From contig DATMYE010000004.1 in assembly GCA_035561095.1 (NCBI GenBank), positions 7,675 to 71,674 of the forward strand: a stretch of 64,000 bases of DNA, written 5' to 3'. Below the pieces are notes generated by a model. That model ran no database searches. It had not been told where the DNA came from and saw only the letters and a program-made list of their open reading frames with translations. Positions 1-64,000 of the stretch are shown here, in pieces. Position 1 is the first letter of the stretch, and every line of letters begins with the position of its first letter. The position numbers and the translations under genes were made by a program. This DNA is from Clostridia bacterium. GTDB taxonomy: Bacteria > Bacillota > Clostridia > Christensenellales > CAG-138.

Positions 1-1
1 A

Positions 2-295
2 AACGACGCCGTGCTCTATCATCATAAGCGCTTTGACGGAATGGGCTATCCGGACGAAGGCCCAACCAGAGGAAAACTTCCGTTGTCCGCAGCGATTCTC
101 GCCGTTGCGGATACCTACGATGCGATCATCAGTGACCGGCCTTACCGCGCGGGACTGACCAAAGCACGCGCCAGAGAAATCTTGGAGGAGGTAGCGGGCA
201 CGCAGCTCGACCCGAAAGTGGTCAGGGTGTTTCTCAGCATCGAGCCGCGCCTGCGTCCCGAGGACGCGGAAAAACTCCTGCTCTACACGATATGA
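2..295 (+). CDS. HD-GYP domain c-di-GMP phosphodiesterase, C-terminal fragment (5' end lies outside the window)
   Basis: Frame is open from the window edge. Translation contains HHKRFDGMGYPD, the HD-GYP signature. Stop TGA 293-295 overlaps the next ATG (ATGA). Confidence 0.85.
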   Translation, partial: NDAVLYHHKRFDGMGYPDEGPTRGKLPLSAAILAVADTYDAIISDRPYRAGLTKARAREILEEVAGTQLDPKVVRVFLSIEPRLRPEDAEKLLLYTI

Positions 296-843
296 TCCTG
301 CTTGGATGCGCGGCGCTGGGAATCCTTGTCGGCCTGATCGGCGGAGGGTCTCTGCGCGGGTTGGGACGGTATGCGCTCCGCGGCGCGCTGTTCCCTGTGG
401 CAGCGTATGTGCTCAAGGCAGGTGCGGCGGCTCTGTTCACGCCGCAGACGGGAGCGCTCGCGGTTTGCCTCCTGCAATACAGCCTGCTGTTTCTCTTTCT
501 GCTCTTCAATCATCGGCGGCCGGTCTGGCCGCTGTTTGCATTTGCGGGCACGCTGCTGAACTTCCTCGTCATCGCACTCAACGGCGGATGCATGCCGGTT
601 GCTGCGTCTCTGCTCAGCCAGGGGGACCGGCTCGCGCAGCTTGCGGAAGGACGCGTCTACGCCTACTGCCTCGCGGATGCGTCAACCAGGCTGCCGCTGC
701 TTGGAGATGTGATTCGCCTCGGTCCGGCGCAAGCGCCGCTTGGGTTTGCGAGCATCGGTGACCTCGTGCTCTGCGTCGGCGTTGGAATCCTGTTCTGGCA
801 GATGACGCGGGCGGAGAAGAAGCCTGTAGAAAATCAATTATAA
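292..843 (+). CDS. Small polytopic membrane protein, DUF5317-like
   Basis: 183-aa ORF whose ATG overlaps the upstream stop (translational coupling). It has several hydrophobic helices and an NGGCMPV motif. The DUF5317 assignment is from memory of similar proteins next to HD-GYP genes in Clostridia and is unverified. Confidence 0.6.
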   Translation: MILLGCAALGILVGLIGGGSLRGLGRYALRGALFPVAAYVLKAGAAALFTPQTGALAVCLLQYSLLFLFLLFNHRRPVWPLFAFAGTLLNFLVIALNGGCMPVAASLLSQGDRLAQLAEGRVYAYCLADASTRLPLLGDVIRLGPAQAPLGFASIGDLVLCVGVGILFWQMTRAEKKPVENQL

Positions 844-910
844 TAGAAGAAATCGCATTCAAATTTCGTTCATAATTTGGCTATAAAGAGCAAATCGGGA
901 AATCCGAGCA

Positions 911-924
911 TACCATATATGGTA
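911..924. promoter_or_regulatory. Perfect 14-bp palindrome TACCATATATGGTA (candidate operator)
   Basis: Read directly. It has the form TACCA-N4-TGGTA and sits in the 500-bp intergenic region upstream of the GGDEF gene. A second copy of the half-sites is at 1047-1060. Confidence 0.35.
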
Positions 925-1046
925 GATGCGATTTGTGAGTCCGTAACGCGGCGCGACAGGCGGGGTAGAACAGACGCGAAATTGACGAAAAACGACGTGT
1001 GCTGCGCGGATTCTCTCGGAAAAACGAAATTTTAACAATACAATGC

Positions 1047-1060
1047 TACCATGTGTGGTA
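1047..1060. promoter_or_regulatory. Second TACCA-N4-TGGTA inverted repeat (TACCATGTGTGGTA)
   Basis: Same half-sites as 911-924, located 136 bp downstream of it. Confidence 0.35.
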
Positions 1061-1089
1061 ATAGTGCATTTAAGGGGTATTTGAGCTGC

Positions 1090-1120
1090 CTGCAGCCCGA
1101 CTGCAGCCCTGACTGCAGCC
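1090..1120. repeat. Three direct repeats of CTGCAGCC at 11-12 bp spacing
   Basis: CTGCAGCC occurs at 1090, 1101 and 1113, roughly one helical turn apart, about 115 bp upstream of the candidate promoter. Confidence 0.4.
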
Positions 1121-1233
1121 ACTAAGACTATCATCTTTGCTTCCGTTGTCATTTGATCCGAGGAAATACGCCCTGACATACAATTGATTTCAGCTCGATC
1201 AATCGTAAAATTATTAAATTTAGTACGTTTAGC

Positions 1234-1261
1234 TTGAAATTACGTGGTGATTGTGTAAAAT
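1234..1261 (+). promoter_or_regulatory. Candidate sigma-A promoter for the GGDEF gene
   Basis: TTGAAA (1234-1239), 16-nt spacer, TAAAAT (1256-1261), about 85 nt upstream of the GTG start. Confidence 0.4.
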
Positions 1262-1344
1262 GGATTGGGTATGTTTGCCAAAGCCCAAGGAAAAGGGCTG
1301 CTGTTCCCGGACGCAGGCGGAAAGACCGCTACAGGTGAGCGATT

Positions 1345-2466
1345 GTGTCAACCAACGAGGCAAAGCTGTCTGTCACGACAAGAAAAAAGGCACGTTCCGC
1401 GTTTGAAGCGACAAAATTAGGCGCTGCGCAGAAGAACATCCACGTGTTTGCGGGTGTTGCGAGCGTCTGTAATTTTCTGTTTATGATCTGTGATTTGCTC
1501 TTCATCCAGGGTCAGACGCAGCGATTGATCGCTGCCGTTCTTCGATATTGCTTCTCGATTCTTTTACTCTTTATGGTTCGCAAGCTGCAGCGCATCAAGA
1601 CCTATTCCGCGTTTTCCGCCACGGTGACCGTGCTGGAAGCCACGGGTATTTTGCTGTTCTTCTTTATATTGTGGCTCTACGATTCGCCGGATTTCATGAT
1701 CCAGTCGATGGGCGCGATCCTCGCAATCCTCGTGGTCTTTACGGTGCCCAACCGCAACGGGAACATGATGGCTCTTTCGCTCGTCACAACGGTTGCGTTC
1801 TTTGGCTTTTGCTACCTGTTTATGAAGGATATCGAGACAAACGATTTTGTCGCGGCAATCGCCTATACCGTGTTTACGGTCGTCATCTGCGCGGTTCGCG
1901 CCATCGGCTCCGACCGGAATGCCTATCAGGAGTTTGAGACGAAATCGCGTCTGGAACAGACCAGCACGCGCGATTATCTGACCAATGCCGCGACGCGCGA
2001 GCGCCTGGAGGAAGAGGCGCGCCGCTGGATGAGCTTCTGCCGCAGGCAGGGCTTGCCGCTCTGTCTCGTGTTTGTAGACGTTGACGATCTCAAGCGCATC
2101 AACGACAGATTCGGACACGTGGTCGGTGATATCGCGCTCAAAGAGGTTGCGGCGCTGATGCGCAGGCAGCTGCGCAATTCGGACACCATCGCCCGCTGGG
2201 GTGGCGATGAGTTCGTTCTGCTGCTGCCGAACGTGACGCTGCAAAACGCCGTGCTGCTGCTGGACCGCGTGAAGACCGCCGTCAACGGCCTTTTGCTGGA
2301 GGGCGAGGTGACGGTATCCTGCAGCTTCGGTGTGGTACAGATGGGGCCGGAGAGCACCTATGCCGAGCTGCTTTCGCAGGCGGACGCACTGATGTATCGC
2401 GCAAAGCAGGAGGGAAAGGGCAGAATCCGCTGCCCGCAGGATCAAGCGGACGAGATGCGCGTGTAA
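1345..2466 (+). CDS. Membrane-bound diguanylate cyclase (N-terminal about 6 TM helices plus GGDEF domain)
   Basis: The C-terminal domain carries RWGGDEFVLLL with an RxxD I-site (RNSD) five residues upstream, and the FGHVVGD motif. The N-terminal half is hydrophobic. The start is GTG. Confidence 0.9.
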   Translation: MSTNEAKLSVTTRKKARSAFEATKLGAAQKNIHVFAGVASVCNFLFMICDLLFIQGQTQRLIAAVLRYCFSILLLFMVRKLQRIKTYSAFSATVTVLEATGILLFFFILWLYDSPDFMIQSMGAILAILVVFTVPNRNGNMMALSLVTTVAFFGFCYLFMKDIETNDFVAAIAYTVFTVVICAVRAIGSDRNAYQEFETKSRLEQTSTRDYLTNAATRERLEEEARRWMSFCRRQGLPLCLVFVDVDDLKRINDRFGHVVGDIALKEVAALMRRQLRNSDTIARWGGDEFVLLLPNVTLQNAVLLLDRVKTAVNGLLLEGEVTVSCSFGVVQMGPESTYAELLSQADALMYRAKQEGKGRIRCPQDQADEMRV

Positions 2467-2638
2467 AATCTTCTGAACGTAGAAATCTGTGACTTCAATT
2501 GTTACGCGAGATAAATTAATACTACAAATGGGTTAAATTACGCCGCTGGCTACAATACCTTGTAACAAAAATGAACAAGATTGAATATTCACTCACTATG
2601 CGCATGATATAACAAGTCGGTTTACTGGCCGAATATCG

Positions 2639-2679
2639 CCTGCAACGAAGTGTAAAACACTGTTGCAGGTGTTTTTGTT
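2639..2679 (+). terminator. Rho-independent terminator downstream of the GGDEF gene
   Basis: Stem CCTGCAAC / GTTGCAGG with a 15-nt loop, followed by TGTTTTTGTT. Confidence 0.6.
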
Positions 2680-2712
2680 ACATAAATTCGAGAAAAATTC
2701 ACGAATTTCTCT

Positions 2713-2741
2713 TTACACGGGCTTATTTGAAGCATTATACT
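2713..2741 (+). promoter_or_regulatory. Candidate promoter for the giant adhesin gene (about 300-nt leader)
   Basis: TTACAC, 17-nt spacer, TATACT, in the AT-rich intergenic region. Confidence 0.3.
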
Positions 2742-3044
2742 GAAAAAAATGACATCAGCCACGCAACGAATATGTAATGTGTGAGATCTCATTTTTATAA
2801 GTAAAGAGCCTGAAGTTTCACAAGCGCAAACGATTGTAAACCTCTTTTTTAAACAAGAGGAGCCTCTCGTTTGATTTTCGCATTGATTTGTTCGTTCGCA
2901 CACATGAAAAAATAACACAGCCCAACACCGGAGAACCAAAGAAGCGTAAGAAGAAAAATCACAATGTAACAATTAACAAAACGATCCTTTCCACGGAACA
3001 GTATCACCGTCACGAAAATGTAACGAAACACCGGAGGATCCCAT

Positions 3045-6000
3045 ATGTTGTCTGCTACAATGAGCCGGATCAAGAGATTTAGCAAGCGGGCATTCCGCAT
3101 GGTGCTCTGCGCCATGATGGTCTTCCAGACGCTCCTTGTACCGACCTCGGCGCTCGCAGCCGAAACCGCGTTTTATTTCCGCGGGTACGGCTCGGAGAAC
3201 ATCAACTCCACAACGCTCAACTACGCCACAAGCGGCGCGAGCGTCAGCGGGCGGGATGTGACCATCTCCGCGACGGCAAGCGAGGGCGAGGCGATCGGCC
3301 TCGTCAACCTGAATGAGACAGGACATGATATTTCGCAGTCCGTTGATCTCGGCGGGCTGGAGATTGATTTCTCCGTCGTCAGCAACGTGACTGAAGAGGG
3401 CGTCGGTGGGGCAGACAACGATGTACCGACCGCCACGATTTACTTTTGCAGCAGCGCCGACCTCGGCAGCGTGATTTCCTCCGTCACGCTCAACAAGGCG
3501 GACAATGCAGTCGCGGGCAGCGAAACGCTCTCCTCCGGAGCGAAGATTCCCGACGGCACACGCTCGATCTTCCTATCTTTAAAAGGCACAAATAAAACAG
3601 GCAACAACACCGTCACCTTCACGAACACCAGCCTCGTGATCCGCGACGCGGGCGCGCCGACCATCAGCGCGGACTACACCAAGACCTGGACGAATCAGGA
3701 TGTCACCGTGACCATCAACGCCGCGGACAGCGACGCTGGCCTTGAGGGCATCTACGTCAACGACACGCGCGTGACGGGAACCTCTCCTTATACATTCGTC
3801 GTCTCCAGCAACAACACAAGCTTCACGGCCTACGCCATGGACCTCGCCGGAAAGAAATCCGACGTCGCCTCCGCAACCGTGGATCACATCGACAAGACCA
3901 CGCCGAGCGCTCCTTCCTCCGTGCCGCTGAGCAGCAGCAACTGGACGAATGCCGACGTTTATGTTTTGATGCCGGCGCTCTCCGCGAGCACGGGTTCGCC
4001 GGAGCGCTATGTTTACCAGATTGGTTCGTCCGCATGGGCGACCCTGCCGGACGGCTTTGCGATCACCGCGGAAGGCAACACTGTCGTCCGCGTCGCAGTT
4101 GAGGATGAAGCGGGCAACCGCTCCGCCTATGCGCAGGCGACGGCGAAGATCGACAAGAGCGCACCCACCATCAGCAACGCGACCATCACCTCCGGCAGCT
4201 CGTCTGCCAAGGTGGATGTGACCGCCACCGACGTCGGGCTCAGCGGCATCGCGAAATTTGCATACGCCGAGGGTACGCAGACCGCGGATTACTTTACCAC
4301 GGGTGGTACCCTCATTTCCAACGGAACATTCACCGTTGGCGTCGGCGGAACGTACACGCTGTTCGCCAGCGACATCGCTGGCAACACCGCGCTCAAGACG
4401 ATCTCCATCACGACGGCGCCGACCTTTGACGCGGTGAGCAACGTCACGATGAACGAGGACGAAACCAAGAATGTCCCGCTCAGCATTTCGGACGCGGAGA
4501 GCACGCGCAGCGAACTGACCGTTCGCGTCAGCACCACGAATGATGCGCTCCTCGAGCACGTTGTGCTCAACCAGAGTGACAGCGCGATCAGCCTTGACAT
4601 CACACCCGCCGCGAACCAGTCCGGCGGACCCGTGACCGTCACGGTTGAGGTCGAAGACCCGAGCGGACAGAAGGTCTCCCGCCAGTTCACCGTCACGGTG
4701 CAAGCGGTCAACGACCTGCCCGTCGCCCAGAACGACAGCGGAATCACCGTCAACGAAGACAACAAGGTCGAGATCGACGTGCTCGCCAACGACAGCGACC
4801 TCGCCGACGGCGACACGCTGAGCATCAAGAGCGTCGGCGATCCCGCGCACGGCACGACGCTGATCGTGCTCGGCAAGGTTCGCTATACGCCCGCCGAGAA
4901 CTACGCCGGCACCGACAGCTTTACCTATGAAGTATCCGACGGTAAGGGCGGCACCGCACAGGCGACCGTCTCTATCACCGTCAATCAGGTGAACGACGCA
5001 CCGACGGCGCTTGCCGACAAGGCGTCCACCGCGGAAGACACCGCGGTTTCGATCGACGCGCTTGGCAACGACACCGACGTGGACTTCGCCACCGACGCAG
5101 GGGAGAGCATCTCGCTCGTCTCCAGCGCGAACGGTTCGCACGGTACGACCGAGATCGTCGGTGGACTTATCGTCTACACGCCTGATGCGGACTTCAACGG
5201 CACGGACACCTTTACCTATATTATTGAAGACAAAGCGGGGCTGACCTCCGAAGCGACCGTCACAGTCACTGTTGCGCCGGAAGCGGATGCGCCGCGCTTT
5301 GCGAAGCTGAACACCGAATATACGATCGACGAAGACGCGAAGAACGCGGAGATCGCGTTTGAGATCTACGACGTCGAAACCCCGGCGGACAGCCTCATGC
5401 TGCAGGCGGCGACGCTCGACAGCGAGATGCTCGACCAGACCGGCATCGCGATTCAGGGTCTCGGCGACAGCAACGTTGCCGTCAAGCTCCTGCTCTCGCC
5501 CGTTGCAAACCAGCATGGCGACGTCAACATCAAGCTCACCCTCGGCGACGGCTTCGAGACGGTCGAGCAGACGATCGTCGTGCACATCACGAATGTCAAC
5601 GACGCGCCGCGTTCGGGCGCCGACACGCGGACGTTTACCGAGGATTCCGCCTACCTCGATATCAGTATCGCGGGCTTGCTCGCAAACGACAGCGACATCG
5701 ACGGCGACACGGTCTTCTTTGACGGACTCGCGGGCGCTCCCGGCTCCGGCACGATCGAGCTGCTGAACGCGACCACTCTGCGCTATACGCCGGTTGCGGA
5801 TTTCTCCGGCAAGACGAGCTTTACCTATTACATCAGCGACGGCACGGCGAGAACCCTCGCAACCTGCACGCTGGAGGCGACGGGCGTCAACGACGCGCCG
5901 ACCATCGCCATCACCCCGACTGAGATCGCCGGAACGGAAGACACCGTTGTAGTGATTCCGTTTACAATTGCGGATCAGGAGAGCGCGGCTGCCGATCTGG

Positions 6001-9000
6001 AGGTTATCGTCGCAAGCAGCGACGACAATATCGTCACCACCGACGGCGTGACCGTCGTCAACAACGGCGACGGCACCGGCGAAGTGCAGATTCTGCCTTC
6101 TGCGGACGCAAACGGTTCCCCGTCGATCACGCTGACGGTCAGCGACGGCGAAGCACAGGCGAGCGACAGCGTGAAGCTGATCATCGCGCCGACGCAGGAC
6201 GCGCCGGTTGCGGAAGACGATCTCGTCTATGTGCACTACACCACAAGCCGCAGCTTCAGCCTGCTCACCAACGACCACGACGTGGACGGTGACACGCTTA
6301 CGGTGAAGTCTTACGCCGCGGAACTGCCCGGCACGCTGACGTTTGACATCGACACGCAGATGTTCACCTATGTGCCGTCGATCGGCGAGAACGGCATCAG
6401 CACGTTCACCTATACCATCACCGACGGCAAGGACACCGATACAGCGACCGTTGAACTCGATGTCGTCAGCGAGACGCACAGCCCCGTGATCACGGCGATT
6501 GACAGCCGCTACGTCTCGGAGGACGGCACCCTCAGCGGCATCGCCTTCAGCGTGTCCGATGAGGACATCGGCGATACGGCGACCATCACCGTCGATTCCG
6601 GCAACACGACCATCCTGCCGGAGGACGCCGACCATATCACGGTTACCAATAACGGCAGCGGGAACTATTCACTCGCGCTCAGTCCGGCTGCCGATCAGTC
6701 CGGCACCGTCAGCGTGACGGTCACCGTCACCGACGGCTCGTCGCTTTCCGACAGCACGACGTTCTACCTGCACGTCATCGGCCAGAACGACGCACCGATT
6801 GCAGTCAACGACGCGATCACCATGAACGAGGACGGCTCGCTGACGCTCAACCTGCTCGGCAACGACTCCGATCCCGACGGCGACACGATTTGGCTTTCCA
6901 GCCTGTCCTGGCCGAGCCACGGCTATATGGAGCGCACCGGCAACACCTATACCTACTATCCCTACGGCAACTGGAACGGCACGGAGACGCTGACCTACCG
7001 TGTTTCGGACGGCCGCGCAACCGCACAGGCAACCGCCGTCATCACGGTCAACCCCGTGAACGACGATCCGACCGCCTGGGACGATTGGTTCGAGATCGGG
7101 AATACAACCGGAACAGAGAGCGCGAACATCAATGTGCTCGGCAACGATTATGACGTCGACACCGGAGACGTGATCCGCACCTATGAGATCGTCACGGCGC
7201 CGAGCTACGGCACCGCGGTCATTGAAACCAACGGCACGATCACCTATACGCGCAACCAGATTTCGCCGCTCGGCAACGGCGCGGATTCGTTTGTCTACCG
7301 CATCATCGACCGCGAAACCGCGACCGGCGACTACCGCAGCGCGACCGCGACGGTGCACATCGGTGTGGAGTTCATCAGCACGCTCAATACCTATGGCACA
7401 AGCGTCTACTGCTATGAGGACGATGCGGCCTTCAACATCGACATTCCCGTGAGTAACCCGACGCCCGTTACCTACGGGCTGACGATCAACACAACGACGA
7501 CGCTCGGAACATTTGAAGTTCTGGATAACAACACCGTGCGCTTTACGCCCGCGCCGAACCAGAACGGCTATGCGTCCATCTCCTACACGGTCGAACAGAT
7601 CGGCGGCGGGGAAAAGGACACGGGTACCATCTGGCTCCGGGTCTATCCGGTCAACGACCTGCCGGAGATCACCTCCGCGCCGAGCTCCGTGACGTTTGAT
7701 GAAGACGCAAGCACGGGCACGACGTTTGACGTCGCCTTCCGGGACGCGGACATCGCAAACGAATACCTCTACTTCTACGTCTACACCCAGAGTGGGACGT
7801 CCACATCCCCGATTCCGTTCCTCGTTTCCTACAGCGTCACCCGCACGGAAGCGGGCGCAAAGGTCACCGTGCACGCCGACCAGAACGTCAACGGCACGGG
7901 CAAGATCACCATCGGCGTCAGCGACGGCATGACGTATACCGAAAAGACGATCGATCTGACGATTCGCCCCGTGGACGACGCGCCGGTGGTCAATCCGGTC
8001 GCAAAGACCATCAACGAGGATTCTTCCGTGACGTTTGCCTCGCCCGGCTCGGACAGCGAGGCGGACGGCGACAGCGTAATCTACGCCATCGATCCCGCGA
8101 ACATGCCGCAGCACGGAACGGCGACCCTGCACGACAATCACACGATCACTTATGTACCGAACGCGAACTACAACGGCACGGATACGTTCAAGGTGCTCGT
8201 TACCGACGTCACCGAAGCCGCGCTTTCGACCGCAGGACAGGTGAGCATCACCGTCCGCCCGATCAACGACGCGCCGGAAATCCGCGATCTTTCCTATTAT
8301 CAGACCACGCTGGAAGACACGGCAAAGGATGTCACCCTGACCGTCAGCGACGTTGACAACGACATGACGGGCAGCACACACTACACCCTGACGTCGGAAG
8401 ACCAAACGCTGGTCAAGAACGCGAATATCACCATCAGCCACGTGTCCGGAGAACAAATGGTCATCCACGTCGTGCCGGAAGCCAATGCCTACGGCACCGT
8501 GAAGATCAACATCTCGGCCAGCGACGGCAGCCTGAACGCGAAAGCCGCGTTCTCGCTCAAGATCGTGCCGGTCAACGATATCCCCGCTGCCGTGGATGAC
8601 ACCGCGAGCGTGAACGAAGCCGTCTCCACCGGCGCGGAATCCACTCCGCCGAAGACCACGGTCACCCTCAATCTGCTCACCAACGATTCCGACGTCGAGG
8701 ACGGCAAGCCCAGCGTGGTCGCCGTCTCCAACGTGGTCAACGCGACCGTCGCCAACATCGGCGGCGGCAAGGTGCTGGTCACTGCGGACGGAGACTTCAG
8801 CGGAACCGTCACGTTTACGTATACCGTCATGGATCGCGCGGGCGCAACCGACACCGCGGACGTCACCTTGACCGTCAACGCGGTCAACGACCCGCCGCGC
8901 GCCAAGGCCGACAGCATCACGATTCTGGAGGACGCGACGCCGCAGATCAGCGTGCTCGCGAACGACAGCGATCCCGAGGGAGACACGCTCTCCATCTCGA

Positions 9001-12000
9001 GCGTTGGAACCCCCGCGCACGGCACCGCGCAGATCAACGGAACCTCGATCGACTATGTGCCCGTGAAGGACTACTTCGGCACGGATTCGTTCACCTATAC
9101 CGTTTCTGACGGAAACGGCGGCACGGCGACTGCGACGGTCACCATCACCATCAAGCCTGTCAACGACGCGCCGACGGTCAACAAGCACAGCTCGACCGCG
9201 GGCGACTGGCAGATGCTCGAGGACACCACGCAATCCTTCAACTTCGTGGTTGCAGACGCCGAGAGCGCGGTCAACAACCTCATCATCAAGATCACCTCGC
9301 TGGATGAAACACTAATCAAGACCACGCAGATCCAGCTGACCACCAACGCCGCGGGCTATAAGGTGCTCACGGTGACGCCGGTGCTCAATGCATACGGCGT
9401 GGTAGATCTCAAGATCACGGTCAGCGACGGGCTACTGAGCACCGAAGCGATCTATCCGCTCATGATTGTGAGCGTCAACGACGCGCCGGTTGTTACCGCG
9501 CCCGTCCAGACGACCAAGGAAGACACGCAGCTGCACGCGAGCGCCTACGCTACCGATGCGGAAGGCGACAGCGTGACCTTCGCCAAGTACACCGATCCCG
9601 CGCACGGCACCGTGACGGTCTCTGCGGACGGATCGTATGACTACATGCCCGCCAAGGACTACAACGGAGAAGACTCGTTCATCATCCTCGCGGACGACGG
9701 GAAGGCGGAAAACCACGCGGGCTACGCGACGGTCTATATCACCGTCAAGCCCGACAACGACCCGCCCACGGCGCAGGACGACAGCATCACCATCGATGAA
9801 GACACGCCGACTACGGTTACCGTCATGGCAAACGATACGGACCAAGACGTTCCCTACGGCGACAAGATCTCGCTGCTTTCCGTGACGGCACCCGCGCACG
9901 GCACGGCTGTCATCAGCGGCGACGCGATCCTTTATACACCCGCTGAGAACTACAACGGCACCGATTCGTTCACCTATACCATCACTGACCGCGACGGCAA
10001 GACCGACACGGCGACGGTTTCTGTCACCATCCGCCCGGTCAACGACGCGCCGAAGGGCGGCGACGACACCGCAAGCGTGCTTGAAGACCATTCCGTGGAT
10101 ATCAGCGTGACGGAAAATGACGACGTGGATGAGACGACGAACCCGACGCTCGAAGACGTTACCATTCTCTCAGTCGATACGCCCGCGCACGGCACGGCGA
10201 GCATCAGCACCGACAAGAAAACCATCACCTATACGCCGGATGCAAACTGGTTCACCCCCGAAGGCGCTCCGGAAGTCTTTTACTATACCGCCAAGGATTC
10301 CTCCGACCAGACGGGACGCTTTGCAGTAACCGTTACGGTTACCTCCGTCAACGATCTGCCTGTGATCACACCGAGTGATCTGCCCAACGTCACCACGGCG
10401 GAAGACACGCAGACCGATGCGATTACGTTCACAGTGAGCGACATCGAAACCGCGGCAGGCTCGCTGACGGTTACCGCGACGCATCTCAACGGCGTGCTGC
10501 TGCCCGCAATTTCGGTCACACCCAACGCGGACGGCACCTGTAGCTTCACCGTGCTGCCGAACGCAAACAAGGTAGGTTCCGCTCTGATTACCGTCAAGGT
10601 CACCGATGCCGACGGCGGACAGGTCAGCGACACGTTCACCCTCACGGTGACGCCGGTTAACGATGTACCGCGCCCCGGCAACGACGCGTTCACGGTTGCG
10701 GAAACCGGAACGTATACGGCGGATGTGCTTGCCAACGACGACGTAGACACGCTCTCGAACAACGGCGGGGACACGCTGACGCTGCTCTCGATCGCAACGC
10801 CGCAGTACGGCACCGCGACCATCGTCAACAACAAGCTCTATTACGTACCCAAGGCCGACCGTGACACCACGGCGAACTACTATGATATCTTCACCTATAC
10901 GATGAAGGATGCATCGGGCAACGAATGTACCCCGACGGTCACCGTAACGGTCACGCCGGTCAACGACGCGCCGACGATCTCCGCGATTGCGGACGTGACA
11001 GGCATTCTCGAAGATGCGCCAGACGGCACAGGGGACATCAGCTTCAATGTTGCCGATGAAGAGGACGACGACAATACGCTCGCGGTTTCGACGGCGAGCA
11101 GCGATACCACGCTCTTCCCGGTGAGCAATATCTCCATCACGAACCCGACGGACGACCCGACAGGCTCGCTCCGCACGGTGAAAGTCATCCCCGCCGCGAA
11201 CCAGTACGGCACGGCGACCATTACGCTCACCGTGCGCGACGCGCAGGGAAAGACCGCGACGACATCGTTTGACGTCACGGTCGAGTCCGTCAACGACGTG
11301 CCGTATAACGGAGATCGTTCGTTCACGGTCGTCGAGGATGTGGAAAAGCAGCTCGACGTACTGACCGGCATCGACCCCGACTATGCTACGGTTCCGGCCG
11401 ACATCACCATCACAGCCATTGCGACCCAGCCGAGCCACGGCACGGTGCGCATCGCGAGCGACGGAAAATCCCTCTACTACAAGACCGCGCAGGACAGCAA
11501 TGAACCGGATTCGTTCCAGTATACGATCCACGACGCATACGGCAACGCGGACTATACCTTCACCGTGACCATCACGGTGACCCCGGTCAACGACGCGCCG
11601 GTGATCACGTATCTCGGCAACGCAACGTATACGATCTATGAAGGTACGCAGCAGAACGACATTCCGTTCAACGTCACCGACGTGGACAACGTCACCGACG
11701 CGAGCGGCACGGCGCCTGTGGAGGTTACGCTTTCCGCCAAGAGCAGCAACTCGATCCTGCTGGTCAACGGCATCCACATCGACACGCTGGCGGGCAACAA
11801 CCGCGATATCGACCTCAAGCCGTATCTCAAATGGAACGGCAATACGACCGTGACCATCACCGCGACCGACCCCGGCGGGTTGAAGGCGACGGCGAGCTTC
11901 CAGCTCGTGGTCAACAACGTCAACGATACACCGGTTGCGGTCAACGACTCGTTCACGATTCCGGAGGATCAGACCTCTTCCGTCAACGTGCTAGGAAACG

Positions 12001-15000
12001 ACACGGACGACGACCTCACGACAAACCCCGCGACGGAGTACATCAAGGTCAAGACCGTCACGGACAATGATCCCAACGCGGTCATCACGAAGGCTGCCGA
12101 CGGACTCAGCGTCACGGTTGTGCCGAGCGCAAACTACAACGGACCTCTGAGCTTCACCTATACGGTGGAAGACGCTCTCGGTGCGGAGAGCAACGCCGCG
12201 ACGGTCGGCATCACGGTCACGCAGGTCAACGACGCGCCGGTGACGGCCGCCGACACCGCGACGACCAACGAGGACACCGCGGTCGATATCAGCGTGCTGA
12301 GCAACGACAGTGACATCGATATGCAGTCCGGCCTGAACGCGAACCCGTCCGCGGAGTCGATCAGCGCCGTGATCACTGGCACCGGACTCACCGCGCCCGG
12401 CCACGGATCAATCGCGACCGACGGCACCAAGATTACGTATACGCCCGCCGCAAACTACAACGGCACGGATACGTTTGATTACTACTGCTCCGACGGAGAC
12501 GTGAAAACCAAAGGCACCGTCACGGTCACCGTTAAACAGGTCAACGATAACCCGGTTGCCAACACCGACACCGTCTCCACAAACGAGGATACGGCGACGG
12601 TCGAGGTTGACGTGCTGGCAAACGACACGGACGTCGACACCGGAGCCGCGCTGAACCTGGACGTCAAGCACCTGACGACGGACTTTACGATCACCGATGC
12701 AACGGTGACGAATGCCTCCCACGGCAGTGTACAGATCGTCAACAACAAGCTCAAGTTCACGCCTGCGCTGAACTGGTTTGGCGTGGAAGTCGTCAACTAC
12801 ACCATGAGCGACGGACACGGCGGCACCGCAAGCAGCACGCTGACCGTGACGGTCATCTCCGTCAACGATCTGCCGGTGTTTGACACGGCTCCCGAGAACA
12901 TGAGCCTGACGGAAGACGGGGTAAACGGCGTCACAACCGTTGTGGTCAGCGACATCGAGACCGCGGCGGCATCGCTTGCGGTCACGGTGACGGCCAGTTC
13001 TAAGACCTCCTTGATCGCGACCACGGACGTCACGGTCACAGCAGGCGCGGGCGGCACGCGCACAATCACTGTCAACCCGAAGAACGATCAGAACGGGTCG
13101 GCGACGATCACCCTGCAGGTCAAGGACGGAAACAACGCCGTGCAAACCATCACCTTTGTCGTGACGGTCGCCGCGGTCAATGACACGCCGGCTGCCGGCG
13201 ACAAGACGCTGAACATCCCCGAAGACGCGACACTGCAGACCGTCACCAAGACCAGCCTGACGACAGACGCCGACATCGCGACCAACTCGGATGTGCTCAC
13301 GCTCACGATTACGACGGCTGCTTCCCATGGTACGGCAAGCATCAACGCCAGCGGCAACGTGACGTATATCCCGAACGCGAACTTCAACGGCGTGGATACG
13401 TTTGTCTACACGGCGACCGATCTCACGGGCGCGTTCGACACGGGCACGTTCACGGTCAACATCTCGCAGGTCAACGACGCGCCGACGACCACCGCGGACA
13501 CCGCGACGACCAACGAGGACACTGCGGTCGATATCATGGTGCTGAGCAACGACAGCGACATCGACATGCAGTCCGGCCTGAACGCAAACCCGGCCGCGGA
13601 GAGCATCTCCGCCGTGATTACGGGCGCAGGGCTCACCGCGCCGAGCCACGGCACTATCGCGACCGACGGAACCAAGATTACGTATACGCCCGCCGCGAAC
13701 TACAACGGCACGGACGTGTTTGACTACTATTGCTCCGACGGCGACACACAGGTGAAGGGCACTGTCACCGTTACGATCTATCAGGTCAACGACAACCCGG
13801 TTGCCGTCGCGGACACAAGCAGCACGAATGAAGACACCGCTAAGAGCGGAATCGACGTGCTCGCAAACGATACGGATGTTGACACGGGCTCCACGCTGAA
13901 CCTGAACGAGCTGCACAGCAAGAGCGATTTCACCATCACTGCGGCAACGCTTACCAACAGCGCGCACGGCAGCGTTGAGATCGTTGGCAACAAGCTGAAC
14001 TTTACCCCCGCGCTGAACTGGTTCGGCACGGAGGTGGTCAACTACACCGTCAGCGACGGACACGGCGGAACCGCGAACGGCACGCTGACCATGACGGTCA
14101 ACCCGATCAACGACCTGCCGGTGTATGACACCGAGCCGGAAGACATGAACCTCTCGGAGGACAGCGCGGACGGCGTGACCACCGTTGTGGTCAGCGACAT
14201 CGAAACTGCCGCTGCATCGCTTGCCGTCACGGTCATCAGCAGCACCAACACCAGCCTGATCGCGACCTCCGACGTGACGGTCACGGCGGGCACGGGCGGC
14301 ACGCGCACGATCACCGTCAACCCGAAGCTCAACCAGAACGGCACGGCGACGATCACGCTGAAGGTCGACGATCTTACGGGCGGAACCCGCACGGTGACAT
14401 TCGATGTCACGGTTGCTGCGGTCAATGACGCACCGGTTGCAGACGACCATCAGCTGAACATCAATGAAGATGCGGCGCTGCAGACCGTCTTGAAGACGAT
14501 CCTCACGAGCGACGTCGACATCGTGACCAACGCGGACGCACTGACGCTCACAATTAGTTCGCCCGCTTCGCATGGTACGGCCTCGATCGATGCCAGCGGC
14601 AACGTCACCTACATCCCGACCGCGAACTTCAACGGCACGGATTCGTTTACGTACACCGCGACGGACAAGGAAGAAGCCACCGATACGGGCACGTTCACGA
14701 TTAACATCGCGCAGGTCAACGATGCGCCGGTCACCACCGCGGACACCGCGACGACCAACGAGGACACCGCGGTCGATATCGGCGTGCTGACCAACGACTC
14801 CGATGTGGATATGGACGCCGCTCTCAATGCGCATCCCGAGAGCGAGAGCATCAGCGTCGTGCTCACGGGCACGGGCCTTACCGCGCCGAGCCACGGCTCC
14901 ATCGCGACCGACGGCACCAAGATCACGTATACGCCCGCCGCGAACTACAACGGTACGGATACGTTTGACTACTATTGCTTCGACGGCGATGTGAAGACCA

Positions 15001-18000
15001 AGGGAACCGTCACCGTCACCATCAAGCAGGTGGACGACAGCCCCGCTTACGGGCCCGACTTTGCCACCATTGATGAAGACACGGCGACGGGATTCATCGA
15101 TGTCATGGCAAACGATACGGACGTCGACCTTGATCCTGCGCTGAACCAGGACAACCTGCTGCTCAGGAGCAACTTCTACATCTCCGCCGCTTGGGTCTCG
15201 GACGCCGCGTCCGGAACGGTGACGCGCGAGAACAACCAGGTCAAGTTCACGCCTGCGGCGAACTGGTTCGGGACGGCGAAGGTCTACTACACGCTGCAGG
15301 ACGGCTACGGCGCATCCTGCGTCGGCCTTCTGACGATCACCGTCAACCCGATCAACGACCTGCCGGTGTATGACACCGAGCCGGAAGACATGAACCTCTC
15401 GGAGGACGGCGCGGACGGCGTGACCACCGTTGTGGTCAGCGACATCGAGACTGCCGCGGCATCGCTTGCCGTCACGGTCATCAGCAGCACCAACACCAGC
15501 CTGATTGCGACCTCCGACGTGACGGTCACGGCGGGCACGGGCGGCACGCGCACGATCACCGTCAACCCGAAGCTCAACCAGAACGGCACGGCGACGATCA
15601 CATTGCAGGTTGACGATCTCACGAGTGGAAAGCGCACGGTGACGTTTGATGTCACGGTGGCGTCGGTCAACGACGCACCGGTTGCGATCGATAAGACGCT
15701 GGATATCGATGAAGACGCCGCGCTCCAGACCGTCACAAAGGCGAGCCTGACGACGGACGTCGACATCGCGACCGACGCGGACGCACTGACGCTCACGATC
15801 TCGTCGCCCGCTTCGCACGGCACGGCGGGCATCGATGCAAACGGCAACGTCACCTATATCCCGACCTCGAACTTCAACGGCACGGACTCGTTTGAGTACA
15901 CCGCGACGGACAAGTTCGGCGGCGTCGACACGGGGATCTTCACTATTCATGTTGCCCCGCTGAACGACGCTCCTGTGACCGCCAACGACAGCAAGACCAC
16001 CAACGAAGACACGGCGGTCGATATCAATGTGCTGAGTAATGACAGCGACGTGGATATGGATGCTGCTCTCAACGCGAATCCCGAGAGCGAGAGCATCAGC
16101 GTCGTGCTCACAGGCACCGGACTCACCGCGCCAGCTCACGGCACCATTGCAACCGACGGCACCAAGATCACGTATACGCCCGCGGCAAACTACAACGGCA
16201 CGGATACGTTTGACTACTACTGCTCGGACGGCGATGTGAAGACCAAGGGAACCGTCACCGTCACCATCAAGCAGGTGAACGATATTCCCGTTGCAAATCC
16301 CGAGGAAGCAACGATATCGGAAGACTCTGCGACGGACTTCATCGACGTTCTGGCGAACGATACGGACGTCGATCTGGATTCTGCCCTGAACCAGGACGAC
16401 ATGCTGCTGCGCAGCAAGTTCTATATCAGCGCGGCTTCCGTGAACATCAGCGCATACGGAACGGTCGAACTCGTGGATAACAAGATCAAGTTCACCCCGA
16501 CCGCAAACTGGAACGGTGTTGCGCTGGTCTATTACACGCTGCAGGACGGCTACGGGATGTCCTGTTCAACCGCGCTGCGGGTGACCGTTACGCCGGTCAA
16601 CGATTTGCCGTACAGCACGCTGCCTCCGGCAACGCAGAATCTTACGGAGGACGGTGAGGACGGCGCAAGCCTGTTCTACGTGAACGACGTGGAAACGGCG
16701 GCCTCGCTCGTGAGTGTGACGCTCAAGAGCTGCAGCAACACGACGCTGATCCCGCTTTCGGCTATCACCTTGGAGCACAAAGGCGGCGAAGGCCGGCTGA
16801 TCACGGTCAATCCGGCGGACAACCGGTTCGGCGACGCGCTGATCACGCTGGTGCTCGAGGATGCGGACGGCGGCAAGTCGGAAGTGACGATGGAGGTGCA
16901 TGTTTCCTCCGTCAACGATGCGCCCGTTGCGCAGGACAAGACACTGGATCTGAATGAAGACATCGGCAAGATATCGGTCGCGAAGTTCGCACTAGCAAGC
17001 GATGTGGACACCATCACCAACGGGGATGTGGTCACGCTCACGATCTCGAAGTCTGCTCTGCACGGCACCGCCGCGATCGATGCAAACGGAGACGTGACAT
17101 ATGTGCCCAACAAGGACTTCAATGGCGTGGACTCGTTTGAATACACCGCGACGGACAAAGCGGGCGCAAGCGATAGCGGCACCTTCACGATCAATCTCCC
17201 GCAGGTGAACGACGCGCCGGTTGTCCAAAACGATGCGGCGATGACGGATGAAGACACCGCGGTTGACATCTACGTGCTCGACAACGACAGCGACGTGGAT
17301 ATGGATGCATCTCTAAACGCGAATCCGGAGGAAGCGAGCATCACCGTCGTCATCACGGGCGCGGGTCTTACGGCACCTAGCCACGGAACGATCGCGACCG
17401 ACGGAACGAAGATCACTTATACACCCGCCGCGAACTACAACGGCACGGACACGTTTGATTACTACTGCTTCGACGAGCATGTGCAGGTCAAGGCGACCGT
17501 CACCGTCACCATCAAGCAGGTGAACGACAACCCGGTCGCGAACGCGGACAGCACCTCCACGGATGAAGACACTGCTGTAAGCTACAACGTGCTCGCGAAC
17601 GACAGCGACGTGGACACCGTCTCCGCGCTGAACGAGAACGCGCTGCACCTGAAGAGCTCGTTTACGGTCGACAGCTGCTATTTCTACGGCGGCACGAACG
17701 GGACGCTCGCAATCGACGGCGCGAACATCGTCTACACGCCCGCTTCTGACTTCTACGGCACGCAGATCATCAAATACGTGCTCAAGGACGGCAACGGCGG
17801 CTCCAGCACCGGCACACTGACCGTGCTGGTTGGCACTAAGAACGACGCGCCGGTTGCAAACGCGGATGAGATGAGCGCGGATGAAGACCATGTGGCATCC
17901 GTCAATGTGCTGACAAACGATACGGACGTTGACACGGGCGACACCAAGACGTTCCTCGGCTTCATCGAGCCGACGAGCGGACTCCCCGGCACGTTCACGA

Positions 18001-20750
18001 CCGACGAAAACGGGGAACTCACCTTCACGCCGGATGCAAACTACAACGGAAGCTTCGAGCTGACCTATCAGATGAAGGACACTGCCGGACTGATCAGCTC
18101 CGCGAAGCTCACCGTGACCATCCATCCAGTCAACGACGCGCCGGTTGCGGACGATCAGAACGTCTCCGCCGTCGAGGACACGCAAAAGACGATCGATGTC
18201 TCCGGCATCATCGGCGATGTGGACGTTGAAACCAATGACGACGTGATCACCGTCAGCGTTACCGACACGGGTAAGCCCGCACACGGAACCGTCAGCGTCT
18301 CCGGCACGGTGCTCACCTATACGCCGGAAGCGGACTACAACGGCACCGACATGATCACCTACACGGTGACCGACGCGAAGGGTCTGAATGACATCGGCAG
18401 GCTGAACATCACGGTAAGCGCAATCAACGATGCGCCTGTCGCGGTGGACGACGAAAAGACCGTGCTTGAAGACAGCACCAACAGCATCTTCGCGCTCGTC
18501 AACGACTACGACGTCGACACCGACGATATGCTCAACGCCGAACCTGCGGAAGCGCCGTACATCCTCTCCGTGACAGACGGCGCGCACGGCACGGCGACCA
18601 CGGACGGAACGAAGATCACCTACACGCCGGATGCGGACTACAACGGCACCGATGCGATCACCTATGTGCTGAGCGACGGGCTGAAGACCGCAGATGCGAC
18701 GATCGATCTTTCAATCACACAGGTCAACGACAGCATCGTGGCCAGGGACGATCTTGCTGCGACCAACGACGAAGAGACGGTCACGGTGGACGCGCTCGGC
18801 AACGACACGGATGTGGACACCGACAAGGCGCTCAACGAAGACGAGCTGCACCTTGTCAGCAGCTTCCGCATCACCGAGGTCGGCACACCGGAACACGGCA
18901 CGGCGCAGATCGTCTCCGGCAAGATCGAGTACACGCCGGAAGACCGCTTTGCGGGCGACGATACCTTCACCTATACCGCTTCGGACGGACACGGCACGAC
19001 TTCGGTTGCAAACGTGACGGTTACGGTCATCAGCGTGAACGATCCGCCGGTGATCAAGGTTGTTTCGAGTCCGAAGGACGGAGACCGCGCAGGCACCGGA
19101 TCGAAGATCACGGTCGAATGGACCGGATTTGACATCGACGGTGACGCGCTGACCTATACCCTCGAGTACTACGACGGCAAGACCTGGCAGCTCATCGACA
19201 AGAACCTGACCGGAACGAAGTATGAGTTCGCGATTCCGGATACGCTCGGCAGCACCGACGGGCTCAAGTTCCGCGTGAACGTGCGCGACAGCGAGTTCAC
19301 GAGCGAATACGGCTACTCCGGCGCGATGAAGGTCGACAAGGATGCGCCGAAGGGTACGGTCGTGACCATGCAGACGGCGGATGGCAAGACCTATACCGCA
19401 GGCACATGGACGAATCAGACCGTGACGGTGGTCGCAGCCAGCGCAGTTGACGCCTCGAAGGTCACCTATTACTACGACATGGACGGCGGTGCCAGCGCGG
19501 CAGCCGCGGGCATGGACGTGACGCAGGGCGTGCACACCGTGAACATCCGCGCGGTGGATGAATACGGCAACAGCACCGTCGTGGGCGCATACCTCGCGCG
19601 CGTAGACAAGCAGCAGCCCGCCGTGCCGGAGATCCGCGAGAGCGTGTCCGGCGGCGCCGTAGTGCTGACGCTCACGCTGAGCGCAGACCCCGGCGGCAGC
19701 GGAAACAACACCCTCATCCTGCCGGACGGCACAACGGCCAAGGCTTCGGGCAGCCCGACCTTCTCCGTGGCCAAGAACGGCACGGTGAACTTCACCCTGA
19801 CCGACATCGCGGGCAACCGCAGGGCGTTTACACACACTGTCGGCACGGTCGACGTCAGCAAACCCCTGATCACGCTCGCTTCCGGCGCGTACCGCACCGG
19901 AACCATCACGCAGGACACGATCTCGGCGATGCTGACCTTCTCGGACGCGGAGAGCGACATCGTCAACCGCGGCTATCAGCTCTCGCAGAGTGCAACGCCC
20001 AGCGGCTCCTACCGCACCTATGACGGTGCGCTGAAGCTCACGGATGCCGGAACCTACTACATCCACGCCTACGCTAAGAATGCGTTCGGGCTCACGACCT
20101 ACGAGACATTCGGCCCGTTCATCATCGAAGCAGTCGAAGCGCCCGCAGCCTCGCCCACGCCCGCGCCGGAGACCGGCGATGTCGTGGTCACCAAGGAGGA
20201 CGTTGAGGAGATTCCGGGCGACACGGTCAAGATCCGTCTGCCCGGCAAGGAGTGGAGCGAAACGCTCACGCTTGAGGACGTTGGCCCCGGCACGTACCTG
20301 ATCGAGGCGATGGACGCGGACGGCAATGTCCGCACGGTTGAAGTGCGCGTGACCATGCGCGATATCTTCGCGCGGTCGCTCCGCTCGGCAGGCGACAACG
20401 TCACGCTGGCGGCGATCCTCGCGATTGTAGCCCTCGCGGCAATCGCGTTTGCGCTGCTGTTCTACAGCTACAACATCACCGTGGTCGTGGTCGGTAAGCG
20501 CGGCGTATCCGAGCAGAAGCTGCGTACATTGCGGCGCATGAAGTTCCGCAAGAAGGAGCTTCTCGTCAAGCTCGACAACAAGTATTTGATTGGCGGCGAA
20601 TTCGCGGACTTCAAGGTCGCAAAGGCACTGAGCAAGAAGATGCGCGGCAACACGATCATTGTGACCTTCCGCGGCGAGGAAGTGCTGCGCGAGACACTTC
20701 CGGAGGACTTTGACGAGTCGTTCCGCCGCAAGATCATGATCGAGCGCTAA
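3045..20750 (+). CDS. Giant (5,901 aa) Sec-exported surface protein with cadherin-like/'tandem-95'-type repeats, a C-terminal TM anchor and a cytoplasmic tail
   Basis: - Uninterrupted 17,706-nt ORF with GGAGG 7 nt upstream of the ATG.
- Signal peptide MLSATMSRIKRFSKRAFRMVLCAMMVFQTLLVPTSALA|AE.
- About 48 modules of 95-105 aa separated by [VI]-N-D-x-P linkers, with DxDxDGD-type acidic loops and NYNGTDSFTYT / HGT motifs.
- TM helix VTLAAILAIVALAAIAFALLFYSY (20400-20471), then a 92-aa basic tail. Confidence 0.93.
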   Translation: MLSATMSRIKRFSKRAFRMVLCAMMVFQTLLVPTSALAAETAFYFRGYGSENINSTTLNYATSGASVSGRDVTISATASEGEAIGLVNLNETGHDISQSVDLGGLEIDFSVVSNVTEEGVGGADNDVPTATIYFCSSADLGSVISSVTLNKADNAVAGSETLSSGAKIPDGTRSIFLSLKGTNKTGNNTVTFTNTSLVIRDAGAPTISADYTKTWTNQDVTVTINAADSDAGLEGIYVNDTRVTGTSPYTFVVSSNNTSFTAYAMDLAGKKSDVASATVDHIDKTTPSAPSSVPLSSSNWTNADVYVLMPALSASTGSPERYVYQIGSSAWATLPDGFAITAEGNTVVRVAVEDEAGNRSAYAQATAKIDKSAPTISNATITSGSSSAKVDVTATDVGLSGIAKFAYAEGTQTADYFTTGGTLISNGTFTVGVGGTYTLFASDIAGNTALKTISITTAPTFDAVSNVTMNEDETKNVPLSISDAESTRSELTVRVSTTNDALLEHVVLNQSDSAISLDITPAANQSGGPVTVTVEVEDPSGQKVSRQFTVTVQAVNDLPVAQNDSGITVNEDNKVEIDVLANDSDLADGDTLSIKSVGDPAHGTTLIVLGKVRYTPAENYAGTDSFTYEVSDGKGGTAQATVSITVNQVNDAPTALADKASTAEDTAVSIDALGNDTDVDFATDAGESISLVSSANGSHGTTEIVGGLIVYTPDADFNGTDTFTYIIEDKAGLTSEATVTVTVAPEADAPRFAKLNTEYTIDEDAKNAEIAFEIYDVETPADSLMLQAATLDSEMLDQTGIAIQGLGDSNVAVKLLLSPVANQHGDVNIKLTLGDGFETVEQTIVVHITNVNDAPRSGADTRTFTEDSAYLDISIAGLLANDSDIDGDTVFFDGLAGAPGSGTIELLNATTLRYTPVADFSGKTSFTYYISDGTARTLATCTLEATGVNDAPTIAITPTEIAGTEDTVVVIPFTIADQESAAADLEVIVASSDDNIVTTDGVTVVNNGDGTGEVQILPSADANGSPSITLTVSDGEAQASDSVKLIIAPTQDAPVAEDDLVYVHYTTSRSFSLLTNDHDVDGDTLTVKSYAAELPGTLTFDIDTQMFTYVPSIGENGISTFTYTITDGKDTDTATVELDVVSETHSPVITAIDSRYVSEDGTLSGIAFSVSDEDIGDTATITVDSGNTTILPEDADHITVTNNGSGNYSLALSPAADQSGTVSVTVTVTDGSSLSDSTTFYLHVIGQNDAPIAVNDAITMNEDGSLTLNLLGNDSDPDGDTIWLSSLSWPSHGYMERTGNTYTYYPYGNWNGTETLTYRVSDGRATAQATAVITVNPVNDDPTAWDDWFEIGNTTGTESANINVLGNDYDVDTGDVIRTYEIVTAPSYGTAVIETNGTITYTRNQISPLGNGADSFVYRIIDRETATGDYRSATATVHIGVEFISTLNTYGTSVYCYEDDAAFNIDIPVSNPTPVTYGLTINTTTTLGTFEVLDNNTVRFTPAPNQNGYASISYTVEQIGGGEKDTGTIWLRVYPVNDLPEITSAPSSVTFDEDASTGTTFDVAFRDADIANEYLYFYVYTQSGTSTSPIPFLVSYSVTRTEAGAKVTVHADQNVNGTGKITIGVSDGMTYTEKTIDLTIRPVDDAPVVNPVAKTINEDSSVTFASPGSDSEADGDSVIYAIDPANMPQHGTATLHDNHTITYVPNANYNGTDTFKVLVTDVTEAALSTAGQVSITVRPINDAPEIRDLSYYQTTLEDTAKDVTLTVSDVDNDMTGSTHYTLTSEDQTLVKNANITISHVSGEQMVIHVVPEANAYGTVKINISASDGSLNAKAAFSLKIVPVNDIPAAVDDTASVNEAVSTGAESTPPKTTVTLNLLTNDSDVEDGKPSVVAVSNVVNATVANIGGGKVLVTADGDFSGTVTFTYTVMDRAGATDTADVTLTVNAVNDPPRAKADSITILEDATPQISVLANDSDPEGDTLSISSVGTPAHGTAQINGTSIDYVPVKDYFGTDSFTYTVSDGNGGTATATVTITIKPVNDAPTVNKHSSTAGDWQMLEDTTQSFNFVVADAESAVNNLIIKITSLDETLIKTTQIQLTTNAAGYKVLTVTPVLNAYGVVDLKITVSDGLLSTEAIYPLMIVSVNDAPVVTAPVQTTKEDTQLHASAYATDAEGDSVTFAKYTDPAHGTVTVSADGSYDYMPAKDYNGEDSFIILADDGKAENHAGYATVYITVKPDNDPPTAQDDSITIDEDTPTTVTVMANDTDQDVPYGDKISLLSVTAPAHGTAVISGDAILYTPAENYNGTDSFTYTITDRDGKTDTATVSVTIRPVNDAPKGGDDTASVLEDHSVDISVTENDDVDETTNPTLEDVTILSVDTPAHGTASISTDKKTITYTPDANWFTPEGAPEVFYYTAKDSSDQTGRFAVTVTVTSVNDLPVITPSDLPNVTTAEDTQTDAITFTVSDIETAAGSLTVTATHLNGVLLPAISVTPNADGTCSFTVLPNANKVGSALITVKVTDADGGQVSDTFTLTVTPVNDVPRPGNDAFTVAETGTYTADVLANDDVDTLSNNGGDTLTLLSIATPQYGTATIVNNKLYYVPKADRDTTANYYDIFTYTMKDASGNECTPTVTVTVTPVNDAPTISAIADVTGILEDAPDGTGDISFNVADEEDDDNTLAVSTASSDTTLFPVSNISITNPTDDPTGSLRTVKVIPAANQYGTATITLTVRDAQGKTATTSFDVTVESVNDVPYNGDRSFTVVEDVEKQLDVLTGIDPDYATVPADITITAIATQPSHGTVRIASDGKSLYYKTAQDSNEPDSFQYTIHDAYGNADYTFTVTITVTPVNDAPVITYLGNATYTIYEGTQQNDIPFNVTDVDNVTDASGTAPVEVTLSAKSSNSILLVNGIHIDTLAGNNRDIDLKPYLKWNGNTTVTITATDPGGLKATASFQLVVNNVNDTPVAVNDSFTIPEDQTSSVNVLGNDTDDDLTTNPATEYIKVKTVTDNDPNAVITKAADGLSVTVVPSANYNGPLSFTYTVEDALGAESNAATVGITVTQVNDAPVTAADTATTNEDTAVDISVLSNDSDIDMQSGLNANPSAESISAVITGTGLTAPGHGSIATDGTKITYTPAANYNGTDTFDYYCSDGDVKTKGTVTVTVKQVNDNPVANTDTVSTNEDTATVEVDVLANDTDVDTGAALNLDVKHLTTDFTITDATVTNASHGSVQIVNNKLKFTPALNWFGVEVVNYTMSDGHGGTASSTLTVTVISVNDLPVFDTAPENMSLTEDGVNGVTTVVVSDIETAAASLAVTVTASSKTSLIATTDVTVTAGAGGTRTITVNPKNDQNGSATITLQVKDGNNAVQTITFVVTVAAVNDTPAAGDKTLNIPEDATLQTVTKTSLTTDADIATNSDVLTLTITTAASHGTASINASGNVTYIPNANFNGVDTFVYTATDLTGAFDTGTFTVNISQVNDAPTTTADTATTNEDTAVDIMVLSNDSDIDMQSGLNANPAAESISAVITGAGLTAPSHGTIATDGTKITYTPAANYNGTDVFDYYCSDGDTQVKGTVTVTIYQVNDNPVAVADTSSTNEDTAKSGIDVLANDTDVDTGSTLNLNELHSKSDFTITAATLTNSAHGSVEIVGNKLNFTPALNWFGTEVVNYTVSDGHGGTANGTLTMTVNPINDLPVYDTEPEDMNLSEDSADGVTTVVVSDIETAAASLAVTVISSTNTSLIATSDVTVTAGTGGTRTITVNPKLNQNGTATITLKVDDLTGGTRTVTFDVTVAAVNDAPVADDHQLNINEDAALQTVLKTILTSDVDIVTNADALTLTISSPASHGTASIDASGNVTYIPTANFNGTDSFTYTATDKEEATDTGTFTINIAQVNDAPVTTADTATTNEDTAVDIGVLTNDSDVDMDAALNAHPESESISVVLTGTGLTAPSHGSIATDGTKITYTPAANYNGTDTFDYYCFDGDVKTKGTVTVTIKQVDDSPAYGPDFATIDEDTATGFIDVMANDTDVDLDPALNQDNLLLRSNFYISAAWVSDAASGTVTRENNQVKFTPAANWFGTAKVYYTLQDGYGASCVGLLTITVNPINDLPVYDTEPEDMNLSEDGADGVTTVVVSDIETAAASLAVTVISSTNTSLIATSDVTVTAGTGGTRTITVNPKLNQNGTATITLQVDDLTSGKRTVTFDVTVASVNDAPVAIDKTLDIDEDAALQTVTKASLTTDVDIATDADALTLTISSPASHGTAGIDANGNVTYIPTSNFNGTDSFEYTATDKFGGVDTGIFTIHVAPLNDAPVTANDSKTTNEDTAVDINVLSNDSDVDMDAALNANPESESISVVLTGTGLTAPAHGTIATDGTKITYTPAANYNGTDTFDYYCSDGDVKTKGTVTVTIKQVNDIPVANPEEATISEDSATDFIDVLANDTDVDLDSALNQDDMLLRSKFYISAASVNISAYGTVELVDNKIKFTPTANWNGVALVYYTLQDGYGMSCSTALRVTVTPVNDLPYSTLPPATQNLTEDGEDGASLFYVNDVETAASLVSVTLKSCSNTTLIPLSAITLEHKGGEGRLITVNPADNRFGDALITLVLEDADGGKSEVTMEVHVSSVNDAPVAQDKTLDLNEDIGKISVAKFALASDVDTITNGDVVTLTISKSALHGTAAIDANGDVTYVPNKDFNGVDSFEYTATDKAGASDSGTFTINLPQVNDAPVVQNDAAMTDEDTAVDIYVLDNDSDVDMDASLNANPEEASITVVITGAGLTAPSHGTIATDGTKITYTPAANYNGTDTFDYYCFDEHVQVKATVTVTIKQVNDNPVANADSTSTDEDTAVSYNVLANDSDVDTVSALNENALHLKSSFTVDSCYFYGGTNGTLAIDGANIVYTPASDFYGTQIIKYVLKDGNGGSSTGTLTVLVGTKNDAPVANADEMSADEDHVASVNVLTNDTDVDTGDTKTFLGFIEPTSGLPGTFTTDENGELTFTPDANYNGSFELTYQMKDTAGLISSAKLTVTIHPVNDAPVADDQNVSAVEDTQKTIDVSGIIGDVDVETNDDVITVSVTDTGKPAHGTVSVSGTVLTYTPEADYNGTDMITYTVTDAKGLNDIGRLNITVSAINDAPVAVDDEKTVLEDSTNSIFALVNDYDVDTDDMLNAEPAEAPYILSVTDGAHGTATTDGTKITYTPDADYNGTDAITYVLSDGLKTADATIDLSITQVNDSIVARDDLAATNDEETVTVDALGNDTDVDTDKALNEDELHLVSSFRITEVGTPEHGTAQIVSGKIEYTPEDRFAGDDTFTYTASDGHGTTSVANVTVTVISVNDPPVIKVVSSPKDGDRAGTGSKITVEWTGFDIDGDALTYTLEYYDGKTWQLIDKNLTGTKYEFAIPDTLGSTDGLKFRVNVRDSEFTSEYGYSGAMKVDKDAPKGTVVTMQTADGKTYTAGTWTNQTVTVVAASAVDASKVTYYYDMDGGASAAAAGMDVTQGVHTVNIRAVDEYGNSTVVGAYLARVDKQQPAVPEIRESVSGGAVVLTLTLSADPGGSGNNTLILPDGTTAKASGSPTFSVAKNGTVNFTLTDIAGNRRAFTHTVGTVDVSKPLITLASGAYRTGTITQDTISAMLTFSDAESDIVNRGYQLSQSATPSGSYRTYDGALKLTDAGTYYIHAYAKNAFGLTTYETFGPFIIEAVEAPAASPTPAPETGDVVVTKEDVEEIPGDTVKIRLPGKEWSETLTLEDVGPGTYLIEAMDADGNVRTVEVRVTMRDIFARSLRSAGDNVTLAAILAIVALAAIAFALLFYSYNITVVVVGKRGVSEQKLRTLRRMKFRKKELLVKLDNKYLIGGEFADFKVAKALSKKMRGNTIIVTFRGEEVLRETLPEDFDESFRRKIMIER
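12222..17201 (+). repeat. Four in-phase tandem copies of a 1,245-bp (415-codon, 4-module) super-repeat inside the giant gene; a partial fifth copy continues to about 17840
   Basis: The homologous string (CAGGTCAAC, CCGCTGAAC or CAGGTGAAC, then GACGC) occurs at 12222, 13467, 14712, 15957 and 17202. The spacing is a constant 1,245 bp. The translated units align without indels. Confidence 0.9.
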
Positions 20751-20768
20751 GCGCGCAGCACAACACAA

Positions 20769-20800
20769 CAAAAACGGGGAGCAGAGGCTCCCCGTTTTTT
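20769..20800. terminator. Bidirectional rho-independent terminator between convergent genes
   Basis: AAAAACGGGGAG-cagagg-CTCCCCGTTTTTTT: an 8-bp GC-rich stem flanked by an A-run and a T-run. Confidence 0.85.
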
Positions 20801-20811
20801 TGTATTCCGAA

Positions 20812-21795
20812 TTATTCCGCTTCAGCGCTGTCCAGATGAATCGCAAACCGACAGACAGGATCGCCCTTGAGCACAGATTGCAGTAACTCCACGCGTAGTT
20901 CACGCCCTAAGATCACCTCGTATGGGTATTTGACAAACCCGCCGCTGCAATAGCACCAATTACCGGAGATTTCCGGCTCGCCGCGCAGAATCGCCTCCCG
21001 CACAAACGGGCAGTGGCAGGCGTAGTAGCGGCGCATGGTATCATCCGTCTCCGCGAGGTATCGCGCGGGATCGTAGGGAATCTTGGTGGTATAGAGCGTG
21101 TCGCCGACCTTTACTGCGGACTGAATCTCCTGATTTGCAGCGATGAAATCCACGACATCCTGCGTGATGACTTGTTCAAACCAGACGGTACCCGCGTCCG
21201 CGTGGCTCTTCAGCGCCTCTACCTGGTTTTTATGCGCGGCGCGCAGATATTCCTCCATCGAGCCGGAGAGCAGATAGAGCTTGCGCTCGTCCTCAAACTC
21301 CTCCGCGGGGATCCGGTGATGGTTTCCCGCGAGCGCGCGACAAACGGTCGACTCCGGCAGTTGCTGTTCCAGCCGCTCCATGAGCGCGCGGGTGAAGGCG
21401 GGATAGTCGGCAGGTTCAGAGCCGAGCGGGGGTTTGGGGAGCGTACCGACGAGTTCTTGTGCAACTTCCGCGCCTTCCAGCAGCGTGAGGCGGTCTGCGA
21501 TGCTTTCAACTACACCGACGGCTCCGAGCAGCGACGTAAAGTAAACATAGATGTCGTTGCGCCCGGTGAGGTAGAAGTATCGTCCCAGTGCAAGCAGCGC
21601 CTCCAGCGTGACGCCGCCGGATTCGATCATGGAGCGAATGTGCGCTCGAATCGGCGGAATACCTGCGGATTCCAGCGTTTCTTCCTGCTCGTGCAGCCGC
21701 TCCTCCAGTGCGCGCACGGCTGCGACCGCTTCGTCCGTCAGCTCAGCAGAGAAGCCACGTTTCTTGTAGTGTTCCCGTAAAACCTGTTCGTTCAT
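20812..21795 (-). CDS. Hypothetical 327-aa protein with a C-terminal Cys-motif domain (CHC..CYC..C)
   Basis: ATG at 21795 is preceded by GGGAGGG, whereas the longer track ORF start at 22029 lacks an RBS. The C-terminus reads YYACHCPF...NWCYCSGGF...GDPVCRFAIHL. The function was not recognised. Confidence 0.7.
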   Translation of the reverse strand: MNEQVLREHYKKRGFSAELTDEAVAAVRALEERLHEQEETLESAGIPPIRAHIRSMIESGGVTLEALLALGRYFYLTGRNDIYVYFTSLLGAVGVVESIADRLTLLEGAEVAQELVGTLPKPPLGSEPADYPAFTRALMERLEQQLPESTVCRALAGNHHRIPAEEFEDERKLYLLSGSMEEYLRAAHKNQVEALKSHADAGTVWFEQVITQDVVDFIAANQEIQSAVKVGDTLYTTKIPYDPARYLAETDDTMRRYYACHCPFVREAILRGEPEISGNWCYCSGGFVKYPYEVILGRELRVELLQSVLKGDPVCRFAIHLDSAEAE

Positions 21796-22183
21796 GCGAT
21801 GCCCTCCCGTCGAAAAAGAAAGGATGTTCCGATCACGGAAGACTAGATGTTTCGTTGATTTGATTATAGTTGAGTTAGCGCGCTGCTTCAACTGCGGGTG
21901 GCGAAGAAATCGCATCACTTGACACTGTGTTGATCTTCGTTTGAATATTTCTTGAGAAATGCCTGCTACAATCCGAATCGTAGCATGAAAAAGTGCCAAA
22001 ATAGGCGCATTTTCCGCAAACGATGGCAAAGAAGCGCAGCTTCATAGAAAAGACGTAAAGTTGTCGGCAAATCGTTGGTTTTCCGTAAAACCCGCGTAAC
22101 AATATGCCGGTATGATAGTAGCATAAGAATTTGAACAGACACGCGGCAAGCGCCGCAGGACCATGAAAGCGAGGCAATTTCTG

Positions 22184-23233
22184 ATGAAACGAGTATATAT
22201 GATCACCGGCATCGGCGGACATCTGGGCAACACCGTCGCGCGGGAGCTTCTCGCCGCGGGCGAAACCGTGCGCGGCTTTGCGCAGCCCAACGAGGACGTT
22301 ACGATGCTCTACGGCGACGCGGTGTCCATCGTGCGCGGCGACGTGCGGGACAAATCTTCGATGGAGCCGCTGTTCTACGGGCTCAAACCTGAGGATGAGG
22401 TCTACTTCATCCACTGCGCGGGCATCGTCTCCGTCGCGTCCAAGTATGACCAGCGGGTCGTCGACGTCAACGTCCACGGCACGGACAACGTCGTGAGCCT
22501 CTGCAAGGAGCACAACGTCAAAAAGCTCGTCTACATCAGCTCAGTGCATGCGTTGCCGGAGCTTCCGCACGGCAACACCATCCACGAGGTTGAAGGCTTT
22601 CAGGCGGAGGCCGTCATCGGTCTCTACGCCAAGACGAAGGCCGCCGCGACGCAGATTGTGCTGGACGCGGCAAGAGCTGGCCTCGACGCCACGATCATCC
22701 ATCCCTCCGGCATCATCGGCCCCAACGATTACGGTCACGGACACCTGACGCAGATGGTCATCAGCTACCTCAACGGCTCGCTAACGGCGTGCGTCGAGGG
22801 CGGATATGACTTCGTGGATGTGCGGGATGTCGCAGATGGCGTCATCGCGGCGACGGAGAAGGGCAAAAAGGGCGAGTGCTATATCCTCTCCAACCGCTAT
22901 ATTCCCGTGCGGGAGCTACTCAACACGCTCTCCCGCGTGACCGGCGGCAAGACGATTAAGACCGTGCTTCCGCTGTGGTTTGCAAAGATGACCGCACCGC
23001 TTGCGGAGCTTTACTACAAGATCCGCCATGAATCCCCGCTCTTTACGCGCTACACGCTGTACACGCTGACCAGCAACGCGCGCTTCACCAACGAGAAGGC
23101 GCGCCGCGACCTCGGCTACAAGCCGCGCGACATCAGCGCGACGATTCGGGACACGGTCGCGTTCCTCAACAAGGAGCGCAAGAACGTCCTGCACAAGCGC
23201 GGCGGGCACAAGCCCGTGCCGGCGATGGGCTGA
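22184..23233 (+). CDS. NAD(P)-dependent epimerase/dehydratase family (extended SDR) protein
   Basis: Carries the Rossmann motif ITGIGGHLG and a catalytic YAKTK (YxxxK). The start is ambiguous (22163, 22184 or 22199). 22184 has GAGG 9 nt upstream. Confidence 0.85.
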   Translation: MKRVYMITGIGGHLGNTVARELLAAGETVRGFAQPNEDVTMLYGDAVSIVRGDVRDKSSMEPLFYGLKPEDEVYFIHCAGIVSVASKYDQRVVDVNVHGTDNVVSLCKEHNVKKLVYISSVHALPELPHGNTIHEVEGFQAEAVIGLYAKTKAAATQIVLDAARAGLDATIIHPSGIIGPNDYGHGHLTQMVISYLNGSLTACVEGGYDFVDVRDVADGVIAATEKGKKGECYILSNRYIPVRELLNTLSRVTGGKTIKTVLPLWFAKMTAPLAELYYKIRHESPLFTRYTLYTLTSNARFTNEKARRDLGYKPRDISATIRDTVAFLNKERKNVLHKRGGHKPVPAMG

Positions 23234-23250
23234 TCGATCCAACCAACCAG

Positions 23251-23290
23251 AAAACCCCGACGCGTTCTGTGCGCCGGGGTTCTTTTTTTC
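23251..23290. terminator. Rho-independent terminator between convergent genes
   Basis: Stem AACCCCG / CGGGGTT followed by CTTTTTTT. Confidence 0.65.
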
Positions 23291-23298
23291 TGCATTTG

Positions 23299-24030
23299 TC
23301 AATGGATCATGTACATCACATACGGATGGTCGAGATGGTAGCCGAGCTTTTCCGCGAGCGCGACGCTTCGCAGATCGAACGCATCCCAGCTGGGGTAGAG
23401 GCCTCGTTCCAGCGCATAGAGGATCAGCTTCGCCCCGCAAGCGGTCGCAAGCCCGCGTCTGCGATAGTCGGGGTGCGTATCGATCTCGATCTCAAACCCG
23501 CCGTTGTAAACGCTGTAGCTGCCCGCTCCGGCGACGAGCTTGCCGTCGTGGAGCGCGGCAACGGCGACGCCGCGCGCGAGAAAGTCGGCGGCATCCGAAA
23601 AACAGCCCTGAAAGTCTGCCGACCACTCCTCTAGTGCAGCCTCATGATAGAGTGCCTCGTCAAACAGACGCAGCTCAAACTCCGACGGAAGACTGCCGAG
23701 ATAGCCTTGCAGCGTTTCGCGGGAGAAGACATCCGGTTCCTTCTTGATCGCGTAGCGGAGGCGCTTTTCCGCGCGGTCGCCCCAAGCCTGCTCGATCGCG
23801 GGATCCCAACTTGCGTCGCGCGGGATGATCTCGCGTCTGGCGGCTGTTGCCGCAAACGCCGCGCTGGGTTTGCCCGCGAAGAAGCAGAAATCGCCGAGCG
23901 CAATTTGTGCTGCGGTTGGTGCCGCTTCATCATCCGCCCAATAAGACCCCATGTGTCCCTGCAGCACGGACCAGATGAGCGTTTCATTCCAGCCGTCGAA
24001 CAACGGCGCGATTCTCTCCAGTAACGTCAT
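23299..24030 (-). CDS. GNAT family N-acetyltransferase
   Basis: The C-terminal half reads HPDYRRRGLATACGAKLILYALERG, an acetyl-CoA-binding R/Q-x-x-G-x-A type motif. It is a 243-aa ORF with AGGA upstream. Confidence 0.75.
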   Translation of the reverse strand: MTLLERIAPLFDGWNETLIWSVLQGHMGSYWADDEAAPTAAQIALGDFCFFAGKPSAAFAATAARREIIPRDASWDPAIEQAWGDRAEKRLRYAIKKEPDVFSRETLQGYLGSLPSEFELRLFDEALYHEAALEEWSADFQGCFSDAADFLARGVAVAALHDGKLVAGAGSYSVYNGGFEIEIDTHPDYRRRGLATACGAKLILYALERGLYPSWDAFDLRSVALAEKLGYHLDHPYVMYMIH

Positions 24031-24056
24031 ATCAAAGTCCTAAATGATCGAATTTG

Positions 24057-25322
24057 CTATTTCATGCCGCGGATGATGCGGTTTGCCTCGGCGTAGATCC
24101 GCGCGGGATCGTCGCCAATGAAGAATTCGCCCTTTTCGTAGAGCACCTTGCCCGCGATCATCACGAGCGAAACATTCTGCTTGGTGCCGCTGTAGACGAT
24201 GTTCTTTTCGATGTTGTTCAGCGGCTGCATATTCGGCTGCTGCAGGTCGATCATGATCAGATCCGCCTGTTTGCCGCTGGCAAGACAGTCGCAATCGTCA
24301 AACCCGCAGGCGTACGCGCCGTTGCGGCAGGCCATGTTCAGGACCTCAAGAGCATCCACCGCCTCTGCGCCGTGCGCAAGCTTTTGAAGACCTGTCGTGA
24401 GGAACATCTCTCGGAAGAAGTCGAGGCAGTTGTTGCTCGCGGGCCCGTCGGTGCCGATGGCGACCGGGATGCCGCGCTTGAGGTATTCATAGACAGGAGC
24501 CACCCCGCTTGCAAGCTTTGTGTTGGAGCCGGGGCAGGTGACGACGCTCATGTTGCGCGCCTGCATGATCTCCATCTCGCGCTCGGAAACGTGTACGCAG
24601 TGGTAACCGCCGCCGCCGTAGTTGAACAAACCGAGCGAGTCGAGGTATTCGATCGTGCGCATGCCGCTGTGGGCGATGCAGCTTTCGACCTCCGCACTTG
24701 TTTCGTTCAGGTGGGTATAAAACGGCTGCTTGAGATGCTGCACAAGCTCCGAAAGATCGCGCATCAGCGGCTCACTGCTCGTGTATTCCGCGTGGAAGCC
24801 GAGGCGATAGGAGATCAGCGGGTCGAGTTTGGAGTACTTCGCGTATTCGTCCGCGGTCTCCTGCGCGCTTCCGCCGTAATCGTTCGCGCACCCGACCAGC
24901 GCGGTGCGAAATCCCGTGTCGAGCGCGGCTGCGACGATGCTGTCGCGCGCGAAATACATGTCGAACATCATCGTAATGCCGCTCGTGAGATATTCCATGA
25001 TCGCGAGCTTGGTCAGCGTGTACACATCGTCCGGCGTGAGCTGCGCTTCCTTGGGGAACACCTGCTCCATGAGCCAGCGCTGCAGCGGCAGATCGTCCGC
25101 TAGCGAGCGCAGGAAGGTCATGCCGCTGTGCGTATGCGCGTTCTTAAAGCCCGGCATCAGCAGATTGCCGCGGCAGTCGATCTCGCGGTCAAACGGGCCA
25201 ACGGACTTGCCTTCTTTGCCGAGAGAGACGATGCGCCCGCCGGAGACGGCGAGCTCGCCGGAAAACAGCGGTGTGCTGCCGTCCAGCGGAAGAATTCTTG
25301 CATTATAAAATCTTGTTTTCAT
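24057..25322 (-). CDS. mtaD: Amidohydrolase, 5-methylthioadenosine/S-adenosylhomocysteine deaminase-like
   Basis: Contains NAHTHSGMTFLRSLADDLPLQRWL, the metal-binding HxH and family signature. It is 421 aa, typical for MtaD/chlorohydrolases. Confidence 0.8.
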   Translation of the reverse strand: MKTRFYNARILPLDGSTPLFSGELAVSGGRIVSLGKEGKSVGPFDREIDCRGNLLMPGFKNAHTHSGMTFLRSLADDLPLQRWLMEQVFPKEAQLTPDDVYTLTKLAIMEYLTSGITMMFDMYFARDSIVAAALDTGFRTALVGCANDYGGSAQETADEYAKYSKLDPLISYRLGFHAEYTSSEPLMRDLSELVQHLKQPFYTHLNETSAEVESCIAHSGMRTIEYLDSLGLFNYGGGGYHCVHVSEREMEIMQARNMSVVTCPGSNTKLASGVAPVYEYLKRGIPVAIGTDGPASNNCLDFFREMFLTTGLQKLAHGAEAVDALEVLNMACRNGAYACGFDDCDCLASGKQADLIMIDLQQPNMQPLNNIEKNIVYSGTKQNVSLVMIAGKVLYEKGEFFIGDDPARIYAEANRIIRGMK

Positions 25323-25601
25323 GCCTGTATTCTACCATAGGCTGTGGCGGGAAATCCACCGGAGGATCGCGCGAAGGGCTGGTTCTTTTTGATTGTTTAC
25401 GTGCGAAGGGGCGTCTGTTTCCGCCTTGTTCACACTCGTTTTCAGAACAAGTCATCCAATTGTTACAAAAAAGAACGTTCACTACTTTGAATCTATGGTA
25501 AAATAGATAAAAGATAGTAAACACTTCGTTGCCGATCGGCTGGTTTCAACTTTGTTCAGGCACAACCTGATCTCCTTACAACGAACGGAAAGCGTGAAAA
25601 G

Positions 25602-26369
25602 ATGATCAATGCAAGCGAGTTACCCAAGATAGAGGAACTGCGCAGTATTCTTGCACACTCCGGAAGGACGACCTTCCTCGGCGGGGCAGGCACGTCCACG
25701 GAGAGCGGCATTCCGGACTTTCGATCCAGTGATGGGGTTTTTGCGGCCACACGGGACTACGGCTTTCCGCCGGAAACCCTGTTGAGCCGCTCTTTTTTTC
25801 TCAAGCACACGGAGACGTTCTTTGACTACTATCGAAAGTTTCTGCTCTATCCCGACGCACAGCCAAACGATTGCCACCGGGCGCTGGCGAAGATGGAGCG
25901 GGAAGGGCATCTCTCCGCCATCATCACGCAGAACATCGACGGACTGCACCAGAAAGCGGGCAGCAAGAACGTGCTGGAGCTGCACGGCACCGCGCACGAG
26001 AACCACTGCATGAAATGCGGCAGATCGTTCACCATGCGCAGCGTGATGGAAAAGACCGGAATCCCGACCTGCGGCTGCGGCGGAATCATCAAGCCGGACG
26101 TTGTGCTCTACGAAGAGCCGCTGGACGAGAAACTGCTGCAGCAGGCTGTGTACTATATGAACAAGGCCGATACGCTGATCATCGGCGGCACATCGCTCGC
26201 GGTCTACCCGGCGGCGGGTTTGGTCGACTATTTCCGCGGGAGAAATCTTGTCGTCATCAACCTCGGCAGGACGAGCCGCACCGGCAGCGCGACGCTGACG
26301 ATCTCCGCGCCCATCGGCGAGGTGATGAAAAAAGTGGTGCTGGATCGTCCCCTGGCAAAGCTCGCCTGA
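25602..26369 (+). CDS. cobB: NAD-dependent protein deacylase (Sir2 family)
   Basis: Contains GAGTSTESGIPDFRS, QNIDGLH and zinc Cys pairs CMKCG...CGCGG. Confidence 0.9.
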   Translation: MINASELPKIEELRSILAHSGRTTFLGGAGTSTESGIPDFRSSDGVFAATRDYGFPPETLLSRSFFLKHTETFFDYYRKFLLYPDAQPNDCHRALAKMEREGHLSAIITQNIDGLHQKAGSKNVLELHGTAHENHCMKCGRSFTMRSVMEKTGIPTCGCGGIIKPDVVLYEEPLDEKLLQQAVYYMNKADTLIIGGTSLAVYPAAGLVDYFRGRNLVVINLGRTSRTGSATLTISAPIGEVMKKVVLDRPLAKLA

Positions 26370-26390
26370 GCAGAAATGTTCGTGTTCCAT

Positions 26391-26421
26391 GAGGCTCCGC
26401 GAAAAAAGCGGAGCCTTTTTC
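26391..26421 (+). terminator. Rho-independent terminator after the Sir2 gene
   Basis: GGCTCCGC-gaaaaaa-GCGGAGCC followed by TTTTT. Confidence 0.8.
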
Positions 26422-26546
26422 ACAGCTTGCTTCATACTCCGTTCACACTTTGTTTGATTGAACGTGCATTCCTCGCATGATAAAATTGATCGATAACATA
26501 GGACATATGTGTCCGGATGGATCGCGCGAAAGCAGGGTAACTTTAA

Positions 26547-27584
26547 ATGGGTTTGTTTGATACGTCCGACATTGGAATCGACCTCGGCACCTCCACGACG
26601 CTGGTGTTTGTCAAAGGCAAAGGGATTGTGCTCAAGGAGCCTTCCGTTGTCGCGGTGGAACGCGTCACGGGACGCATCGTCGCCATCGGCGAGGACGCGC
26701 GCAAGATGATGGGCCGCGAACCCGCGAACGTCGTCGTCATCCGTCCGCTGCGCGACGGAGTGATCAGCAACTTTGACGTGACGGCGCGGATGCTGCGGTA
26801 TTTCTTCCAGAAAGTGGTCGGAACGCGGCTTCTCTATCGTCCGCGCGCTGTGGTCTGCATCCCCTCCGGCGTGACGGAGGCGGAGAAGCGCTGCGTCATC
26901 GAAGCCTCGGACGAGGCGGGCGCGCGCTATTCCTATCTCATCGAGGAGCCGATTGCGGCCGCCATCGGCGCGGGCATCGACATCAACGAGCCGCAGGGGC
27001 ACATGGTGCTCGATATCGGCGGCGGAACCACGGACATCGCGGTGATTTCGCACGGGGCTACCGTGATCTCCGACTCGATCAAGATGGCGGGCGATAAGTT
27101 TGACGACGCGGTGCGCCGCTATATGAAGCGCAAGCACAGTCTCTATATCGGCGAACGCAACGCCGAGGACATCAAGATCGCCTACGGGCGCGCGCACACC
27201 GAGAAGGAACAGCGCGTGATCGAAGTCCGCGGCAGAAGTGTGGTGACGGGGCTTCCGGAGGCGATCCCGATCGGCACCAACGAGATGGTCGAAGCGCTCA
27301 GCGAGCCGCTGGGAGCGATCATGGAACGCGTGCGGGGGCTTCTGGAGCGGACACCGCCGGAGCTCGTCAAGGACATCGCGAGCACGGGCATCGTGGTCAC
27401 GGGCGGCGGCGCGCTGATAGCGGGATTCGACCGCTATGTCACGGAGCGCACGAGCGTGCCCTGCCGCATCGCGGAGGACCCGATCTCCTGCGTGGCGCTC
27501 GGAACGGGTCGCGTGCTGGACGATCTCAAAAAGTACAATGCCGCGATCTATGACTACCGCCGCGGCGAATATTACGACGGCTGA
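26547..27584 (+). CDS. mreB: Rod-shape-determining actin homologue MreB/Mbl paralogue
   Basis: Begins MGLFDTSDIGIDLGTSTTLVFVKGKGIVLKEPSVVA and contains DIGGGTTD, typical MreB phosphate-binding motifs. No mreC or mreD follows it. Confidence 0.92.
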   Translation: MGLFDTSDIGIDLGTSTTLVFVKGKGIVLKEPSVVAVERVTGRIVAIGEDARKMMGREPANVVVIRPLRDGVISNFDVTARMLRYFFQKVVGTRLLYRPRAVVCIPSGVTEAEKRCVIEASDEAGARYSYLIEEPIAAAIGAGIDINEPQGHMVLDIGGGTTDIAVISHGATVISDSIKMAGDKFDDAVRRYMKRKHSLYIGERNAEDIKIAYGRAHTEKEQRVIEVRGRSVVTGLPEAIPIGTNEMVEALSEPLGAIMERVRGLLERTPPELVKDIASTGIVVTGGGALIAGFDRYVTERTSVPCRIAEDPISCVALGTGRVLDDLKKYNAAIYDYRRGEYYDG

Positions 27585-27684
27585 TCCCGCGAAAAGCTCA
27601 TGTTTGCGCTTGATCAGAGCGAAACTCAGAGCTGCCGGATTTATCGATTCTTAAAAAATAGTTCAACGCAATGACACGATTGCT

Positions 27685-27693
27685 TGCTATACT
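27685..27693 (+). promoter_or_regulatory. Candidate extended -10 promoter (TGcTATACT) for the NlpC/P60 gene
   Basis: Read directly. There is no good -35 element. It lies about 145 nt upstream of GTG 27838. Confidence 0.3.
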
Positions 27694-27837
27694 CATCATG
27701 GTTCAATTCTCCGCATTTGCGGAAAGATGCACCTTCCGCCACGGGGCGAACAACGTTGATTGCTAATTTCAGCATGACACAGGATTTGGATGGATAGGCT
27801 GCGGCGTCAGTTTCCGCAAGCCGAAAGGAGTCTAAAC

Positions 27838-30180
27838 GTGCCAACTGATTCCCGGAATGATCGGAAACACCCGAAGGCATCCGCCTCGCATCATAGCTCG
27901 GTCAAAAATTCCGCCGCGTCGCAGAAGAGCGCCGCGGTCTCTTCGCGCGCACACGGTGAGAAACACCACGACGGAAAGAGCGTAAAGCACGCTAAGGCAG
28001 CCGCACGTCCCGACGAACGCCGCGGCGACAAGCCGCTGAAAACAGCGAAGTCGGAACGATATGCCTACGCGGACGAGCGCGAAACCCGCAAGACGCGTCC
28101 TGCGGGCGATCTGCGCGCTGCGGCAAAGCCCGCGCAAAATGCCTATGACCCGCGCTATGCGCAGGCAAGCATCCCGAAAAAGAAGAAAAAGAAGTTTAAG
28201 TTCAAGCGGTTCTTCAAAAAGCTCGGCAAGGAGATTGCAGCCTTCGGCGCAAAGCTCGTCGAGGTCGAGGAGCACGAACCCGAAGCCTATGGCCAACCCG
28301 CGGCTGTCAACGATCTGGGATTCTCCCAGAGCCAGCAGAACTATTCCGGCGCGGCAGGGCAGGGCAGGGCACAGACGAAGAAACCCGCTTCTGCACAGGG
28401 CGTACTTAACCAGATCAAAAAAGCGCTGCTGACCGGCGTTCGTGCGGTTGCGCGCGGCATCTATATCGGCATCCGCAAGTTCTATGCGTTTTTGATGAAG
28501 CTGCCGCAGCGGACGCTGCTCATCGGCAGCAGTGCGTTCGGGCTCGTGCTCATCACGCTTGTCGTGCTTGCCTTCGCGCTGCCGGGCAAGGCCGCGCAGG
28601 CGCAGCAGGGCGAGCAGCTCGCGGCGTTCAACGCACTCGAAACCGAGCAAACCGCGCTCGAGAGCGGAACGCTCGACGGCACGCAGACCGGAGATACGAC
28701 AGCGGACGGCACGCTGCCTGCCGACAGCGAAAGCGCGGTGGACCAGCAGGTCAACGCGCAGACGGATACCACCGTCGCGGACACAACGACGACAGGCCCC
28801 GTGTTCACCGGAGAGGTGGCGGAGGGCGACAACGGTGAGATCATCGCGACCATCCAATCCAAACTGATGGAATTGGGTTATATGGACTCCGACGAACCGA
28901 CGCAGCACTTTGGCCCGCTGACGCAGAGCGCGCTGAAAAGCTTTCAGCGCCACAACGGACTGGGCGATGACGGTATCTTAGGACAGTCGACCTACGACAT
29001 GCTCATGAATCCGGAGGCGAAGGTCTACGTCATGCAGCTGGGCGATACCGGCCCGGATGTTGAGGGTGTGCAGCAGCGTCTCTACGAGCTCGGATACCTC
29101 GACAACAAAGCGAATATTCAGGGCGTCTTCGGCGAAAAGACTGAAGCCGCAGCGAAGGAATTCCAGAAAAAGAACGACCTCAAAGCGGACGGCAAGGTCG
29201 GCTCCAAGACGCTTGAGATGCTCTATGGCGAAGACGTCGTCGGCAATGCGTTCACCCTCGGCGATGAAAACCAGGTCATCAAAGATTGCCAGACCGCGCT
29301 CAAACGGCTCGGCTACATCACCTTCAAGCCCGACGGCGTGATGGGCAAAGCGACCGTGACCGCGATTAAGAACTTCCAGCAGGCAAACGGCTTGACGCGC
29401 GACGGCGCGCTCGGACCTGTTACCCGCGATATGATTCTCTCCGGCGATGCGCAGGAGATGGTCATGCAGCTGGGCGACTACGGTACGGACGTGAAAAACA
29501 TGCAGACGCGCCTCGCAAAGCTCAACTACCTGTCCAGCGCGAACGCGACCGGCTATTTCGGTGAGATCACTGAAGACGCGGTCAAAGCCTTCCAGAAGCG
29601 CGCAGGCCTCACGTCGGACGGCAAGGTCGGCGGCGTGACACTGACCATGATGAACTCCTCCAGCGCGAAAAAGGCTGCATCCGCGCCTTCGACGAAGAAG
29701 GAGACCAAGACAACCTCCGGCACTTCCAGCTCCGGCAGTTCCGGCAGCTCCGGCAGCTCTTCCGGCAGCTCCAGCAGCGTCTCCGACAAGTACGGTGTCG
29801 AGAAGCTCGTTGCGCTGGCTGAAAGCAAGATCGGCAGCAAGTATGTGCGCGGCGCAAAGGGCCCGAACTCGTTTGACTGCTCTGGATTTGTCTACTGGTG
29901 CCTGAAGAATTCGGGTATCAGCACAAGCTATATGACATCCGGCATGTGGCGCTCGACATCCCGATTCTCGCGCTTTACGGATATGGGTTCGATTCAGCGC
30001 GGAGACATCCTCGTCTTCTCCGGCGATTCGGAGGGCGCGGGCCACGTCGGCATCTACATCGGCGGCGGCAAGATGGTCGACGCGAGCTCGTCCGAAGGAC
30101 AGGTTCGCCAGTCTTCCTCCGTGCTCAAGTCCGGCGGATACTGGGAGAACCACTTCATCTGCGCTTACCACGTGTTCTAA
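27838..30180 (+). CDS. Bitopic cell-wall hydrolase: basic cytoplasmic N-domain, TM helix, 4x PG_binding_1 repeats, Ser/Gly linker, NlpC/P60 endopeptidase
   Basis: - GTG 27838 has AAAGGAG 7 nt upstream (the track ORF starts at 27790).
- TM helix LLIGSSAFGLVLITLVVLAFALPG.
- Four repeats of GDxGxxV..LGY..G.FG..T..AVK.FQ..GL..DG.
- C-terminus GSKYVRGAKGPNSFDCSGFVYWC...HVGIYIG. Confidence 0.88.
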   Translation: MPTDSRNDRKHPKASASHHSSVKNSAASQKSAAVSSRAHGEKHHDGKSVKHAKAAARPDERRGDKPLKTAKSERYAYADERETRKTRPAGDLRAAAKPAQNAYDPRYAQASIPKKKKKKFKFKRFFKKLGKEIAAFGAKLVEVEEHEPEAYGQPAAVNDLGFSQSQQNYSGAAGQGRAQTKKPASAQGVLNQIKKALLTGVRAVARGIYIGIRKFYAFLMKLPQRTLLIGSSAFGLVLITLVVLAFALPGKAAQAQQGEQLAAFNALETEQTALESGTLDGTQTGDTTADGTLPADSESAVDQQVNAQTDTTVADTTTTGPVFTGEVAEGDNGEIIATIQSKLMELGYMDSDEPTQHFGPLTQSALKSFQRHNGLGDDGILGQSTYDMLMNPEAKVYVMQLGDTGPDVEGVQQRLYELGYLDNKANIQGVFGEKTEAAAKEFQKKNDLKADGKVGSKTLEMLYGEDVVGNAFTLGDENQVIKDCQTALKRLGYITFKPDGVMGKATVTAIKNFQQANGLTRDGALGPVTRDMILSGDAQEMVMQLGDYGTDVKNMQTRLAKLNYLSSANATGYFGEITEDAVKAFQKRAGLTSDGKVGGVTLTMMNSSSAKKAASAPSTKKETKTTSGTSSSGSSGSSGSSSGSSSSVSDKYGVEKLVALAESKIGSKYVRGAKGPNSFDCSGFVYWCLKNSGISTSYMTSGMWRSTSRFSRFTDMGSIQRGDILVFSGDSEGAGHVGIYIGGGKMVDASSSEGQVRQSSSVLKSGGYWENHFICAYHVF

Positions 30181-30265
30181 GGCGCGGACAGCACTACAGA
30201 ATCATGCGCGGGAAGGACGATTGCCCTCCCGCGCATCTGCATATCCTATGAAAGGGAACGACGGC

Positions 30266-31348
30266 ATGCGGAGAATCGCGAGTATCTTATTGGCAACGGT
30301 GGCGCTTTTTTCCGTGCTGCTTGTTCCATCCCGCGCATACGCGCAGGACGAACTGCTGAACAACGATCCCGATAAATATTACATTCTGCTGGATTTAAAA
30401 AACCAGATCGTCACCGTGTTTGAGCGCGACGAGAACGGCGAATACACGAAAATCGTGCGTCGGTTTCTCTGCTCCAGCGGGCGCACGGATGTCGACGAAG
30501 CGGACCCGGAGGACGTTGCGACGCCGACGCCGCGCGGCATCTGGAAGATCGGCGGGCGGGAACGTTTTGGAAAGTTTGCAAATTTCAGCAGCGCATATGC
30601 GCGCTACTGGGTGCAGATCGTCGGCAGCATCTATTTTCACTCGATCCTGTTTGACAAACGCTCCGTGGACGCGATGGATCGCGGCGCCTACAGCGACATG
30701 GGCAACAAGGTGTCCCACGGGTGCGTGCGGCTCTATGTGGAGGATGCGCGCTGGCTCTACTATTACGCCTGCCCCGGCACGACCGTCGAGATCAGCGCGA
30801 CGCAGCCCAGCCAGCGGGATCTCAAGCGCGCACTGAAAAGCAAGCTGCCGTTCTCGGAGTACAATGCTTTCCAGATGTCGATGACCGACGAAAACGCAGA
30901 GCTTCCGAACCCTCACGCATGGGTCACGGTTGATGGCGCGCGCCTCCGCAAGGGCAGCGGCAGCATGTTTGACAGCGTGGCCAAGCTCGCCGTCGGCGAC
31001 GAGCTGGAGGTGCTGATTCAAAGCGAGGTCTGGGTCAAGGTTCGCTTTGGCAAGAAGGAAGGGTATGTCCTGCGCGGCTATATCAGCTATCAGCAGGGTG
31101 TGCAGGATACGAGGCCGGACGCGGACGTGCTCAAGACCACGGAGTGGCTCTATGCCGAGCCGAATCTGGACGCGGAACAGATCGTCAAAGCGCCCGCGCG
31201 CGTTGCGGTGAAGGTTCTGGAGAAGACCGAGGACGGATGGTACAAGATCGTCTACCAGAACGAGACGGGATACGTCAAACCCAACCGCATCGTGAAGGAC
31301 TGGGGCGTGATCATCGACGGATACGAGCCTCTGCCCGTAGAACCATAA
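30266..31348 (+). CDS. L,D-transpeptidase (YkuD domain) with two C-terminal SH3b-like domains
   Basis: Signal peptide MRRIASILLATVALFSVLLVPSRAYA. Catalytic motif SHGCVRLYVEDARWLY. The start is ambiguous (30221, 30248 or 30266); 30266 has AAGGGA upstream. Confidence 0.88.
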   Translation: MRRIASILLATVALFSVLLVPSRAYAQDELLNNDPDKYYILLDLKNQIVTVFERDENGEYTKIVRRFLCSSGRTDVDEADPEDVATPTPRGIWKIGGRERFGKFANFSSAYARYWVQIVGSIYFHSILFDKRSVDAMDRGAYSDMGNKVSHGCVRLYVEDARWLYYYACPGTTVEISATQPSQRDLKRALKSKLPFSEYNAFQMSMTDENAELPNPHAWVTVDGARLRKGSGSMFDSVAKLAVGDELEVLIQSEVWVKVRFGKKEGYVLRGYISYQQGVQDTRPDADVLKTTEWLYAEPNLDAEQIVKAPARVAVKVLEKTEDGWYKIVYQNETGYVKPNRIVKDWGVIIDGYEPLPVEP

Positions 31349-31365
31349 AGGAACAGACAAGCAAT

Positions 31366-31393
31366 CAAAAAGGCGCGGGTGACCGCGCCTTTG
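31366..31393. terminator. Bidirectional terminator hairpin
   Basis: AGGCGCGG-gtga-CCGCGCCT flanked by AAAA and TTT. Confidence 0.6.
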
Positions 31394-31410
31394 CTGTGCT
31401 GTGAGATTCG

Positions 31411-32325
31411 TTACTTCTTCTCTGTGTACCAGAACGATTCCGGCAGCAGGATGCTGCTTTGCGCCGCTTCGCCGGAAAACAGTTTGTTCGCCTCGGCAAA
31501 GCATTTTGCGCCTGCGTCAGCAAGATTCGCGCCCGCGGCATAGACGAGGACGGGGGAGAGCTTGCTGAGCGCATTTGCATCCGAGCCGGCCGAAAATACC
31601 TCGAGATCGCTTCGTCCGAGGCTCGCGAGCACGTCCGCCGCGGCAATCGCGAGTTCGCCCGTCTCGGTGTAGACAGCGTCCAGCATGCCGGGATAATAGC
31701 GCGTCAGCGCTTCGTTGAGCCAGTCGGCAGGCGCTGTTTCCGAAGCATCCGCAAAGAATTCCTCTTTCGCGAACACCCTGGCCGCGGTCTTTTGTTCCGA
31801 CCAGAGCGCGTAGACGGCGCTTGTCTGGCTCGTAAAGAGGCCGATCATGCGCACAGGCGTCAGGTGCGGGGGATAGGCGATTGCCTCATCGAGCGCGAGC
31901 TTTGCGGCGCCCGTGCCGTCGTAGCCGAGATATGGCGTTCCGCCGGAGACGCTCTGCCCGTTTGCGGCAAAGACGTAGACGGGGAACGCAACCGCGGGCA
32001 GCGACTGCTCCTTGCCGGAGAGATAGACGATTCCGACGGTGTCTCCCTGCGGCGCATAGGTGCTCATCGCGCCGATACCGCCTTTGATCTGCTCGACGGT
32101 TGCGCCGGATGCCTCCGCGGCCTTCGTCAGGCCGGAGACGAACGCGGGCGCGCTTTCCGCGCCGAAGAGCGCGATGTACTGCGGCTTCGCGGGCACGAGA
32201 ACGGGCGCAGGAGACGCGGTTTGTCCCGGCGCAAGCGATTGCGCGGGACTGGCAGAAAAGCCCTCTGAACAGGCGCAGAGCGGCAGCAACAGCAGGATGA
32301 TTGCGATAGACAGCAGACGTTTCAT
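31411..32325 (-). CDS. Putative lipoprotein (periplasmic-binding-protein-like fold suspected)
   Basis: Begins MKRLLSIAIILLLLPLCAC, a lipobox (L-P-L-C). The mature part has no motif I recognise. An alternative start is at 32352. Confidence 0.7.
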   Translation of the reverse strand: MKRLLSIAIILLLLPLCACSEGFSASPAQSLAPGQTASPAPVLVPAKPQYIALFGAESAPAFVSGLTKAAEASGATVEQIKGGIGAMSTYAPQGDTVGIVYLSGKEQSLPAVAFPVYVFAANGQSVSGGTPYLGYDGTGAAKLALDEAIAYPPHLTPVRMIGLFTSQTSAVYALWSEQKTAARVFAKEEFFADASETAPADWLNEALTRYYPGMLDAVYTETGELAIAAADVLASLGRSDLEVFSAGSDANALSKLSPVLVYAAGANLADAGAKCFAEANKLFSGEAAQSSILLPESFWYTEKK

Positions 32326-32373
32326 GCGCCTAGTATAGCATGCTTTCGACACGCAAGAGTAGTGGAACGCGCG

Positions 32374-32408
32374 AAAAAACCGCCGCGCAATTGGCGCGGC
32401 GGTTTTGG
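32374..32408. terminator. Bidirectional terminator downstream of the LCP gene
   Basis: 9-bp GC stem CCGCCGCGC / GCGCGGCGG with a 5-nt loop, flanked by AAAAAA and TTTT. Confidence 0.8.
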
Positions 32409-32421
32409 TGAAGCGGAGCAG

Positions 32422-33543
32422 TTATTGCGCGGGCGTCGGTGTCGGGACAAAGCCCTCGCCATAGAGCAGCGTATTGAGCGCCGCCGCGGCATCGTCGAGG
32501 TCAAACTCCAGCATGCTGGTCTCCACGCCGTTCTCATCCACGAAGTTGTGGTAGGTGCCCGGTGCGGGGATTGAGGTCTTGCTGAAGGTCATGCCCTTGG
32601 TGAGCAGGATCTTTGCAAGATCGCTCATGGTGTCGATCGACATATTGGTCGAGACATAGCCGGTTGCAAACGAGATCAGCGCGAGCACGCTCTGCTCGTT
32701 CATCTCTTTGGTCACCTTGTCGAACACGAGCTGGATGATCTCCTGCTGGCGGTTGACACGGTCATAGTCGTTGCCCTGGCCGCCGTCCACGCCGGTGTGG
32801 CGGTTACGAGCATAGATCAGGCACTGCGCGCCGTCGAGATGCAGCACGCCCGGATCTGCCTTGATGGTCTTTGCATGGAGCACGATATCCGGCTCATTGA
32901 CGAATCCGCCAGTGATGCGGTTGTTGATGAAGTTGATTTCGGCCTGATCGCAATCGACATCCAGACCGCCGATCTTGTCGATCAACGCCGCAAACCCGTC
33001 AAAGCCGATGCTGATGTATTCCTGAATATCGAGCTTGAAGTTCTCATTGAGAGTGTTGATCAGTTCGCCGGGGCCGCCGCCGCCGTAGCCGCCGTTATAG
33101 GCGCCGTTGAGGCGATTGTAGAAGGTGAATCGGCCGCTCTTGCCGATGCGGTGTACGCGCGAGTCGCGCATGAACGAAACCAGCGTGATGGTGCCTTTGT
33201 TCGTATCGATCGAGGCAAGCATCATGGTGTCGGAACGGCCGCTTGCGTCCTGCACTTCCGCGACGGAGCGCGAGTCGGTGCCCACGAGCAGGATGTTGAC
33301 GATGCCTGCCTGCTTGGTGTCTTCCGAGTAGATCGGCATCGCCGTCGGAGTCGGGGTCGGGTCGCCGGTTTCAACGGCTTCGGTTACCGGCTCTTCGGTT
33401 GCGGAAACGTTCAGGTCAACGGGCTTGTCGACGGTTTCTACGGCATCCGAGCGCATGCTGGTGAGCACGTATACGCCGAGGCCAACCACTGCCAGCACGA
33501 TCACCAACAGAACGATCAGCACGATCTTCATGACTTTTGACAT
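32422..33543 (-). CDS. LytR-CpsA-Psr (LCP) family cell-wall glycopolymer ligase
   Basis: N-terminal TM helix, then LLVGTDSR...GRSDTMMLASID, the LCP signature. ATG 33543 has GAGGAG 7 nt upstream (the track start is 33558). Confidence 0.88.
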   Translation of the reverse strand: MSKVMKIVLIVLLVIVLAVVGLGVYVLTSMRSDAVETVDKPVDLNVSATEEPVTEAVETGDPTPTPTAMPIYSEDTKQAGIVNILLVGTDSRSVAEVQDASGRSDTMMLASIDTNKGTITLVSFMRDSRVHRIGKSGRFTFYNRLNGAYNGGYGGGGPGELINTLNENFKLDIQEYISIGFDGFAALIDKIGGLDVDCDQAEINFINNRITGGFVNEPDIVLHAKTIKADPGVLHLDGAQCLIYARNRHTGVDGGQGNDYDRVNRQQEIIQLVFDKVTKEMNEQSVLALISFATGYVSTNMSIDTMSDLAKILLTKGMTFSKTSIPAPGTYHNFVDENGVETSMLEFDLDDAAAALNTLLYGEGFVPTPTPAQ

Positions 33544-33703
33544 GGTGTTACTCCTCATCTATTACAATGTTCATTACTCTGTAAAACGCAACCATGATAT
33601 CACAACAAACAGCCCGGATTCAATCAAAACGGCAAAACTCACAACTTGTTTACATATATTCTGCGTTTTTTTTCGCCTGTTGCGGCGCTTTTTTTACATC
33701 CGC

Positions 33704-33749
33704 GCAAAAAGAGAAACACCCGCGCAGCGTAGGCTGTCGCGGGTGTTTT
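33704..33749 (-). terminator. Rho-independent terminator after pepF
   Basis: Stem ACACCCGCG / CGCGGGTGT. On the minus strand it is followed by TTTCTCTTTTT. Confidence 0.7.
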
Positions 33750-33757
33750 CCTGGTGC

Positions 33758-35470
33758 TTAAAGCTTCAGTTCGTCGATGACATGGCGGACGGCTTTTTCC
33801 ACGCTGCCTTCCTCAAAGGGAATATCGAGCGAGGCGACCTTGAGCAGGTCAAAATAGCCTTTGCTACCGCCTGCGCGGCAGAGCGCGAGATACGATTCCC
33901 AGGCGAGCTTGTGATCCTGCTTCATCCGCCCGTAGAGCTGGAAGGCGCAAACCTGTGCGAGCGCATAGTCCACATAATAGAACGGATAGAGGAAGATATG
34001 CTGCTTCTGCATCCAGAAACCGCCCTCTTCAAAGAACGGCACGCCGTCATAATCGCGCCATGGGAGATATTTCTGCTCGATCTCGTGCCAGACCGCTCTG
34101 CGCTCCTTTGCGCTCATCGAGGGTTTTTCGTAGACGCGGTGCTGGAACTCGTCCACGCTCACAAGATACGGAATCGTCGCAAGAGACAGTGCAAGGTGCG
34201 CATACTTCGCTTTGTCGACCTTGTCCGCGCCGAAGAAGTCCTTGAGGTAGGGATAGGCAAAGTGTTCCATGGTCATAGAGTGAATCTCATTGACCTCGCT
34301 CGTGGAGCTGAGGTACGCCGAGATCGGCTGGCTGCGCATCGCGGTATAGCCCGCGAACGCGTGGCCCGCTTCATGCGTGAGCACGTTGACGTCCGCCGCG
34401 GTGCCGTTGAAATTCGAGAAGATGAACGGCGCTTTGTAGTCCGGCAGATACGTGCAGTAACCGCCGATGTGTTTGCCGGGGCGCGTTTCCAGATCAAACA
34501 GGCCGTGGCCGGAGAGAAAATCGAAGAACTCACCGGTCTCCGGCGAAATTTCGCGATACATCTTCTGCGCGATGGGAACGAGCACGCTCTCGCCGCCGAC
34601 GGGGTCCGCGTTGCCGTCCGGGAAGATGCAGGTCTCGTCATAGTACTTGAGCTTCTCAACACCGAGGCGCTTTGCCTGCTCCTCGCGGAGCTTTGCAACC
34701 GCAGGCACGATGACAGTTCGCACCTGCTCACGGAAGCGCGCAACCTCCGCGGGGCCGTAGTCCGCGCGGTGCATGTTGAGATACCCAAGTGCGGTGTAGT
34801 CCGGCAGTCCCAGCTTTTTCGCCATGCGGATACGAACCTTGATGAGCTTGTCGTATTGCGCATCGAGCTTTTCGGAGATGCCCTCGTAGAGCTTCGCCCA
34901 GGCGAGGAACGCCTCCTTGCGTTCTTCGCGATCGGGGCTTTCCATATGCTTTAGCAGGCCGTAGAAGTTGACTTCTTTGCCGCGGAAGGTGGTCTTGCAC
35001 GCGGCAGTAGTCTTTTTGTAGACATTCTCCAGATTGCCCTGCAGGATCAGATCGGGGATGATCTTGGTGCTCTGCGTCTTGTGGTCGATCTCGGCGAGGG
35101 TGAAGAGCTGTTTGCCGAATTCCGTTTCAAACTGCGGACGGTAGGGCGAGCGGAGCAGCGTTTCGGTGAAATCCTTGCTCAGCGCCATGAGCTGTGCCAC
35201 CGCGCGGTTGAAGAACTGCATCTCGCCGTCGTAGAACTTGTCGGTGGTGTCGAGGGTATTGCGGATGCTCGCCACGACATAGCTTGTTTCGAGATGTCCC
35301 GTCTCCTCCTGCGAGGCGAGATAGGCCGCCCGCGCTTCCTCATAGCTCTTCGCTTTCTTCAGCAAAGTGAGCAGGGCCTTGAGCTTCTTTTTGAGCGCGC
35401 CCATATCCGGACGCTTGTATTCAATCTTGGAAAAGTTGTCCATCGTCAAAACCTTCGTCATATCATCCAT
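33758..35470 (-). CDS. pepF: M3B family oligoendopeptidase F
   Basis: Zinc motif HEAGHAF. It is 570 aa, typical PepF length and layout. Confidence 0.9.
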   Translation of the reverse strand: MDDMTKVLTMDNFSKIEYKRPDMGALKKKLKALLTLLKKAKSYEEARAAYLASQEETGHLETSYVVASIRNTLDTTDKFYDGEMQFFNRAVAQLMALSKDFTETLLRSPYRPQFETEFGKQLFTLAEIDHKTQSTKIIPDLILQGNLENVYKKTTAACKTTFRGKEVNFYGLLKHMESPDREERKEAFLAWAKLYEGISEKLDAQYDKLIKVRIRMAKKLGLPDYTALGYLNMHRADYGPAEVARFREQVRTVIVPAVAKLREEQAKRLGVEKLKYYDETCIFPDGNADPVGGESVLVPIAQKMYREISPETGEFFDFLSGHGLFDLETRPGKHIGGYCTYLPDYKAPFIFSNFNGTAADVNVLTHEAGHAFAGYTAMRSQPISAYLSSTSEVNEIHSMTMEHFAYPYLKDFFGADKVDKAKYAHLALSLATIPYLVSVDEFQHRVYEKPSMSAKERRAVWHEIEQKYLPWRDYDGVPFFEEGGFWMQKQHIFLYPFYYVDYALAQVCAFQLYGRMKQDHKLAWESYLALCRAGGSKGYFDLLKVASLDIPFEEGSVEKAVRHVIDELKL

Positions 35471-35639
35471 CGTTCGCTGTTTCGCTCCCGTTTTCTCTAG
35501 ATTTCCGGGCGGGAAAATCCGCCGGATACAAGGTTATTGTAGTACTCCGGCACCGTCGTTTGCAAGGTAAAAGCGGGAGAGCTTGTATCAAAAGCGCCAA
35601 AATTGCGCGGCACGAGCAAGGTTACTCTGCCGCGGCGTG

Positions 35640-35677
35640 AAAAGCGCAACACGCAATTGGATTGTGTTGCGTTTTTA
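35640..35677. terminator. Orphan bidirectional terminator-like hairpin between divergent genes
   Basis: AAAAG-CGCAACAC-(11 nt)-GTGTTGCG-TTTTT. No annotated gene reads into it from either side. Confidence 0.5.
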
Positions 35678-35687
35678 GGTGCGTGGT

Positions 35688-35716
35688 TTACTTTCCCTAT
35701 GCAATCGAGGTATAAT
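35688..35716 (+). promoter_or_regulatory. Candidate promoter for the GH3 gene
   Basis: Perfect -10 TATAAT (35711-35716), 17-nt spacer, weak -35 TTACTT. Confidence 0.45.
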
Positions 35717-35833
35717 GAACCAAAATCACGCACAGCGCGATTGTTTTTGTTTGCCCTTCTCCTGCGGGCGCTTTCTGCGCGCGGGCGGTCATAGAAACGA
35801 TGTCGATCTTCAAACGGGAAACGGGGTAGGAGC

Positions 35834-37150
35834 TTGTTCGGTAACGCGTTTAAGAGAATTCTGGTTTCGCTGATGGTGCTTGCGCTGCTGCTAGGTCTAG
35901 GCGCTGGCGTGCTGTTCGGCGTCATTCCCGCGCTGCACTATGATGTCTGGCGCGCGGAGCCGGATGAGCAGATCGCATCTCCGGACGTATCCTTAACCAC
36001 AGCCTCGCCGGAAGCGACGCCTACCGCGGAGCCAACACCCACGCAGGAGCCCTCGCCCGTCACGGCGGAGGAATGGGTTACGGCGTACATGAAGACCATG
36101 ACCACGCAGGAAAAACTCGGCCAGCTCGTGATGTTCGGTTTCTCCGGCACGAGCGAGGTGCAGAACCCGTTCCGTGATATCTGGGGCAGTTATTCTGTCG
36201 GAAACGCGATTCTCTACGGGCCGAATATCAAGAGCAGCAACAGCGACGGCGGATTTGCGCAGGCAAAGAAGCTGACAGAGCAGATCGCCAGTCGCGTCAA
36301 CAGCGACATCCCGCCGCTGATCGGCATCGATGTCGAAGGCGGCAGCGTCGTGCGCTTCCGCTGGAATCCGCAGCCGGTCTCCGCGCGCTCGCTCGGGCGG
36401 CGCAGGGACGCGGACTACGCAAGACAGCAGTTTGAAACCATCGGCAGCAAGCTCGTCAGCGTCGGCATCAATATCGATCTAGCGCCTGTGCTGGACGTCT
36501 CCGAAAACCCCATGGATACCTTCCTCGAAACGCGCATCATCTCCGAGGACGCGAGCATCGCAGCCGCCATCGGCAGCTCGATCATCGAAGGCCTGCAAGC
36601 GGGCGGGTGCCTCTCCTGCGCGAAACACTTCCCGGGGCACGGCGGAACAAACGAGGACTCCCACGAAGTCACTCCGGTTGTGGAAAAGACGCTGGAAGAA
36701 CTGAAAAGCTACGACCTTGTGCCGTTTGCGAGCGCGATCGAGAGCGGCGTGGACGCCATCATGACGTCGCATGTGCTCTATCCCGCGCTGGACAGCACGG
36801 ATATCGCCTCCATGAGCAAGCCGATCCTGACGGATCTGCTCCGCGGAGAGATGGGCTTTGACGGCATTATCATCAGCGACGACTTCCGCATGGATGGACT
36901 GACCACCCGCTATGAGGTCGGCGACGCCGCGGTGCGCTTCCTGCTCGCGGGCGGGGACATCATCCTTTGCGGCGCGGTGAGTGAAAAGCAGCAGGCAATC
37001 GTAGACGCGCTGAACTCCGCGGCGGCTGACGGGCGGCTGACGCAAGCGCGTATCGACGAAAGCGTCCGGCGCGTGCTGCTGCAAAAGCTCGCGCTCGGCA
37101 CATGGGATATTCAGGCTGCGCTCGCCGCGCGGACGACGCCCGCACCGTAA
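35834..37150 (+). CDS. Glycoside hydrolase family 3 beta-N-acetylhexosaminidase (NagZ-like), membrane-anchored or secreted
   Basis: Contains KHFPGHGGT and a GIDVEGG motif. It has an N-terminal hydrophobic segment and a PT-rich linker. The start is uncertain (TTG 35834 or ATG 35873). Confidence 0.85.
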   Translation: MFGNAFKRILVSLMVLALLLGLGAGVLFGVIPALHYDVWRAEPDEQIASPDVSLTTASPEATPTAEPTPTQEPSPVTAEEWVTAYMKTMTTQEKLGQLVMFGFSGTSEVQNPFRDIWGSYSVGNAILYGPNIKSSNSDGGFAQAKKLTEQIASRVNSDIPPLIGIDVEGGSVVRFRWNPQPVSARSLGRRRDADYARQQFETIGSKLVSVGINIDLAPVLDVSENPMDTFLETRIISEDASIAAAIGSSIIEGLQAGGCLSCAKHFPGHGGTNEDSHEVTPVVEKTLEELKSYDLVPFASAIESGVDAIMTSHVLYPALDSTDIASMSKPILTDLLRGEMGFDGIIISDDFRMDGLTTRYEVGDAAVRFLLAGGDIILCGAVSEKQQAIVDALNSAAADGRLTQARIDESVRRVLLQKLALGTWDIQAALAARTTPAP

Positions 37151-37175
37151 CGCGCGAACGAAATGCGTAAGCTTT

Positions 37176-37206
37176 GAGCCGGAAGCGCCTGCCTCCGGCT
37201 CTTTTT
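37176..37206 (+). terminator. Rho-independent terminator
   Basis: GAGCCGGA-(10 nt)-TCCGGCTC followed by TTTTT. Confidence 0.8.
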
Positions 37207-37295
37207 GACCCACGACAAATTTTTCGTCTGATAAAACCTGATGAACGGAGCTTCGCTTGCTTGCATTCTTGCACTGTGAACGATAAAATGATGAC

Positions 37296-38276
37296 ATGGA
37301 AACTTCTAACCAACAATCACCACGCGAAGCCCGAACGGGCTTGCTGGTGCTTCTGCTCGCTGTCGTCGCCGCCGTACTTGCGGCGTATGTGCCGCTTTTT
37401 CTGATCATTGCGCCCGCACTCTGGGCGTATGCCGGCGCGCGAACCCGCCCGTACTGGATGATCGTTCCCGCGGCGGTGTTTGCCTATGCCATGTTTACCT
37501 TTGAACCCACGGTCGCCGCCGCGGCATATACAGCGGGCGCGCTGCTGGCCGCGGTGATTCTGCTCGTGCTGCTGACGCACGGGTTCTCCAACTCCGACAC
37601 GGTGCTGATCCTCTGCGGCGTGTTTCTCGTGATGATGTACGCAGTGGTCTGCCTGCCGGGACTATTGGAAGGCCGTCAGGCGTATGCGGATATTCAGGCA
37701 CGCGTGGGCGATGTCCGTGCCATCTATGCAAACGGCGCCGCGTTTTATGCGCAGATCTCGCCGGAGGCCGTGAAAACCGTGCAGCAGATGCTGGACACGA
37801 TGTATGACGCGGTGCCGACGACGTTTGTCGCTGTGCTTTGCATCTTTGCAAGCGTCTTGGGTTTGGGCAATCTCCTGTTTTTCCGCGCGTTCTGCCGCAA
37901 GCAGACGCAGATCAAGCTTTCACCCATGCGCGCATTCCGCGACTGGACGCTGCCGCGCAGCATGACGCTCGGGCTTTTCGCGATCCTGATCGGATCGATC
38001 GTGCTGGAGTTTACGGGTTGGGCGTTTGCCGAAAGCTTCTCCGTGACAGCGAACATCCTCCTGTGCATTCCGCTGTTCCTGCAGGGCATCAGCGTGGTGG
38101 ATTTTATGCTCTCCCGTGCGCCGAAAAACATCACCGTCGCGCGCACGCTGACGTATATCGGACTTGGTGTACTGTATCAGTGGTTCCTGTTTCCGCTGGT
38201 GCTCGTGGGCGTGTTTGATCAGATTTTTCATGTGCGCGACCGCATGCGCGGCATTCCCCCGAAAGCAGCCGCTTAA
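37296..38276 (+). CDS. Polytopic membrane protein, YybS/DUF2232-like
   Basis: 326 aa with multiple TM helices. It sits immediately upstream of gdpP-rplI-dnaB, as yybS does in Bacillus. The family call rests on synteny. Confidence 0.7.
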   Translation: METSNQQSPREARTGLLVLLLAVVAAVLAAYVPLFLIIAPALWAYAGARTRPYWMIVPAAVFAYAMFTFEPTVAAAAYTAGALLAAVILLVLLTHGFSNSDTVLILCGVFLVMMYAVVCLPGLLEGRQAYADIQARVGDVRAIYANGAAFYAQISPEAVKTVQQMLDTMYDAVPTTFVAVLCIFASVLGLGNLLFFRAFCRKQTQIKLSPMRAFRDWTLPRSMTLGLFAILIGSIVLEFTGWAFAESFSVTANILLCIPLFLQGISVVDFMLSRAPKNITVARTLTYIGLGVLYQWFLFPLVLVGVFDQIFHVRDRMRGIPPKAAA

Positions 38277-38321
38277 GAAAACGCGTTTGGCCACGCCGGA
38301 CGCAACAAGAGGAGAGACGCT

Positions 38322-40283
38322 ATGAAGAAGACGACGTCGGTTCTTTTGCCGCTTGGCGTGCTGCTTTGCGTGCTTTGCGCGGCGATCTATCTCTCCGATC
38401 TGTTTCAGGCGTACCGGCTGATCGCATTCTGTGTCGCGTTCGGGCTTGCGCTGATCGTATTCTTCATCAGCCTTGTGGGGGAACGCGCACAGAAGAAAGC
38501 CAACCAGAAACGCATGGACGACGTGTTTTCCGAGAACTCGGAGGTTGCGGCGCGGCTGGTCAACCAGGTTTCGATTCCCTGCGCGCTGGTTGAGCAGGAC
38601 GGCAAGATCGCCTGGCGTAACGAGGCGATGCAGAAGATCTTCGCCGAGCCCGACGTCTGCCGCGCGCAGCCGCATTTTGATTTTTCCGCGCCGCTCGTCG
38701 CCGTGCCGATGGAGCACGCGGGCAATGTCTACCAGATCATGAGTGTGCCCGTTTACCGCGAATCGGACGAGCGGGCGATGCTGTTTCAATACTGGCTCGA
38801 CCGCACGGAGGCCGCGCACTATCAGCGCCTCTTTGAAGAGCAGATGCCGTATGTCGCGCTGATCTACATCGACAACTACGAGGAGCTCTCTGCGGACGTA
38901 CAGTTCCACAAGACCAGCGTATTCTCCGAGGTGGAGCGTATCGTTGCGGATCTCGTCAAGGAGATCGACGGCGTCTACCGCCGCTATGAGAACGGCCGCT
39001 TCTTCGTCGTGTTTGAGGCGCAGCACCTGCCGCAGATGGAGCGCGCGCGCTTCCCGCTCTTGGAGCAGGCGCACAACATCGACACCGGCACAAGCATGCT
39101 TGTCTCTCTCTCGATTGCCGTCGGGGCGTCGGATCGCGTTGCGCGCGCGGACGAGAGCGCGCGGCAGGCGATGGAGCTTGCGCTTGGCCGCGGCGGCGAT
39201 CAGGCCGTCATCAAAAAAGGCGGCGGATACGTATTTTACGGCGGCAGACGGCAGCCGGAGGCAATGCAGAGCCGCGTGAAGATGCGACTTTTCAGCAAAG
39301 CCCTGCGGCAGCTGTTTGAGAACACGGGAGACGTGTTCATCGTCGGTCACAAGCGGCCTGACATGGACTGTATCGGCTCTGCGCTCGGCGTTGCGACCTG
39401 CGCGAAGTTTGCGGGCTCGCGCGCCTATATCGTGCTCGGCGAGCAAAACAACATGATCGAGCATGCGCTGGAGCTCATTCGCGACAACCGCGCGTTTTCC
39501 GGCATGCTGATCACGCCGGAGCACGCGGAGCGCATTATGCGCCCGACGAGCGTGCTCGTGGTCGTGGATACCCAGCGGGTCGGTTCCCTCGTGGAGCCGA
39601 AGCTACTGGAGCTCGCAGGCCGCGTGGTCATCATCGACCACCATCGCCGCGGCGCGGATCACATCGATAACCCGACGCTGCATTTTTTAGAGGCGCGGGC
39701 TTCGTCCACAAGCGAGCTCGTCACAGAGCTGCTGCAGTACTTTGACGCGAACCTCCGCCCGCCGGCGCTGGTCTGCGGGACGCTGCTTGCGGGCATCACG
39801 ATCGACACCAAGCACTTTGCGTTCAACGTCGGTTCCCGCACGTTTGAGGCTGCGGGATATCTGCGCAAGAACGGCGCGGACACGAGCATGGTCAAACAGA
39901 TGTTTCAGGACGACATGGCGAGCTTTGGCGACGTGGCGACCACCGTGCGCAGCGCGGAGGTGCTGCCCGGCGGCATCGCGCTCGGCAGCGTCGGCGAGGA
40001 GATCAAAAATGCGGCGCTCATCGCGGCAAAGTCCGCCGACGAGCTCATCGGCATAAAAGGCATCGAGGCTGCGTTCGTGCTCGGCAGAGATGGCGATCTG
40101 GTGAGCGTCAGCGGCAGATCGCTCGGCAACGTCAATGTGCAGGTCATCTGCGAGCGACTCGGCGGCGGGGGACACCTCACCATGGCGGGCGCGCAGATTG
40201 CGAATATCGATCTGGAAGAAGCGGAGGCGCAGGTGCGCACCGCGATTGAACACTATATGCAGGAGGTACAGAAAGCACTATGA
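38322..40283 (+). CDS. gdpP: c-di-AMP phosphodiesterase GdpP (2 TM, PAS-like, degenerate GGDEF, DHH/DHHA1)
   Basis: Contains [22 protein letters not shown] (DHH) and [10 protein letters not shown] (DHHA1 GGGH). Synteny with rplI and dnaB supports the call. Confidence 0.9.
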
Positions 40284-40726
40284 AACTTTTACTGGAACAG
40301 GACGTCAAGGGAACGGGCAAAAAGGGCGAGATCGTGGACGTGTCGGATGGCTACGCGCGTAATTTTCTCCTGCCGCGCAAACTGGCTACCCCCGCGGACG
40401 CACAGGCGGTCAACGCCGCAAGCATTCAAAAGAGCGCAGCCGCGCACAAGAAGTTTCAGGCGGGCGTTGCCGCGCGTGAGCTTGCCAAGCAGCTCGAAGG
40501 CGCTGTCGTAACGGTCAAGGCTAAGGTCGGCGAAAACGGCCATCTTTTCGGCTCGATCACCGGAAAGGAAATCGCGCAGGCGATCTCCGAGCAGAAGCAC
40601 GTCGAGATCGACAAAAAGAAGGTCGCCCTGACGGACCCCATCCGCGCGCTGGGCGAATACAGCATCCGCGTGAGTCTCTACGAAAACACATTCGCGCTGG
40701 TCAAGGTCATCGTCGAAAAGTGCTAA
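40280..40726 (+). CDS. rplI: 50S ribosomal protein L9
   Basis: Begins [36 protein letters not shown]. Its ATG overlaps the gdpP stop (ATGA). Confidence 0.95.
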
Positions 40727-40801
40727 CAGCTCTTTTCCGGCCAATCATCCGCGACGGCGCAGGAAACACCCAGTTTGCAAGTAACCGGATCGGAGCACCC
40801 G

Positions 40802-42172
40802 ATGGAAGAGTATGAATTCACCCAACCCGCGAACAGCATGACCACGCTGCCGCACGTGAGCGACGCAGAGCGCTCCGTGCTCGGCAGTATGCTCATCGAC
40901 GCCGGCGCGCTGGAGGTCAGCCTCGAGCAGCTGCGCGAGGAGGACTTTTACGTGCCCGCAAACGCGACGATCTTCGCCGCGATGCGGGATGTCCGCGCGG
41001 GCGGCAACGCGGTCGACCTCGTCACGCTCACCGCGGAGTTGGAGCGGCACAACAAGCTCGATATGGCGGGCGGGATGACATATCTCACCGACCTTGTGAC
41101 GTTTGTGCCGACCGCCGCCAACGTTTCGCACTATATCTCGCTCGTGGAGACCAAGAGCACGCAGCGCGCGCTCATCCGCGCGGGCGGCGAGATCGTGCGC
41201 GACGGCATGGACGACGAAAAAGAGCTGGAAGACACGCTCAATCAGGCGGAGAAGCGCATCTACGAAATCTCCATGCGCAAGGTGCAGGGGACTCTGGTTC
41301 CCATGGAGCAGATCGTACCGCAGGCTTACAATCTCATCGGCGAACTGGCACAGCGGCGCGGCAAGATCACGGGAATTCCCAGCGGATTCATCGAACTCGA
41401 CCGCATGACAAACGGATTCCAGAAAAGCGATCTGATCATCGTTGCATCCCGTCCCGCAATGGGTAAATCGAGCTTCGCGATGAACATCGCGCAGTATGCC
41501 TCCGTCCACAACGCAAAGACCGTCGTCGTGTTCAGCCTTGAGATGAGCGCGGAACAGCTGGTCATGCGCATGCTCTGCACGGAAGCGACGGTCGATTCCC
41601 AGCGCATCAAGGAAGGCCTCATCGGCAACAACGAGATGAACAACCTCATGGAGGTCATGGACCCCATGAGCAGGGCAAAGATCTACATCGACGATTCCAG
41701 CGGCGCGAGCGTGCCTATGATCCGCAGCAAATGCAGGAGGCTCTCCGCGCGCGCGGGACTGGATATGATCGTCATCGACTACCTGCAGCTGATGCAGGCG
41801 AGCGGCAGCCGCAAGGACGGTAACCGCATGCAGGAAGTCTCCGACATGACGCGCCAGCTCAAGCTGCTCGCGCGCGAACTCAACGTACCGATCATTCTGC
41901 TGTGCCAGCTCAACCGCGGCCCGGACACCCGTACCGATCACCGGCCGGTCATCTCCGACCTTCGCGAGAGCGGTTCTATCGAACAGGACGCCGACATGGT
42001 CATCCTCCTGTATCGACCTGCGGCCTATATGGACACGCAGGAATACGAGATGGGCGACAACACAAGCCAGATCATCATCGCCAAGCACCGCCACGGCTCG
42101 ACCGGCGTGGTCAAGCTGCTCTGGCAGGGCGAATACACGCGCTTCCGCTCGATTGCGCAGGAGAACCAGTAA
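40802..42172 (+). CDS. dnaB: Replicative DNA helicase DnaB
   Basis: Contains SVLGSMLID, Walker A ASRPAMGKSSFAMN and LARELNVPIILLCQLNR. ATG 40802 has GGAG 8 nt upstream (the track start is TTG 40775). Confidence 0.93.
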   Translation: MEEYEFTQPANSMTTLPHVSDAERSVLGSMLIDAGALEVSLEQLREEDFYVPANATIFAAMRDVRAGGNAVDLVTLTAELERHNKLDMAGGMTYLTDLVTFVPTAANVSHYISLVETKSTQRALIRAGGEIVRDGMDDEKELEDTLNQAEKRIYEISMRKVQGTLVPMEQIVPQAYNLIGELAQRRGKITGIPSGFIELDRMTNGFQKSDLIIVASRPAMGKSSFAMNIAQYASVHNAKTVVVFSLEMSAEQLVMRMLCTEATVDSQRIKEGLIGNNEMNNLMEVMDPMSRAKIYIDDSSGASVPMIRSKCRRLSARAGLDMIVIDYLQLMQASGSRKDGNRMQEVSDMTRQLKLLARELNVPIILLCQLNRGPDTRTDHRPVISDLRESGSIEQDADMVILLYRPAAYMDTQEYEMGDNTSQIIIAKHRHGSTGVVKLLWQGEYTRFRSIAQENQ

Positions 42173-42224
42173 ACGCAGCGCGGCGGCAAACCTGCAAAAT
42201 TTGAATAAAAGGATCTGATGATAG

Positions 42225-42884
42225 ATGAAGAACGCGGACATGTTCTCCGATCTTTCCGCCACGCAGGCGTGGAAGCTCTTTACGGAGACGACGTATCCAT
42301 GGGAAGTTCTCCCGCAGATCAAGGCGTTTGTGCGCGCGCTGGGGCCAACGCTCTCGCCCGCGGAATACAACCATCCCAGCGAGGAAGTCTGGATTCATAA
42401 GAGCGCGGTTCTGTTCCCGAATATCTACATCGCAGGCCCGACCATCATCGGAGAAGGCACAGAGGTACGCCCCGGCGCATTTATCCGCGGCAGCGTACTC
42501 GTCGGCCGCGGCTGCGTGGTCGGCAACTCCACGGAGCTTAAAAACTGCATCCTCTTTGACAAGGTACAGGTGCCGCACTACAACTACATCGGCGATAGCA
42601 TCCTGGGTCATTATTCGCATATGGGCGCGGGCTCGATCTGCTCCAACGTCAAGAGCGACAAGTCGCTGGTCAAGGTGCGCGCGGGCGAGAAAGTCATCGA
42701 GACGGGGCTCAAAAAGTTCGGCGCGATCCTCGGCGACCATGTCGAGGTCGGCTGCAACAGTGTGCTCAATCCCGGCACGGTGCTGGAGTCCAACGCTTCC
42801 GTCTATCCGCTCTCGCGCGTGCGCGGCGTGGTCAAGGCGGGGCACATCTTCAAGAGCCAGGACGAGATCGTTCCTCGCAAATAA
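42225..42884 (+). CDS. Left-handed beta-helix (hexapeptide repeat) transferase, GlmU C-terminal-like
   Basis: Contains runs of hexapeptide repeats (IGEGTEVRPGAFIRGSVLVGRGCVVGNSTELKNCILF...). Confidence 0.7.
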   Translation: MKNADMFSDLSATQAWKLFTETTYPWEVLPQIKAFVRALGPTLSPAEYNHPSEEVWIHKSAVLFPNIYIAGPTIIGEGTEVRPGAFIRGSVLVGRGCVVGNSTELKNCILFDKVQVPHYNYIGDSILGHYSHMGAGSICSNVKSDKSLVKVRAGEKVIETGLKKFGAILGDHVEVGCNSVLNPGTVLESNASVYPLSRVRGVVKAGHIFKSQDEIVPRK

Positions 42885-42894
42885 CGACGCAGAG

Positions 42895-42940
42895 GCCGCG
42901 TCAACCGGACAAGGATGCCCGGGTGAAACGCGGCTTTTTT
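42895..42940 (+). terminator. Probable rho-independent terminator
   Basis: Outer stem GCCGCG / CGCGGC with an inner CCGG/CCGG pairing, followed by TTTTTT. Confidence 0.55.
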
Positions 42941-43073
42941 GCTGCCTGAAATCCGCCGTTACGTTGCAACACTGTGTCAATCGTAGCAGAGCGTGATGAC
43001 AGTCGGGAAAATTGTGAACAGCTCGCAACTTTCCTGATAACCCACTGCCCGGCCGTGCAGAATCGGCTATACT

Positions 43074-45020
43074 ATGCATATGATCACGTTTCGACACCAT
43101 TCCAGATTTCTCTCGTTTCGCAGGCCGCAGGGTGCGGTTTCCTGTAATACGAGCGTACAAATCGAGGCCGAGATCGGCGGGGACCCCGCCGCACGCGTAC
43201 AGTTGCGCCTGTATAACCAGCTCGGTGTCGAGTCATTTTTCGACATGACGATCGAGGGCGGCCGCGCGCGCGGGGAGATTCCCATGCCGGGCGTGCCGTG
43301 CCTTGTTTGGTATTATTTCATCATCCGTACGCCGGACGGGCGCACGCAGTACTACGGCGCGGACAGCGGCGAAGGCCGGCTGGAGTCCCACGCGCCGCGC
43401 TCATATCAGATCACGGTCTATGACGGCGCGTTCCAGACGCCCGCACACTGGCGCGAAGGCATCGTCTACCAGATCTTCCCCGACCGGTTCCGCAGGAGCA
43501 GCTGGGAGGATTTCCGCGAGCGCGCGAAGTATCATGCAAACCTTGGCAGGTTCCTGCGCATCCACGACCGCTGGAGCGAGGACGTTTGCTTTACAGCGGC
43601 ACCCGGCGCAGAGGACTATGAACCCAACGACTTTTTCGGCGGAGACATCAACGGCGTCCGCGAAAAGCTCGGCTATCTTGCGTCTCTGGGCGTGACGACG
43701 ATCTATCTTAACCCGGTGTTCGAGTCCGCAAGCAACCACCGCTATGACACGGCGGACTATCACCGCATTGACCCGATCTTCGGCAGCGAGGACGATTTCC
43801 GCGCGCTCTGCGCGGAGGCGAAGGAGCAGGGCATCCGCATCATGCTCGACGGCGTGTTTTCGCACACTGGCGCAGACAGCCGCTATTTCGACAAATATTC
43901 ACGCTATGAAGAACTCGGCGCATATGAATCCGCCGATTCGAAGTACCGCAGCTGGTACCGCTTCGTGGGCGACAGCAAACAGTACGACAGCTGGTGGGGT
44001 TTTCCCACGTTGCCGAACGTCAACGAGCTGGAGCCGAGCTATACCGATTTTATCGCGGGAGAACAGGGCGTGCTCTCGCACTGGGCAAATGATGGCGCGA
44101 CCAGCTGGCGGCTGGACGTTGCGGACGAACTGCCGGACGAATTCATCCGCATCCTTAGAAAGCGCCTCAAACAGAACGATCCGGAGGGCGTGCTCCTCGG
44201 CGAAGTCTGGGAGGACTGCTCCAACAAATACGGCCCGGAGGGCAGACGCGGCTATGTCAACGGCGACGAGCTGGACAGCGCGATGAACTATCCCTTCATG
44301 GAAGCCGCGATTTCGTTTCTGACCGGACGCACGGACGCCTACGCGCTCGACCACGTGCTGCAAACCCTGCGGGAACGCTACCCGAGGCCGTTCTTCGAGG
44401 CTTGCCTGAACCTGATCAGCTCGCACGACATCATCCGCGCGGCGACCGCGCTCTCGGGCGCGCCCGACCGCAACTCGGTCTCGCGAAAGCTCCAGGCGGC
44501 GTATCAGCCAAACGAAGCCGACCAGCAAAAGGGTTACCTGCGTCTGATCCTCGCCGCGGCGCTCCAGATGGCGCTGCCGGGCGTGCCCTCCGTCTACTAT
44601 GGTGACGAGGCGGGCATGACGGGCATGAGCGACCCCTTCAACCGCGGGACCTACCCCTGGGGCTCGGAGAACGGGCAGGTGTTTGCGGGATACACAACCC
44701 TGATGCGCGCGCGCAAGGATAGCCCGGCGCTGAAGCGCGGGCTCTGCCGGATGGGCGCGCTCTCGCCGGAGGTCTACGCGATCCTGCGCTGGCTGCCGGA
44801 GAGCGGGGAGCAGGCGCTTCTGCTCGTCAACCGCGGAGAGCGGGATCAGCTGGTGACGCTGCACCCGGATGACATTCCGCAGGGCGCGGACGGCGAAAGC
44901 CCGGTTGCGCTCAACCGCACGCTTGTGGACGTGCTCACGGGAGACGAGATCGAGCCGCAGCACGGCGAGGTGGAAACGCGCATGCTGCCGATGAGCGCGC
45001 GGCTTTATTTAAGCAAGTAG
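43074..45020 (+). CDS. Cytoplasmic GH13 alpha-glycosidase (neopullulanase/cyclomaltodextrinase-like)
   Basis: Carries GH13 conserved regions: LDGVFSHTG, SWRLDVADELPDEF, LLGEVWED and LISSHD. There is no signal peptide. Confidence 0.88.
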   Translation: MHMITFRHHSRFLSFRRPQGAVSCNTSVQIEAEIGGDPAARVQLRLYNQLGVESFFDMTIEGGRARGEIPMPGVPCLVWYYFIIRTPDGRTQYYGADSGEGRLESHAPRSYQITVYDGAFQTPAHWREGIVYQIFPDRFRRSSWEDFRERAKYHANLGRFLRIHDRWSEDVCFTAAPGAEDYEPNDFFGGDINGVREKLGYLASLGVTTIYLNPVFESASNHRYDTADYHRIDPIFGSEDDFRALCAEAKEQGIRIMLDGVFSHTGADSRYFDKYSRYEELGAYESADSKYRSWYRFVGDSKQYDSWWGFPTLPNVNELEPSYTDFIAGEQGVLSHWANDGATSWRLDVADELPDEFIRILRKRLKQNDPEGVLLGEVWEDCSNKYGPEGRRGYVNGDELDSAMNYPFMEAAISFLTGRTDAYALDHVLQTLRERYPRPFFEACLNLISSHDIIRAATALSGAPDRNSVSRKLQAAYQPNEADQQKGYLRLILAAALQMALPGVPSVYYGDEAGMTGMSDPFNRGTYPWGSENGQVFAGYTTLMRARKDSPALKRGLCRMGALSPEVYAILRWLPESGEQALLLVNRGERDQLVTLHPDDIPQGADGESPVALNRTLVDVLTGDEIEPQHGEVETRMLPMSARLYLSK

Positions 45021-45085
45021 CAAAAGAATACGACGAATACAACGGCAAATTGCCGATTGAGATCAACCAAAGCGAGGGATACCGG

Positions 45086-45541
45086 ATGTTTCAACAGCAG
45101 AGAAGAGGAATCGACGAACTGGGACGCACAATGCTGATTACAGCGCTCGTGCTCTCCGTCATCGGCATGATCGTCTCAAAATCAGTCGGCTGGCTTAGAA
45201 TCGTCACCAGCCTGCTCAGCGGCGCGCTGCTTGTGCTGATCGTGCTGCGCATGTTCAGCAAGGACTACAACAAGCGCTATCAGGAGAACATGAAATACCT
45301 GACGTATGAGACCGCGGTCAAGCAGTGGTTTCAGCGCACGTTCCGCACCAAGGGCGCAGGCAGCGGCTACAGCGCGCCCAAAGCGAAGCGCGCGGGCAAG
45401 AACCCGACCTGGTCGGAGCTCAAGCAGTATAAGTACCTGATCTGCCCGCAGTGCGCCCAGCGCCTCCGCGTGCCGCGCGGCAAGGGCAGAATCCGCGTGA
45501 CCTGCACCAACTGCGGCAACGTGTTTGAAACACGCAGCTAA
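45086..45541 (+). CDS. Membrane protein with a C-terminal zinc ribbon
   Basis: Two N-terminal TM helices. The C-terminus reads CPQCAQRLRVPRGKGRIRVTCTNCGNVF. ATG 45086 is preceded by GAGGGA. Confidence 0.7.
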   Translation: MFQQQRRGIDELGRTMLITALVLSVIGMIVSKSVGWLRIVTSLLSGALLVLIVLRMFSKDYNKRYQENMKYLTYETAVKQWFQRTFRTKGAGSGYSAPKAKRAGKNPTWSELKQYKYLICPQCAQRLRVPRGKGRIRVTCTNCGNVFETRS

Positions 45542-45676
45542 ACCGTAGAGTTTGCCGAATCTCCACATTTTTCGGGCGTTTGTGTTGCAAAAAACACTTT
45601 ATTTTCTCGAAAATGATGATATACTACTAAATAGCTAGTGATTCAACGGCTGACTATTAGGTTGGAGGAACAAACC

Positions 45677-45877
45677 ATGCAGGCAACGAAAGATATGCTG
45701 ATCCAGCAGGTCATCGAGCTGGACGAAGGCACCGCCGATATTCTCATGAACGCGGGCATGCACTGCCTCGGCTGCGCGATGGCGCACGGCGAGAGCATTG
45801 AGCAGGCTTGTGCGGTGCACGGAATCAATTCCGATGCACTCATCGGCGAGATCAACGCGTACCTCGCGGGCAAGTAA
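45677..45877 (+). CDS. DUF1858-type small redox-disulfide-domain protein
   Basis: 66 aa with GGAGG upstream and an MHCLGCAMAHGESIEQAC motif. An extended -10 (TGaTATACT) lies at 45617-45625. Confidence 0.65.
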   Translation: MQATKDMLIQQVIELDEGTADILMNAGMHCLGCAMAHGESIEQACAVHGINSDALIGEINAYLAGK

Positions 45878-45905
45878 CGCGAGCGACGCTACAGCGTGCA
45901 AACCG

Positions 45906-45932
45906 GCCGCGTCGAAGCACGCGGCTTTTTTG
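45906..45932 (+). terminator. Rho-independent terminator
   Basis: GGCCGCGT-cgaagc-ACGCGGC followed by TTTTTT. Confidence 0.75.
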
Positions 45933-46056
45933 CGCGCTTTTTCCGGCAAAGATGCGGGTTGTTTCACATTCGTTCACATCCTGGACGGAAAAAAGGCATT
46001 CTCACAGAACTCGTTGCATGATACAATGTCTTTCGGATGCAGAAAGGACAGGGGCT

Positions 46057-46929
46057 ATGTTTGGCTATATCCGGCCGCTGGAATGCGAACTCAAGGTGCG
46101 GGAGCAGGCGGAGTACCGCGGCGTTTACTGCGGGCTTTGCAAGAGCATCGGCAGGCGATACGGGCAGATCGAGCGCCTGACGCTGAGCTATGACTGCGCG
46201 TTTCTCGCGCTGACGCTGTCCGCCCTCACCGGAGGCGCCTCCTTTACCCCCGGCAACTGCGGCCCGCGCGTTTATCGCGGCAAGCGGCCGATCGCCGATC
46301 CTTCTCCCGTTCTCGACTATGCAGCGGACGTAAACGTGCTGCTCGCGTGGTATAAAGCCGCGGACGACGCAGCCGACGAAAAGAGCGCAAAGGCAGCCGC
46401 GGCAAGGCTCGCGCTGGTGCGCGCCTACAAAAAAGCTGCGAAAGCGAATCCGCAGCTCGACGCCGCGATTCGCGAGAGCATGGATAAACTGCATGCGCTG
46501 GAGGCGCAGAAGACCGCCTCGACGGACGAACCCAGTAACGCCTTCGGCAGCCTGCTTGCCAGTGTGATCCTGCACGCGCCGATGTTGCCGGAGCAAGAGC
46601 GCACCGCCGCGCAATGGATGTACTATAACCTCGGCAAATGGATCTATTTGATCGACGCCTGGGACGACCGCGAGAAGGACGAAAAGAGCGGCAGCTATAA
46701 TCCGTTTCTTTTGACGAAGATGGAGCGGGAGCAGGGCGAGTTTCTGCTCAATATCACGCTCAACGAAGCCAAGAAGGGCTACGATCTGCTCAACCTCACC
46801 GCGCCAAGCGGGCTATTGGATAACATCATGACACTGGGACTTGTGCATGCGCAGGAGCGCGTGCTTTCGGGAGAGAGAGGCTGCGCGACGGGAACTGCCG
46901 CGCAGAAGGATAAAGGAGACAAGGAATGA
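46057..46929 (+). CDS. DUF5685-like protein (function unknown)
   Basis: Begins [36 protein letters not shown], an N-terminus I recall as typical of DUF5685 (from memory). The true start, ATG 46057, lies inside the longer track ORF. The stop overlaps the next ATG. Confidence 0.7.
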
Positions 46930-47555
46930 ACCCCTACAAAGTGCTCGGCGTGAGCGAAAACGCCTCGCAAGAGGAGATCCGTGCGGCATATTTGGAACTG
47001 GTGAAGAAATATCACCCGGATAAATACGCGGACAATCCCCTCAAGGAGCTGGCGGGTGAGAAGCTCAAGGAGATCAATCAGGCCTACGAGATGCTCACCA
47101 AAAAGCAGTCGTCGGGCAACGGCGGCTACGGCTCGACCTCCGGCACATACGGTTCCTACAACGCTGGCGGCAACTATTCGCGCCCCGGCGGCACGGCCTA
47201 CAGCGGACCGTTTGCGGCGGAGTTTGCGCGCGCGCGCTCCTTTATCAACCAGAACAATCTCGACGCAGCACAGGCGATCCTCAACGGCATCTCCGTGCAC
47301 AACGCGGAGTGGAACTATCTTTCCGGCGTAATTTTCCTCCGGCAGGGTTCCTATCAACGCGCAACGGAGTGCTTCGGGCGTGCCTATGACGCGGAGCCGG
47401 ACAATGCGGAGTATCGCAACGCATATTCTTCGCTCAACAATTCCGGCAGAGTCTATCAGCGCGGCACCAACGGAAACATGGACGCCTCGCCCTGCTGCGA
47501 CGTTTGCAGTGCGCTGATGTGCCTCAACTGCTGCTGCGGCGGAGACTGCTGCTAA
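46926..47555 (+). CDS. J-domain (DnaJ-like) protein with a TPR-like middle and a 9-Cys C-terminal tail
   Basis: J-domain YKVLGV...KKYHPDK (HPD motif present). The last 20 residues, [20 protein letters not shown], contain 9 Cys. It is ATGA-coupled to the upstream gene. Confidence 0.85.
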
Positions 47556-47609
47556 CGCGCATCAACAGAGCCCTGCGGGCTCTGCAATTCTGAAAAAAGC
47601 CTCACTTAC

Positions 47610-47641
47610 AAAAAAAACAGCGCGAAAGCGCTGTTTTTTTA
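47610..47641. terminator. Bidirectional terminator between convergent genes
   Basis: A8-CAGCGC-gaaa-GCGCTG-T7. Confidence 0.85.
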
Positions 47642-48256
47642 TTATATGTTGTTATCCTGAACGGAGTCGATGACGATGTCGCATTGCGGCAGGATGTTCA
47701 GCGCCTCGAAGTATTTGTTCTCAAGCGGAATCCAGCGGCTTTCGAACACCTTCAGCGCCGCTTTGCCGTTGCGCTTGAGGATGCGGCTGAGCTGCAGCGC
47801 GGGATCGATCCGGCAGAACACGTTGAGATCATAGTACGGCGCGAGCAGCGGATGGAGGCTGTATGCGCCCTCGACGAGCACGATCTTCCTCGGCGATACC
47901 GCAACCGGCGGCAGCAGCAGGTTTTCGTGACAATCATATCTGCGCACCTGCGCCGTCTCGCCACGCAGCGCGGGCAGCAGCGCCTCCGCGAGGAACCGCT
48001 CCGCGTCCACGTTTCCGCCGGGCTTACTCAGGCGGTTTGGCGTGCGCGTATGTGGCTGGAGAAAATAGTCGTCCAGATGGAACACGTTTGCGTCGAGCAG
48101 CTTGCTCAAACGCTCCGACATTGTGGTTTTGCCCGCGCAGCACATGCCGTCGATGGCGACGAGCACGCGCTCCCGCGATTGCATCAGCTGTGCGATGCGT
48201 GTTTGAATCTCCCGATCTGCTTCTCCAGAGAAGACGGACTGCTGTTTTTCCGGCAT
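47642..48256 (-). CDS. P-loop nucleoside/uridine kinase-like protein
   Basis: Walker A VAIDGMCCAGKTTMSERL. It is 204 aa. Confidence 0.7.
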   Translation of the reverse strand: MPEKQQSVFSGEADREIQTRIAQLMQSRERVLVAIDGMCCAGKTTMSERLSKLLDANVFHLDDYFLQPHTRTPNRLSKPGGNVDAERFLAEALLPALRGETAQVRRYDCHENLLLPPVAVSPRKIVLVEGAYSLHPLLAPYYDLNVFCRIDPALQLSRILKRNGKAALKVFESRWIPLENKYFEALNILPQCDIVIDSVQDNNI

Positions 48257-48356
48257 GAATACCCCTTATCTTTTGTCGATGTGCAGATGAGCACACCCAA
48301 ATATTATAGCACAATTGTCGGATGCAGTTGCAATCACATGCGATTTCCTCAGCACC

Positions 48357-48389
48357 TAAAACAAAACCGCCCGCGGATTCCGCAGGCGG
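48357..48389 (-). terminator. Rho-independent terminator after the BadF-type kinase gene
   Basis: Minus-strand stem CCGCC.GCGG / CCGC.GGCGG followed by TTTTGTTTT. Confidence 0.6.
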
Positions 48390-48405
48390 ATGGAAGCGAT
48401 GCGAG

Positions 48406-49356
48406 TCAGATTCCAAATGCAAGATGGTTCCGCTGGCGAACCCAGCGAACCGCGCCGTCGACGGGGAGACGGTCGTTGACACGCAGGGTAAAGTACTTGC
48501 CTTTGCGGCGGAACAGTTCATATTCGATCATCCGTCGGTAAGCAGGCGGCGCGACGGCCGACATGATTGAGCCGGATAGCGCGACAGGCACCAGCGCCTT
48601 GAATCCAAGCGCGTCCGAAACCGCGACGATACAGTCCGCAGCATGGCTCGCCGAAAGCGCGGCATAGCGCAGGGCAAGCTCGTCGCCCGTCTCAACCGCG
48701 GTGAAAAACAGCCCGATCAGCTGGCGCGCGGCTTCCTCGTTTTGCATGCGTGCCGCGGAGGCGAGGAACGCTTCCGGCGTGCGCACGTCAAAGAGGGTAA
48801 AATACGCGTCCTTGAGCGCGGTATAGGCTTTTCCGAAAAAGAGATGCTGATAGACGCTGCGGTAGACGAACGCCGCGATATCAAACCCGCCGCCCGTATC
48901 GCCGCAGAGCACGCCGATGCCGCCGAACTGCGCGCGCTTGCCTTCCGCGTTCATGCCCGCACAAGTGACGCCGCTGCCCGCCGAATAACAGATGCCGACG
49001 CCGGTTTCGATGCCGGCCATCACACCCAAGTAACCATCGTTGCAGACGAAGCTCTGCTTGAGCCCGCGTACGCGCAGCGCCTGCTGCAGCGCGAGGGCTT
49101 GCTCCTCATAGTCTGCCCCGGCGAGACCCAGAACGGCATCTCCAACATCGTCCAGCGTGTAGTTCTGCGATTCGAGCAGCTCCTCAATCGATCCAATCAG
49201 CAAATCCGCCGCGCCGTCAAATCCGCCGGGCAGCGTCTCGTGGTTGCTTGGGCCGCCGCGTTGCGCGGCAATGACCATGCCGGACGCATTGAGCAAGCGG
49301 TATTCGGTTTTCGAGTTGCCTCCGTCAACGGCCAGATAGCAGCGTTTCTCGTCCAT
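48406..49356 (-). CDS. BadF/BadG/BcrA/BcrD-type ATPase (N-acetylglucosamine kinase-like)
   Basis: The N-terminus YLAVDGGNSKTEY is the ASKHA phosphate-1 motif. ATG 49356 has AAGGAA upstream. Confidence 0.75.
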   Translation of the reverse strand: MDEKRCYLAVDGGNSKTEYRLLNASGMVIAAQRGGPSNHETLPGGFDGAADLLIGSIEELLESQNYTLDDVGDAVLGLAGADYEEQALALQQALRVRGLKQSFVCNDGYLGVMAGIETGVGICYSAGSGVTCAGMNAEGKRAQFGGIGVLCGDTGGGFDIAAFVYRSVYQHLFFGKAYTALKDAYFTLFDVRTPEAFLASAARMQNEEAARQLIGLFFTAVETGDELALRYAALSASHAADCIVAVSDALGFKALVPVALSGSIMSAVAPPAYRRMIEYELFRRKGKYFTLRVNDRLPVDGAVRWVRQRNHLAFGI

Positions 49357-49410
49357 GGCAGCAGTTCCTTGCAACGGTATATTTCACGCGATTTGGCGGA
49401 ATATGCAAAT

Positions 49411-50697
49411 TCAATCGAAGAAATGAGGTAGAAGGGAACGGTTTTGCAGGAGCATTTCACTTAGACACGGCGCGGCTTTGTCCAGATCGGCCGTGATGGG
49501 ATTGCATGCGAGCGCCTGCAATGCGGTTTTGCGGTCTCCCGTGATCGCGGCCTGCACCGCGAGGGTTTCATACGCCTTGACGCTGATGAGCAGCGAGCGC
49601 AGCACGTCGCCCGGCGCAACGGTCGCCGGAACGCGCTGGATGGTGTCTTTTTCCACAAAGCAACTGGTTTCGATGACGCTGTTGTCCGGCAAAAAGTCCA
49701 GCACACCCTGGTTTTGCACATCCACAACGTGATAGCCGGGCGCGGCGCCGGAGAGCGACGCGATCAGCGCGATGGCGGCCTCGGAGTAGAGATGGCCTCC
49801 GCGCTCCGCGAGCATCGACGGGATCGTGCGGTTCCGCTCGTCTGCATAATAGGATAAGAGGCGCGTTTCGATCTCCACACATGCCTCTCCGCGCGTTTGC
49901 GCGGCAGAAAGCTGCTCGTTCAGTTTGCGTTCACGGTAGAAGAAATATTGCAGATAGTCGTTGGGAATGGCACCCAGCAACTCAATGATCGGACGATAGG
50001 TTTGAATCCAGGGTTCGTGCCCGGCTGCCTGCGCGAGCGAAGCGGCCTCCAGCAGCTGCGGAAGCACGTTCTTTCCGCCGGCATGCACCGCCGTAATCGC
50101 GCCGCAGTGGTTTAACGACGCGGTCTCAAGCCGCACCTGATCCATTGGGAGCTGCATCAGCTTTGCGATGCGCTCCTGCGCGCCGATGGGGAGATTGCAT
50201 AAGCCGACCGCTTTGATCGGCGTGTGATTGAGCAGAAACTCTGTGACGATGCCGGACGGGTTGGAGAAGTTGATGAGCCAGGCCTGCGGCGCATAGCGCT
50301 CGATGGCGGCTGCGATCTCTGCCATCTGCGGAATCGTCCGCAGCGCGTTGGTAAAGCCGCCGATGCCGGTCGTCTCCTGCCCGATGAGGCCGAAGCGCAG
50401 GGGAATCTTCTCGTCGCGGATGCGGGCTTCCAGCTTGCCTGCGCGGATCTGCGCCACGACAAAGTCTGCGCCGTCCAGCGCGCGCGGGAGATCTTTTGTG
50501 CGGGTGATGCGCGGCTCCATGCCGTTTTCCAGCAGCACGCGCTCGCAGAATTCGCCGACGATGTTCAGGCGGGATTCGTCGATATCGCTCAGGCGCAGTT
50601 CTTCAAGCGGGAGGATGTCCTTTCGGCGAATCAATCCATGCATCAGCTCCGGGCAATAGGTGCTGCCCGCACCGACAATTGCCAGCTTGATTCCCAT
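49411..50697 (-). CDS. GH4 family 6-phospho-beta-glucosidase
   Basis: Begins MGIKLAIVGAGSTYCPEL (NAD-binding) and contains NFSNP and GLCN motifs. GGAGG lies upstream. Confidence 0.88.
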   Translation of the reverse strand: MGIKLAIVGAGSTYCPELMHGLIRRKDILPLEELRLSDIDESRLNIVGEFCERVLLENGMEPRITRTKDLPRALDGADFVVAQIRAGKLEARIRDEKIPLRFGLIGQETTGIGGFTNALRTIPQMAEIAAAIERYAPQAWLINFSNPSGIVTEFLLNHTPIKAVGLCNLPIGAQERIAKLMQLPMDQVRLETASLNHCGAITAVHAGGKNVLPQLLEAASLAQAAGHEPWIQTYRPIIELLGAIPNDYLQYFFYRERKLNEQLSAAQTRGEACVEIETRLLSYYADERNRTIPSMLAERGGHLYSEAAIALIASLSGAAPGYHVVDVQNQGVLDFLPDNSVIETSCFVEKDTIQRVPATVAPGDVLRSLLISVKAYETLAVQAAITGDRKTALQALACNPITADLDKAAPCLSEMLLQNRSLLPHFFD

Positions 50698-51667
50698 ATG
50701 GCGCCTCCTGAAGAACGATAAGCAAACAACGATAGGCTTGTAAAAAACGCATAAGCAACATCGATTTATACATCAACGCGATGCTAAGTATATCACAGTT
50801 CGATTTCTCGTTTCCATCATAATCTTGTAAAATCGAATCACTTTCAGGAAAAAATATTGCATTGCAACTATATAAATTCGGAATATTAGTATATTCACAA
50901 TGTAACACGGTATAAAATGTCGAAGAAGTAAGAAAGTATAAACCTTCCGGAATGCGCCTAAGTCCGCGATTCTGCTGATCTTTACGTGTAAAAGAGTAAA
51001 ATGGATGATACTGCGAGGAAAGTCGCGCGCACGCGCAAGGAAGGGCATCGATTGTCAGCATGCAACAGAACCGAACGACCCAATGGTACACAGGCACCGC
51101 AAAGAAGCGAACGCATAATCGAATACGGATTGCATGCGGACGCGTACCGGTTTCCGGATTTAATCGCGGAAACAGTACATATCCGCTTCGTTAAATAAAC
51201 GTTTAAGGTCTCTGCGCGTAAAAAAGTTCATGATACTTGTATATATGACGTGAAAAAGCACAAAGTACCGGGCGTATCCTTATCAAATATGATTTGTTTT
51301 TTTACGAGCGGAAGTTTGCGCAAGCAAACGAAAAACGCTTGCCTTGCGTTGCGGACACGATTCGCGTCACAAAATATTTTTGTTTCGCGCGCACGGTCAA
51401 AAATATACAAAAGTGCAGATAAGTGTATAATAAGATACTTCAATATGTCAGAATCTTGTAAATTCACGAAAAAAAGTTTTCAATAATCTTCATTCTGGCT
51501 CTTTTCATCTGGCCAAGACTATAGTAAAATAAGTTGTACGGTTCTTCCGAGTACCAGTGAGGACAGAGCCGCGCACGCCAGGCGAACAGCCTGCGTCACC
51601 TGTATGGAGCGCTTTAATTCCAAAGGAAGCGCCCACTGTTTTTATCAGTTAGAGGAGAGAGAACAAA

Positions 51668-52003
51668 ATGGACATTGGAGCAAGCATCAAGAGACTTCGC
51701 AAGTCGCATGGCGAAACGCAGCAGCAGCTTGGCGAAGCAGTAGGCGTTGTGCAGCAATCCGTTGCTGCATGGGAATCCAACCGTTGTATGCCGGACATCG
51801 CGTCCCTCGTGGCGATCGCGACCCACTACAACACCTCGACCGACAGCATTCTTGGTCTCACCGAGGAGCCGAGCTATCTGTTCGACACGGAGGGCATGCA
51901 GTCGTACCGTAACGACGTGGCACTGGCCGACCGCCTGCCGAACGAGATCCGTGAAGGCGTGCTGGCACTGATCCGCCTCGAGCGCGTCAAATACGGCCGC
52001 TAA
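51668..52003 (+). CDS. XRE-family helix-turn-helix transcriptional regulator
   Basis: Contains IKRLRKSHGETQQQLGEAVGVVQQSVAAWESNRCMPDIASLVAIATHYNTSTDSILG, a Cro/CI-type HTH. AGAGGAGAGAG lies upstream. Confidence 0.85.
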   Translation: MDIGASIKRLRKSHGETQQQLGEAVGVVQQSVAAWESNRCMPDIASLVAIATHYNTSTDSILGLTEEPSYLFDTEGMQSYRNDVALADRLPNEIREGVLALIRLERVKYGR

Positions 52004-52134
52004 AGCGTGCATATCTTCCACCGGCCCCGGGAGGATATGAACATTTCGAACCAATCGTGTCTATTCTGACCGTTTCATACAAGTAACCCTCCATCGGCCC
52101 CGGGAGGGATACCACAAGGCCCATCGCATTAATA

Positions 52135-52198
52135 GGAAACAAACCAGCACCGCACCCGAAGACGGGTGTTGCATCCGGTTTGTTTCCTGTTTGTTTTT
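52135..52198 (+). terminator. Long-stem rho-independent terminator
   Basis: 11-bp outer stem GGAAACAAACC / GGTTTGTTTCC with an inner CACCCG-aaga-CGGGTG, followed by TGTTTGTTTTT. Confidence 0.8.
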
Positions 52199-52356
52199 AG
52201 AATGATTGCGCACGCATACTTCCTGCGCTTACGCCGTAATGAACGGATTGCATACAAACATACAGTATGCAAAAGGGTTGCAACGCGCGGCTTCATCATA
52301 TATAATGCACGTAGACCGTTTCTTGTGTTCAACTCTCAATCTATATGAGGTGAATT

Positions 52357-53028
52357 ATGGATTACAAAGCCATAGCGGAACAGGTGGGGCCGCGCGTCGG
52401 CGCCACGCAGGAGTGGATCTTTCACGTTCTGCGCGAGGGCATCATCAGCGGGAAACTTCCCGGCGGCATGCAGCTCAAGCAGGATGAAATCTCCGCGGCG
52501 CTGAACGTCAGCCACATTCCCGTGCGCGAGGCGCTCAGAAGGCTGGAGGCGCAGGGTCTCGTCCGCATCCACGCAAACCGCGGAGCCGCGGTGACGGAGC
52601 TTACCCGCAGCGAGCTGCTGGACATGATGGAAGTCCGCGCGACGCTCTCGGTCATGATGCTGCGAAACAGCGCGCCCATGCTGACCAGATCCGACTTCGA
52701 CGCGCTGGAGGAGATTGTCCGCCAGCAGCGCGAAACCACGGGAGAGGACATCGTCCGCTCCGAAGAGCTCAACTACAAGTTTCACGAGATTCTGACCTCC
52801 CACGCGAAGAACTCGATGGCAAACTTCCTGCTCGAGCTCGTGCACGCGAACATCGACCGCTATCTGCGCTCGAACTTCTACGGCTCGGCACAGACGCGCG
52901 AAATCTCGATCAACGAGCATGAAGCGATCATCCAGACCTGCCGCGAGGGAGATTTCGAGAGCGCATGCAACCTGCTGCGCGACCACATCCTCAACGCCAA
53001 GCAGTTCATCCCGACCTCAATGAAGTAA
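52357..53028 (+). CDS. GntR-family transcriptional regulator (FadR/FCD subfamily)
   Basis: The N-terminal wHTH reads LKQDEISAALNVSHIPVREALRRLEAQGLV. The C-terminal domain is helical and FCD-like. Confidence 0.88.
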   Translation: MDYKAIAEQVGPRVGATQEWIFHVLREGIISGKLPGGMQLKQDEISAALNVSHIPVREALRRLEAQGLVRIHANRGAAVTELTRSELLDMMEVRATLSVMMLRNSAPMLTRSDFDALEEIVRQQRETTGEDIVRSEELNYKFHEILTSHAKNSMANFLLELVHANIDRYLRSNFYGSAQTREISINEHEAIIQTCREGDFESACNLLRDHILNAKQFIPTSMK

Positions 53029-53062
53029 ATGTTGAAGATGAAGTAAAACTTCGAATCCGTTA

Positions 53063-53092
53063 AAGCAGGCTCCTCCGGGAACCTGCTTTTTT
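53063..53092 (+). terminator. Rho-independent terminator after the GntR gene
   Basis: AAGCAGG-(12 nt)-CCTGCTT followed by TTTT. Confidence 0.75.
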
Positions 53093-53227
53093 ACGCGGAA
53101 CGATCTGTTGTATTCCGAGAACTCAAAATACGTTATATATAAGGAAGCGATTCCACAGAAGGGATATTTGCTCGCCGGAACCACGTAATCTCTGTCATGG
53201 CTGCCGTGCAAATCGCGACGTGCACTG

Positions 53228-53256
53228 TTGTGCGGACAAAAAAAGTGTGTTATACT
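53228..53256 (+). promoter_or_regulatory. Candidate extended -10 promoter (distal, upstream of the S10 operon)
   Basis: TTGTGC, 17-nt spacer containing TGt, TATACT. Confidence 0.4.
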
Positions 53257-53422
53257 GCTCAGGCGGCGAAAGATCGCAAAAAACGTTGGATTTCGCGGGA
53301 ATCGGGCGTAATCTTGCGCTAAACGCCGAATGCAAACATTCTCTCTCCAAATCCGCCGATTGCGGGCAAATTGCGCAGGGCAAAAAACCTCAAAAATCTT
53401 GCCCGAATTCTGAAAATTCTTC

Positions 53423-53451
53423 TTGCAATCCCTTGGATATCTGTGTAAAAT
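53423..53451 (+). promoter_or_regulatory. Candidate sigma-A promoter for the S10 operon (about 250-nt leader)
   Basis: TTGCAA, 17-nt spacer, TAAAAT. Confidence 0.5.
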
Positions 53452-53700
53452 AAGACTGTTCGCGCCGCAAAGGCTATGTTTTTGTGCGTGAAAGGGATGA
53501 TCGGGAGGTTGCCGGTTCTGCCATCCGGGTAATTTCCGCTCAGACCCAACGTCCAAACCAGGACGAGGGTGAGTTTACGGAGCAATTCGTGTAAGTCCCG
53601 AACGAGTATAGCGCACAGCCGAAAGGCTGGGCCTGCCTTATGAAGAAGGAAACACACGGCTTTGTGTACCGCCCCTATTACGAAGGAGGATATCAATAAC

Positions 53701-54006
53701 ATGGCAAACAGAATTCGCATCAAGCTCAAGGCGTATGAAAGCTCTCTGATCGATCAGAGTGCAGAGAAGATCGTCGAAACCGCCAAGAGAACCGGCGCAC
53801 AGGTCAGTGGTCCGATCCCCCTGCCCACGGAAACGGAAATCGTTACCATCCTGCGCGCAACCCACAAGTATAAGGATTCCCGCGAACAATTCGAGATGCG
53901 CACACACAAGCGCCTGATCGACATTCTCCAGCCGTCTTCCAAGACTGTTGACGCGCTGATGAAGCTTGATCTCCCCGCAGGTGTTGACATCGAGATCAAA
54001 CTGTAA
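53701..54006 (+). CDS. rpsJ: 30S ribosomal protein S10
   Basis: Begins [49 protein letters not shown] lies upstream. Confidence 0.97.
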
Positions 54007-54022
54007 CCAACCGGAGGTAAAC

Positions 54023-54649
54023 ATGAAGAAAGCCATTTTGGGCAAAAAGATCGGTATGACGCAGATGTTTCGAGCTGACGGTACCATGATCCCCGTGACA
54101 GTCATCGAAGCCGGTCCGTGCCCCATCATCCAGAAGAAGACCGTCGGTACGGACGGATACGAAGCTGTTCAGGTAGGCTTCAGCGAGTTGCGTGCAAAGC
54201 TCTCCAACAAGCCGAGAACGGGGCATTTTGCCAAAGCGGGCGTGAAACCCCTCCGTTATATGAGAGAGTTCAAGCTCGACGACGCGAAGAACTACGAAGT
54301 CGGCCAGGTCATCAAAGCGGACATGTTCGCCGAGGGCGACAAGATCGACGTTCGCGGCGTGAGCAAGGGCAAGGGCTTCCAGGGCGTCATCAAGCGTTGG
54401 AACCAGGCGCGCGGCAAAATGACGCACGGCTCGCACTTCCACCGCAGCCCGGGTTCCATGAGCGCAAACTCGAGCCCGTCGCGCGTATTCAAGCACAAGA
54501 ACCTTCCCGGCCACATGGGCAACGAAACCGTCACCGTGCAGAACCTCGAAGTCGTGCGCGTGGACGCAGAGCGTAACCTGCTGCTCGTCAAGGGCGCGGT
54601 TCCCGGCCCGAAGGGCGGCCTCGTTTCCGTAACGAGCACCGTGAAGTAA
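54023..54649 (+). CDS. rplC: 50S ribosomal protein L3
   Basis: Begins [16 protein letters not shown] and contains [12 protein letters not shown]. Confidence 0.97.
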
Positions 54650-54663
54650 GGAGGAGCAAGAGA

Positions 54664-55284
54664 ATGCCTAAAGTAGCAATTGTCGATATCACCGGCAAGA
54701 AGGTCGGCGAATACGAGCTCTCCGAAAACACTTTTGGACAGCCTGTCAACCAATACGTTCTCCACGAGGTCGTCCGCGCACACCTCGCCAACTGCCGTCA
54801 GGGCACGCAGAGCGCCCTCACCCGCGCGGAAGTCTCCGGCGGCGGCATCAAACCCTGGCGTCAGAAGGGCACCGGCCGTGCCCGTCAGGGTTCCACCCGT
54901 TCGCCCCAGTGGCGTCACGGCGGCGTGGTGTTCGCACCGAAACCCCGCGACTACACGATCCGCGTCAACAAAAAGGTCAAGCGCGTCGCAATGAAGTCCG
55001 CGCTGTCCGGTAAGGTTCTCGATAACGAACTCGTTCTCTTCAACGAGCTGAACCTCAAGGTCGCCAAGACCAAAGAGATGGTCAAGGTTCTCGAAGCCAT
55101 CAAGGTAGAGCAGGCCCTCATCGTCCTGCCGGAACCCAACGCCACAGTGGAGCGCGCTGCGCGCAACATCCCCGGCGTCAAGACCACACTGGTCGGCACC
55201 CTGAGCGCGTACGAGATTCTCAAGTACAAAGTGCTGATCCTCACCGAGGAGTCGGCCAAGAAGATCGAGGAGGTGTACGCGTAA
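54664..55284 (+). CDS. rplD: 50S ribosomal protein L4
   Basis: Contains KPWRQKGTGRARQGSTRSPQWRHGGVVF. Confidence 0.97.
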   Translation: MPKVAIVDITGKKVGEYELSENTFGQPVNQYVLHEVVRAHLANCRQGTQSALTRAEVSGGGIKPWRQKGTGRARQGSTRSPQWRHGGVVFAPKPRDYTIRVNKKVKRVAMKSALSGKVLDNELVLFNELNLKVAKTKEMVKVLEAIKVEQALIVLPEPNATVERAARNIPGVKTTLVGTLSAYEILKYKVLILTEESAKKIEEVYA

Positions 55285-55580
55285 TGAAGAGCGCCTATGA
55301 CATCATCAAAAAGCCGGTTCTGACCGAGAAAACCTACGATCAGTTCGCGAGCAAGACCTATACCTTCGAAGTCGACAAGACCGCCAACAAGATCGAGATC
55401 AAGAAGGCAGTCGAAGAGATCTTCGATGTGGAAGTGGAAAGCGTGCACACCGTCAACCGCGACGGCAAAATGCGCCGCCAGGGCAATTCTTCCGGCCGCA
55501 CGCCGAGCAGCAAAAAGGCCTACGTGAAGCTCAAGAAGGACTCCAAAGGCATCGAGTTCTTCGACAGCATCTCGCAGTAA
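55284..55580 (+). CDS. rplW: 50S ribosomal protein L23
   Basis: Contains [12 protein letters not shown]...[12 protein letters not shown]. Its start overlaps the rplD stop (TAATG). Confidence 0.96.
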
Positions 55581-55594
55581 GGGGAGGACGAACC

Positions 55595-56434
55595 ATGGGT
55601 ATCCGTAAGATCAATCCGATCACGCCGGGCCAGCGCTTCATGACGGTTTCTTCTTTTGAAGAAATCACCAGAAAAACGCCGGAACGTTCGTTGCTCGAAG
55701 ATAAGAAAAAGAACGCCGGCCGCAACGTCACCGGCAAGATCACCGTCCGCCACCAGGGCGGCGGCGCGCGCCAGAAGTACCGTATCATCGACTTCAAGCG
55801 CAACAAGGACAACGTCCCCGCGAAGGTCTTCTCGGTTGAGTACGACCCGAACCGCTCGGCGAACATCGCGCTGCTCCACTACCTCGACGGCGAGAAGCGC
55901 TACATCATCGCTCCGCTCGGCCTCAAGGTCGGCGACATGATCGTCTCCGGTGAGACCGCCGATATCAAAGTCGGTAACGCTCTCCCGATCGCGAACATCC
56001 CGGTCGGCACGATGATCCACTGCATCGAGCTCAAGCCCGGCAAGGGCGCGCAGCTGGTCCGCTCCGCGGGCAACGCGGCGCAGCTGATGGCAAAGGAAGG
56101 CGCGTATGCGCAGGTCCGTCTGCCCAGCGGTGAAGTCCGCCTGATCCCGATGAACGCGAAAGCAACCATCGGCCAGGTCGGCAACATCGACCATGCCAAC
56201 ATCCAGATCGGTAAAGCAGGCCGCAAGCGCCACATGGGCGTCCGCCCGACGGTCCGCGGCAGCGTCATGAACCCCTGCGACCACCCGCACGGCGGCGGCG
56301 AAGGCAAGAGCCCGATCGGCAAGCCCGGCCCGGTTACCCCGTGGGGCAAGCCCGCTCTCGGTTACAAGACGCGCAAGCATAAGAACCCGACCAACAAGTA
56401 CATCGTGCGCCGCAGCAACGGCAGCAGCAAGTAA
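55595..56434 (+). CDS. rplB: 50S ribosomal protein L2
   Basis: Contains [15 protein letters not shown] and [17 protein letters not shown]. Confidence 0.98.
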
Positions 56435-56456
56435 CGGGAGAGGAAGGAGATATACA

Positions 56457-56738
56457 ATGAGCAGATCGATTAAAAAAGGCCCATTCATTAGCGAACGCCT
56501 TCTCGGGCGTATCGAGGCGATGAATGCGAGCGGAAAAAAGACGGTCGTCAAGACGTGGTCTCGCGCCTCTACCATCTACCCGCAGATGGTTGGTCATACC
56601 ATCGCGGTGCATGACGGCAAAAAGCACGTGCCCGTGTATGTGACCGAAGAAATGGTCGGCCATAAGCTCGGCGAATTCGCACCGACGCGCACGTTCAGAG
56701 GACACAGAGGCTCCGAGAAGTCCTCTTCTGCAAGGTAA
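56457..56738 (+). CDS. rpsS: 30S ribosomal protein S19
   Basis: Begins [10 protein letters not shown] and contains [29 protein letters not shown]. Confidence 0.97.
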
Positions 56739-56753
56739 GGAGGAACGAAGCAA

Positions 56754-57140
56754 ATGGCAACCAGAATGAGAGAAAAGTCGGCCAAGCGCGCGGCCAACGC
56801 CGATAAGCGTCCGCACGCCACCGCAAAATACATTCGAATCTCTTCGCGCAAGGTGAAGGCCGTCATCGACCTGATCCGCGGCAAGAGCGTCAGAGAAGCC
56901 GAAGCAATCCTGCTCTACACGCCGAAAGCGGCGACCGAGCCGGTTGCAAAGCTGCTCAAGAGCGCGATTGCGAATGCGGAAAACAACCTTGACCTCAACC
57001 GCGAAGAGCTGATCGTCGCCGAGATTTACGCCAACCAGGGACCGACCCTGAAGCGTTTCCGGCCGAGAGCGCATGGACGTGCGAGCGCAATCCGCAAGCG
57101 CACGAGCCACATCACGGTCGTGTTGGATCAGGCGAAGTAA
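56754..57140 (+). CDS. rplV: 50S ribosomal protein L22
   Basis: Contains [23 protein letters not shown] and [22 protein letters not shown]. Confidence 0.96.
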
Positions 57141-57154
57141 GGAGGAAATGAACA

Positions 57155-57826
57155 ATGGGTCAAAAAGTTAATCCGAACGGGTTCCGCGTTGGCGTCATCA
57201 AGGACTGGAACACCCGCTGGTACGCCTCCAAGAAGGATTTCGCCGATTTCCTCGTCGAGGACCGCAAGATCCGCGACTTCGTGAAGAAGAAGTACTATCA
57301 GGCCAGCATTTCGCGCATCGAGATCGATCGCGCGGCAGGCAAGGTCACCGTTAGCATCTTCACCGCGCGTCCCGGCCTTCTCATCGGCAAGGGCGGCACG
57401 GGCATCGATGTCATCAAAGAGGACATCAAGAAGACGATCGGCAAAGACGTGAGCGTCAACATCATGGAGATCCGTGATCCCGACGCAGACGCACAGCTGG
57501 TTGCGGAAAACATCGCGTCGCAGCTCGAGAAGCGCATCAGCTTCCGCCGCGCCATGAAACAGAGCATGGGCCGCGCGATGCAGAAAAACAGCGTAAAAGG
57601 TATCAAGCTGATGGTCTCCGGCCGTCTCGGCGGCGCGGAAATCGCGAGAAGCGAAGGATACCATGACGGTTCCATCCCGCTGCAGACCATGCGCGCGGAT
57701 ATCCAGTACGGCTTCGCGGAAGCGAAGACCACCTACGGCCGCATCGGCTGCAAGGTCTGGATTTACAAGGGCGAACTGCTCGGCAAGCGCGGTGCTTCCG
57801 ACAGGCGTGAGGAAGGGGGCAAATAA
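57155..57826 (+). CDS. rpsC: 30S ribosomal protein S3
   Basis: Begins [18 protein letters not shown] and contains [12 protein letters not shown]. Confidence 0.98.
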
Positions 57827-57829
57827 ACC

Positions 57830-58270
57830 ATGTTGATGCCGAAAAGAGTTAAGCGGCGCAGAGTCTTCCGCGGCCGCATGAAGGGTAAAGCCACCCGTGG
57901 CAACACGATCACGCAGGGCGAATACGGCCTCGTCGCGCTGGAACCCTGCTGGGTCACCAGCCAGCAGATCGAAGCTGCCCGTGTCGCGCTTACGCGTTAC
58001 ATCAAACGTGGCGGTCAGGTCTGGATCAAGATCTTCCCCGACAAGCCTGTTACTGAGAAACCCGCTGAAACCCGCATGGGTAGCGGCAAAGGCTCCCCGG
58101 AATACTGGGTTGCCGTCGTGAAGCCGGGTCGCATCCTCTTTGAGATTGCTGGAGTCGAGCAGGAAGACGCATATGAAGCGCTTCGTCTTGCAATGCACAA
58201 GCTCCCGCTCAAGTGCAAAGTGATCAAGAAGGAAACCGAAAAGGGTGGTGAAACCGATGAAAGCAAATAA
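57830..58270 (+). CDS. rplP: 50S ribosomal protein L16
   Basis: Begins [19 protein letters not shown] and contains [20 protein letters not shown]. Confidence 0.97.
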
Positions 58271-58460
58271 GTTTCGCGATATGAATAACGACGCGCTTGC
58301 TGCTCAGGAAAAAGAGCTCAAGAGCGAGCTGTTCAACCTTCGCTTTCAGTCGGCTACCGGCGGTCTTTCGAACCCCAACCGCATCAGCGAGTGCAAGAAA
58401 GACATCGCCAGAGTAAAAACGATCATTCGTGAGCGCGAGCTCGCGAAGGCAGCCGAGTAA
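58257..58460 (+). CDS. rpmC: 50S ribosomal protein L29
   Basis: Begins [31 protein letters not shown]. The ATG lies inside the rplP 3' end. Confidence 0.93.
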
Positions 58461-58479
58461 CGGGAAGGAGGACAGAGCA

Positions 58480-58737
58480 ATGGAAGAAAGAGGCTACAGA
58501 AAGACCCGTATCGGCGTGGTCGTCAGCGATAAAATGGACAAGACCGCCGTTGTCGCCATCAAGACCAAGGTTCGCCACCCGTTATATGGCAAGATGGTCA
58601 ACCGCACGCGGAAGTTCAAGGTTCACGATGAAGAGAACCAGTGCGGCGTCGGCGATACCGTTAAGATTATGGAAACGCGCCCCATCAGCAAAGACAAGCG
58701 GTGGCGCCTCGTCGAGATCGTCGAGAAGGCGAAGTAA
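58480..58737 (+). CDS. rpsQ: 30S ribosomal protein S17
   Basis: Contains [23 protein letters not shown]...[18 protein letters not shown] lies upstream. Confidence 0.95.
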
Positions 58738-58757
58738 GGACTGGAGGAACTGGGAAT

Positions 58758-59126
58758 ATGATTCAACCGCAAACCAGATTAAAGGTCGCGGACAACAGCG
58801 GCGCGAAAGAGATCATGTGCATTCGCGTGCTGGGCGGTTCCTACCGTAAGTCCGCCAATATTGGCGACGTCATCGTGGCCAGCGTCAAGTCCGCATCGCC
58901 GGGCGGCGCGGTCAAGAAGAAGGATGTTGTTCGCGCGGTTGTCGTGCGTACGGTGTCCGGCATTCAGCGTCCGGACGGAAGCTATATCCGTTTCGACGAC
59001 AATGCAGCCGTCATTATCAACGACCAGAAACAGCCCCGCGGCACCCGTATCTTTGGGCCCGTGGCGCGTGAACTCCGTGAGAAGGACTACATGAAAATTG
59101 TGTCCCTCGCACCGGAAGTACTGTAA
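58758..59126 (+). CDS. rplN: 50S ribosomal protein L14
   Basis: Begins [28 protein letters not shown]. Confidence 0.97.
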
Positions 59127-59140
59127 AGGAGGAGCATGAC

Positions 59141-59482
59141 ATGAACAGCTTAAACGTCAAAAAAGGCGATACCGTCGTTGTCATCTCCGGCAAAGACAAG
59201 GGCAAGAAGGGCAAGATCATGGTCGCGCAGCCCGATGACGAGCGCGTGATCGTGCAGGGCGCAGCCCTGGTGACCCGCCATGTCAAGCCCCGCAAGCAGG
59301 GCAAGCCCGGCGGCCGCATCGAGAAGGAAGGACCGATCCATGCGTCCAACGTCATGCTGGTCTGCCCGAAGTGCGACAAGCCCACCCGCATCGCCCACAA
59401 GCTCAAGGAAGTTGAGATCTCCGGCGAGAAGAAACAAAAGAGCGTCCGCGTTTGCAAAAAGTGCGGTAAAGTAATTGACTAA
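59141..59482 (+). CDS. rplX: 50S ribosomal protein L24 (four-Cys, zinc-ribbon-type variant)
   Basis: Contains VKKGDTVVVISGKDKGKKGKI (KOW motif). The C-terminal part carries CPKC...CKKC. Confidence 0.95.
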   Translation: MNSLNVKKGDTVVVISGKDKGKKGKIMVAQPDDERVIVQGAALVTRHVKPRKQGKPGGRIEKEGPIHASNVMLVCPKCDKPTRIAHKLKEVEISGEKKQKSVRVCKKCGKVID

Positions 59483-59503
59483 GGCGGAAGGAGGAACTGA
59501 CAA

Positions 59504-60388
59504 GTGGCAACAAAGAAAGACATTGAAACCGTAACCGAAGCCGTCGAAGCAGCAGCCGAAACGGTCGTTGAAGAAGTAAAGAAAGTTGCGAAAAAGGCAG
59601 CTCCCAAGGCCGCCGAAGCCGCAGAAGCCGTCGAAAAGGCCGTGAAGAAGACCGCAAAGGCCGCCGCCGAAACCGCTGAAAAAGCGGCAGAAGCAGTCAC
59701 CGAAGCGGCTGCAGAAACGGTTGCCAAGGCAGCCGGCGCCGTCAAGGAAGCCGCAGCCAAGGTCGAGAAGAAGGCGGAAGCCGCAGCCAAGCCCGCAGCC
59801 AAGAAGGCGAAGGGCGCACAGGCTGACATGAAAAAGCTCGAGGGTATGCCGCGTCTGAAGAAGCGCTATCAAGAAGAGATCGCGCCCGCTATGAAGACCA
59901 AGTTCGGCTACGAGAACGTCATGCAGATTCCGTACCTGGAGAAGGTCGTGATCAACATGGGCCTCGGCACCGACAAGGACAACCCCAAGGGCATCGAAGC
60001 CGCCATCAAGGAACTCAGCACCATCGCCGGCCAGAAGGCAGTCGCAACCCGCGCCAAGAAGAGCGTCGCGAACTTCAAAGTTCGTGAAGGCATGACCATC
60101 GGCGCGAAGGTGACCCTCCGCGGCGACCGGATGTACTATTTTGTCGACAAGCTCTTCAACATCGTCCTGCCCCGCGTTCGCGACTTCCGCGGCGTTTCCG
60201 ACAAGGCATTTGACGGGCGCGGCAACTACGCCCTCGGCCTCAAGGAACAGCTGATCTTCCCGGAGATCAACTACGACGACGTCGATAAGGTGCGCGGCAT
60301 GAACATCGTGTTCGTCACGAGCGCCAACACCGACGAAGAGTGCAAAGAGCTGCTCACCCAGCTCGGCATCCCGTTTGTGCAGGGCTGA
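59504..60388 (+). CDS. rplE: 50S ribosomal protein L5 with a 114-aa Ala/Lys/Glu-rich N-terminal extension
   Basis: GTG 59504 has GGAGG 9 nt upstream. The canonical L5 sequence ([12 protein letters not shown]...) begins in-frame at codon 115 (59846) with no usable RBS spacing. There is no stop codon between the two. Confidence 0.85.
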
Positions 60389-60406
60389 TAAGGGAGGAAA
60401 GCAAAA

Positions 60407-60592
60407 ATGGCAAAGACAAGCATGAAGTTAAAGCAGGCGCGCGAGCCGAAGTTCAGTACCCGCGGCTACACCCGCTGCCGCATCTGCGGCCGTCCCCACT
60501 CGGTTCTGCGCAAGTATGGCGTCTGCCGCATTTGCTTCCGCGAACTGGCGTATAAGGGCGAAATCCCCGGCGTACGCAAGGCCAGCTGGTAA
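60407..60592 (+). CDS. rpsN: 30S ribosomal protein S14 type Z (zinc-binding)
   Basis: 61 aa containing [23 protein letters not shown]. Confidence 0.96.
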
Positions 60593-60606
60593 AGGAGGAA
60601 ACGAAC

Positions 60607-60999
60607 ATGACAGATACCATTGCCGATATGCTCACCCGTATCCGCAACGCACTGATCGCGAAGCATGATTCTGTTGAAATCCCCGCTTCCACGATGAAAA
60701 AGGCGATTGCCCAGATTCTTGTGGACGAAGGTTACATCAAGAACTTCGAAGTCATTGCGGACGGCGAGAAGAAGACGATTCGGATTCAGCTCAAGTACGG
60801 CGCAAACAAGCAGCGCGTCATCGTCGGCATCAAGCGCATCTCCCGCCCCGGCCTTCGCGTTTATGCGCGTAAGGACGAAATGCCCAAGGTCCTCGGCGGC
60901 CTCGGCATCGCGATTGTTTCCACCTCCCGCGGCGTTATGACCGACCGGGAAGCGCGCAAACAGGGCGTCGGCGGCGAAGTGCTGGCCTACGTTTGGTAA
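60607..60999 (+). CDS. rpsH: 30S ribosomal protein S8
   Basis: Begins [15 protein letters not shown] and contains [31 protein letters not shown]. Confidence 0.97.
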
Positions 61000-61020
61000 T
61001 GTAAAAAGGGCGGATGCCTC

Positions 61021-61061
61021 GTTTTTCAGCAGGATTCCGAAAGGCAATCGGGCTGAAAAGC
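61021..61061 (+). other. Extended RNA hairpin with a GAAA tetraloop in the rpsH-rplF spacer
   Basis: Outer stem TTTTCAGC (61023-61030) / GCTGAAAA (61052-61059). Inner stem GATTCC / GG(c)AATC closing a GAAA loop. It is followed by the palindrome GCGGACGTCCGC (61060-61071). Confidence 0.55.
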
Positions 61062-61152
61062 GGACGTCCGCGCCTGCATGATATTACAAAAAACGGGCGT
61101 ACGGTTCAAGTTGCCGTTTGCGCTTCAGTAATACGAAAAAAGGAGAAAACTT

Positions 61153-61692
61153 ATGTCTCGTATCGGAAAACTTCCGGTCAGCATCCCTGCCGGAGTGACA
61201 ATTACGGTCGGAGACGGCAACGTCGTCACCGTAAAGGGTCCGAAAGGCACGCTCAGCGAGAAAGTCTCTTCGGAGATGGCCATTGAGCAGGATGCCGGCG
61301 TACTCTACGTCAAACGCCCCAGTGACGACAAGCGTCATCGCGCGCTGCACGGCCTGACCCGCACGCTCATCAACAACATGGTTGTGGGCACGACCGCCGG
61401 CTACGAAAAGAAGCTGGAGATCGTCGGCGTCGGCTACAAGGCGCAGGCACAGGGAACAGGCCTTGTGATCAACGTCGGTTACTCCCATCCCGTGAACTTC
61501 CCGGCACCCGAGGGCATCAGCTTTGATGTTCCGGCGCCCACGAAGATCACCGTGAAGGGCATCAATAAGCAGAAGGTTGGCCAGGTGGCCGCCGACATCC
61601 GCGCGGTGCGTCCGCCCGAACCCTACAAGGGCAAAGGCATTCGCTATGAGAACGAGGTCGTTCGCCGCAAGGAAGGCAAGACCGGTAAGTAA
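61153..61692 (+). CDS. rplF: 50S ribosomal protein L6
   Basis: Begins [19 protein letters not shown] and contains [25 protein letters not shown]. Confidence 0.97.
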
Positions 61693-61713
61693 AGCAGGAA
61701 GGAGTGACGAAAG

Positions 61714-62082
61714 ATGTTTAGCAAAATCGATAAAAACGCGATTCGCGTGGATCGTCATTACCGCATGCGCAAGAACATCGTGGGCACCGCGGAACGTCCC
61801 CGTTTGAACGTTTACCGCAGCACCACGCACATCTACGCGCAGGTGATCGATGACACCGTTGGAAACACCTTGGTCGCAGCTTCCACGCTGGATGCCGAAA
61901 TCAAGGGCAAGCTTGAGGGCAAGAGCAAAGCCGAACAGGCAGCTCTCGTCGGCGAACTCGTCGGCACGCGCGCAAAGGCGAAGGGCGTGACCAAGGTCGT
62001 GTTCGACCGTGGTGGTTACCTCTATACCGGACGCGTTGCCGCTCTCGCAGACGGCGCTCGTAAATCCGGGCTGGACTTCTAA
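61714..62082 (+). CDS. rplR: 50S ribosomal protein L18
   Basis: Contains [20 protein letters not shown] and [26 protein letters not shown]. Confidence 0.96.
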
Positions 62083-62094
62083 GGAGGAACGAAC

Positions 62095-62604
62095 ATGCAA
62101 AATAACAGGAGATTCGATAAAGAGCCCAGCGAATTCAAAGAACGTCTCGTTTCGATCAACCGTGTTGCGAAGGTCGTTAAGGGCGGTAAGAACTTCCGGT
62201 TCACCGCACTGATGGTCGTCGGCAACGAAAAGGGTAAGGTCGGCGTCGGCCTCGGCAAAGCCGCCGAAATTCCCGAAGCGGTTCGCAAGGGCGTTGAAGA
62301 CGCGAAGCGTCATATGGTCGATGTCCCGATCGTGGGCACGACGATTCCCCACGCCGTGGAAGGCAAGTTCGGCAAGGGCCATGTCCGCATGCTCCCCGCT
62401 GAAGAAGGTACCGGCGTTATCGCGGGCGGACCCGCGCGTGCAGTGCTCGAAATGGTCGGCATTCGCGATATCCGCACGAAATCCTACGGTTCCAATAATC
62501 CCAGCAACTGCGTGAAAGCCACGATCGAAGGCCTGAGCCAGCTTCGCACTGCGGAGCAGATCGCCAAGGCCCGCGGCAAGTCCGTGGAAGAAATCCTGGG
62601 TTAA
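62095..62604 (+). CDS. rpsE: 30S ribosomal protein S5
   Basis: Contains [24 protein letters not shown] and [15 protein letters not shown]. Confidence 0.97.
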
Positions 62605-62617
62605 GGAGGACGCTACA

Positions 62618-62821
62618 ATGGCGAAAGCAAAAGCGGCGGAGGCCAATAAACTCAAGATAACGCTCGTCAAGAGCCCGATCGGCTGCCTGAAAGATCAGCA
62701 GGCTACGGTCGTCGCGCTGGGCCTGAAGAAGCTCCACAGCACCGTTACCCAACCGGATAACGCCTGCACGCGCGGCATGATCTTTAAGGTCAAGCACCTG
62801 ATCACGGTCGAAGAAGTTTAA
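62618..62821 (+). CDS. rpmD: 50S ribosomal protein L30
   Basis: Contains [28 protein letters not shown]. Confidence 0.93.
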
Positions 62822-62839
62822 CGCAGGAGGACGTGCATC

Positions 62840-63283
62840 ATGAAACTCCATGAATTATCGCCCGCCCCCGGTTCGGTCAAAGCCTCTAAGCGCATCGGTC
62901 GTGGTACCGGTAGCGGCATGGGCAAGACCTCCACGAAGGGTCATAAGGGCCAGAAGGCACGCAGCGGAAGCAAAAAGAACGGTTTTGAAGGCGGCCAGAT
63001 GCCGCTGACGCGCCGTCTGCCGAAGCGCGGCTTCACCAATATCTTTGGTAAAGAGTACACGATTATCAACGTTTCCGACCTCAACGGGTTGGAGAACGGC
63101 ACCGTCGTGACGGCTGAAATGCTGAAGAAATCCGGCATGATCAGCAAGATCGAAAAGGACGGCCTGAAGGTTTTGGGTGGCGGCGAGCTAACGCAGAAAC
63201 TGGACGTGAAAGCCGCGAAGTTCTCCCAATCCGCACAGACTGCAATTAAGGCTGCTGGCGGAAGTGTTGAGGTGATCGGCTAA
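62840..63283 (+). CDS. rplO: 50S ribosomal protein L15
   Basis: Begins [43 protein letters not shown]. Confidence 0.97.
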
Positions 63284-64000
63284 TGTTCCAGACATATATC
63301 AACGCGTTTAAGATCAAAGAGATCCGCAAGAAAATGCTCATCACGCTCTTGCTGATCGTGGTCTACCGGCTCGGAAGTTTCATTCCGATTCCCGGCGTCA
63401 ATACGGAGCTCCTCCGGAGCGCCGTGTCGCAATACGACATTCTCGGCTTCCTCGACCTGCTCACGGGTAGTTCGTTTAGTCAGTTTACGATCTTTGCGAT
63501 GGGCATTTCGCCCTATATCAACGCGTCGATTATCATCCAGCTGCTCACGATTGCAATCCCCTCGCTGGAGCGTCTGAGCAAGGAAGAAGACGGAAAAGTA
63601 AAGATCGAGAAGATCACCCGCTACACCGGTATCGTGCTCGCGATGGTTCAGTCCATCGGTATCTTTATCGGCCTCGGCACAAAGTATCTCGTGGACACCA
63701 GCTGGCTGACCTATGCCACAATCGGCATTTGCTCGACCGCGGGTACCGCATTCCTGATGTGGCTAGGCGAGCGCATCACCGAGGACGGCGTCGGCAACGG
63801 CGTTTCGATGCTGATCTTTGCATCCATCGTTTCGCGCGTGCCCAAGACGTTCATCAACCTCGGCCAGCAAGTCTGGGTCGGCACGCTTCCCGCTTGGGAG
63901 CTCTTCCTGCTCGCGGTCATGGTCGTTGCTCTGATTACGCTGGTCACCCACGTCGATCAGGCGCAGCGCCGCATCCCTGTCCAGTACGCAAAGCGCGTGG
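63283..64000 (+). CDS. secY: Preprotein translocase subunit SecY (5' part; continues beyond the window)
   Basis: ATG 63283 overlaps the rplO stop (TAATG). Hand translation gives [40 protein letters not shown]. The frame is open to the window end, so it is absent from the ORF track. Confidence 0.9.
   Translation, partial: MFQTYINAFKIKEIRKKMLITLLLIVVYRLGSFIPIPGVNTELLRSAVSQYDILGFLDLLTGSSFSQFTIFAMGISPYINASIIIQLLTIAIPSLERLSKEEDGKVKIEKITRYTGIVLAMVQSIGIFIGLGTKYLVDTSWLTYATIGICSTAGTAFLMWLGERITEDGVGNGVSMLIFASIVSRVPKTFINLGQQVWVGTLPAWELFLLAVMVVALITLVTHVDQAQRRIPVQYAKRV

Follow-up and report, generated by a model that had tools for sequence, protein, structure and literature searches.

The 64,000-nucleotide stretch of DNA analysed here (the window) carries, at positions 2-2466, three genes (HD-GYP, DUF5317 and a cyclase) of a cassette for c-di-GMP turnover which, by comparison with relatives, belongs to the vertically inherited core of Christensenellales-type Clostridia; the giant adhesin gene downstream of it is accessory. 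The c-di-GMP enzymes of the locus are ordinary, and a functional link between the cassette and the adhesin is plausible but unproven. The explanation that we consider best, and put forward tentatively, is that of a core c-di-GMP cassette with the accessory adhesin as one output under transcriptional or leader control. A first-pass annotation had described four genes on the forward strand, and these were confirmed by open reading frames and Pfam matches at the positions given in Table 1.

Table 1. Genes and candidate regulatory features of the locus, with positions in the window.
Feature	Position	Strand	Basis
HD-GYP, C-terminus	2-295	+	Pfam HD_5 match and HHKRFDGMGYPD motif
DUF5317 membrane-protein gene	292-843	+	PF17248 match
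Palindrome TACCATATATGGTA (TACC-N6-GGTA), copy 1, possible operator	911..924	.	ACC and TGGTA invariant in 8 aligned loci
Palindrome TACCATGTGTGGTA, copy 2	1047..1060	.	Recognisable in 6 of 8 aligned loci
Putative GGDEF-gene promoter, TTGAAA-16-TAAAAT with extended -10 TGTGTAAAAT	1234..1261	+	Consensus scan
6-TM GGDEF cyclase, RNSD I-site and GGDEF active site	1345-2466	+	Pfam GGDEF, TIGR00254
Copies related to ATGTAAC motif	2561-2568; 2675-2683	+; -	
Terminator-like hairpin and T-run 3' of GGDEF gene	2637..2680	+	RNA fold -21.6 kcal/mol, z -3.9, then GUUUUUGUU
Adhesin promoter, near-palindrome AAAAATTCACGAATTTC abutting TTTACA-18-TATACT	2694..2741	+	Consensus scan
Leader block ACGCAACGAATATGTAATG, ~+15 to +35 from inferred start	2761..2779	+	Orthologue alignment
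Two-tier terminator-like leader hairpin (CAAACGA...TCGTTTG, inner CCTCTT/AAGAGG), then ATTTTC	2827..2879	+	MFE -16.2 kcal/mol
Two ATGTAAC motifs just 5' of GGAGG ribosome-binding site	2964-2970; 3018-3024	+	Kept in orthologues
Big_9/cadherin-like adhesin, 5,901 aa	3045-20750	+	Pfam domains, hydrophobic segments
Predicted basic cytoplasmic tail, 95 aa, 23 K/R versus 13 D/E	20463..20747	+	LRTLRR.KFRKKE and KKMRG motifs
Strong intrinsic terminator 3' of adhesin, facing convergent DUF6144-like gene	20770..20802	.	-24.4 kcal/mol, z -6.3

The gene for the HD-GYP protein is cut by the start of the window, which retains the C-terminal 97 aa, and the full-length protein (440 aa) was taken from the identical Logan contig L001 (1602-2924). 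The HD_5 profile (PF13487, cut-off 27.2) matched the fragment with an E value of 6e-17 (62.3 bits) and the full-length protein with one of 1.4e-33 (116.5 bits). The L001 protein carries both the HD dyad LLHDTGK and the HHxxxDGxGYP motif YHHKRFDGMGYPD, the latter at window positions 11-60, and begins with about seven hydrophobic segments, for which polytopic N-terminal membrane domain (~240 aa) no Pfam match was found. The closest solved structures are V-cGAP3 (5z7c), PmGH (4mcw) and PA4781 (4r8z), with phmmer E values from 1e-21 to 4e-28; the top relative, V-cGAP3, is a 3'3'-cGAMP-specific phosphodiesterase, and c-di-GMP enzymes come next. The protein is predicted to be a membrane-anchored HD-GYP phosphodiesterase, for which sequence does not decide between c-di-GMP and 3'3'-cGAMP as substrate.

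The adjoining gene encodes a DUF5317 protein (PF17248, E 4e-21, 76 bits, cut-off 25) with a predicted topology of five TM helices and a beta insert. Its start ATG shares the sequence ATGA with the HD-GYP stop TGA, an overlap already reported in the first-pass annotation, and the same 4-base overlap was found in all nine syntenic loci with gene tables. Among the 126 DUF5317 homologues, PF17248 was present in 120 of the 120 listed and the motifs NGGxMPV and GFASxGD were kept; a Foldseek search of the PDB with the AF2 model (pLDDT 87) gave no match. HD-GYP lies directly 5' of DUF5317 in 14 of 14 lineages and, because the two are always paired, they probably form a complex.

The cyclase gene starts with GTG at 1345, preceded by AGGTGA-N6, an alternative start (ATG at 1573) being given in one public gene call. 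The protein has six hydrophobic segments and matches Pfam GGDEF (PF00990; E 3.6e-36, 124.8 bits, cut-off 23.8) and TIGR00254 (E 3.7e-41). In the arrangement RNSD-TIARW-GGDEF the inhibitory RxxD stands five residues before GGDEF, bearing out the earlier description of a membrane cyclase with intact active and inhibitory sites, and both GGDEF and R(N/S)SD are invariant in 12 cyclase orthologues, three of them from loci lacking the adhesin. In the spacer upstream, copy 2 of the palindrome is partial in L095 and missing from the shorter L094 spacer, and GTGTAAA inside the TGTGTAAAAT block is invariant in eight loci.

The comparison covered 14 related Christensenellales-type lineages, including that of the window through L001. 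A 212-aa hypothetical gene, HD-GYP and DUF5317 occurred together in every locus reaching far enough upstream (L001, L002, L087-L090 and L092-L098); in L082, L083 and L091 the contig ends upstream and HD-GYP and DUF5317 alone are visible. Conservation in relatives, which had been set earlier as a check on the locus, was found in nine lineages, where HD-GYP and DUF5317 are followed by an orthologous cyclase and, immediately after it, the adhesin, at identities of 39-68% for the cyclase and 50-81% for the adhesin N-terminus. This adjacency is weak evidence when taken alone, since the whole region of ~30 kb is syntenic, from shikimate dehydrogenase, a sugar ABC transporter, a Fer4 protein, the 212-aa gene, HD-GYP and DUF5317 on one flank to an epimerase, GNAT, amidohydrolase, SIR2 and MreB on the other. 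Three lineages (L087/L088, L096 and L092/L093) have an intact cyclase, with the GGDEF and RxSD motifs kept, without an intact adhesin, which in L092/L093 is reduced to a C-terminal remnant of 228-272 aa. One further lineage (L089) retains HD-GYP/DUF5317 and has neither cyclase nor adhesin, so that the HD-GYP/DUF5317 pair is kept in four of four lineages without an adhesin at the locus. In the more distant L098, a non-orthologous cyclase stands beside HD-GYP/DUF5317 in a different flanking context with no adhesin. As the cassette persists without the giant adhesin, the adhesin can be at most one of its outputs. The occurrence counts themselves (nine lineages with both genes, three with the cyclase only, one with neither) are statistically uninformative.

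These data also fit, as a real if lesser possibility, the absence of any functional link: a housekeeping c-di-GMP cassette, with the adhesin sitting at a variable site flanked by the cyclase and a DUF6144-like gene, and the adjacency reflecting inherited synteny. The backbone is the same with and without the adhesin (L087, L089, L092/L093), the distance to the DUF6144-like gene shrinking to ~70 bp from the cyclase stop in L087 and ~60 bp from DUF5317 in L089; the cyclase stays intact where the adhesin is missing, and the adhesin carries its own promoter and terminator. Set against this are the retention of the arrangement despite divergence to 39-42% cyclase identity (L002, L097) and the situation in L084, in which a non-syntenic adhesin orthologue adjoins a second, non-orthologous cyclase (HisKA_7TM-PAS-GGDEF), a neighbourhood that would be uncommon by chance if cyclases made up ~1% of genes (an assumed figure). 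The L084 neighbourhood is the best independent hint of a link, although the frameshifts that split the adhesin there into three pieces may point to a pseudogene or to misassembly. The proposal that the locus is a self-contained module serving the adhesin alone was accordingly borne out in part: the adjacency in nine lineages speaks for it, whereas the region-wide synteny, the cassettes without adhesin, and the separate conserved promoters of cyclase and adhesin, with a hairpin and T-run between the two genes of the window, speak against it.

The adhesin, with Pfam Big_9, Cadherin_4 and Cadherin_5 domains, consists in order of a Sec-type signal peptide, a unique N-terminal region of ~450 aa, tandem Ig/cadherin-like domains, a C-terminal TM segment and a tail. 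Its hydrophobic segments number two (aa 19-39 and ~5781-5807), and none of the patterns LPxTG, NPxTG, SPxTG and LPx[AS]G turned up when its full length was scanned by regular expression, so that an LPXTG sortase-anchored adhesin was rejected. The protein is predicted to be a Sec-exported type I membrane protein held by a single C-terminal helix, with a cytoplasmic domain of 95 aa. This tail shares 48-89% identity among eight orthologues, and related tails form the very C-terminal end of further Big_9 giants and Flg_new surface proteins, LRTxRRxKxRxxE, K/R-RMRG and IPxD being near-invariant. Profile searches of the tail against Pfam (E up to 10), NCBIfam and PDB gave no match, nor did 11 members of the tail family against Pfam (E up to 1); its AF2 model is all-beta at moderate confidence (pLDDT 72), and Foldseek returned no accepted match (best E 0.58) and listed no PilZ. 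The tail is a member of a C-terminal domain family, so far undescribed, that several surface proteins of Clostridia share. PilZ itself was rejected for lack of a profile or fold match; of the PilZ motifs RxxxR and (D/N)xSxxG, the first has a counterpart in RTLRR, while the second and the spacing disagree.

Control could also be post-translational and inside-out, the tail binding c-di-GMP or docking the cyclase or HD-GYP-DUF5317 and so altering retention, clustering or proteolytic release of the adhesin; such a tail would be a functional analogue of LapD/LapG, but built into the adhesin itself. We regard this as improbable. The conservation of the tail and its predicted beta domain, its recurrence on other giant adhesins and surface proteins with the same motifs, and a predicted topology that places it in the cytoplasm near two membrane-bound c-di-GMP enzymes are consistent with it; yet neither the sequence nor the predicted fold of the tail resembles PilZ or another known receptor, the model is of moderate confidence only, and a role in membrane insertion, in anchoring, or in secretion and assembly would account for a conserved basic tail equally well.

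The adhesin is predicted to be its own, monocistronic transcription unit. It has a conserved promoter and a ~300-nt leader, and is followed by a separate terminator with an A-run and a T-run on its two sides. Across 9-11 orthologous loci, the promoter keeps its -35 and -10 hexamers and an ATTCA block. Within the leader block, GCAAC..ATATGTA is near-invariant in the eight leaders that have the block, including those of the non-syntenic L084 and L085, with T for C in L082. In most of 11 orthologous leaders an equivalent hairpin and T-run occupy the corresponding position, ~80-130 nt downstream of the promoter, the outer-stem sequence being kept and the inner-stem sequence varying. The 580-bp spacer between cyclase and adhesin holds three of the six ATGTAAC and three of the four TGTAACAA sites of the 64-kb window. 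The adhesin leader does contain an unrecognised RNA or DNA element.

That the leader (~2749-2880) is a new class of c-di-GMP riboswitch or attenuator, with the hairpin as expression platform, strikes us as very improbable. The succession of conserved promoter, near-invariant 17-nt block and hairpin with T-run, together with the conserved outer and variable inner stem, would suit such a device, and C. difficile adhesins are regulated likewise (PMC6366702, PMC6447587). Against it, RNAalifold showed no conserved pairing in the block or candidate aptamer region (11 sequences only), the whole-leader fold was no better than shuffled sequence (z -0.7), the invariant block resembles a primary-sequence protein-binding site, and ATGTAAC also occurs 5' of the promoter on the opposite strand. 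In Rfam covariance searches at permissive thresholds, none of 4,227 families, the c-di-GMP riboswitch classes GEMM-I (RF01051) and c-di-GMP-II (RF01786) included, matched in seven loci, these being window positions 1-3600 (E up to 5) and six orthologous loci (E up to 1); the whole window, searched at the gathering threshold, likewise gave no riboswitch.

No known c-di-GMP receptor of any class was found in the window by Rfam, Pfam or fold searches, and neither the adhesin tail nor DUF5317 resembled one in sequence or predicted fold. Among 30 ORFs at 20.8-53 kb, Pfam found housekeeping genes only and no PilZ, LapD, LapG or T1SS, and LapD, LapG and T1SS were likewise not found in the upstream regions of L001, L002 and L087-L097; the earlier statement that riboswitch, PilZ, LapD and LapG are missing here therefore holds, and the want of an effector gene among the scanned ORFs is a further point in favour of there being no functional link. 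A direct c-di-GMP output through a new kind of receptor, either the arginine-rich tail or a leader element 5' of the hairpin, is in our judgement unlikely. Under the preferred explanation, a core cassette with the adhesin as an accessory output, two membrane enzymes would set the c-di-GMP level in response to envelope or membrane signals and the adhesin would be one output of that pool. Control would most likely bear on the initiation of transcription or on attenuation in the leader, and would use the terminator-like hairpin and the conserved motifs that flank the promoter or lie in the leader, with an effector acting in trans and encoded outside the locus.

Christensenellaceae are heritable commensals of the human gut. 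Should the link hold, the locus would show how a member of the class Clostridia can tie a giant, membrane-anchored adhesin to c-di-GMP with no known receptor in between. Were the new-receptor reading true, this would be the first adhesin circuit of the Bacillota in which c-di-GMP exerts control while PilZ, LapD and known riboswitches play no part, and the HD-GYP enzyme would have DUF5317 as an obligate partner in the membrane. DUF5317, the tail domain and the leader element are uncharacterised parts suited to binding assays. Even without a link, HD-GYP/DUF5317 is a fixed gene pair, and giant adhesin genes are gained and lost inside an otherwise rigid chromosomal backbone.

Among known systems, PmGH, PA4781 and V-cGAP3 share with the present enzyme a catalytic HD-GYP domain carrying HD and GYP motifs; unlike them, it has a polytopic N-terminus, and its gene always overlaps or abuts that of DUF5317. 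The LapA/LapD/LapG c-di-GMP inside-out switch was described in Pseudomonas fluorescens, with homologues in Bordetella, P. aeruginosa (CdrA) and Desulfovibrio (PMC3032545, PMC3032553, PMC4933386, PMC10990149). As there, a giant repetitive Ig/cadherin-like adhesin is found beside c-di-GMP signalling genes and the c-di-GMP proteins are membrane-embedded. A Lap-type system was nevertheless rejected, there being no LapD, LapG or T1SS among the ORFs scanned and an N-terminal Sec-type signal instead of the C-terminal signal of T1SS substrates. LapD has HAMP and degenerate GGDEF-EAL domains, whereas the enzymes here look catalytically intact; the adhesin here is predicted to be Sec-exported, with a C-terminal TM anchor and a cytoplasmic tail; and the host is a Clostridia-class member of the Bacillota, whose cell we assume to have no outer membrane.

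In Clostridioides difficile, c-di-GMP riboswitches control CD2831, CD3246, Zmp1/PPEP-1 and pilA1 (PMC6366702, PMC6447587, PMC7865049, PMC3649979). The present locus differs in that its seven orthologous leaders have neither a GEMM-I or c-di-GMP-II match nor a conserved aptamer structure, and in that the adhesin is no LPXTG sortase substrate. The cyclases and phosphodiesterases of C. difficile are not known to be clustered with its adhesin genes. What the two have in common is membership of the Clostridia class and a long adhesin 5' leader that, like a transcriptional riboswitch in its architecture, contains a terminator-like hairpin.

The cassette upstream of the adhesin was re-examined by ORF listing and Pfam, which agreed with the first-pass annotation on four genes, all on the forward strand (Table). 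The L001 locus, an identical public contig reaching 2.9 kb farther upstream than the window, showed that the full-length HD-GYP protein comprises 440 aa and that its N-terminus is polytopic. The cyclase starts at a GTG codon with AGGTGA ahead of it. Both enzymes are ordinary members of their families, and the GGDEF and R(N/S)SD motifs were invariant in 12 of 12 cyclase orthologues, including those from loci lacking the adhesin. In loci reaching far enough upstream, HD-GYP was always preceded by a gene for a 212-aa protein, which shared 71–92% identity across syntenic relatives (87–92% in most), exceeding every other cassette gene. No match to this protein was found in Pfam, NCBIfam or PDB, and the best 120 of its 981 homologues were all unnamed or labelled hypothetical.

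Table. Positions of cassette, adhesin and associated sequence elements (window coordinates unless stated).
Feature	Position	Strand	Evidence or remark
212-aa protein gene, directly 5' of HD-GYP	L001 647-1285, just upstream of window		no family match
HD_5 (HD-GYP) protein, C-terminal 97 aa	2-295	+	Pfam; carries HHKRFDGMGYPD
DUF5317 protein	292-843	+	ORF listing, Pfam; ATG overlaps HD-GYP stop as ATGA
Cyclase promoter-like site TTGAAA-16-TAAAAT, extended -10 TGTGTAAAAT	1234-1261	+	GTGTAAA within it invariant in eight loci
GGDEF cyclase	1345-2466	+	RNSD five residues before GGDEF; six N-terminal hydrophobic segments
Hairpin and T-run 3' of cyclase gene	2637-2680		-21.6 kcal/mol, z -3.9
Adhesin promoter TTTACA-18-TATACT	2712-2741	+	-35/-10 hexamers kept across orthologues
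Leader block GCAAC-NN-ATATGTAA	within 2761-2779		near-invariant in the 8 leaders having it, including L084/L085
Two-tier leader hairpin CAAACGA...TCGTTTG, pyrimidine/purine inner stem, then T-run	2827-2879
Adhesin, 5,901-aa Big_9/Cadherin_4/Cadherin_5 protein	3045-20750	+	ORF listing, Pfam
Strong terminator 3' of adhesin	20770-20802		-24.4 kcal/mol, z -6.3

A species-level genome collection yielded one full-length cyclase orthologue (39% identity), on the complete Christensenellaceae MAG chromosome L002, where the 212-aa gene, HD-GYP, DUF5317, cyclase and a giant ORF follow in the same order; the N-terminus of this ORF shared 58% identity with that of the window adhesin. More distant cyclase homologues (L003–L005, 30–34% identity) lay in other contexts with no cassette and were uninformative. 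The analysis was extended by scanning metagenomes for the adhesin N-terminus and by looking up the contexts of DUF5317 homologues, and was confirmed by tblastn. Cyclase and adhesin occurred together in nine lineages (window/L001, L002, L082, L083, L086, L090, L094, L095 and L097), so that the adjacency is indeed conserved, though this carries low weight because the whole region is syntenic: these loci share an upstream flank of shikimate dehydrogenase, sugar ABC transporter and Fer4 protein genes and a downstream flank of a DUF6144-like gene, epimerase, GNAT, amidohydrolase, SIR2, MreB and an NlpC/P60 gene, with which the window's own downstream genes agree. Adjacency would be expected in such a region even if synteny were all that joined cassette and adhesin, the two being functionally unlinked, a reading which we regard as possible if somewhat doubtful.

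More can be learned from the gains and losses, which, judged from gene content, show the cassette to be independent of the adhesin. Two lineages (L087/L088 and L096) have an intact cyclase without the adhesin, and the 2.85-Mb contig L089 lacks both genes. In a further lineage, represented by two independent assemblies (L092/L093), an intact cyclase is accompanied by a C-terminal adhesin remnant of 228–272 aa, comprising the membrane-proximal part, the TM helix and the tail (L092 12245-13062, L093 12245-13063); it begins about 105 bp past the cyclase stop codon and has lost its promoter, leader and repeats, and in L092 it is further split, which suggests decay. The L098 locus (5630-10332), from a more distant relative, lacks the adhesin and carries a trio of 209-aa gene (the 212-aa counterpart), HD-GYP and DUF5317 (42% identical), flanked here instead by an Opp-type ABC transporter, a PMT_2 glycosyltransferase and a prophage-like region. 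A non-orthologous cytoplasmic GGDEF protein with an SGDEF motif follows the trio, so that the pairing of phosphodiesterase and cyclase persists although the cyclase itself is not an orthologue. The earlier proposal of a self-contained local c-di-GMP module dedicated to the adhesin is therefore unsupported, as the cassette persists where the adhesin is absent and the region is syntenic.

A looser functional link between cassette and adhesin, taking all mechanisms together, nevertheless appears plausible from the sequence comparisons, with chances near even. Against synteny as the sole explanation stands L084, where an adhesin orthologue lies outside the syntenic setting; its N-terminus is 67% identical to that of the window adhesin. 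This gene (3929-12708, +) adjoins a Rieske/VanA oxygenase gene and, in divergent orientation, a gene (1532-3130, -) for a 532-aa HisKA_7TM-PAS-GGDEF protein, which is no orthologue of the window cyclase. The occurrence of the same adhesin family beside two different cyclases is suggestive of a link. The L084 adhesin is broken into three reading frames, through either pseudogene formation or misassembly, and L085 resembles L084 on a contig too short to show its context.

The separate promoters, the hairpin after the cyclase gene and the terminator after the adhesin lead us to infer three putative transcription units (HD-GYP with DUF5317, the cyclase, and the adhesin) rather than one operon. A AAATTCAnGAAT block abuts the adhesin promoter and is likewise conserved across orthologues. 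The DUF5317–GGDEF spacer contains two copies of the palindrome TACC-N6-GGTA (911-924 and 1047-1060), about 135 bp apart, the first present in 8/8 aligned loci and the second recognizable in 6/8. Lying far upstream of the cyclase promoter, the pair looks like candidate operators; to our knowledge it has no convincing fit to regulator consensus sites. The same spacer also holds three successive direct repeats resembling GACTGCAGCC (CTGCCTGCAGCCCGACTGCAGCCCTGACTGCAGCC; 1090-1125), a window-only insertion that the other seven loci in the alignment lack.

The adhesin leader, with its start inferred at about 2749, extends some 296 nt up to the ATG; it was compared with the orthologous leaders of L002, L082–L086, L090, L094, L095 and L097. 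The sole departure within its near-invariant block was a T for C in L082, and RNAalifold predicted no conserved pairing in the first 60 nt. An equivalent terminator-like hairpin with T-run was present in most of 11 orthologous leaders, with differing inner-stem sequences and, wherever the scan could place it, an end about 150–170 nt 5' of the ATG; the outer stem is CAAACA/TGTTTG in L097, and the entire stem differs in L084/L085. Two ATGTAAC motifs lie near the adhesin ribosome-binding site, with related copies upstream of the promoter, and the cyclase–adhesin spacer holds 3/6 ATGTAAC and 3/4 TGTAACAA sites of the 64-kb window. Every ATGTAAC contains ATG-TAA, a start codon directly followed by a stop codon, and we know of no convincing fit of this motif to cre, TnrA/GlnR, WalR or PhoP/OmpR-type consensus sites. 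The leader pattern would fit attenuation together with a factor that binds a specific DNA or RNA sequence, while a structured aptamer fits less well because the whole-leader fold has a z of only -0.7. The lone Rfam match (CRISPR-DR52, 25.7 bits, E 0.097) fell inside the signal-peptide coding region and was attributed to chance.

Hydrophobic segments in the adhesin are limited to a signal peptide (aa 19–39) and a C-terminal helix (about aa 5781–5807), and no LPXTG-like motif was found in it. The helix is followed by a 95-aa cytoplasmic tail (window 20463-20747) whose net charge is about +10 and which shares 48–89% identity among adhesin orthologues. An exhaustive phmmer search located the tail domain in proteins P0252–P0298, at the extreme C-terminus of other giants of 4,663, 4,625 and 1,687 aa, the first and last of which were Big_9/cadherin proteins in a Pfam scan covering those two, and also of smaller Flg_new (Listeria-Bacteroides repeat) proteins. 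The domain is always preceded by a TM helix and has near-invariant YN(V/I)x(V/I), LRTxRRxKxRxxE, (K/R)RMRG and IP(E/D)D motifs. No sequence match was obtained in Pfam, NCBIfam or PDB, and an AF2 model with seven strands (pLDDT 72) had no Foldseek neighbor; the tail is an undescribed domain family. A PilZ identity, suggested by RTLRR...DNKYLIGG, was ruled out by Pfam, a PDB profile search and Foldseek on the model. Neither plasmids nor the 98 further loci searched contained any tail-domain genes.

DUF5317 homologues (n = 126) are all about 185 aa long and keep NGGxMPV and GFASxGD motifs. The AF2 model (pLDDT 87) comprises five TM helices, of which TM4 and TM5 are separated by a beta insert; no fold could be assigned as this confident model yet had no PDB neighbor. 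The gene overlaps HD-GYP by four bases in syntenic loci and lies 33 nt from it in L098, a fixed pairing which argues that the two proteins may form a complex or co-sensor. No feature marks DUF5317 as a nucleotide receptor, and a full-text literature search found no paper on it.

Elsewhere in the window, a GdpP c-di-AMP phosphodiesterase (38322-40283), and therefore a second cyclic-dinucleotide enzyme, is encoded in a DUF2232-GdpP-L9-DnaB cluster (37296-42172), its usual housekeeping context. The mechanical 405-aa ORF at 20812-22029 (-) probably corresponds to a DUF6144-like gene of 327 aa whose start is the ATG at 21796, as judged from a GGGAGGG ribosome-binding site and in agreement with 327-aa gene calls in L087–L089; this gene is absent from L092, L096 and L099. 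An NlpC/P60 protein of 796 aa, which has four PG_binding_1 repeats, and the YkuD L,D-transpeptidase with SH3 domains that follows it (27790-31348), with an LCP-family gene nearby (32422-33558, -), form a cell-wall remodelling neighborhood downstream of MreB.

The reported absence of LapD/LapG, PilZ and riboswitches held up: Rfam at permissive thresholds detected no riboswitch in the window, the leader included, or in six orthologous loci, and no PilZ, LapD, LapG, sortase or T1SS genes were present among 30 ORFs scanned at 20.8–53 kb, which are housekeeping genes. Full-text searching returned only passing mentions tying Christensenellaceae to c-di-GMP. Binding is of interest for three uncharacterized accessories: the leader element of the adhesin, its tail domain and DUF5317. 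The nearest functional analogues are the Lap system (PMC3032545, PMC3032553) and, in C. difficile, the riboswitch–adhesin circuits (PMC6366702, PMC6447587), from each of which the locus differs in the defining features.

Follow-up and report, generated by a model that had tools for sequence, protein, structure and literature searches.

Stalks of tandem-95 and cadherin-like repeats are best known from type 1 secretion adhesins, and the locus described here raises the question of how a giant protein with such a stalk would leave a clostridial cell and stay attached to it. The window, by which we mean the whole 64-kb stretch of DNA that was analysed, carries a single frame of 5,901 codons, previously predicted from its letters to encode an adhesin held by a C-terminal membrane helix. 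We consider it likely that the product forms a giant surface fibre on a Christensenellales-type clostridial host, is exported by the Sec pathway and is retained as a type I membrane protein, with its C-terminal tail serving as a cytoplasmic stopper.

Gene structure and integrity

The gene and its expression signals are as follows:

2712..2741, + strand: promoter-like site TTTACA-18-TATACT (consensus scan, 10/12 matches)
3033..3037, + strand: ribosome-binding site GGAGG, 7 nt 5' of the ATG, read directly
3045..20750, + strand: giant adhesin ORF, 5,901 aa (mature protein 613.5 kDa, pI 4.05)
20770..20799, no strand: bidirectional terminator hairpin of 13 pairs, 20 nt past the stop codon

The uninterrupted frame and good ribosome-binding site of the original prediction were confirmed, as the 5,901 codons run from an ATG with zero internal stops, and GGAGG lies 7 nt upstream. 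The base composition is of the coding type, judging from a third-position GC content (GC3) of 0.82 that matches other genes in the window. The promoter-like site sits in an AT-rich spacer of 578 nt and would imply a leader of about 300 nt; it is a weak candidate because shuffled sequence also yields one such site. No Rfam family was found at gathering scores in the whole window, leader included, and a c-di-GMP or other riboswitch in the spacer was discarded after a permissive scan of 2440-3100 returned noise (E > 4). The gene is monocistronic and ends in a strong terminator.

Misassembly is common for giant repeat genes, and some relatives of this locus look damaged: two (L002 and L004) contain a frame change, one (L003) is shortened to 533 codons and two others (L012 and L013) have N gaps. 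It is nevertheless highly improbable that the frame is an artefact of assembly, or belongs to a pseudogene in decay whose copy here is open by accident. Chance cannot give 5,901 stop-free codons, and independent orthologues agree in both ends and in domain order. The modules share about 29% protein identity overall and the long repeat copies at most 84% DNA identity; with copies this diverged, the gene has no long stretches of identical repeat for an assembly to collapse. In 9 of 16 genomic relatives, four complete chromosomes among them, the frame is also open throughout the 10 kb of upstream flank. We conclude that the giant ORF is a real gene, and the frame change and truncation in some relatives suggest that it may be dispensable, or just hard to assemble.

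Export signal and tip domain

The N-terminal part of the protein comprises three regions:

3045..3158, + strand: Sec-type signal peptide, aa 1-38, with predicted cleavage between ALA and AE
3159..3644, + strand: N-terminal tip domain, aa 39-200, presumed ligand-binding end
3645..4406, + strand: three Ig-like / OmpL47-type beta-barrel modules, aa 201-454 (NF047446 match)

Simple sequence rules, conservation in orthologues and the AlphaFold helix were used to call the signal peptide and the membrane helix. The N-terminus, MLSATMSRIKRFSKRAFRMVLCAMMVFQTLLVPTSALA followed by AE, has a basic n-region, a hydrophobic core (aa 19-38) and A at -3 and -1, consistent with the Sec-type signal peptide that had been proposed, and three orthologues (P0021, P0031 and P0036) have equivalent N-termini. 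The non-repeat tip that was claimed to follow is indeed a distinct domain and is kept in orthologues, with 46-52% identity across the three full-length ones. Neither Pfam and NCBIfam scans nor a PDB sequence search with a 4-sequence profile gave a match to it, and thus no ligand can be named. Behind the tip, the expected D-x-x-(A/T)-P boundaries of three Ig-like modules were found at aa 200, 282 and 369, and NCBIfam NF047446 matched these modules in 3 stretches with 43.6 bits (cut-off 40).

Stalk repeats

Most of the protein is a repetitive stalk:

4407..19034, + strand: stalk of 48 contiguous tandem-95 / Big_9 / Cadherin_4-5 modules, aa 455-5330
12191..17837, + strand: four-module super-repeat of 1,245 bp / 415 aa, modules 27-44

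A profile built from the protein's own modules counted 48 of them, nearly gapless over aa 455-5330, matching the earlier estimate of about 48 modules of about 100 aa. The module-wise HMM check that had been suggested assigned them to Pfam Big_9, Cadherin_4 and Cadherin_5, all with scores far above the cut-offs, and to NCBIfam tandem-95 (NF012211) with 888 and 933 bits (cut-off 90) in 25 + 24 stretches; the protein is thus a member of the tandem-95 / Big_9 / Cadherin_4-5 repeat surface proteins. An N-D-x-D-x-D/E loop occurs in 23 of the 48 modules, and the alternation of loop-bearing and loop-less modules described previously does not hold in any strict form. Within the super-repeat the order is loop, loop, no loop, variant, repeated in 5 copies of 63-84% DNA identity, with direct repeat families at 1,245-bp spacing and maxima of protein identity between modules 4, 8 and 12 positions apart. 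The Asp-rich loops probably bind Ca2+ and stiffen the rod, for which a length of the order of 200 nm may reasonably be expected from about 56 Ig-like domains.

The claimed kinship of the repeats to RTX adhesins is borne out by the loop-type module profile, which resembles RTX repeats in the PDB (36gk_A 'RTX protein', E 3e-8); PDB sequence searches with a single four-module unit and with the C-terminal cassette gave nothing useful. The tie to type 1 secretion implied by the original prediction is too narrow, as partial NCBIfam matches place the same repeats in substrates of myxosortase and rhombosortase. The stalk repeats account for the partial matches to NF038112 and TIGR04212, and the protein shares them with rhombotarget A / GlyGly-CTERM proteins and with myxosortase-dependent M36 peptidases; unlike those proteins, it scores far below the respective cut-offs and has no sorting-signal match in its last 149 residues.

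Membrane-proximal cassette, helix and tail

Downstream of the stalk, six features lead to the C-terminus:

19035..19331, + strand: FN3-like module, aa 5331-5429, start of the conserved membrane-proximal cassette
19332..20144, + strand: three Ig-like modules of the N-terminal type, aa 5430-5700 (VDKDAP, VDKQQP, VDVSKP)
20133..20174, + strand: short Pro/Thr/Ala-rich linker, aa ~5697-5710, read from the translation
20175..20393, + strand: small beta domain just before the membrane, with the juxtamembrane motif VTMRDIFARSLRSAG, aa ~5711-5783
20394..20471, + strand: single predicted transmembrane helix, aa ~5784-5809 (Kyte-Doolittle maximum 2.98)
20472..20747, + strand: predicted cytoplasmic tail domain, aa 5810-5901, beta-rich and basic, core of the anchor module

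The distal FN3/Ig-like block of the original prediction corresponds to the FN3-like module, 53-80% identical in ten homologues, and to the three Ig-like modules that start at aa 5430, 5520 and 5602 (48-67% identity in homologues; a weak match of 23.8 bits to NF047446, below the cut-off of 40). The PT-rich linker that had been noted is the short stretch around aa 5697-5710, which varies among homologues. The pre-membrane region is 42-83% identical across homologues, and V-T-x-R-D-x-x-A-R is invariant in the close ones.

Over the whole protein, Kyte-Doolittle analysis found two hydrophobic segments only, at aa 19-38 and aa ~5784-5812. AlphaFold, run on helix and tail with 31 sequences, gave a model with pLDDT 84 in which a helix is followed by 8 strands; it supersedes an earlier run with 9 close sequences (pLDDT 60) and supports the predicted C-terminal topology of a helix and then a small beta-rich domain. 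The modelled helix spans aa 5784-5808 (residues 3-27 of a query starting at aa 5782), in agreement with the transmembrane helix first placed at 20400-20471. The tail of 92 residues is basic, as had been stated, with 23 K/R vs 13 D/E, and the first 30 residues past the helix contain 11 K/R vs 2 D/E, which puts the positive charge on the predicted cytoplasmic side.

A relaxed-motif pattern search found no LPxTG-type pentapeptide within 75 residues of the helix, in line with the absence reported from inspection; the closest sortase-like motif, APETG, lies 75 residues before the helix and is not conserved in homologues. The protein was accordingly rejected as a sortase substrate, having no pentapeptide directly before the helix and a tail of 92 residues. 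The absence of a type 1 secretion signal also stands: RTX nonapeptides (GGxGxD) occur nowhere in the protein, and the C-terminus consists of the helix and a tail predicted to fold, with no C-terminal secretion signal. A type I, membrane-tethered stalk fits every sequence feature and is conserved in full-length orthologues from independent assemblies, so that Sec export with a C-terminal tether is a well-supported prediction.

A portable, putative anchor module

Helix and tail recur as a unit. A profile search covering 1.84 billion representative proteins found the module in 39, and among the matches listed that reach the end of the module, this end always lies within about 10 residues of the protein C-terminus. 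Three of the proteins are full-length giant orthologues (4,625, 4,663 and 5,075 aa), and a further giant of 4,125 aa is incomplete at its N-terminus; the full-length ones have tip, Ig-like modules, cassette and tail in the same order, and the contigs that carry them are independent and up to 1.08 Mb long. Helix and tail are also conserved in 12 close homologues, and the module terminates Flg_new / InlB B-repeat proteins, which have another ectodomain. Genomic relatives with the module are Christensenellaceae/Clostridia metagenome-assembled genomes; their contigs were scanned with a close alignment (A2), which locates close relatives only, and the best tail identity in reference genomes was 76%. 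Complete chromosomes of relatives include OW818651.1 and OY762962.1. No part of the protein is less conserved among distant orthologues than the tail (22-40% identity). The original prediction had overlooked that helix and tail form a domain family reused on other surface proteins.

An alignment of 31 sequences (A3) defines the hallmarks of the module: an extreme C-terminal position, a hydrophobic helix followed directly by an invariant Asn, and in the tail a basic hairpin LRTxRRLK, R-M-R-G, and I-P-x-D-A ... F. The window protein, whose own tail is among the 31 members, scores 128 bits against this profile, and there is no second copy in the 64-kb window. Scans of the last 149 residues against Pfam and NCBIfam with an E limit of 1 gave no match, including none to the PEP-CTERM, GlyGly-CTERM, MYXO-CTERM and T9SS C-terminal domain models; a PDB profile search with the tail gave E of about 1 or worse, and Foldseek on the model of helix and tail a best E of 1.2 with TM-scores < 0.3, global scores that are lowered because the query contained the membrane helix. 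Helix and tail are thus a conserved, portable anchor module absent from the domain databases searched, and would be a new kind of anchor on what is probably an ordinary kind of adhesin.

We also considered a PilZ domain, given an RRxxxR-like string in the tail. Its last position is K, R or G in the family, there is no (D/N)xSxxG, none of the 31 members matches PF07238 in Pfam at E up to 10, and no PilZ structure is among the Foldseek matches; other known c-di-GMP receptors were ruled out by the Pfam scans and Foldseek.

The module is a concrete candidate for an adhesin anchor in Christensenellales-type Clostridia, where it is found on at least two kinds of surface protein, including fibres of ~0.6 MDa. 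Its profile would improve the annotation of surface proteins in the Christensenellaceae, a family of interest to gut and subsurface microbiology whose members are otherwise hard to study.

Comparison with known adhesins

The stalk resembles that of the RTX adhesins secreted by type 1 systems (LapA, SiiE, MpIBP type), which are likewise giant and acidic, with Ig/cadherin-like modules of ~100 residues and Asp-rich loops; a match to the NCBIfam BapA/Bap/LapF adhesin model fell below its cut-off. The protein was rejected as an RTX/T1SS adhesin of the LapA or SiiE type, as it lacks GGxGxD and carries a Sec signal peptide in place of the N-terminal retention module. Its polarity is also reversed, with the tip N-terminal and the anchor C-terminal, and, unlike for those adhesins, genes for an ABC transporter, a membrane fusion protein or TolC were not found beside the giant gene. 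In both designs a folded domain on the cell side may serve as a retention plug. The host lineage also differs: Christensenellales stain Gram-negative, and lack LPS and outer-membrane genes (PMC11448272). A tandem-95/cadherin-like stalk would here be used with Sec export and reversed polarity in a lineage without outer-membrane genes (PMC11448272), and the "Gram-positive-type genome" of the original prediction is not that of a classical Gram-positive (PMC11448272). One might speculate that a thin wall favours membrane over sortase anchoring.

Sortase-anchored LPXTG fibrillar adhesins of Firmicutes share the N-terminal signal peptide and adhesive end, a stalk towards the C-terminus, and a C-terminal hydrophobic segment plus basic residues (PMC8286594); they differ in that the protein described here has no LPXTG or variant near the helix and has a conserved tail domain of ~92 residues. 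A survey of fibrillar adhesin-like proteins left about half of them without a recognised anchor and suggested that further anchor domains are still to be found (PMC8286594). Of the three parts that define a fibrillar adhesin (Monzon et al. 2021), namely a stalk of repeats, a distinct adhesive domain and a cell anchor, the protein has the stalk and the anchor, while its distinct tip is conserved in orthologues and has no match among known adhesive domains.

By comparison of architectures, staphylococcal Ebh and Embp are the closest functional analogue for the anchoring mode. Embp of S. epidermidis is 10,203 aa long, and its export signal and giant repeats precede a helix at aa 10,070-10,088, behind which comes a tail (PMC4330918), and Ebh of Staphylococcus aureus is the sole MgrA-regulated surface protein without LPXTG (PMC4856396). 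Set against these published descriptions, the layout agrees throughout: an N-terminal export signal, thousands of tandem-repeat residues as a rod, several non-repeat modules close to the membrane and, at the C-terminus, a single transmembrane segment with a tail of ~100 residues behind it, and no LPXTG (PMC4330918; PMC4856396). The stalks, in contrast, are alpha-helical FIVAR/GA and DUF1542 repeats in Ebh and Embp and beta-sandwich tandem-95/cadherin-like modules here. FIVAR, GA and DUF1542 were absent from Pfam scans of the whole protein and of its ends, so that homology is undetectable by repeat families, and the tails are set beside each other by description only. Because Ebh and Embp share the anchoring principle, its earlier portrayal as unusual for a Gram-positive-type genome was overstated (PMC4330918, PMC4856396).

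Proposed mechanism and alternatives

In the scheme that we favour, Sec would export the precursor N-terminus first and signal peptidase I would cleave it after ALA38. Some 5,750 residues would then fold outside into a rod with the tip domain farthest out, three Ig-like modules behind it and then the 48 acidic tandem-95/cadherin-like modules, about half of them with Asp-rich, probably Ca2+-binding and rod-stiffening loops. The cassette (FN3-like, three Ig-like and one small beta domain) would be long enough to cross the wall, and the single C-terminal helix would halt translocation, so that the protein remains a type I membrane protein. The basic, beta-rich domain of ~92 residues would stay in the cytoplasm, pressed on the inner membrane face, as a folded, lipid-binding stopper that prevents extraction of the ~0.6-MDa fibre from the membrane. 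This stopper role is the most likely one for the tail, as argued from its position, fold and charge, and the protein as a whole would function as an adhesin. The analysis shows the ORF with its domain families and two hydrophobic segments, and a conserved C-terminal module that the databases lack; from these we infer signal-peptide cleavage, membrane topology, the binding of Ca2+, the length of the rod, adhesion and what the tail does.

Known sorting signals have tails only a few residues long. The tail described here, with ~92 residues, conserved and predicted to fold, therefore argues against helix and tail being a transient retention signal, after which an unrecognised enzyme would cut at the juxtamembrane motif and either link the fibre to the wall or release it. 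We regard such processing as quite improbable: an LPxTG-type pentapeptide is absent within 75 residues of the helix, and no partner or processing-enzyme gene is common to the five other contexts inspected beside anchor-bearing genes. In its favour, helix and basic tail also end sortase substrates, the helix is preceded at 5-20 residues by a conserved motif (in the close clade V-T-x-R-D-I-x-A-R-S-x-R-S and in the wider family I-T-I-T-D-E-x-I-A-x-G), and anchoring motifs missed by current searches are suspected by the authors of PMC8286594. This motif, however, differs among subfamilies, and R-D-I-F-A-R-S-L-R-S is helical and continuous with the membrane helix in the low-confidence model (pLDDT 60), which does not suggest a flexible cleavage loop. 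With the same topology the protein might instead not be primarily an adhesin, acting rather as an envelope spacer or shield, or as a fibre for cell-cell aggregation or biofilm matrix. That is unlikely in our view, even though the tip has no match to known adhesive domains, wall and shape genes abound in the conserved neighbourhood, Embp acts in intercellular aggregation and Ebh is described as determining cell size (PMC4330918, PMC4856396), and roles have been proposed for Ebh in envelope integrity and for Embp in biofilms. The wall genes nearby have housekeeping functions and keep their synteny irrespective of the adhesin gene, the stalk families are those of known adhesins, and a unique, conserved tip far out on a long stalk is the standard layout of monoderm adhesins (PMC8286594).

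Genomic neighbourhood

For the membrane-tethered adhesin, we also considered a link to the conserved gene pair upstream:

292..843, + strand: DUF5317 membrane protein gene (Pfam DUF5317, E 4e-21; four hydrophobic segments)
1345..2466, + strand: membrane-bound diguanylate cyclase gene (Pfam GGDEF, E 4e-36)

The predicted cyclase has about 6 hydrophobic segments, and its GGDEF domain contains both an intact GGDEF motif and an RxxD site (RNSDTIARWGGDEF). Its gene lies directly upstream in 8 of 11 metagenome loci, where cyclase identity falls to as little as 43%, and also in L003, and the DUF5317 gene, the first of the pair, was seen in 6 metagenome loci and L003. LapA is under LapD/LapG control, and a tail that coupled the fibre to c-di-GMP from this cyclase, as a signalling or retention domain, would parallel that control functionally with unrelated parts, giving inside-out c-di-GMP control of the display, shedding or clustering of a giant adhesin without an outer membrane. 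We think such coupling improbable: the conserved Arg/Lys-rich hairpin of the tail (A3) and the DUF5317-GGDEF-adhesin order kept in 8 of 11 metagenome relatives count for it, whereas distant orthologues have no GGDEF cyclase neighbour and the tail is not PilZ-like. The neighbours of the giant gene in the window are DUF5317, GGDEF, epimerase and amidohydrolase genes, and the conserved neighbourhood contains many genes for the wall and for cell shape, including MreB, NlpC/P60 with peptidoglycan-binding domains, YkuD and LytR-CpsA-Psr.

The giant gene and its product

The putative giant adhesin is encoded by one open reading frame (window 3045..20750, + strand) of 5,901 codons whose only stop is the terminal one, in line with the original prediction of a single uninterrupted frame. 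Its third-position G+C (0.82) is like that of the other genes in the window, GGAGG lies 7 nt 5' of the ATG, and the gene is real. The 578-nt AT-rich spacer that separates it from its upstream neighbour contains one promoter-like site (2712-2741), a number not above chance expectation, and no Rfam family matched in the spacer or elsewhere in the window. Because the stop codon is followed by a hairpin of 13 pairs with T runs flanking both sides (20770-20799), the gene looks monocistronic.

A Kyte-Doolittle scan of the 5,901 residues returned just two hydrophobic segments, aa 19-38 and aa ~5784-5812. The former combines a basic n-region with Ala at -3 and -1 (ALA|AE), a predicted standard signal peptidase I site without a lipobox. 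From the first segment onwards the protein is laid out as follows.

aa 39-200: N-terminal tip domain, after the signal peptide
aa 201-454: three Ig-like modules (NCBIfam: OmpL47-type beta-barrel domains)
aa 455-5330: stalk of 48 back-to-back modules, by a profile built from the giant protein itself
window 12191-17837: four-module super-repeat region inside the stalk
after the stalk, in order: FN3-like module, three Ig-like modules of the N-terminal type, short Pro/Thr-rich linker, small beta domain, helix, tail

The tip matched nothing in Pfam, NCBIfam or PDB sequences. The stalk modules scored hundreds of bits against Big_9, Cadherin_4 and Cadherin_5 in Pfam and tandem-95 repeats in NCBIfam. 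The original count of about 48 modules agrees with the self-profile, and the earlier description of the protein is accurate overall. The alternation of loop-bearing and loop-less modules that it proposed holds approximately, not strictly: an N-D-x-D-x-D/E loop occurs in 23 of the 48 modules, and modules 27-44 form a four-module super-repeat (415 aa / 1,245 bp, 5 copies). At 63-84% DNA identity, this super-repeat implies recent expansion by unit duplication and is the exception in a stalk whose modules share a mean identity of 29%, the remainder being old and diverged. The loop-type module profile matched a solved 'RTX protein' in the PDB (36gk_A, E 3e-8), and the loop-less profile gave a weak match to cadherin-1. 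By analogy with these families, the Asp-rich loops probably bind Ca2+, and about 56 Ig-like domains would give a fibre near 200 nm long. The mature protein has a mass of 613.5 kDa and a pI of 4.05; its 92-residue tail carries 23 K/R versus 13 D/E, with 11 K/R within the first 30 residues.

The anchor module is a conserved and portable domain family

For the last 196 residues there are 12 close homologues, mostly gene fragments at contig ends, and those that reach the gene end conserve the helix and the entire tail. Of 1.84 billion representative proteins, 39 matched a profile of helix and tail, 25 of them at E up to 1e-10. All listed matches covering the end of the module stop at most about 10 residues from the protein C-terminus; the other matches listed span just a portion of the module and are mostly to short fragment proteins. 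Among the 39 are three full-length orthologues, P0021 (4,663 aa), P0031 (4,625 aa) and P0036 (5,075 aa), from independent contigs of 25 kb, 78 kb and 1.08 Mb. They share the layout of signal peptide, same tip, N-terminal Ig-like modules, tandem-95 stalk, membrane-proximal cassette of FN3-like, Ig-like and small beta domains, and tail, with identities to the giant protein of 46-52% in the tip, 48-80% in the cassette and 22-40% in the tail. A fourth giant, P0048 (4,125 aa), is without its N-terminus. The module also ends surface proteins of Listeria-Bacteroides / InlB B-repeats (Flg_new), namely P0024, P0026 and P0032 (loci L032 and L033), and is therefore portable between ectodomains; the NCBI annotation assigns one such InlB B-repeat carrier, MHB1315754.1, to a Christensenellales MAG.

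The Asn that directly follows the helix is invariant in an alignment of 31 sequences, which also shows a basic hairpin (LRTxRRLK...), R-M-R-G and I-P-x-D-A...F. AlphaFold run on this alignment (pLDDT 84, pTM 0.66) modelled eight strands and two short helices immediately after the helix. Neither Pfam, searched with all 31 members at E up to 10, nor NCBIfam nor a PDB sequence-profile search matched the module, and Foldseek of the model against the PDB gave a best E of 1.2; a PilZ assignment of the tail was rejected on the Pfam and Foldseek results. The anchor is thus a conserved, portable, uncatalogued domain family.

Anchoring mechanism and known systems

The repeat family of the stalk is widespread and combines with many sorting systems. 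The giant protein does not qualify as an RTX/T1SS adhesin: it contains no RTX nonapeptides, a defining feature of that class, and partial NCBIfam matches to BapA/LapF adhesins and to myxosortase/rhombosortase substrates fell far below cut-offs and are due to the stalk repeats. Nor does it qualify as a sortase substrate: as originally noted by eye, no LPxTG-type motif lies near the helix. With relaxed motifs, the closest hit is APETG, 75 residues upstream and variable among homologues. Pfam and NCBIfam sorting-signal models had no match on the last 149 residues.

The evidence best supports a fibre tethered to the membrane as a type-I protein, and the topology first proposed is a sound inference; the only two hydrophobic segments are a signal peptide-like one and the C-terminal helix. 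The protein would be exported via Sec with cleavage of its signal peptide, the extracellular rod carrying the unique tip at its far end and the conserved cassette spanning the wall. The helix would then halt transfer, leaving the folded basic tail domain at the cytoplasmic face, where it may act as a stopper and lipid-binding foot against extraction of the very long fibre. Such a role would parallel that of the retention plug in type 1 secretion adhesins, although the tail lies at the other end of the protein and consists of unrelated parts.

The claim that this anchoring is unusual was overstated as regards the principle. Embp (10,203 aa) combines an export signal with giant repeats, DUF1542 modules and, at aa 10,070-10,088, a helix behind which a tail follows (PMC4330918), and Ebh is the sole MgrA-regulated surface protein without LPXTG (PMC4856396). 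Both resemble the giant protein in anchoring logic, without homology to it. What stands of the claim, and what is new here, is the anchor itself, which is uncatalogued. About half of fibrillar adhesin-like proteins have no known anchor (PMC8286594), a picture that the giant protein fits.

A cyclase gene upstream in one clade

Genes for a DUF5317 membrane protein and a membrane GGDEF protein (window 292-2466) lie directly upstream. In the latter protein, which has six membrane segments, the GGDEF motif is intact and an RxxD site is present. With the tip domain as query, a scan of metagenomes yielded 11 relatives; in eight the same cyclase gene lies just upstream (six of these also with DUF5317), and the cyclase-giant gene order is kept down to 43% cyclase identity. 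Locus L003 shows the same DUF5317-GGDEF-giant gene order, whereas the P0021, P0031 and P0036 loci have other contexts and the cyclase is absent; the Flg_new module-bearing proteins have no neighbours in common in the contexts inspected. The c-di-GMP link is therefore limited to one clade, a lead and not a family property. The giant gene would be of high interest only if its tail proved to signal in connection with the neighbouring cyclase.

Genomic setting and gene integrity in relatives

Scanning one genome per species with the anchor module gave 16 relatives (five complete chromosomes), all Christensenella, Christensenellaceae or unclassified Clostridia MAGs. Downstream genes are as in the window at 12 of the 16 loci (epimerase, amidohydrolase, SIR2, MreB, NlpC/P60 with peptidoglycan-binding domains), and in most of those 12 the YkuD transpeptidase gene is present as well, as is the convergent gene just 3' of the giant gene; thus the window is core chromosome.

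20812-22029 (-): convergent 405-codon ORF, weak DUF6144 match only
26547-27584: mreB
27790-30180: NlpC/P60 wall hydrolase, 796 residues, four PG_binding_1 domains
30221-31348: YkuD L,D-transpeptidase with SH3 domains, after the NlpC/P60 gene
32422-33558: LytR-CpsA-Psr gene, on the strand opposite to the NlpC/P60 and YkuD genes
37296-42172 and 53662-63283: core landmarks (DUF2232, GdpP c-di-AMP phosphodiesterase gene, DnaB, start of the S10/spc operon with L3, L4, L2, S3 ...)

Christensenella minuta is listed among the Bacillota that stain Gram-negative but have neither LPS nor outer-membrane genes (PMC11448272). Products of the window itself include a LytR-CpsA-Psr protein and wall hydrolases that carry peptidoglycan-binding domains. 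The NlpC/P60, YkuD and LytR-CpsA-Psr genes form a wall-remodelling cluster adjoining mreB.

The reading frame is open across the entire 10-kb upstream flank at nine of the 16 loci; of the others, two show a single frame change, two contain N gaps and in one the gene is cut to 533 codons. The frame changes, in L002 (a complete chromosome) and L004, fall around 6500-7400, within the last 10 kb. In L003 (2656-4254, a short-read MAG) the 533 codons left start inside the FN3-like module, directly after the GGDEF gene. These three breaks reflect either real decay or assembly error. L020 (ERZ21831265 ctg76923l) has the window's gene order with nearly every gene split, mreB and the amidohydrolase gene included, which is typical of uncorrected long-read errors; errors of this type account for the many short fragments among the database 'homologues' of the tail.

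The convergent ORF occurs just 3' of the giant gene in seven relatives at 59-72% identity; two of the seven (L011, L012) carry a diverged second copy (~32%), and in L013 a diverged copy (31%) is the only one. The window's convergent ORF overlaps a +-strand ORF of higher third-position G+C. At 50-54 kb, where small regulator genes lie (one for an HTH_3 protein, one for a GntR/FCD protein), the G+C content dips. Beside P0021, L017 (18318-24063) encodes two proteins whose genes were not seen beside the other orthologues, one of 268 residues with a prepilin-type N-terminal methylation motif and one of 1,599 residues.
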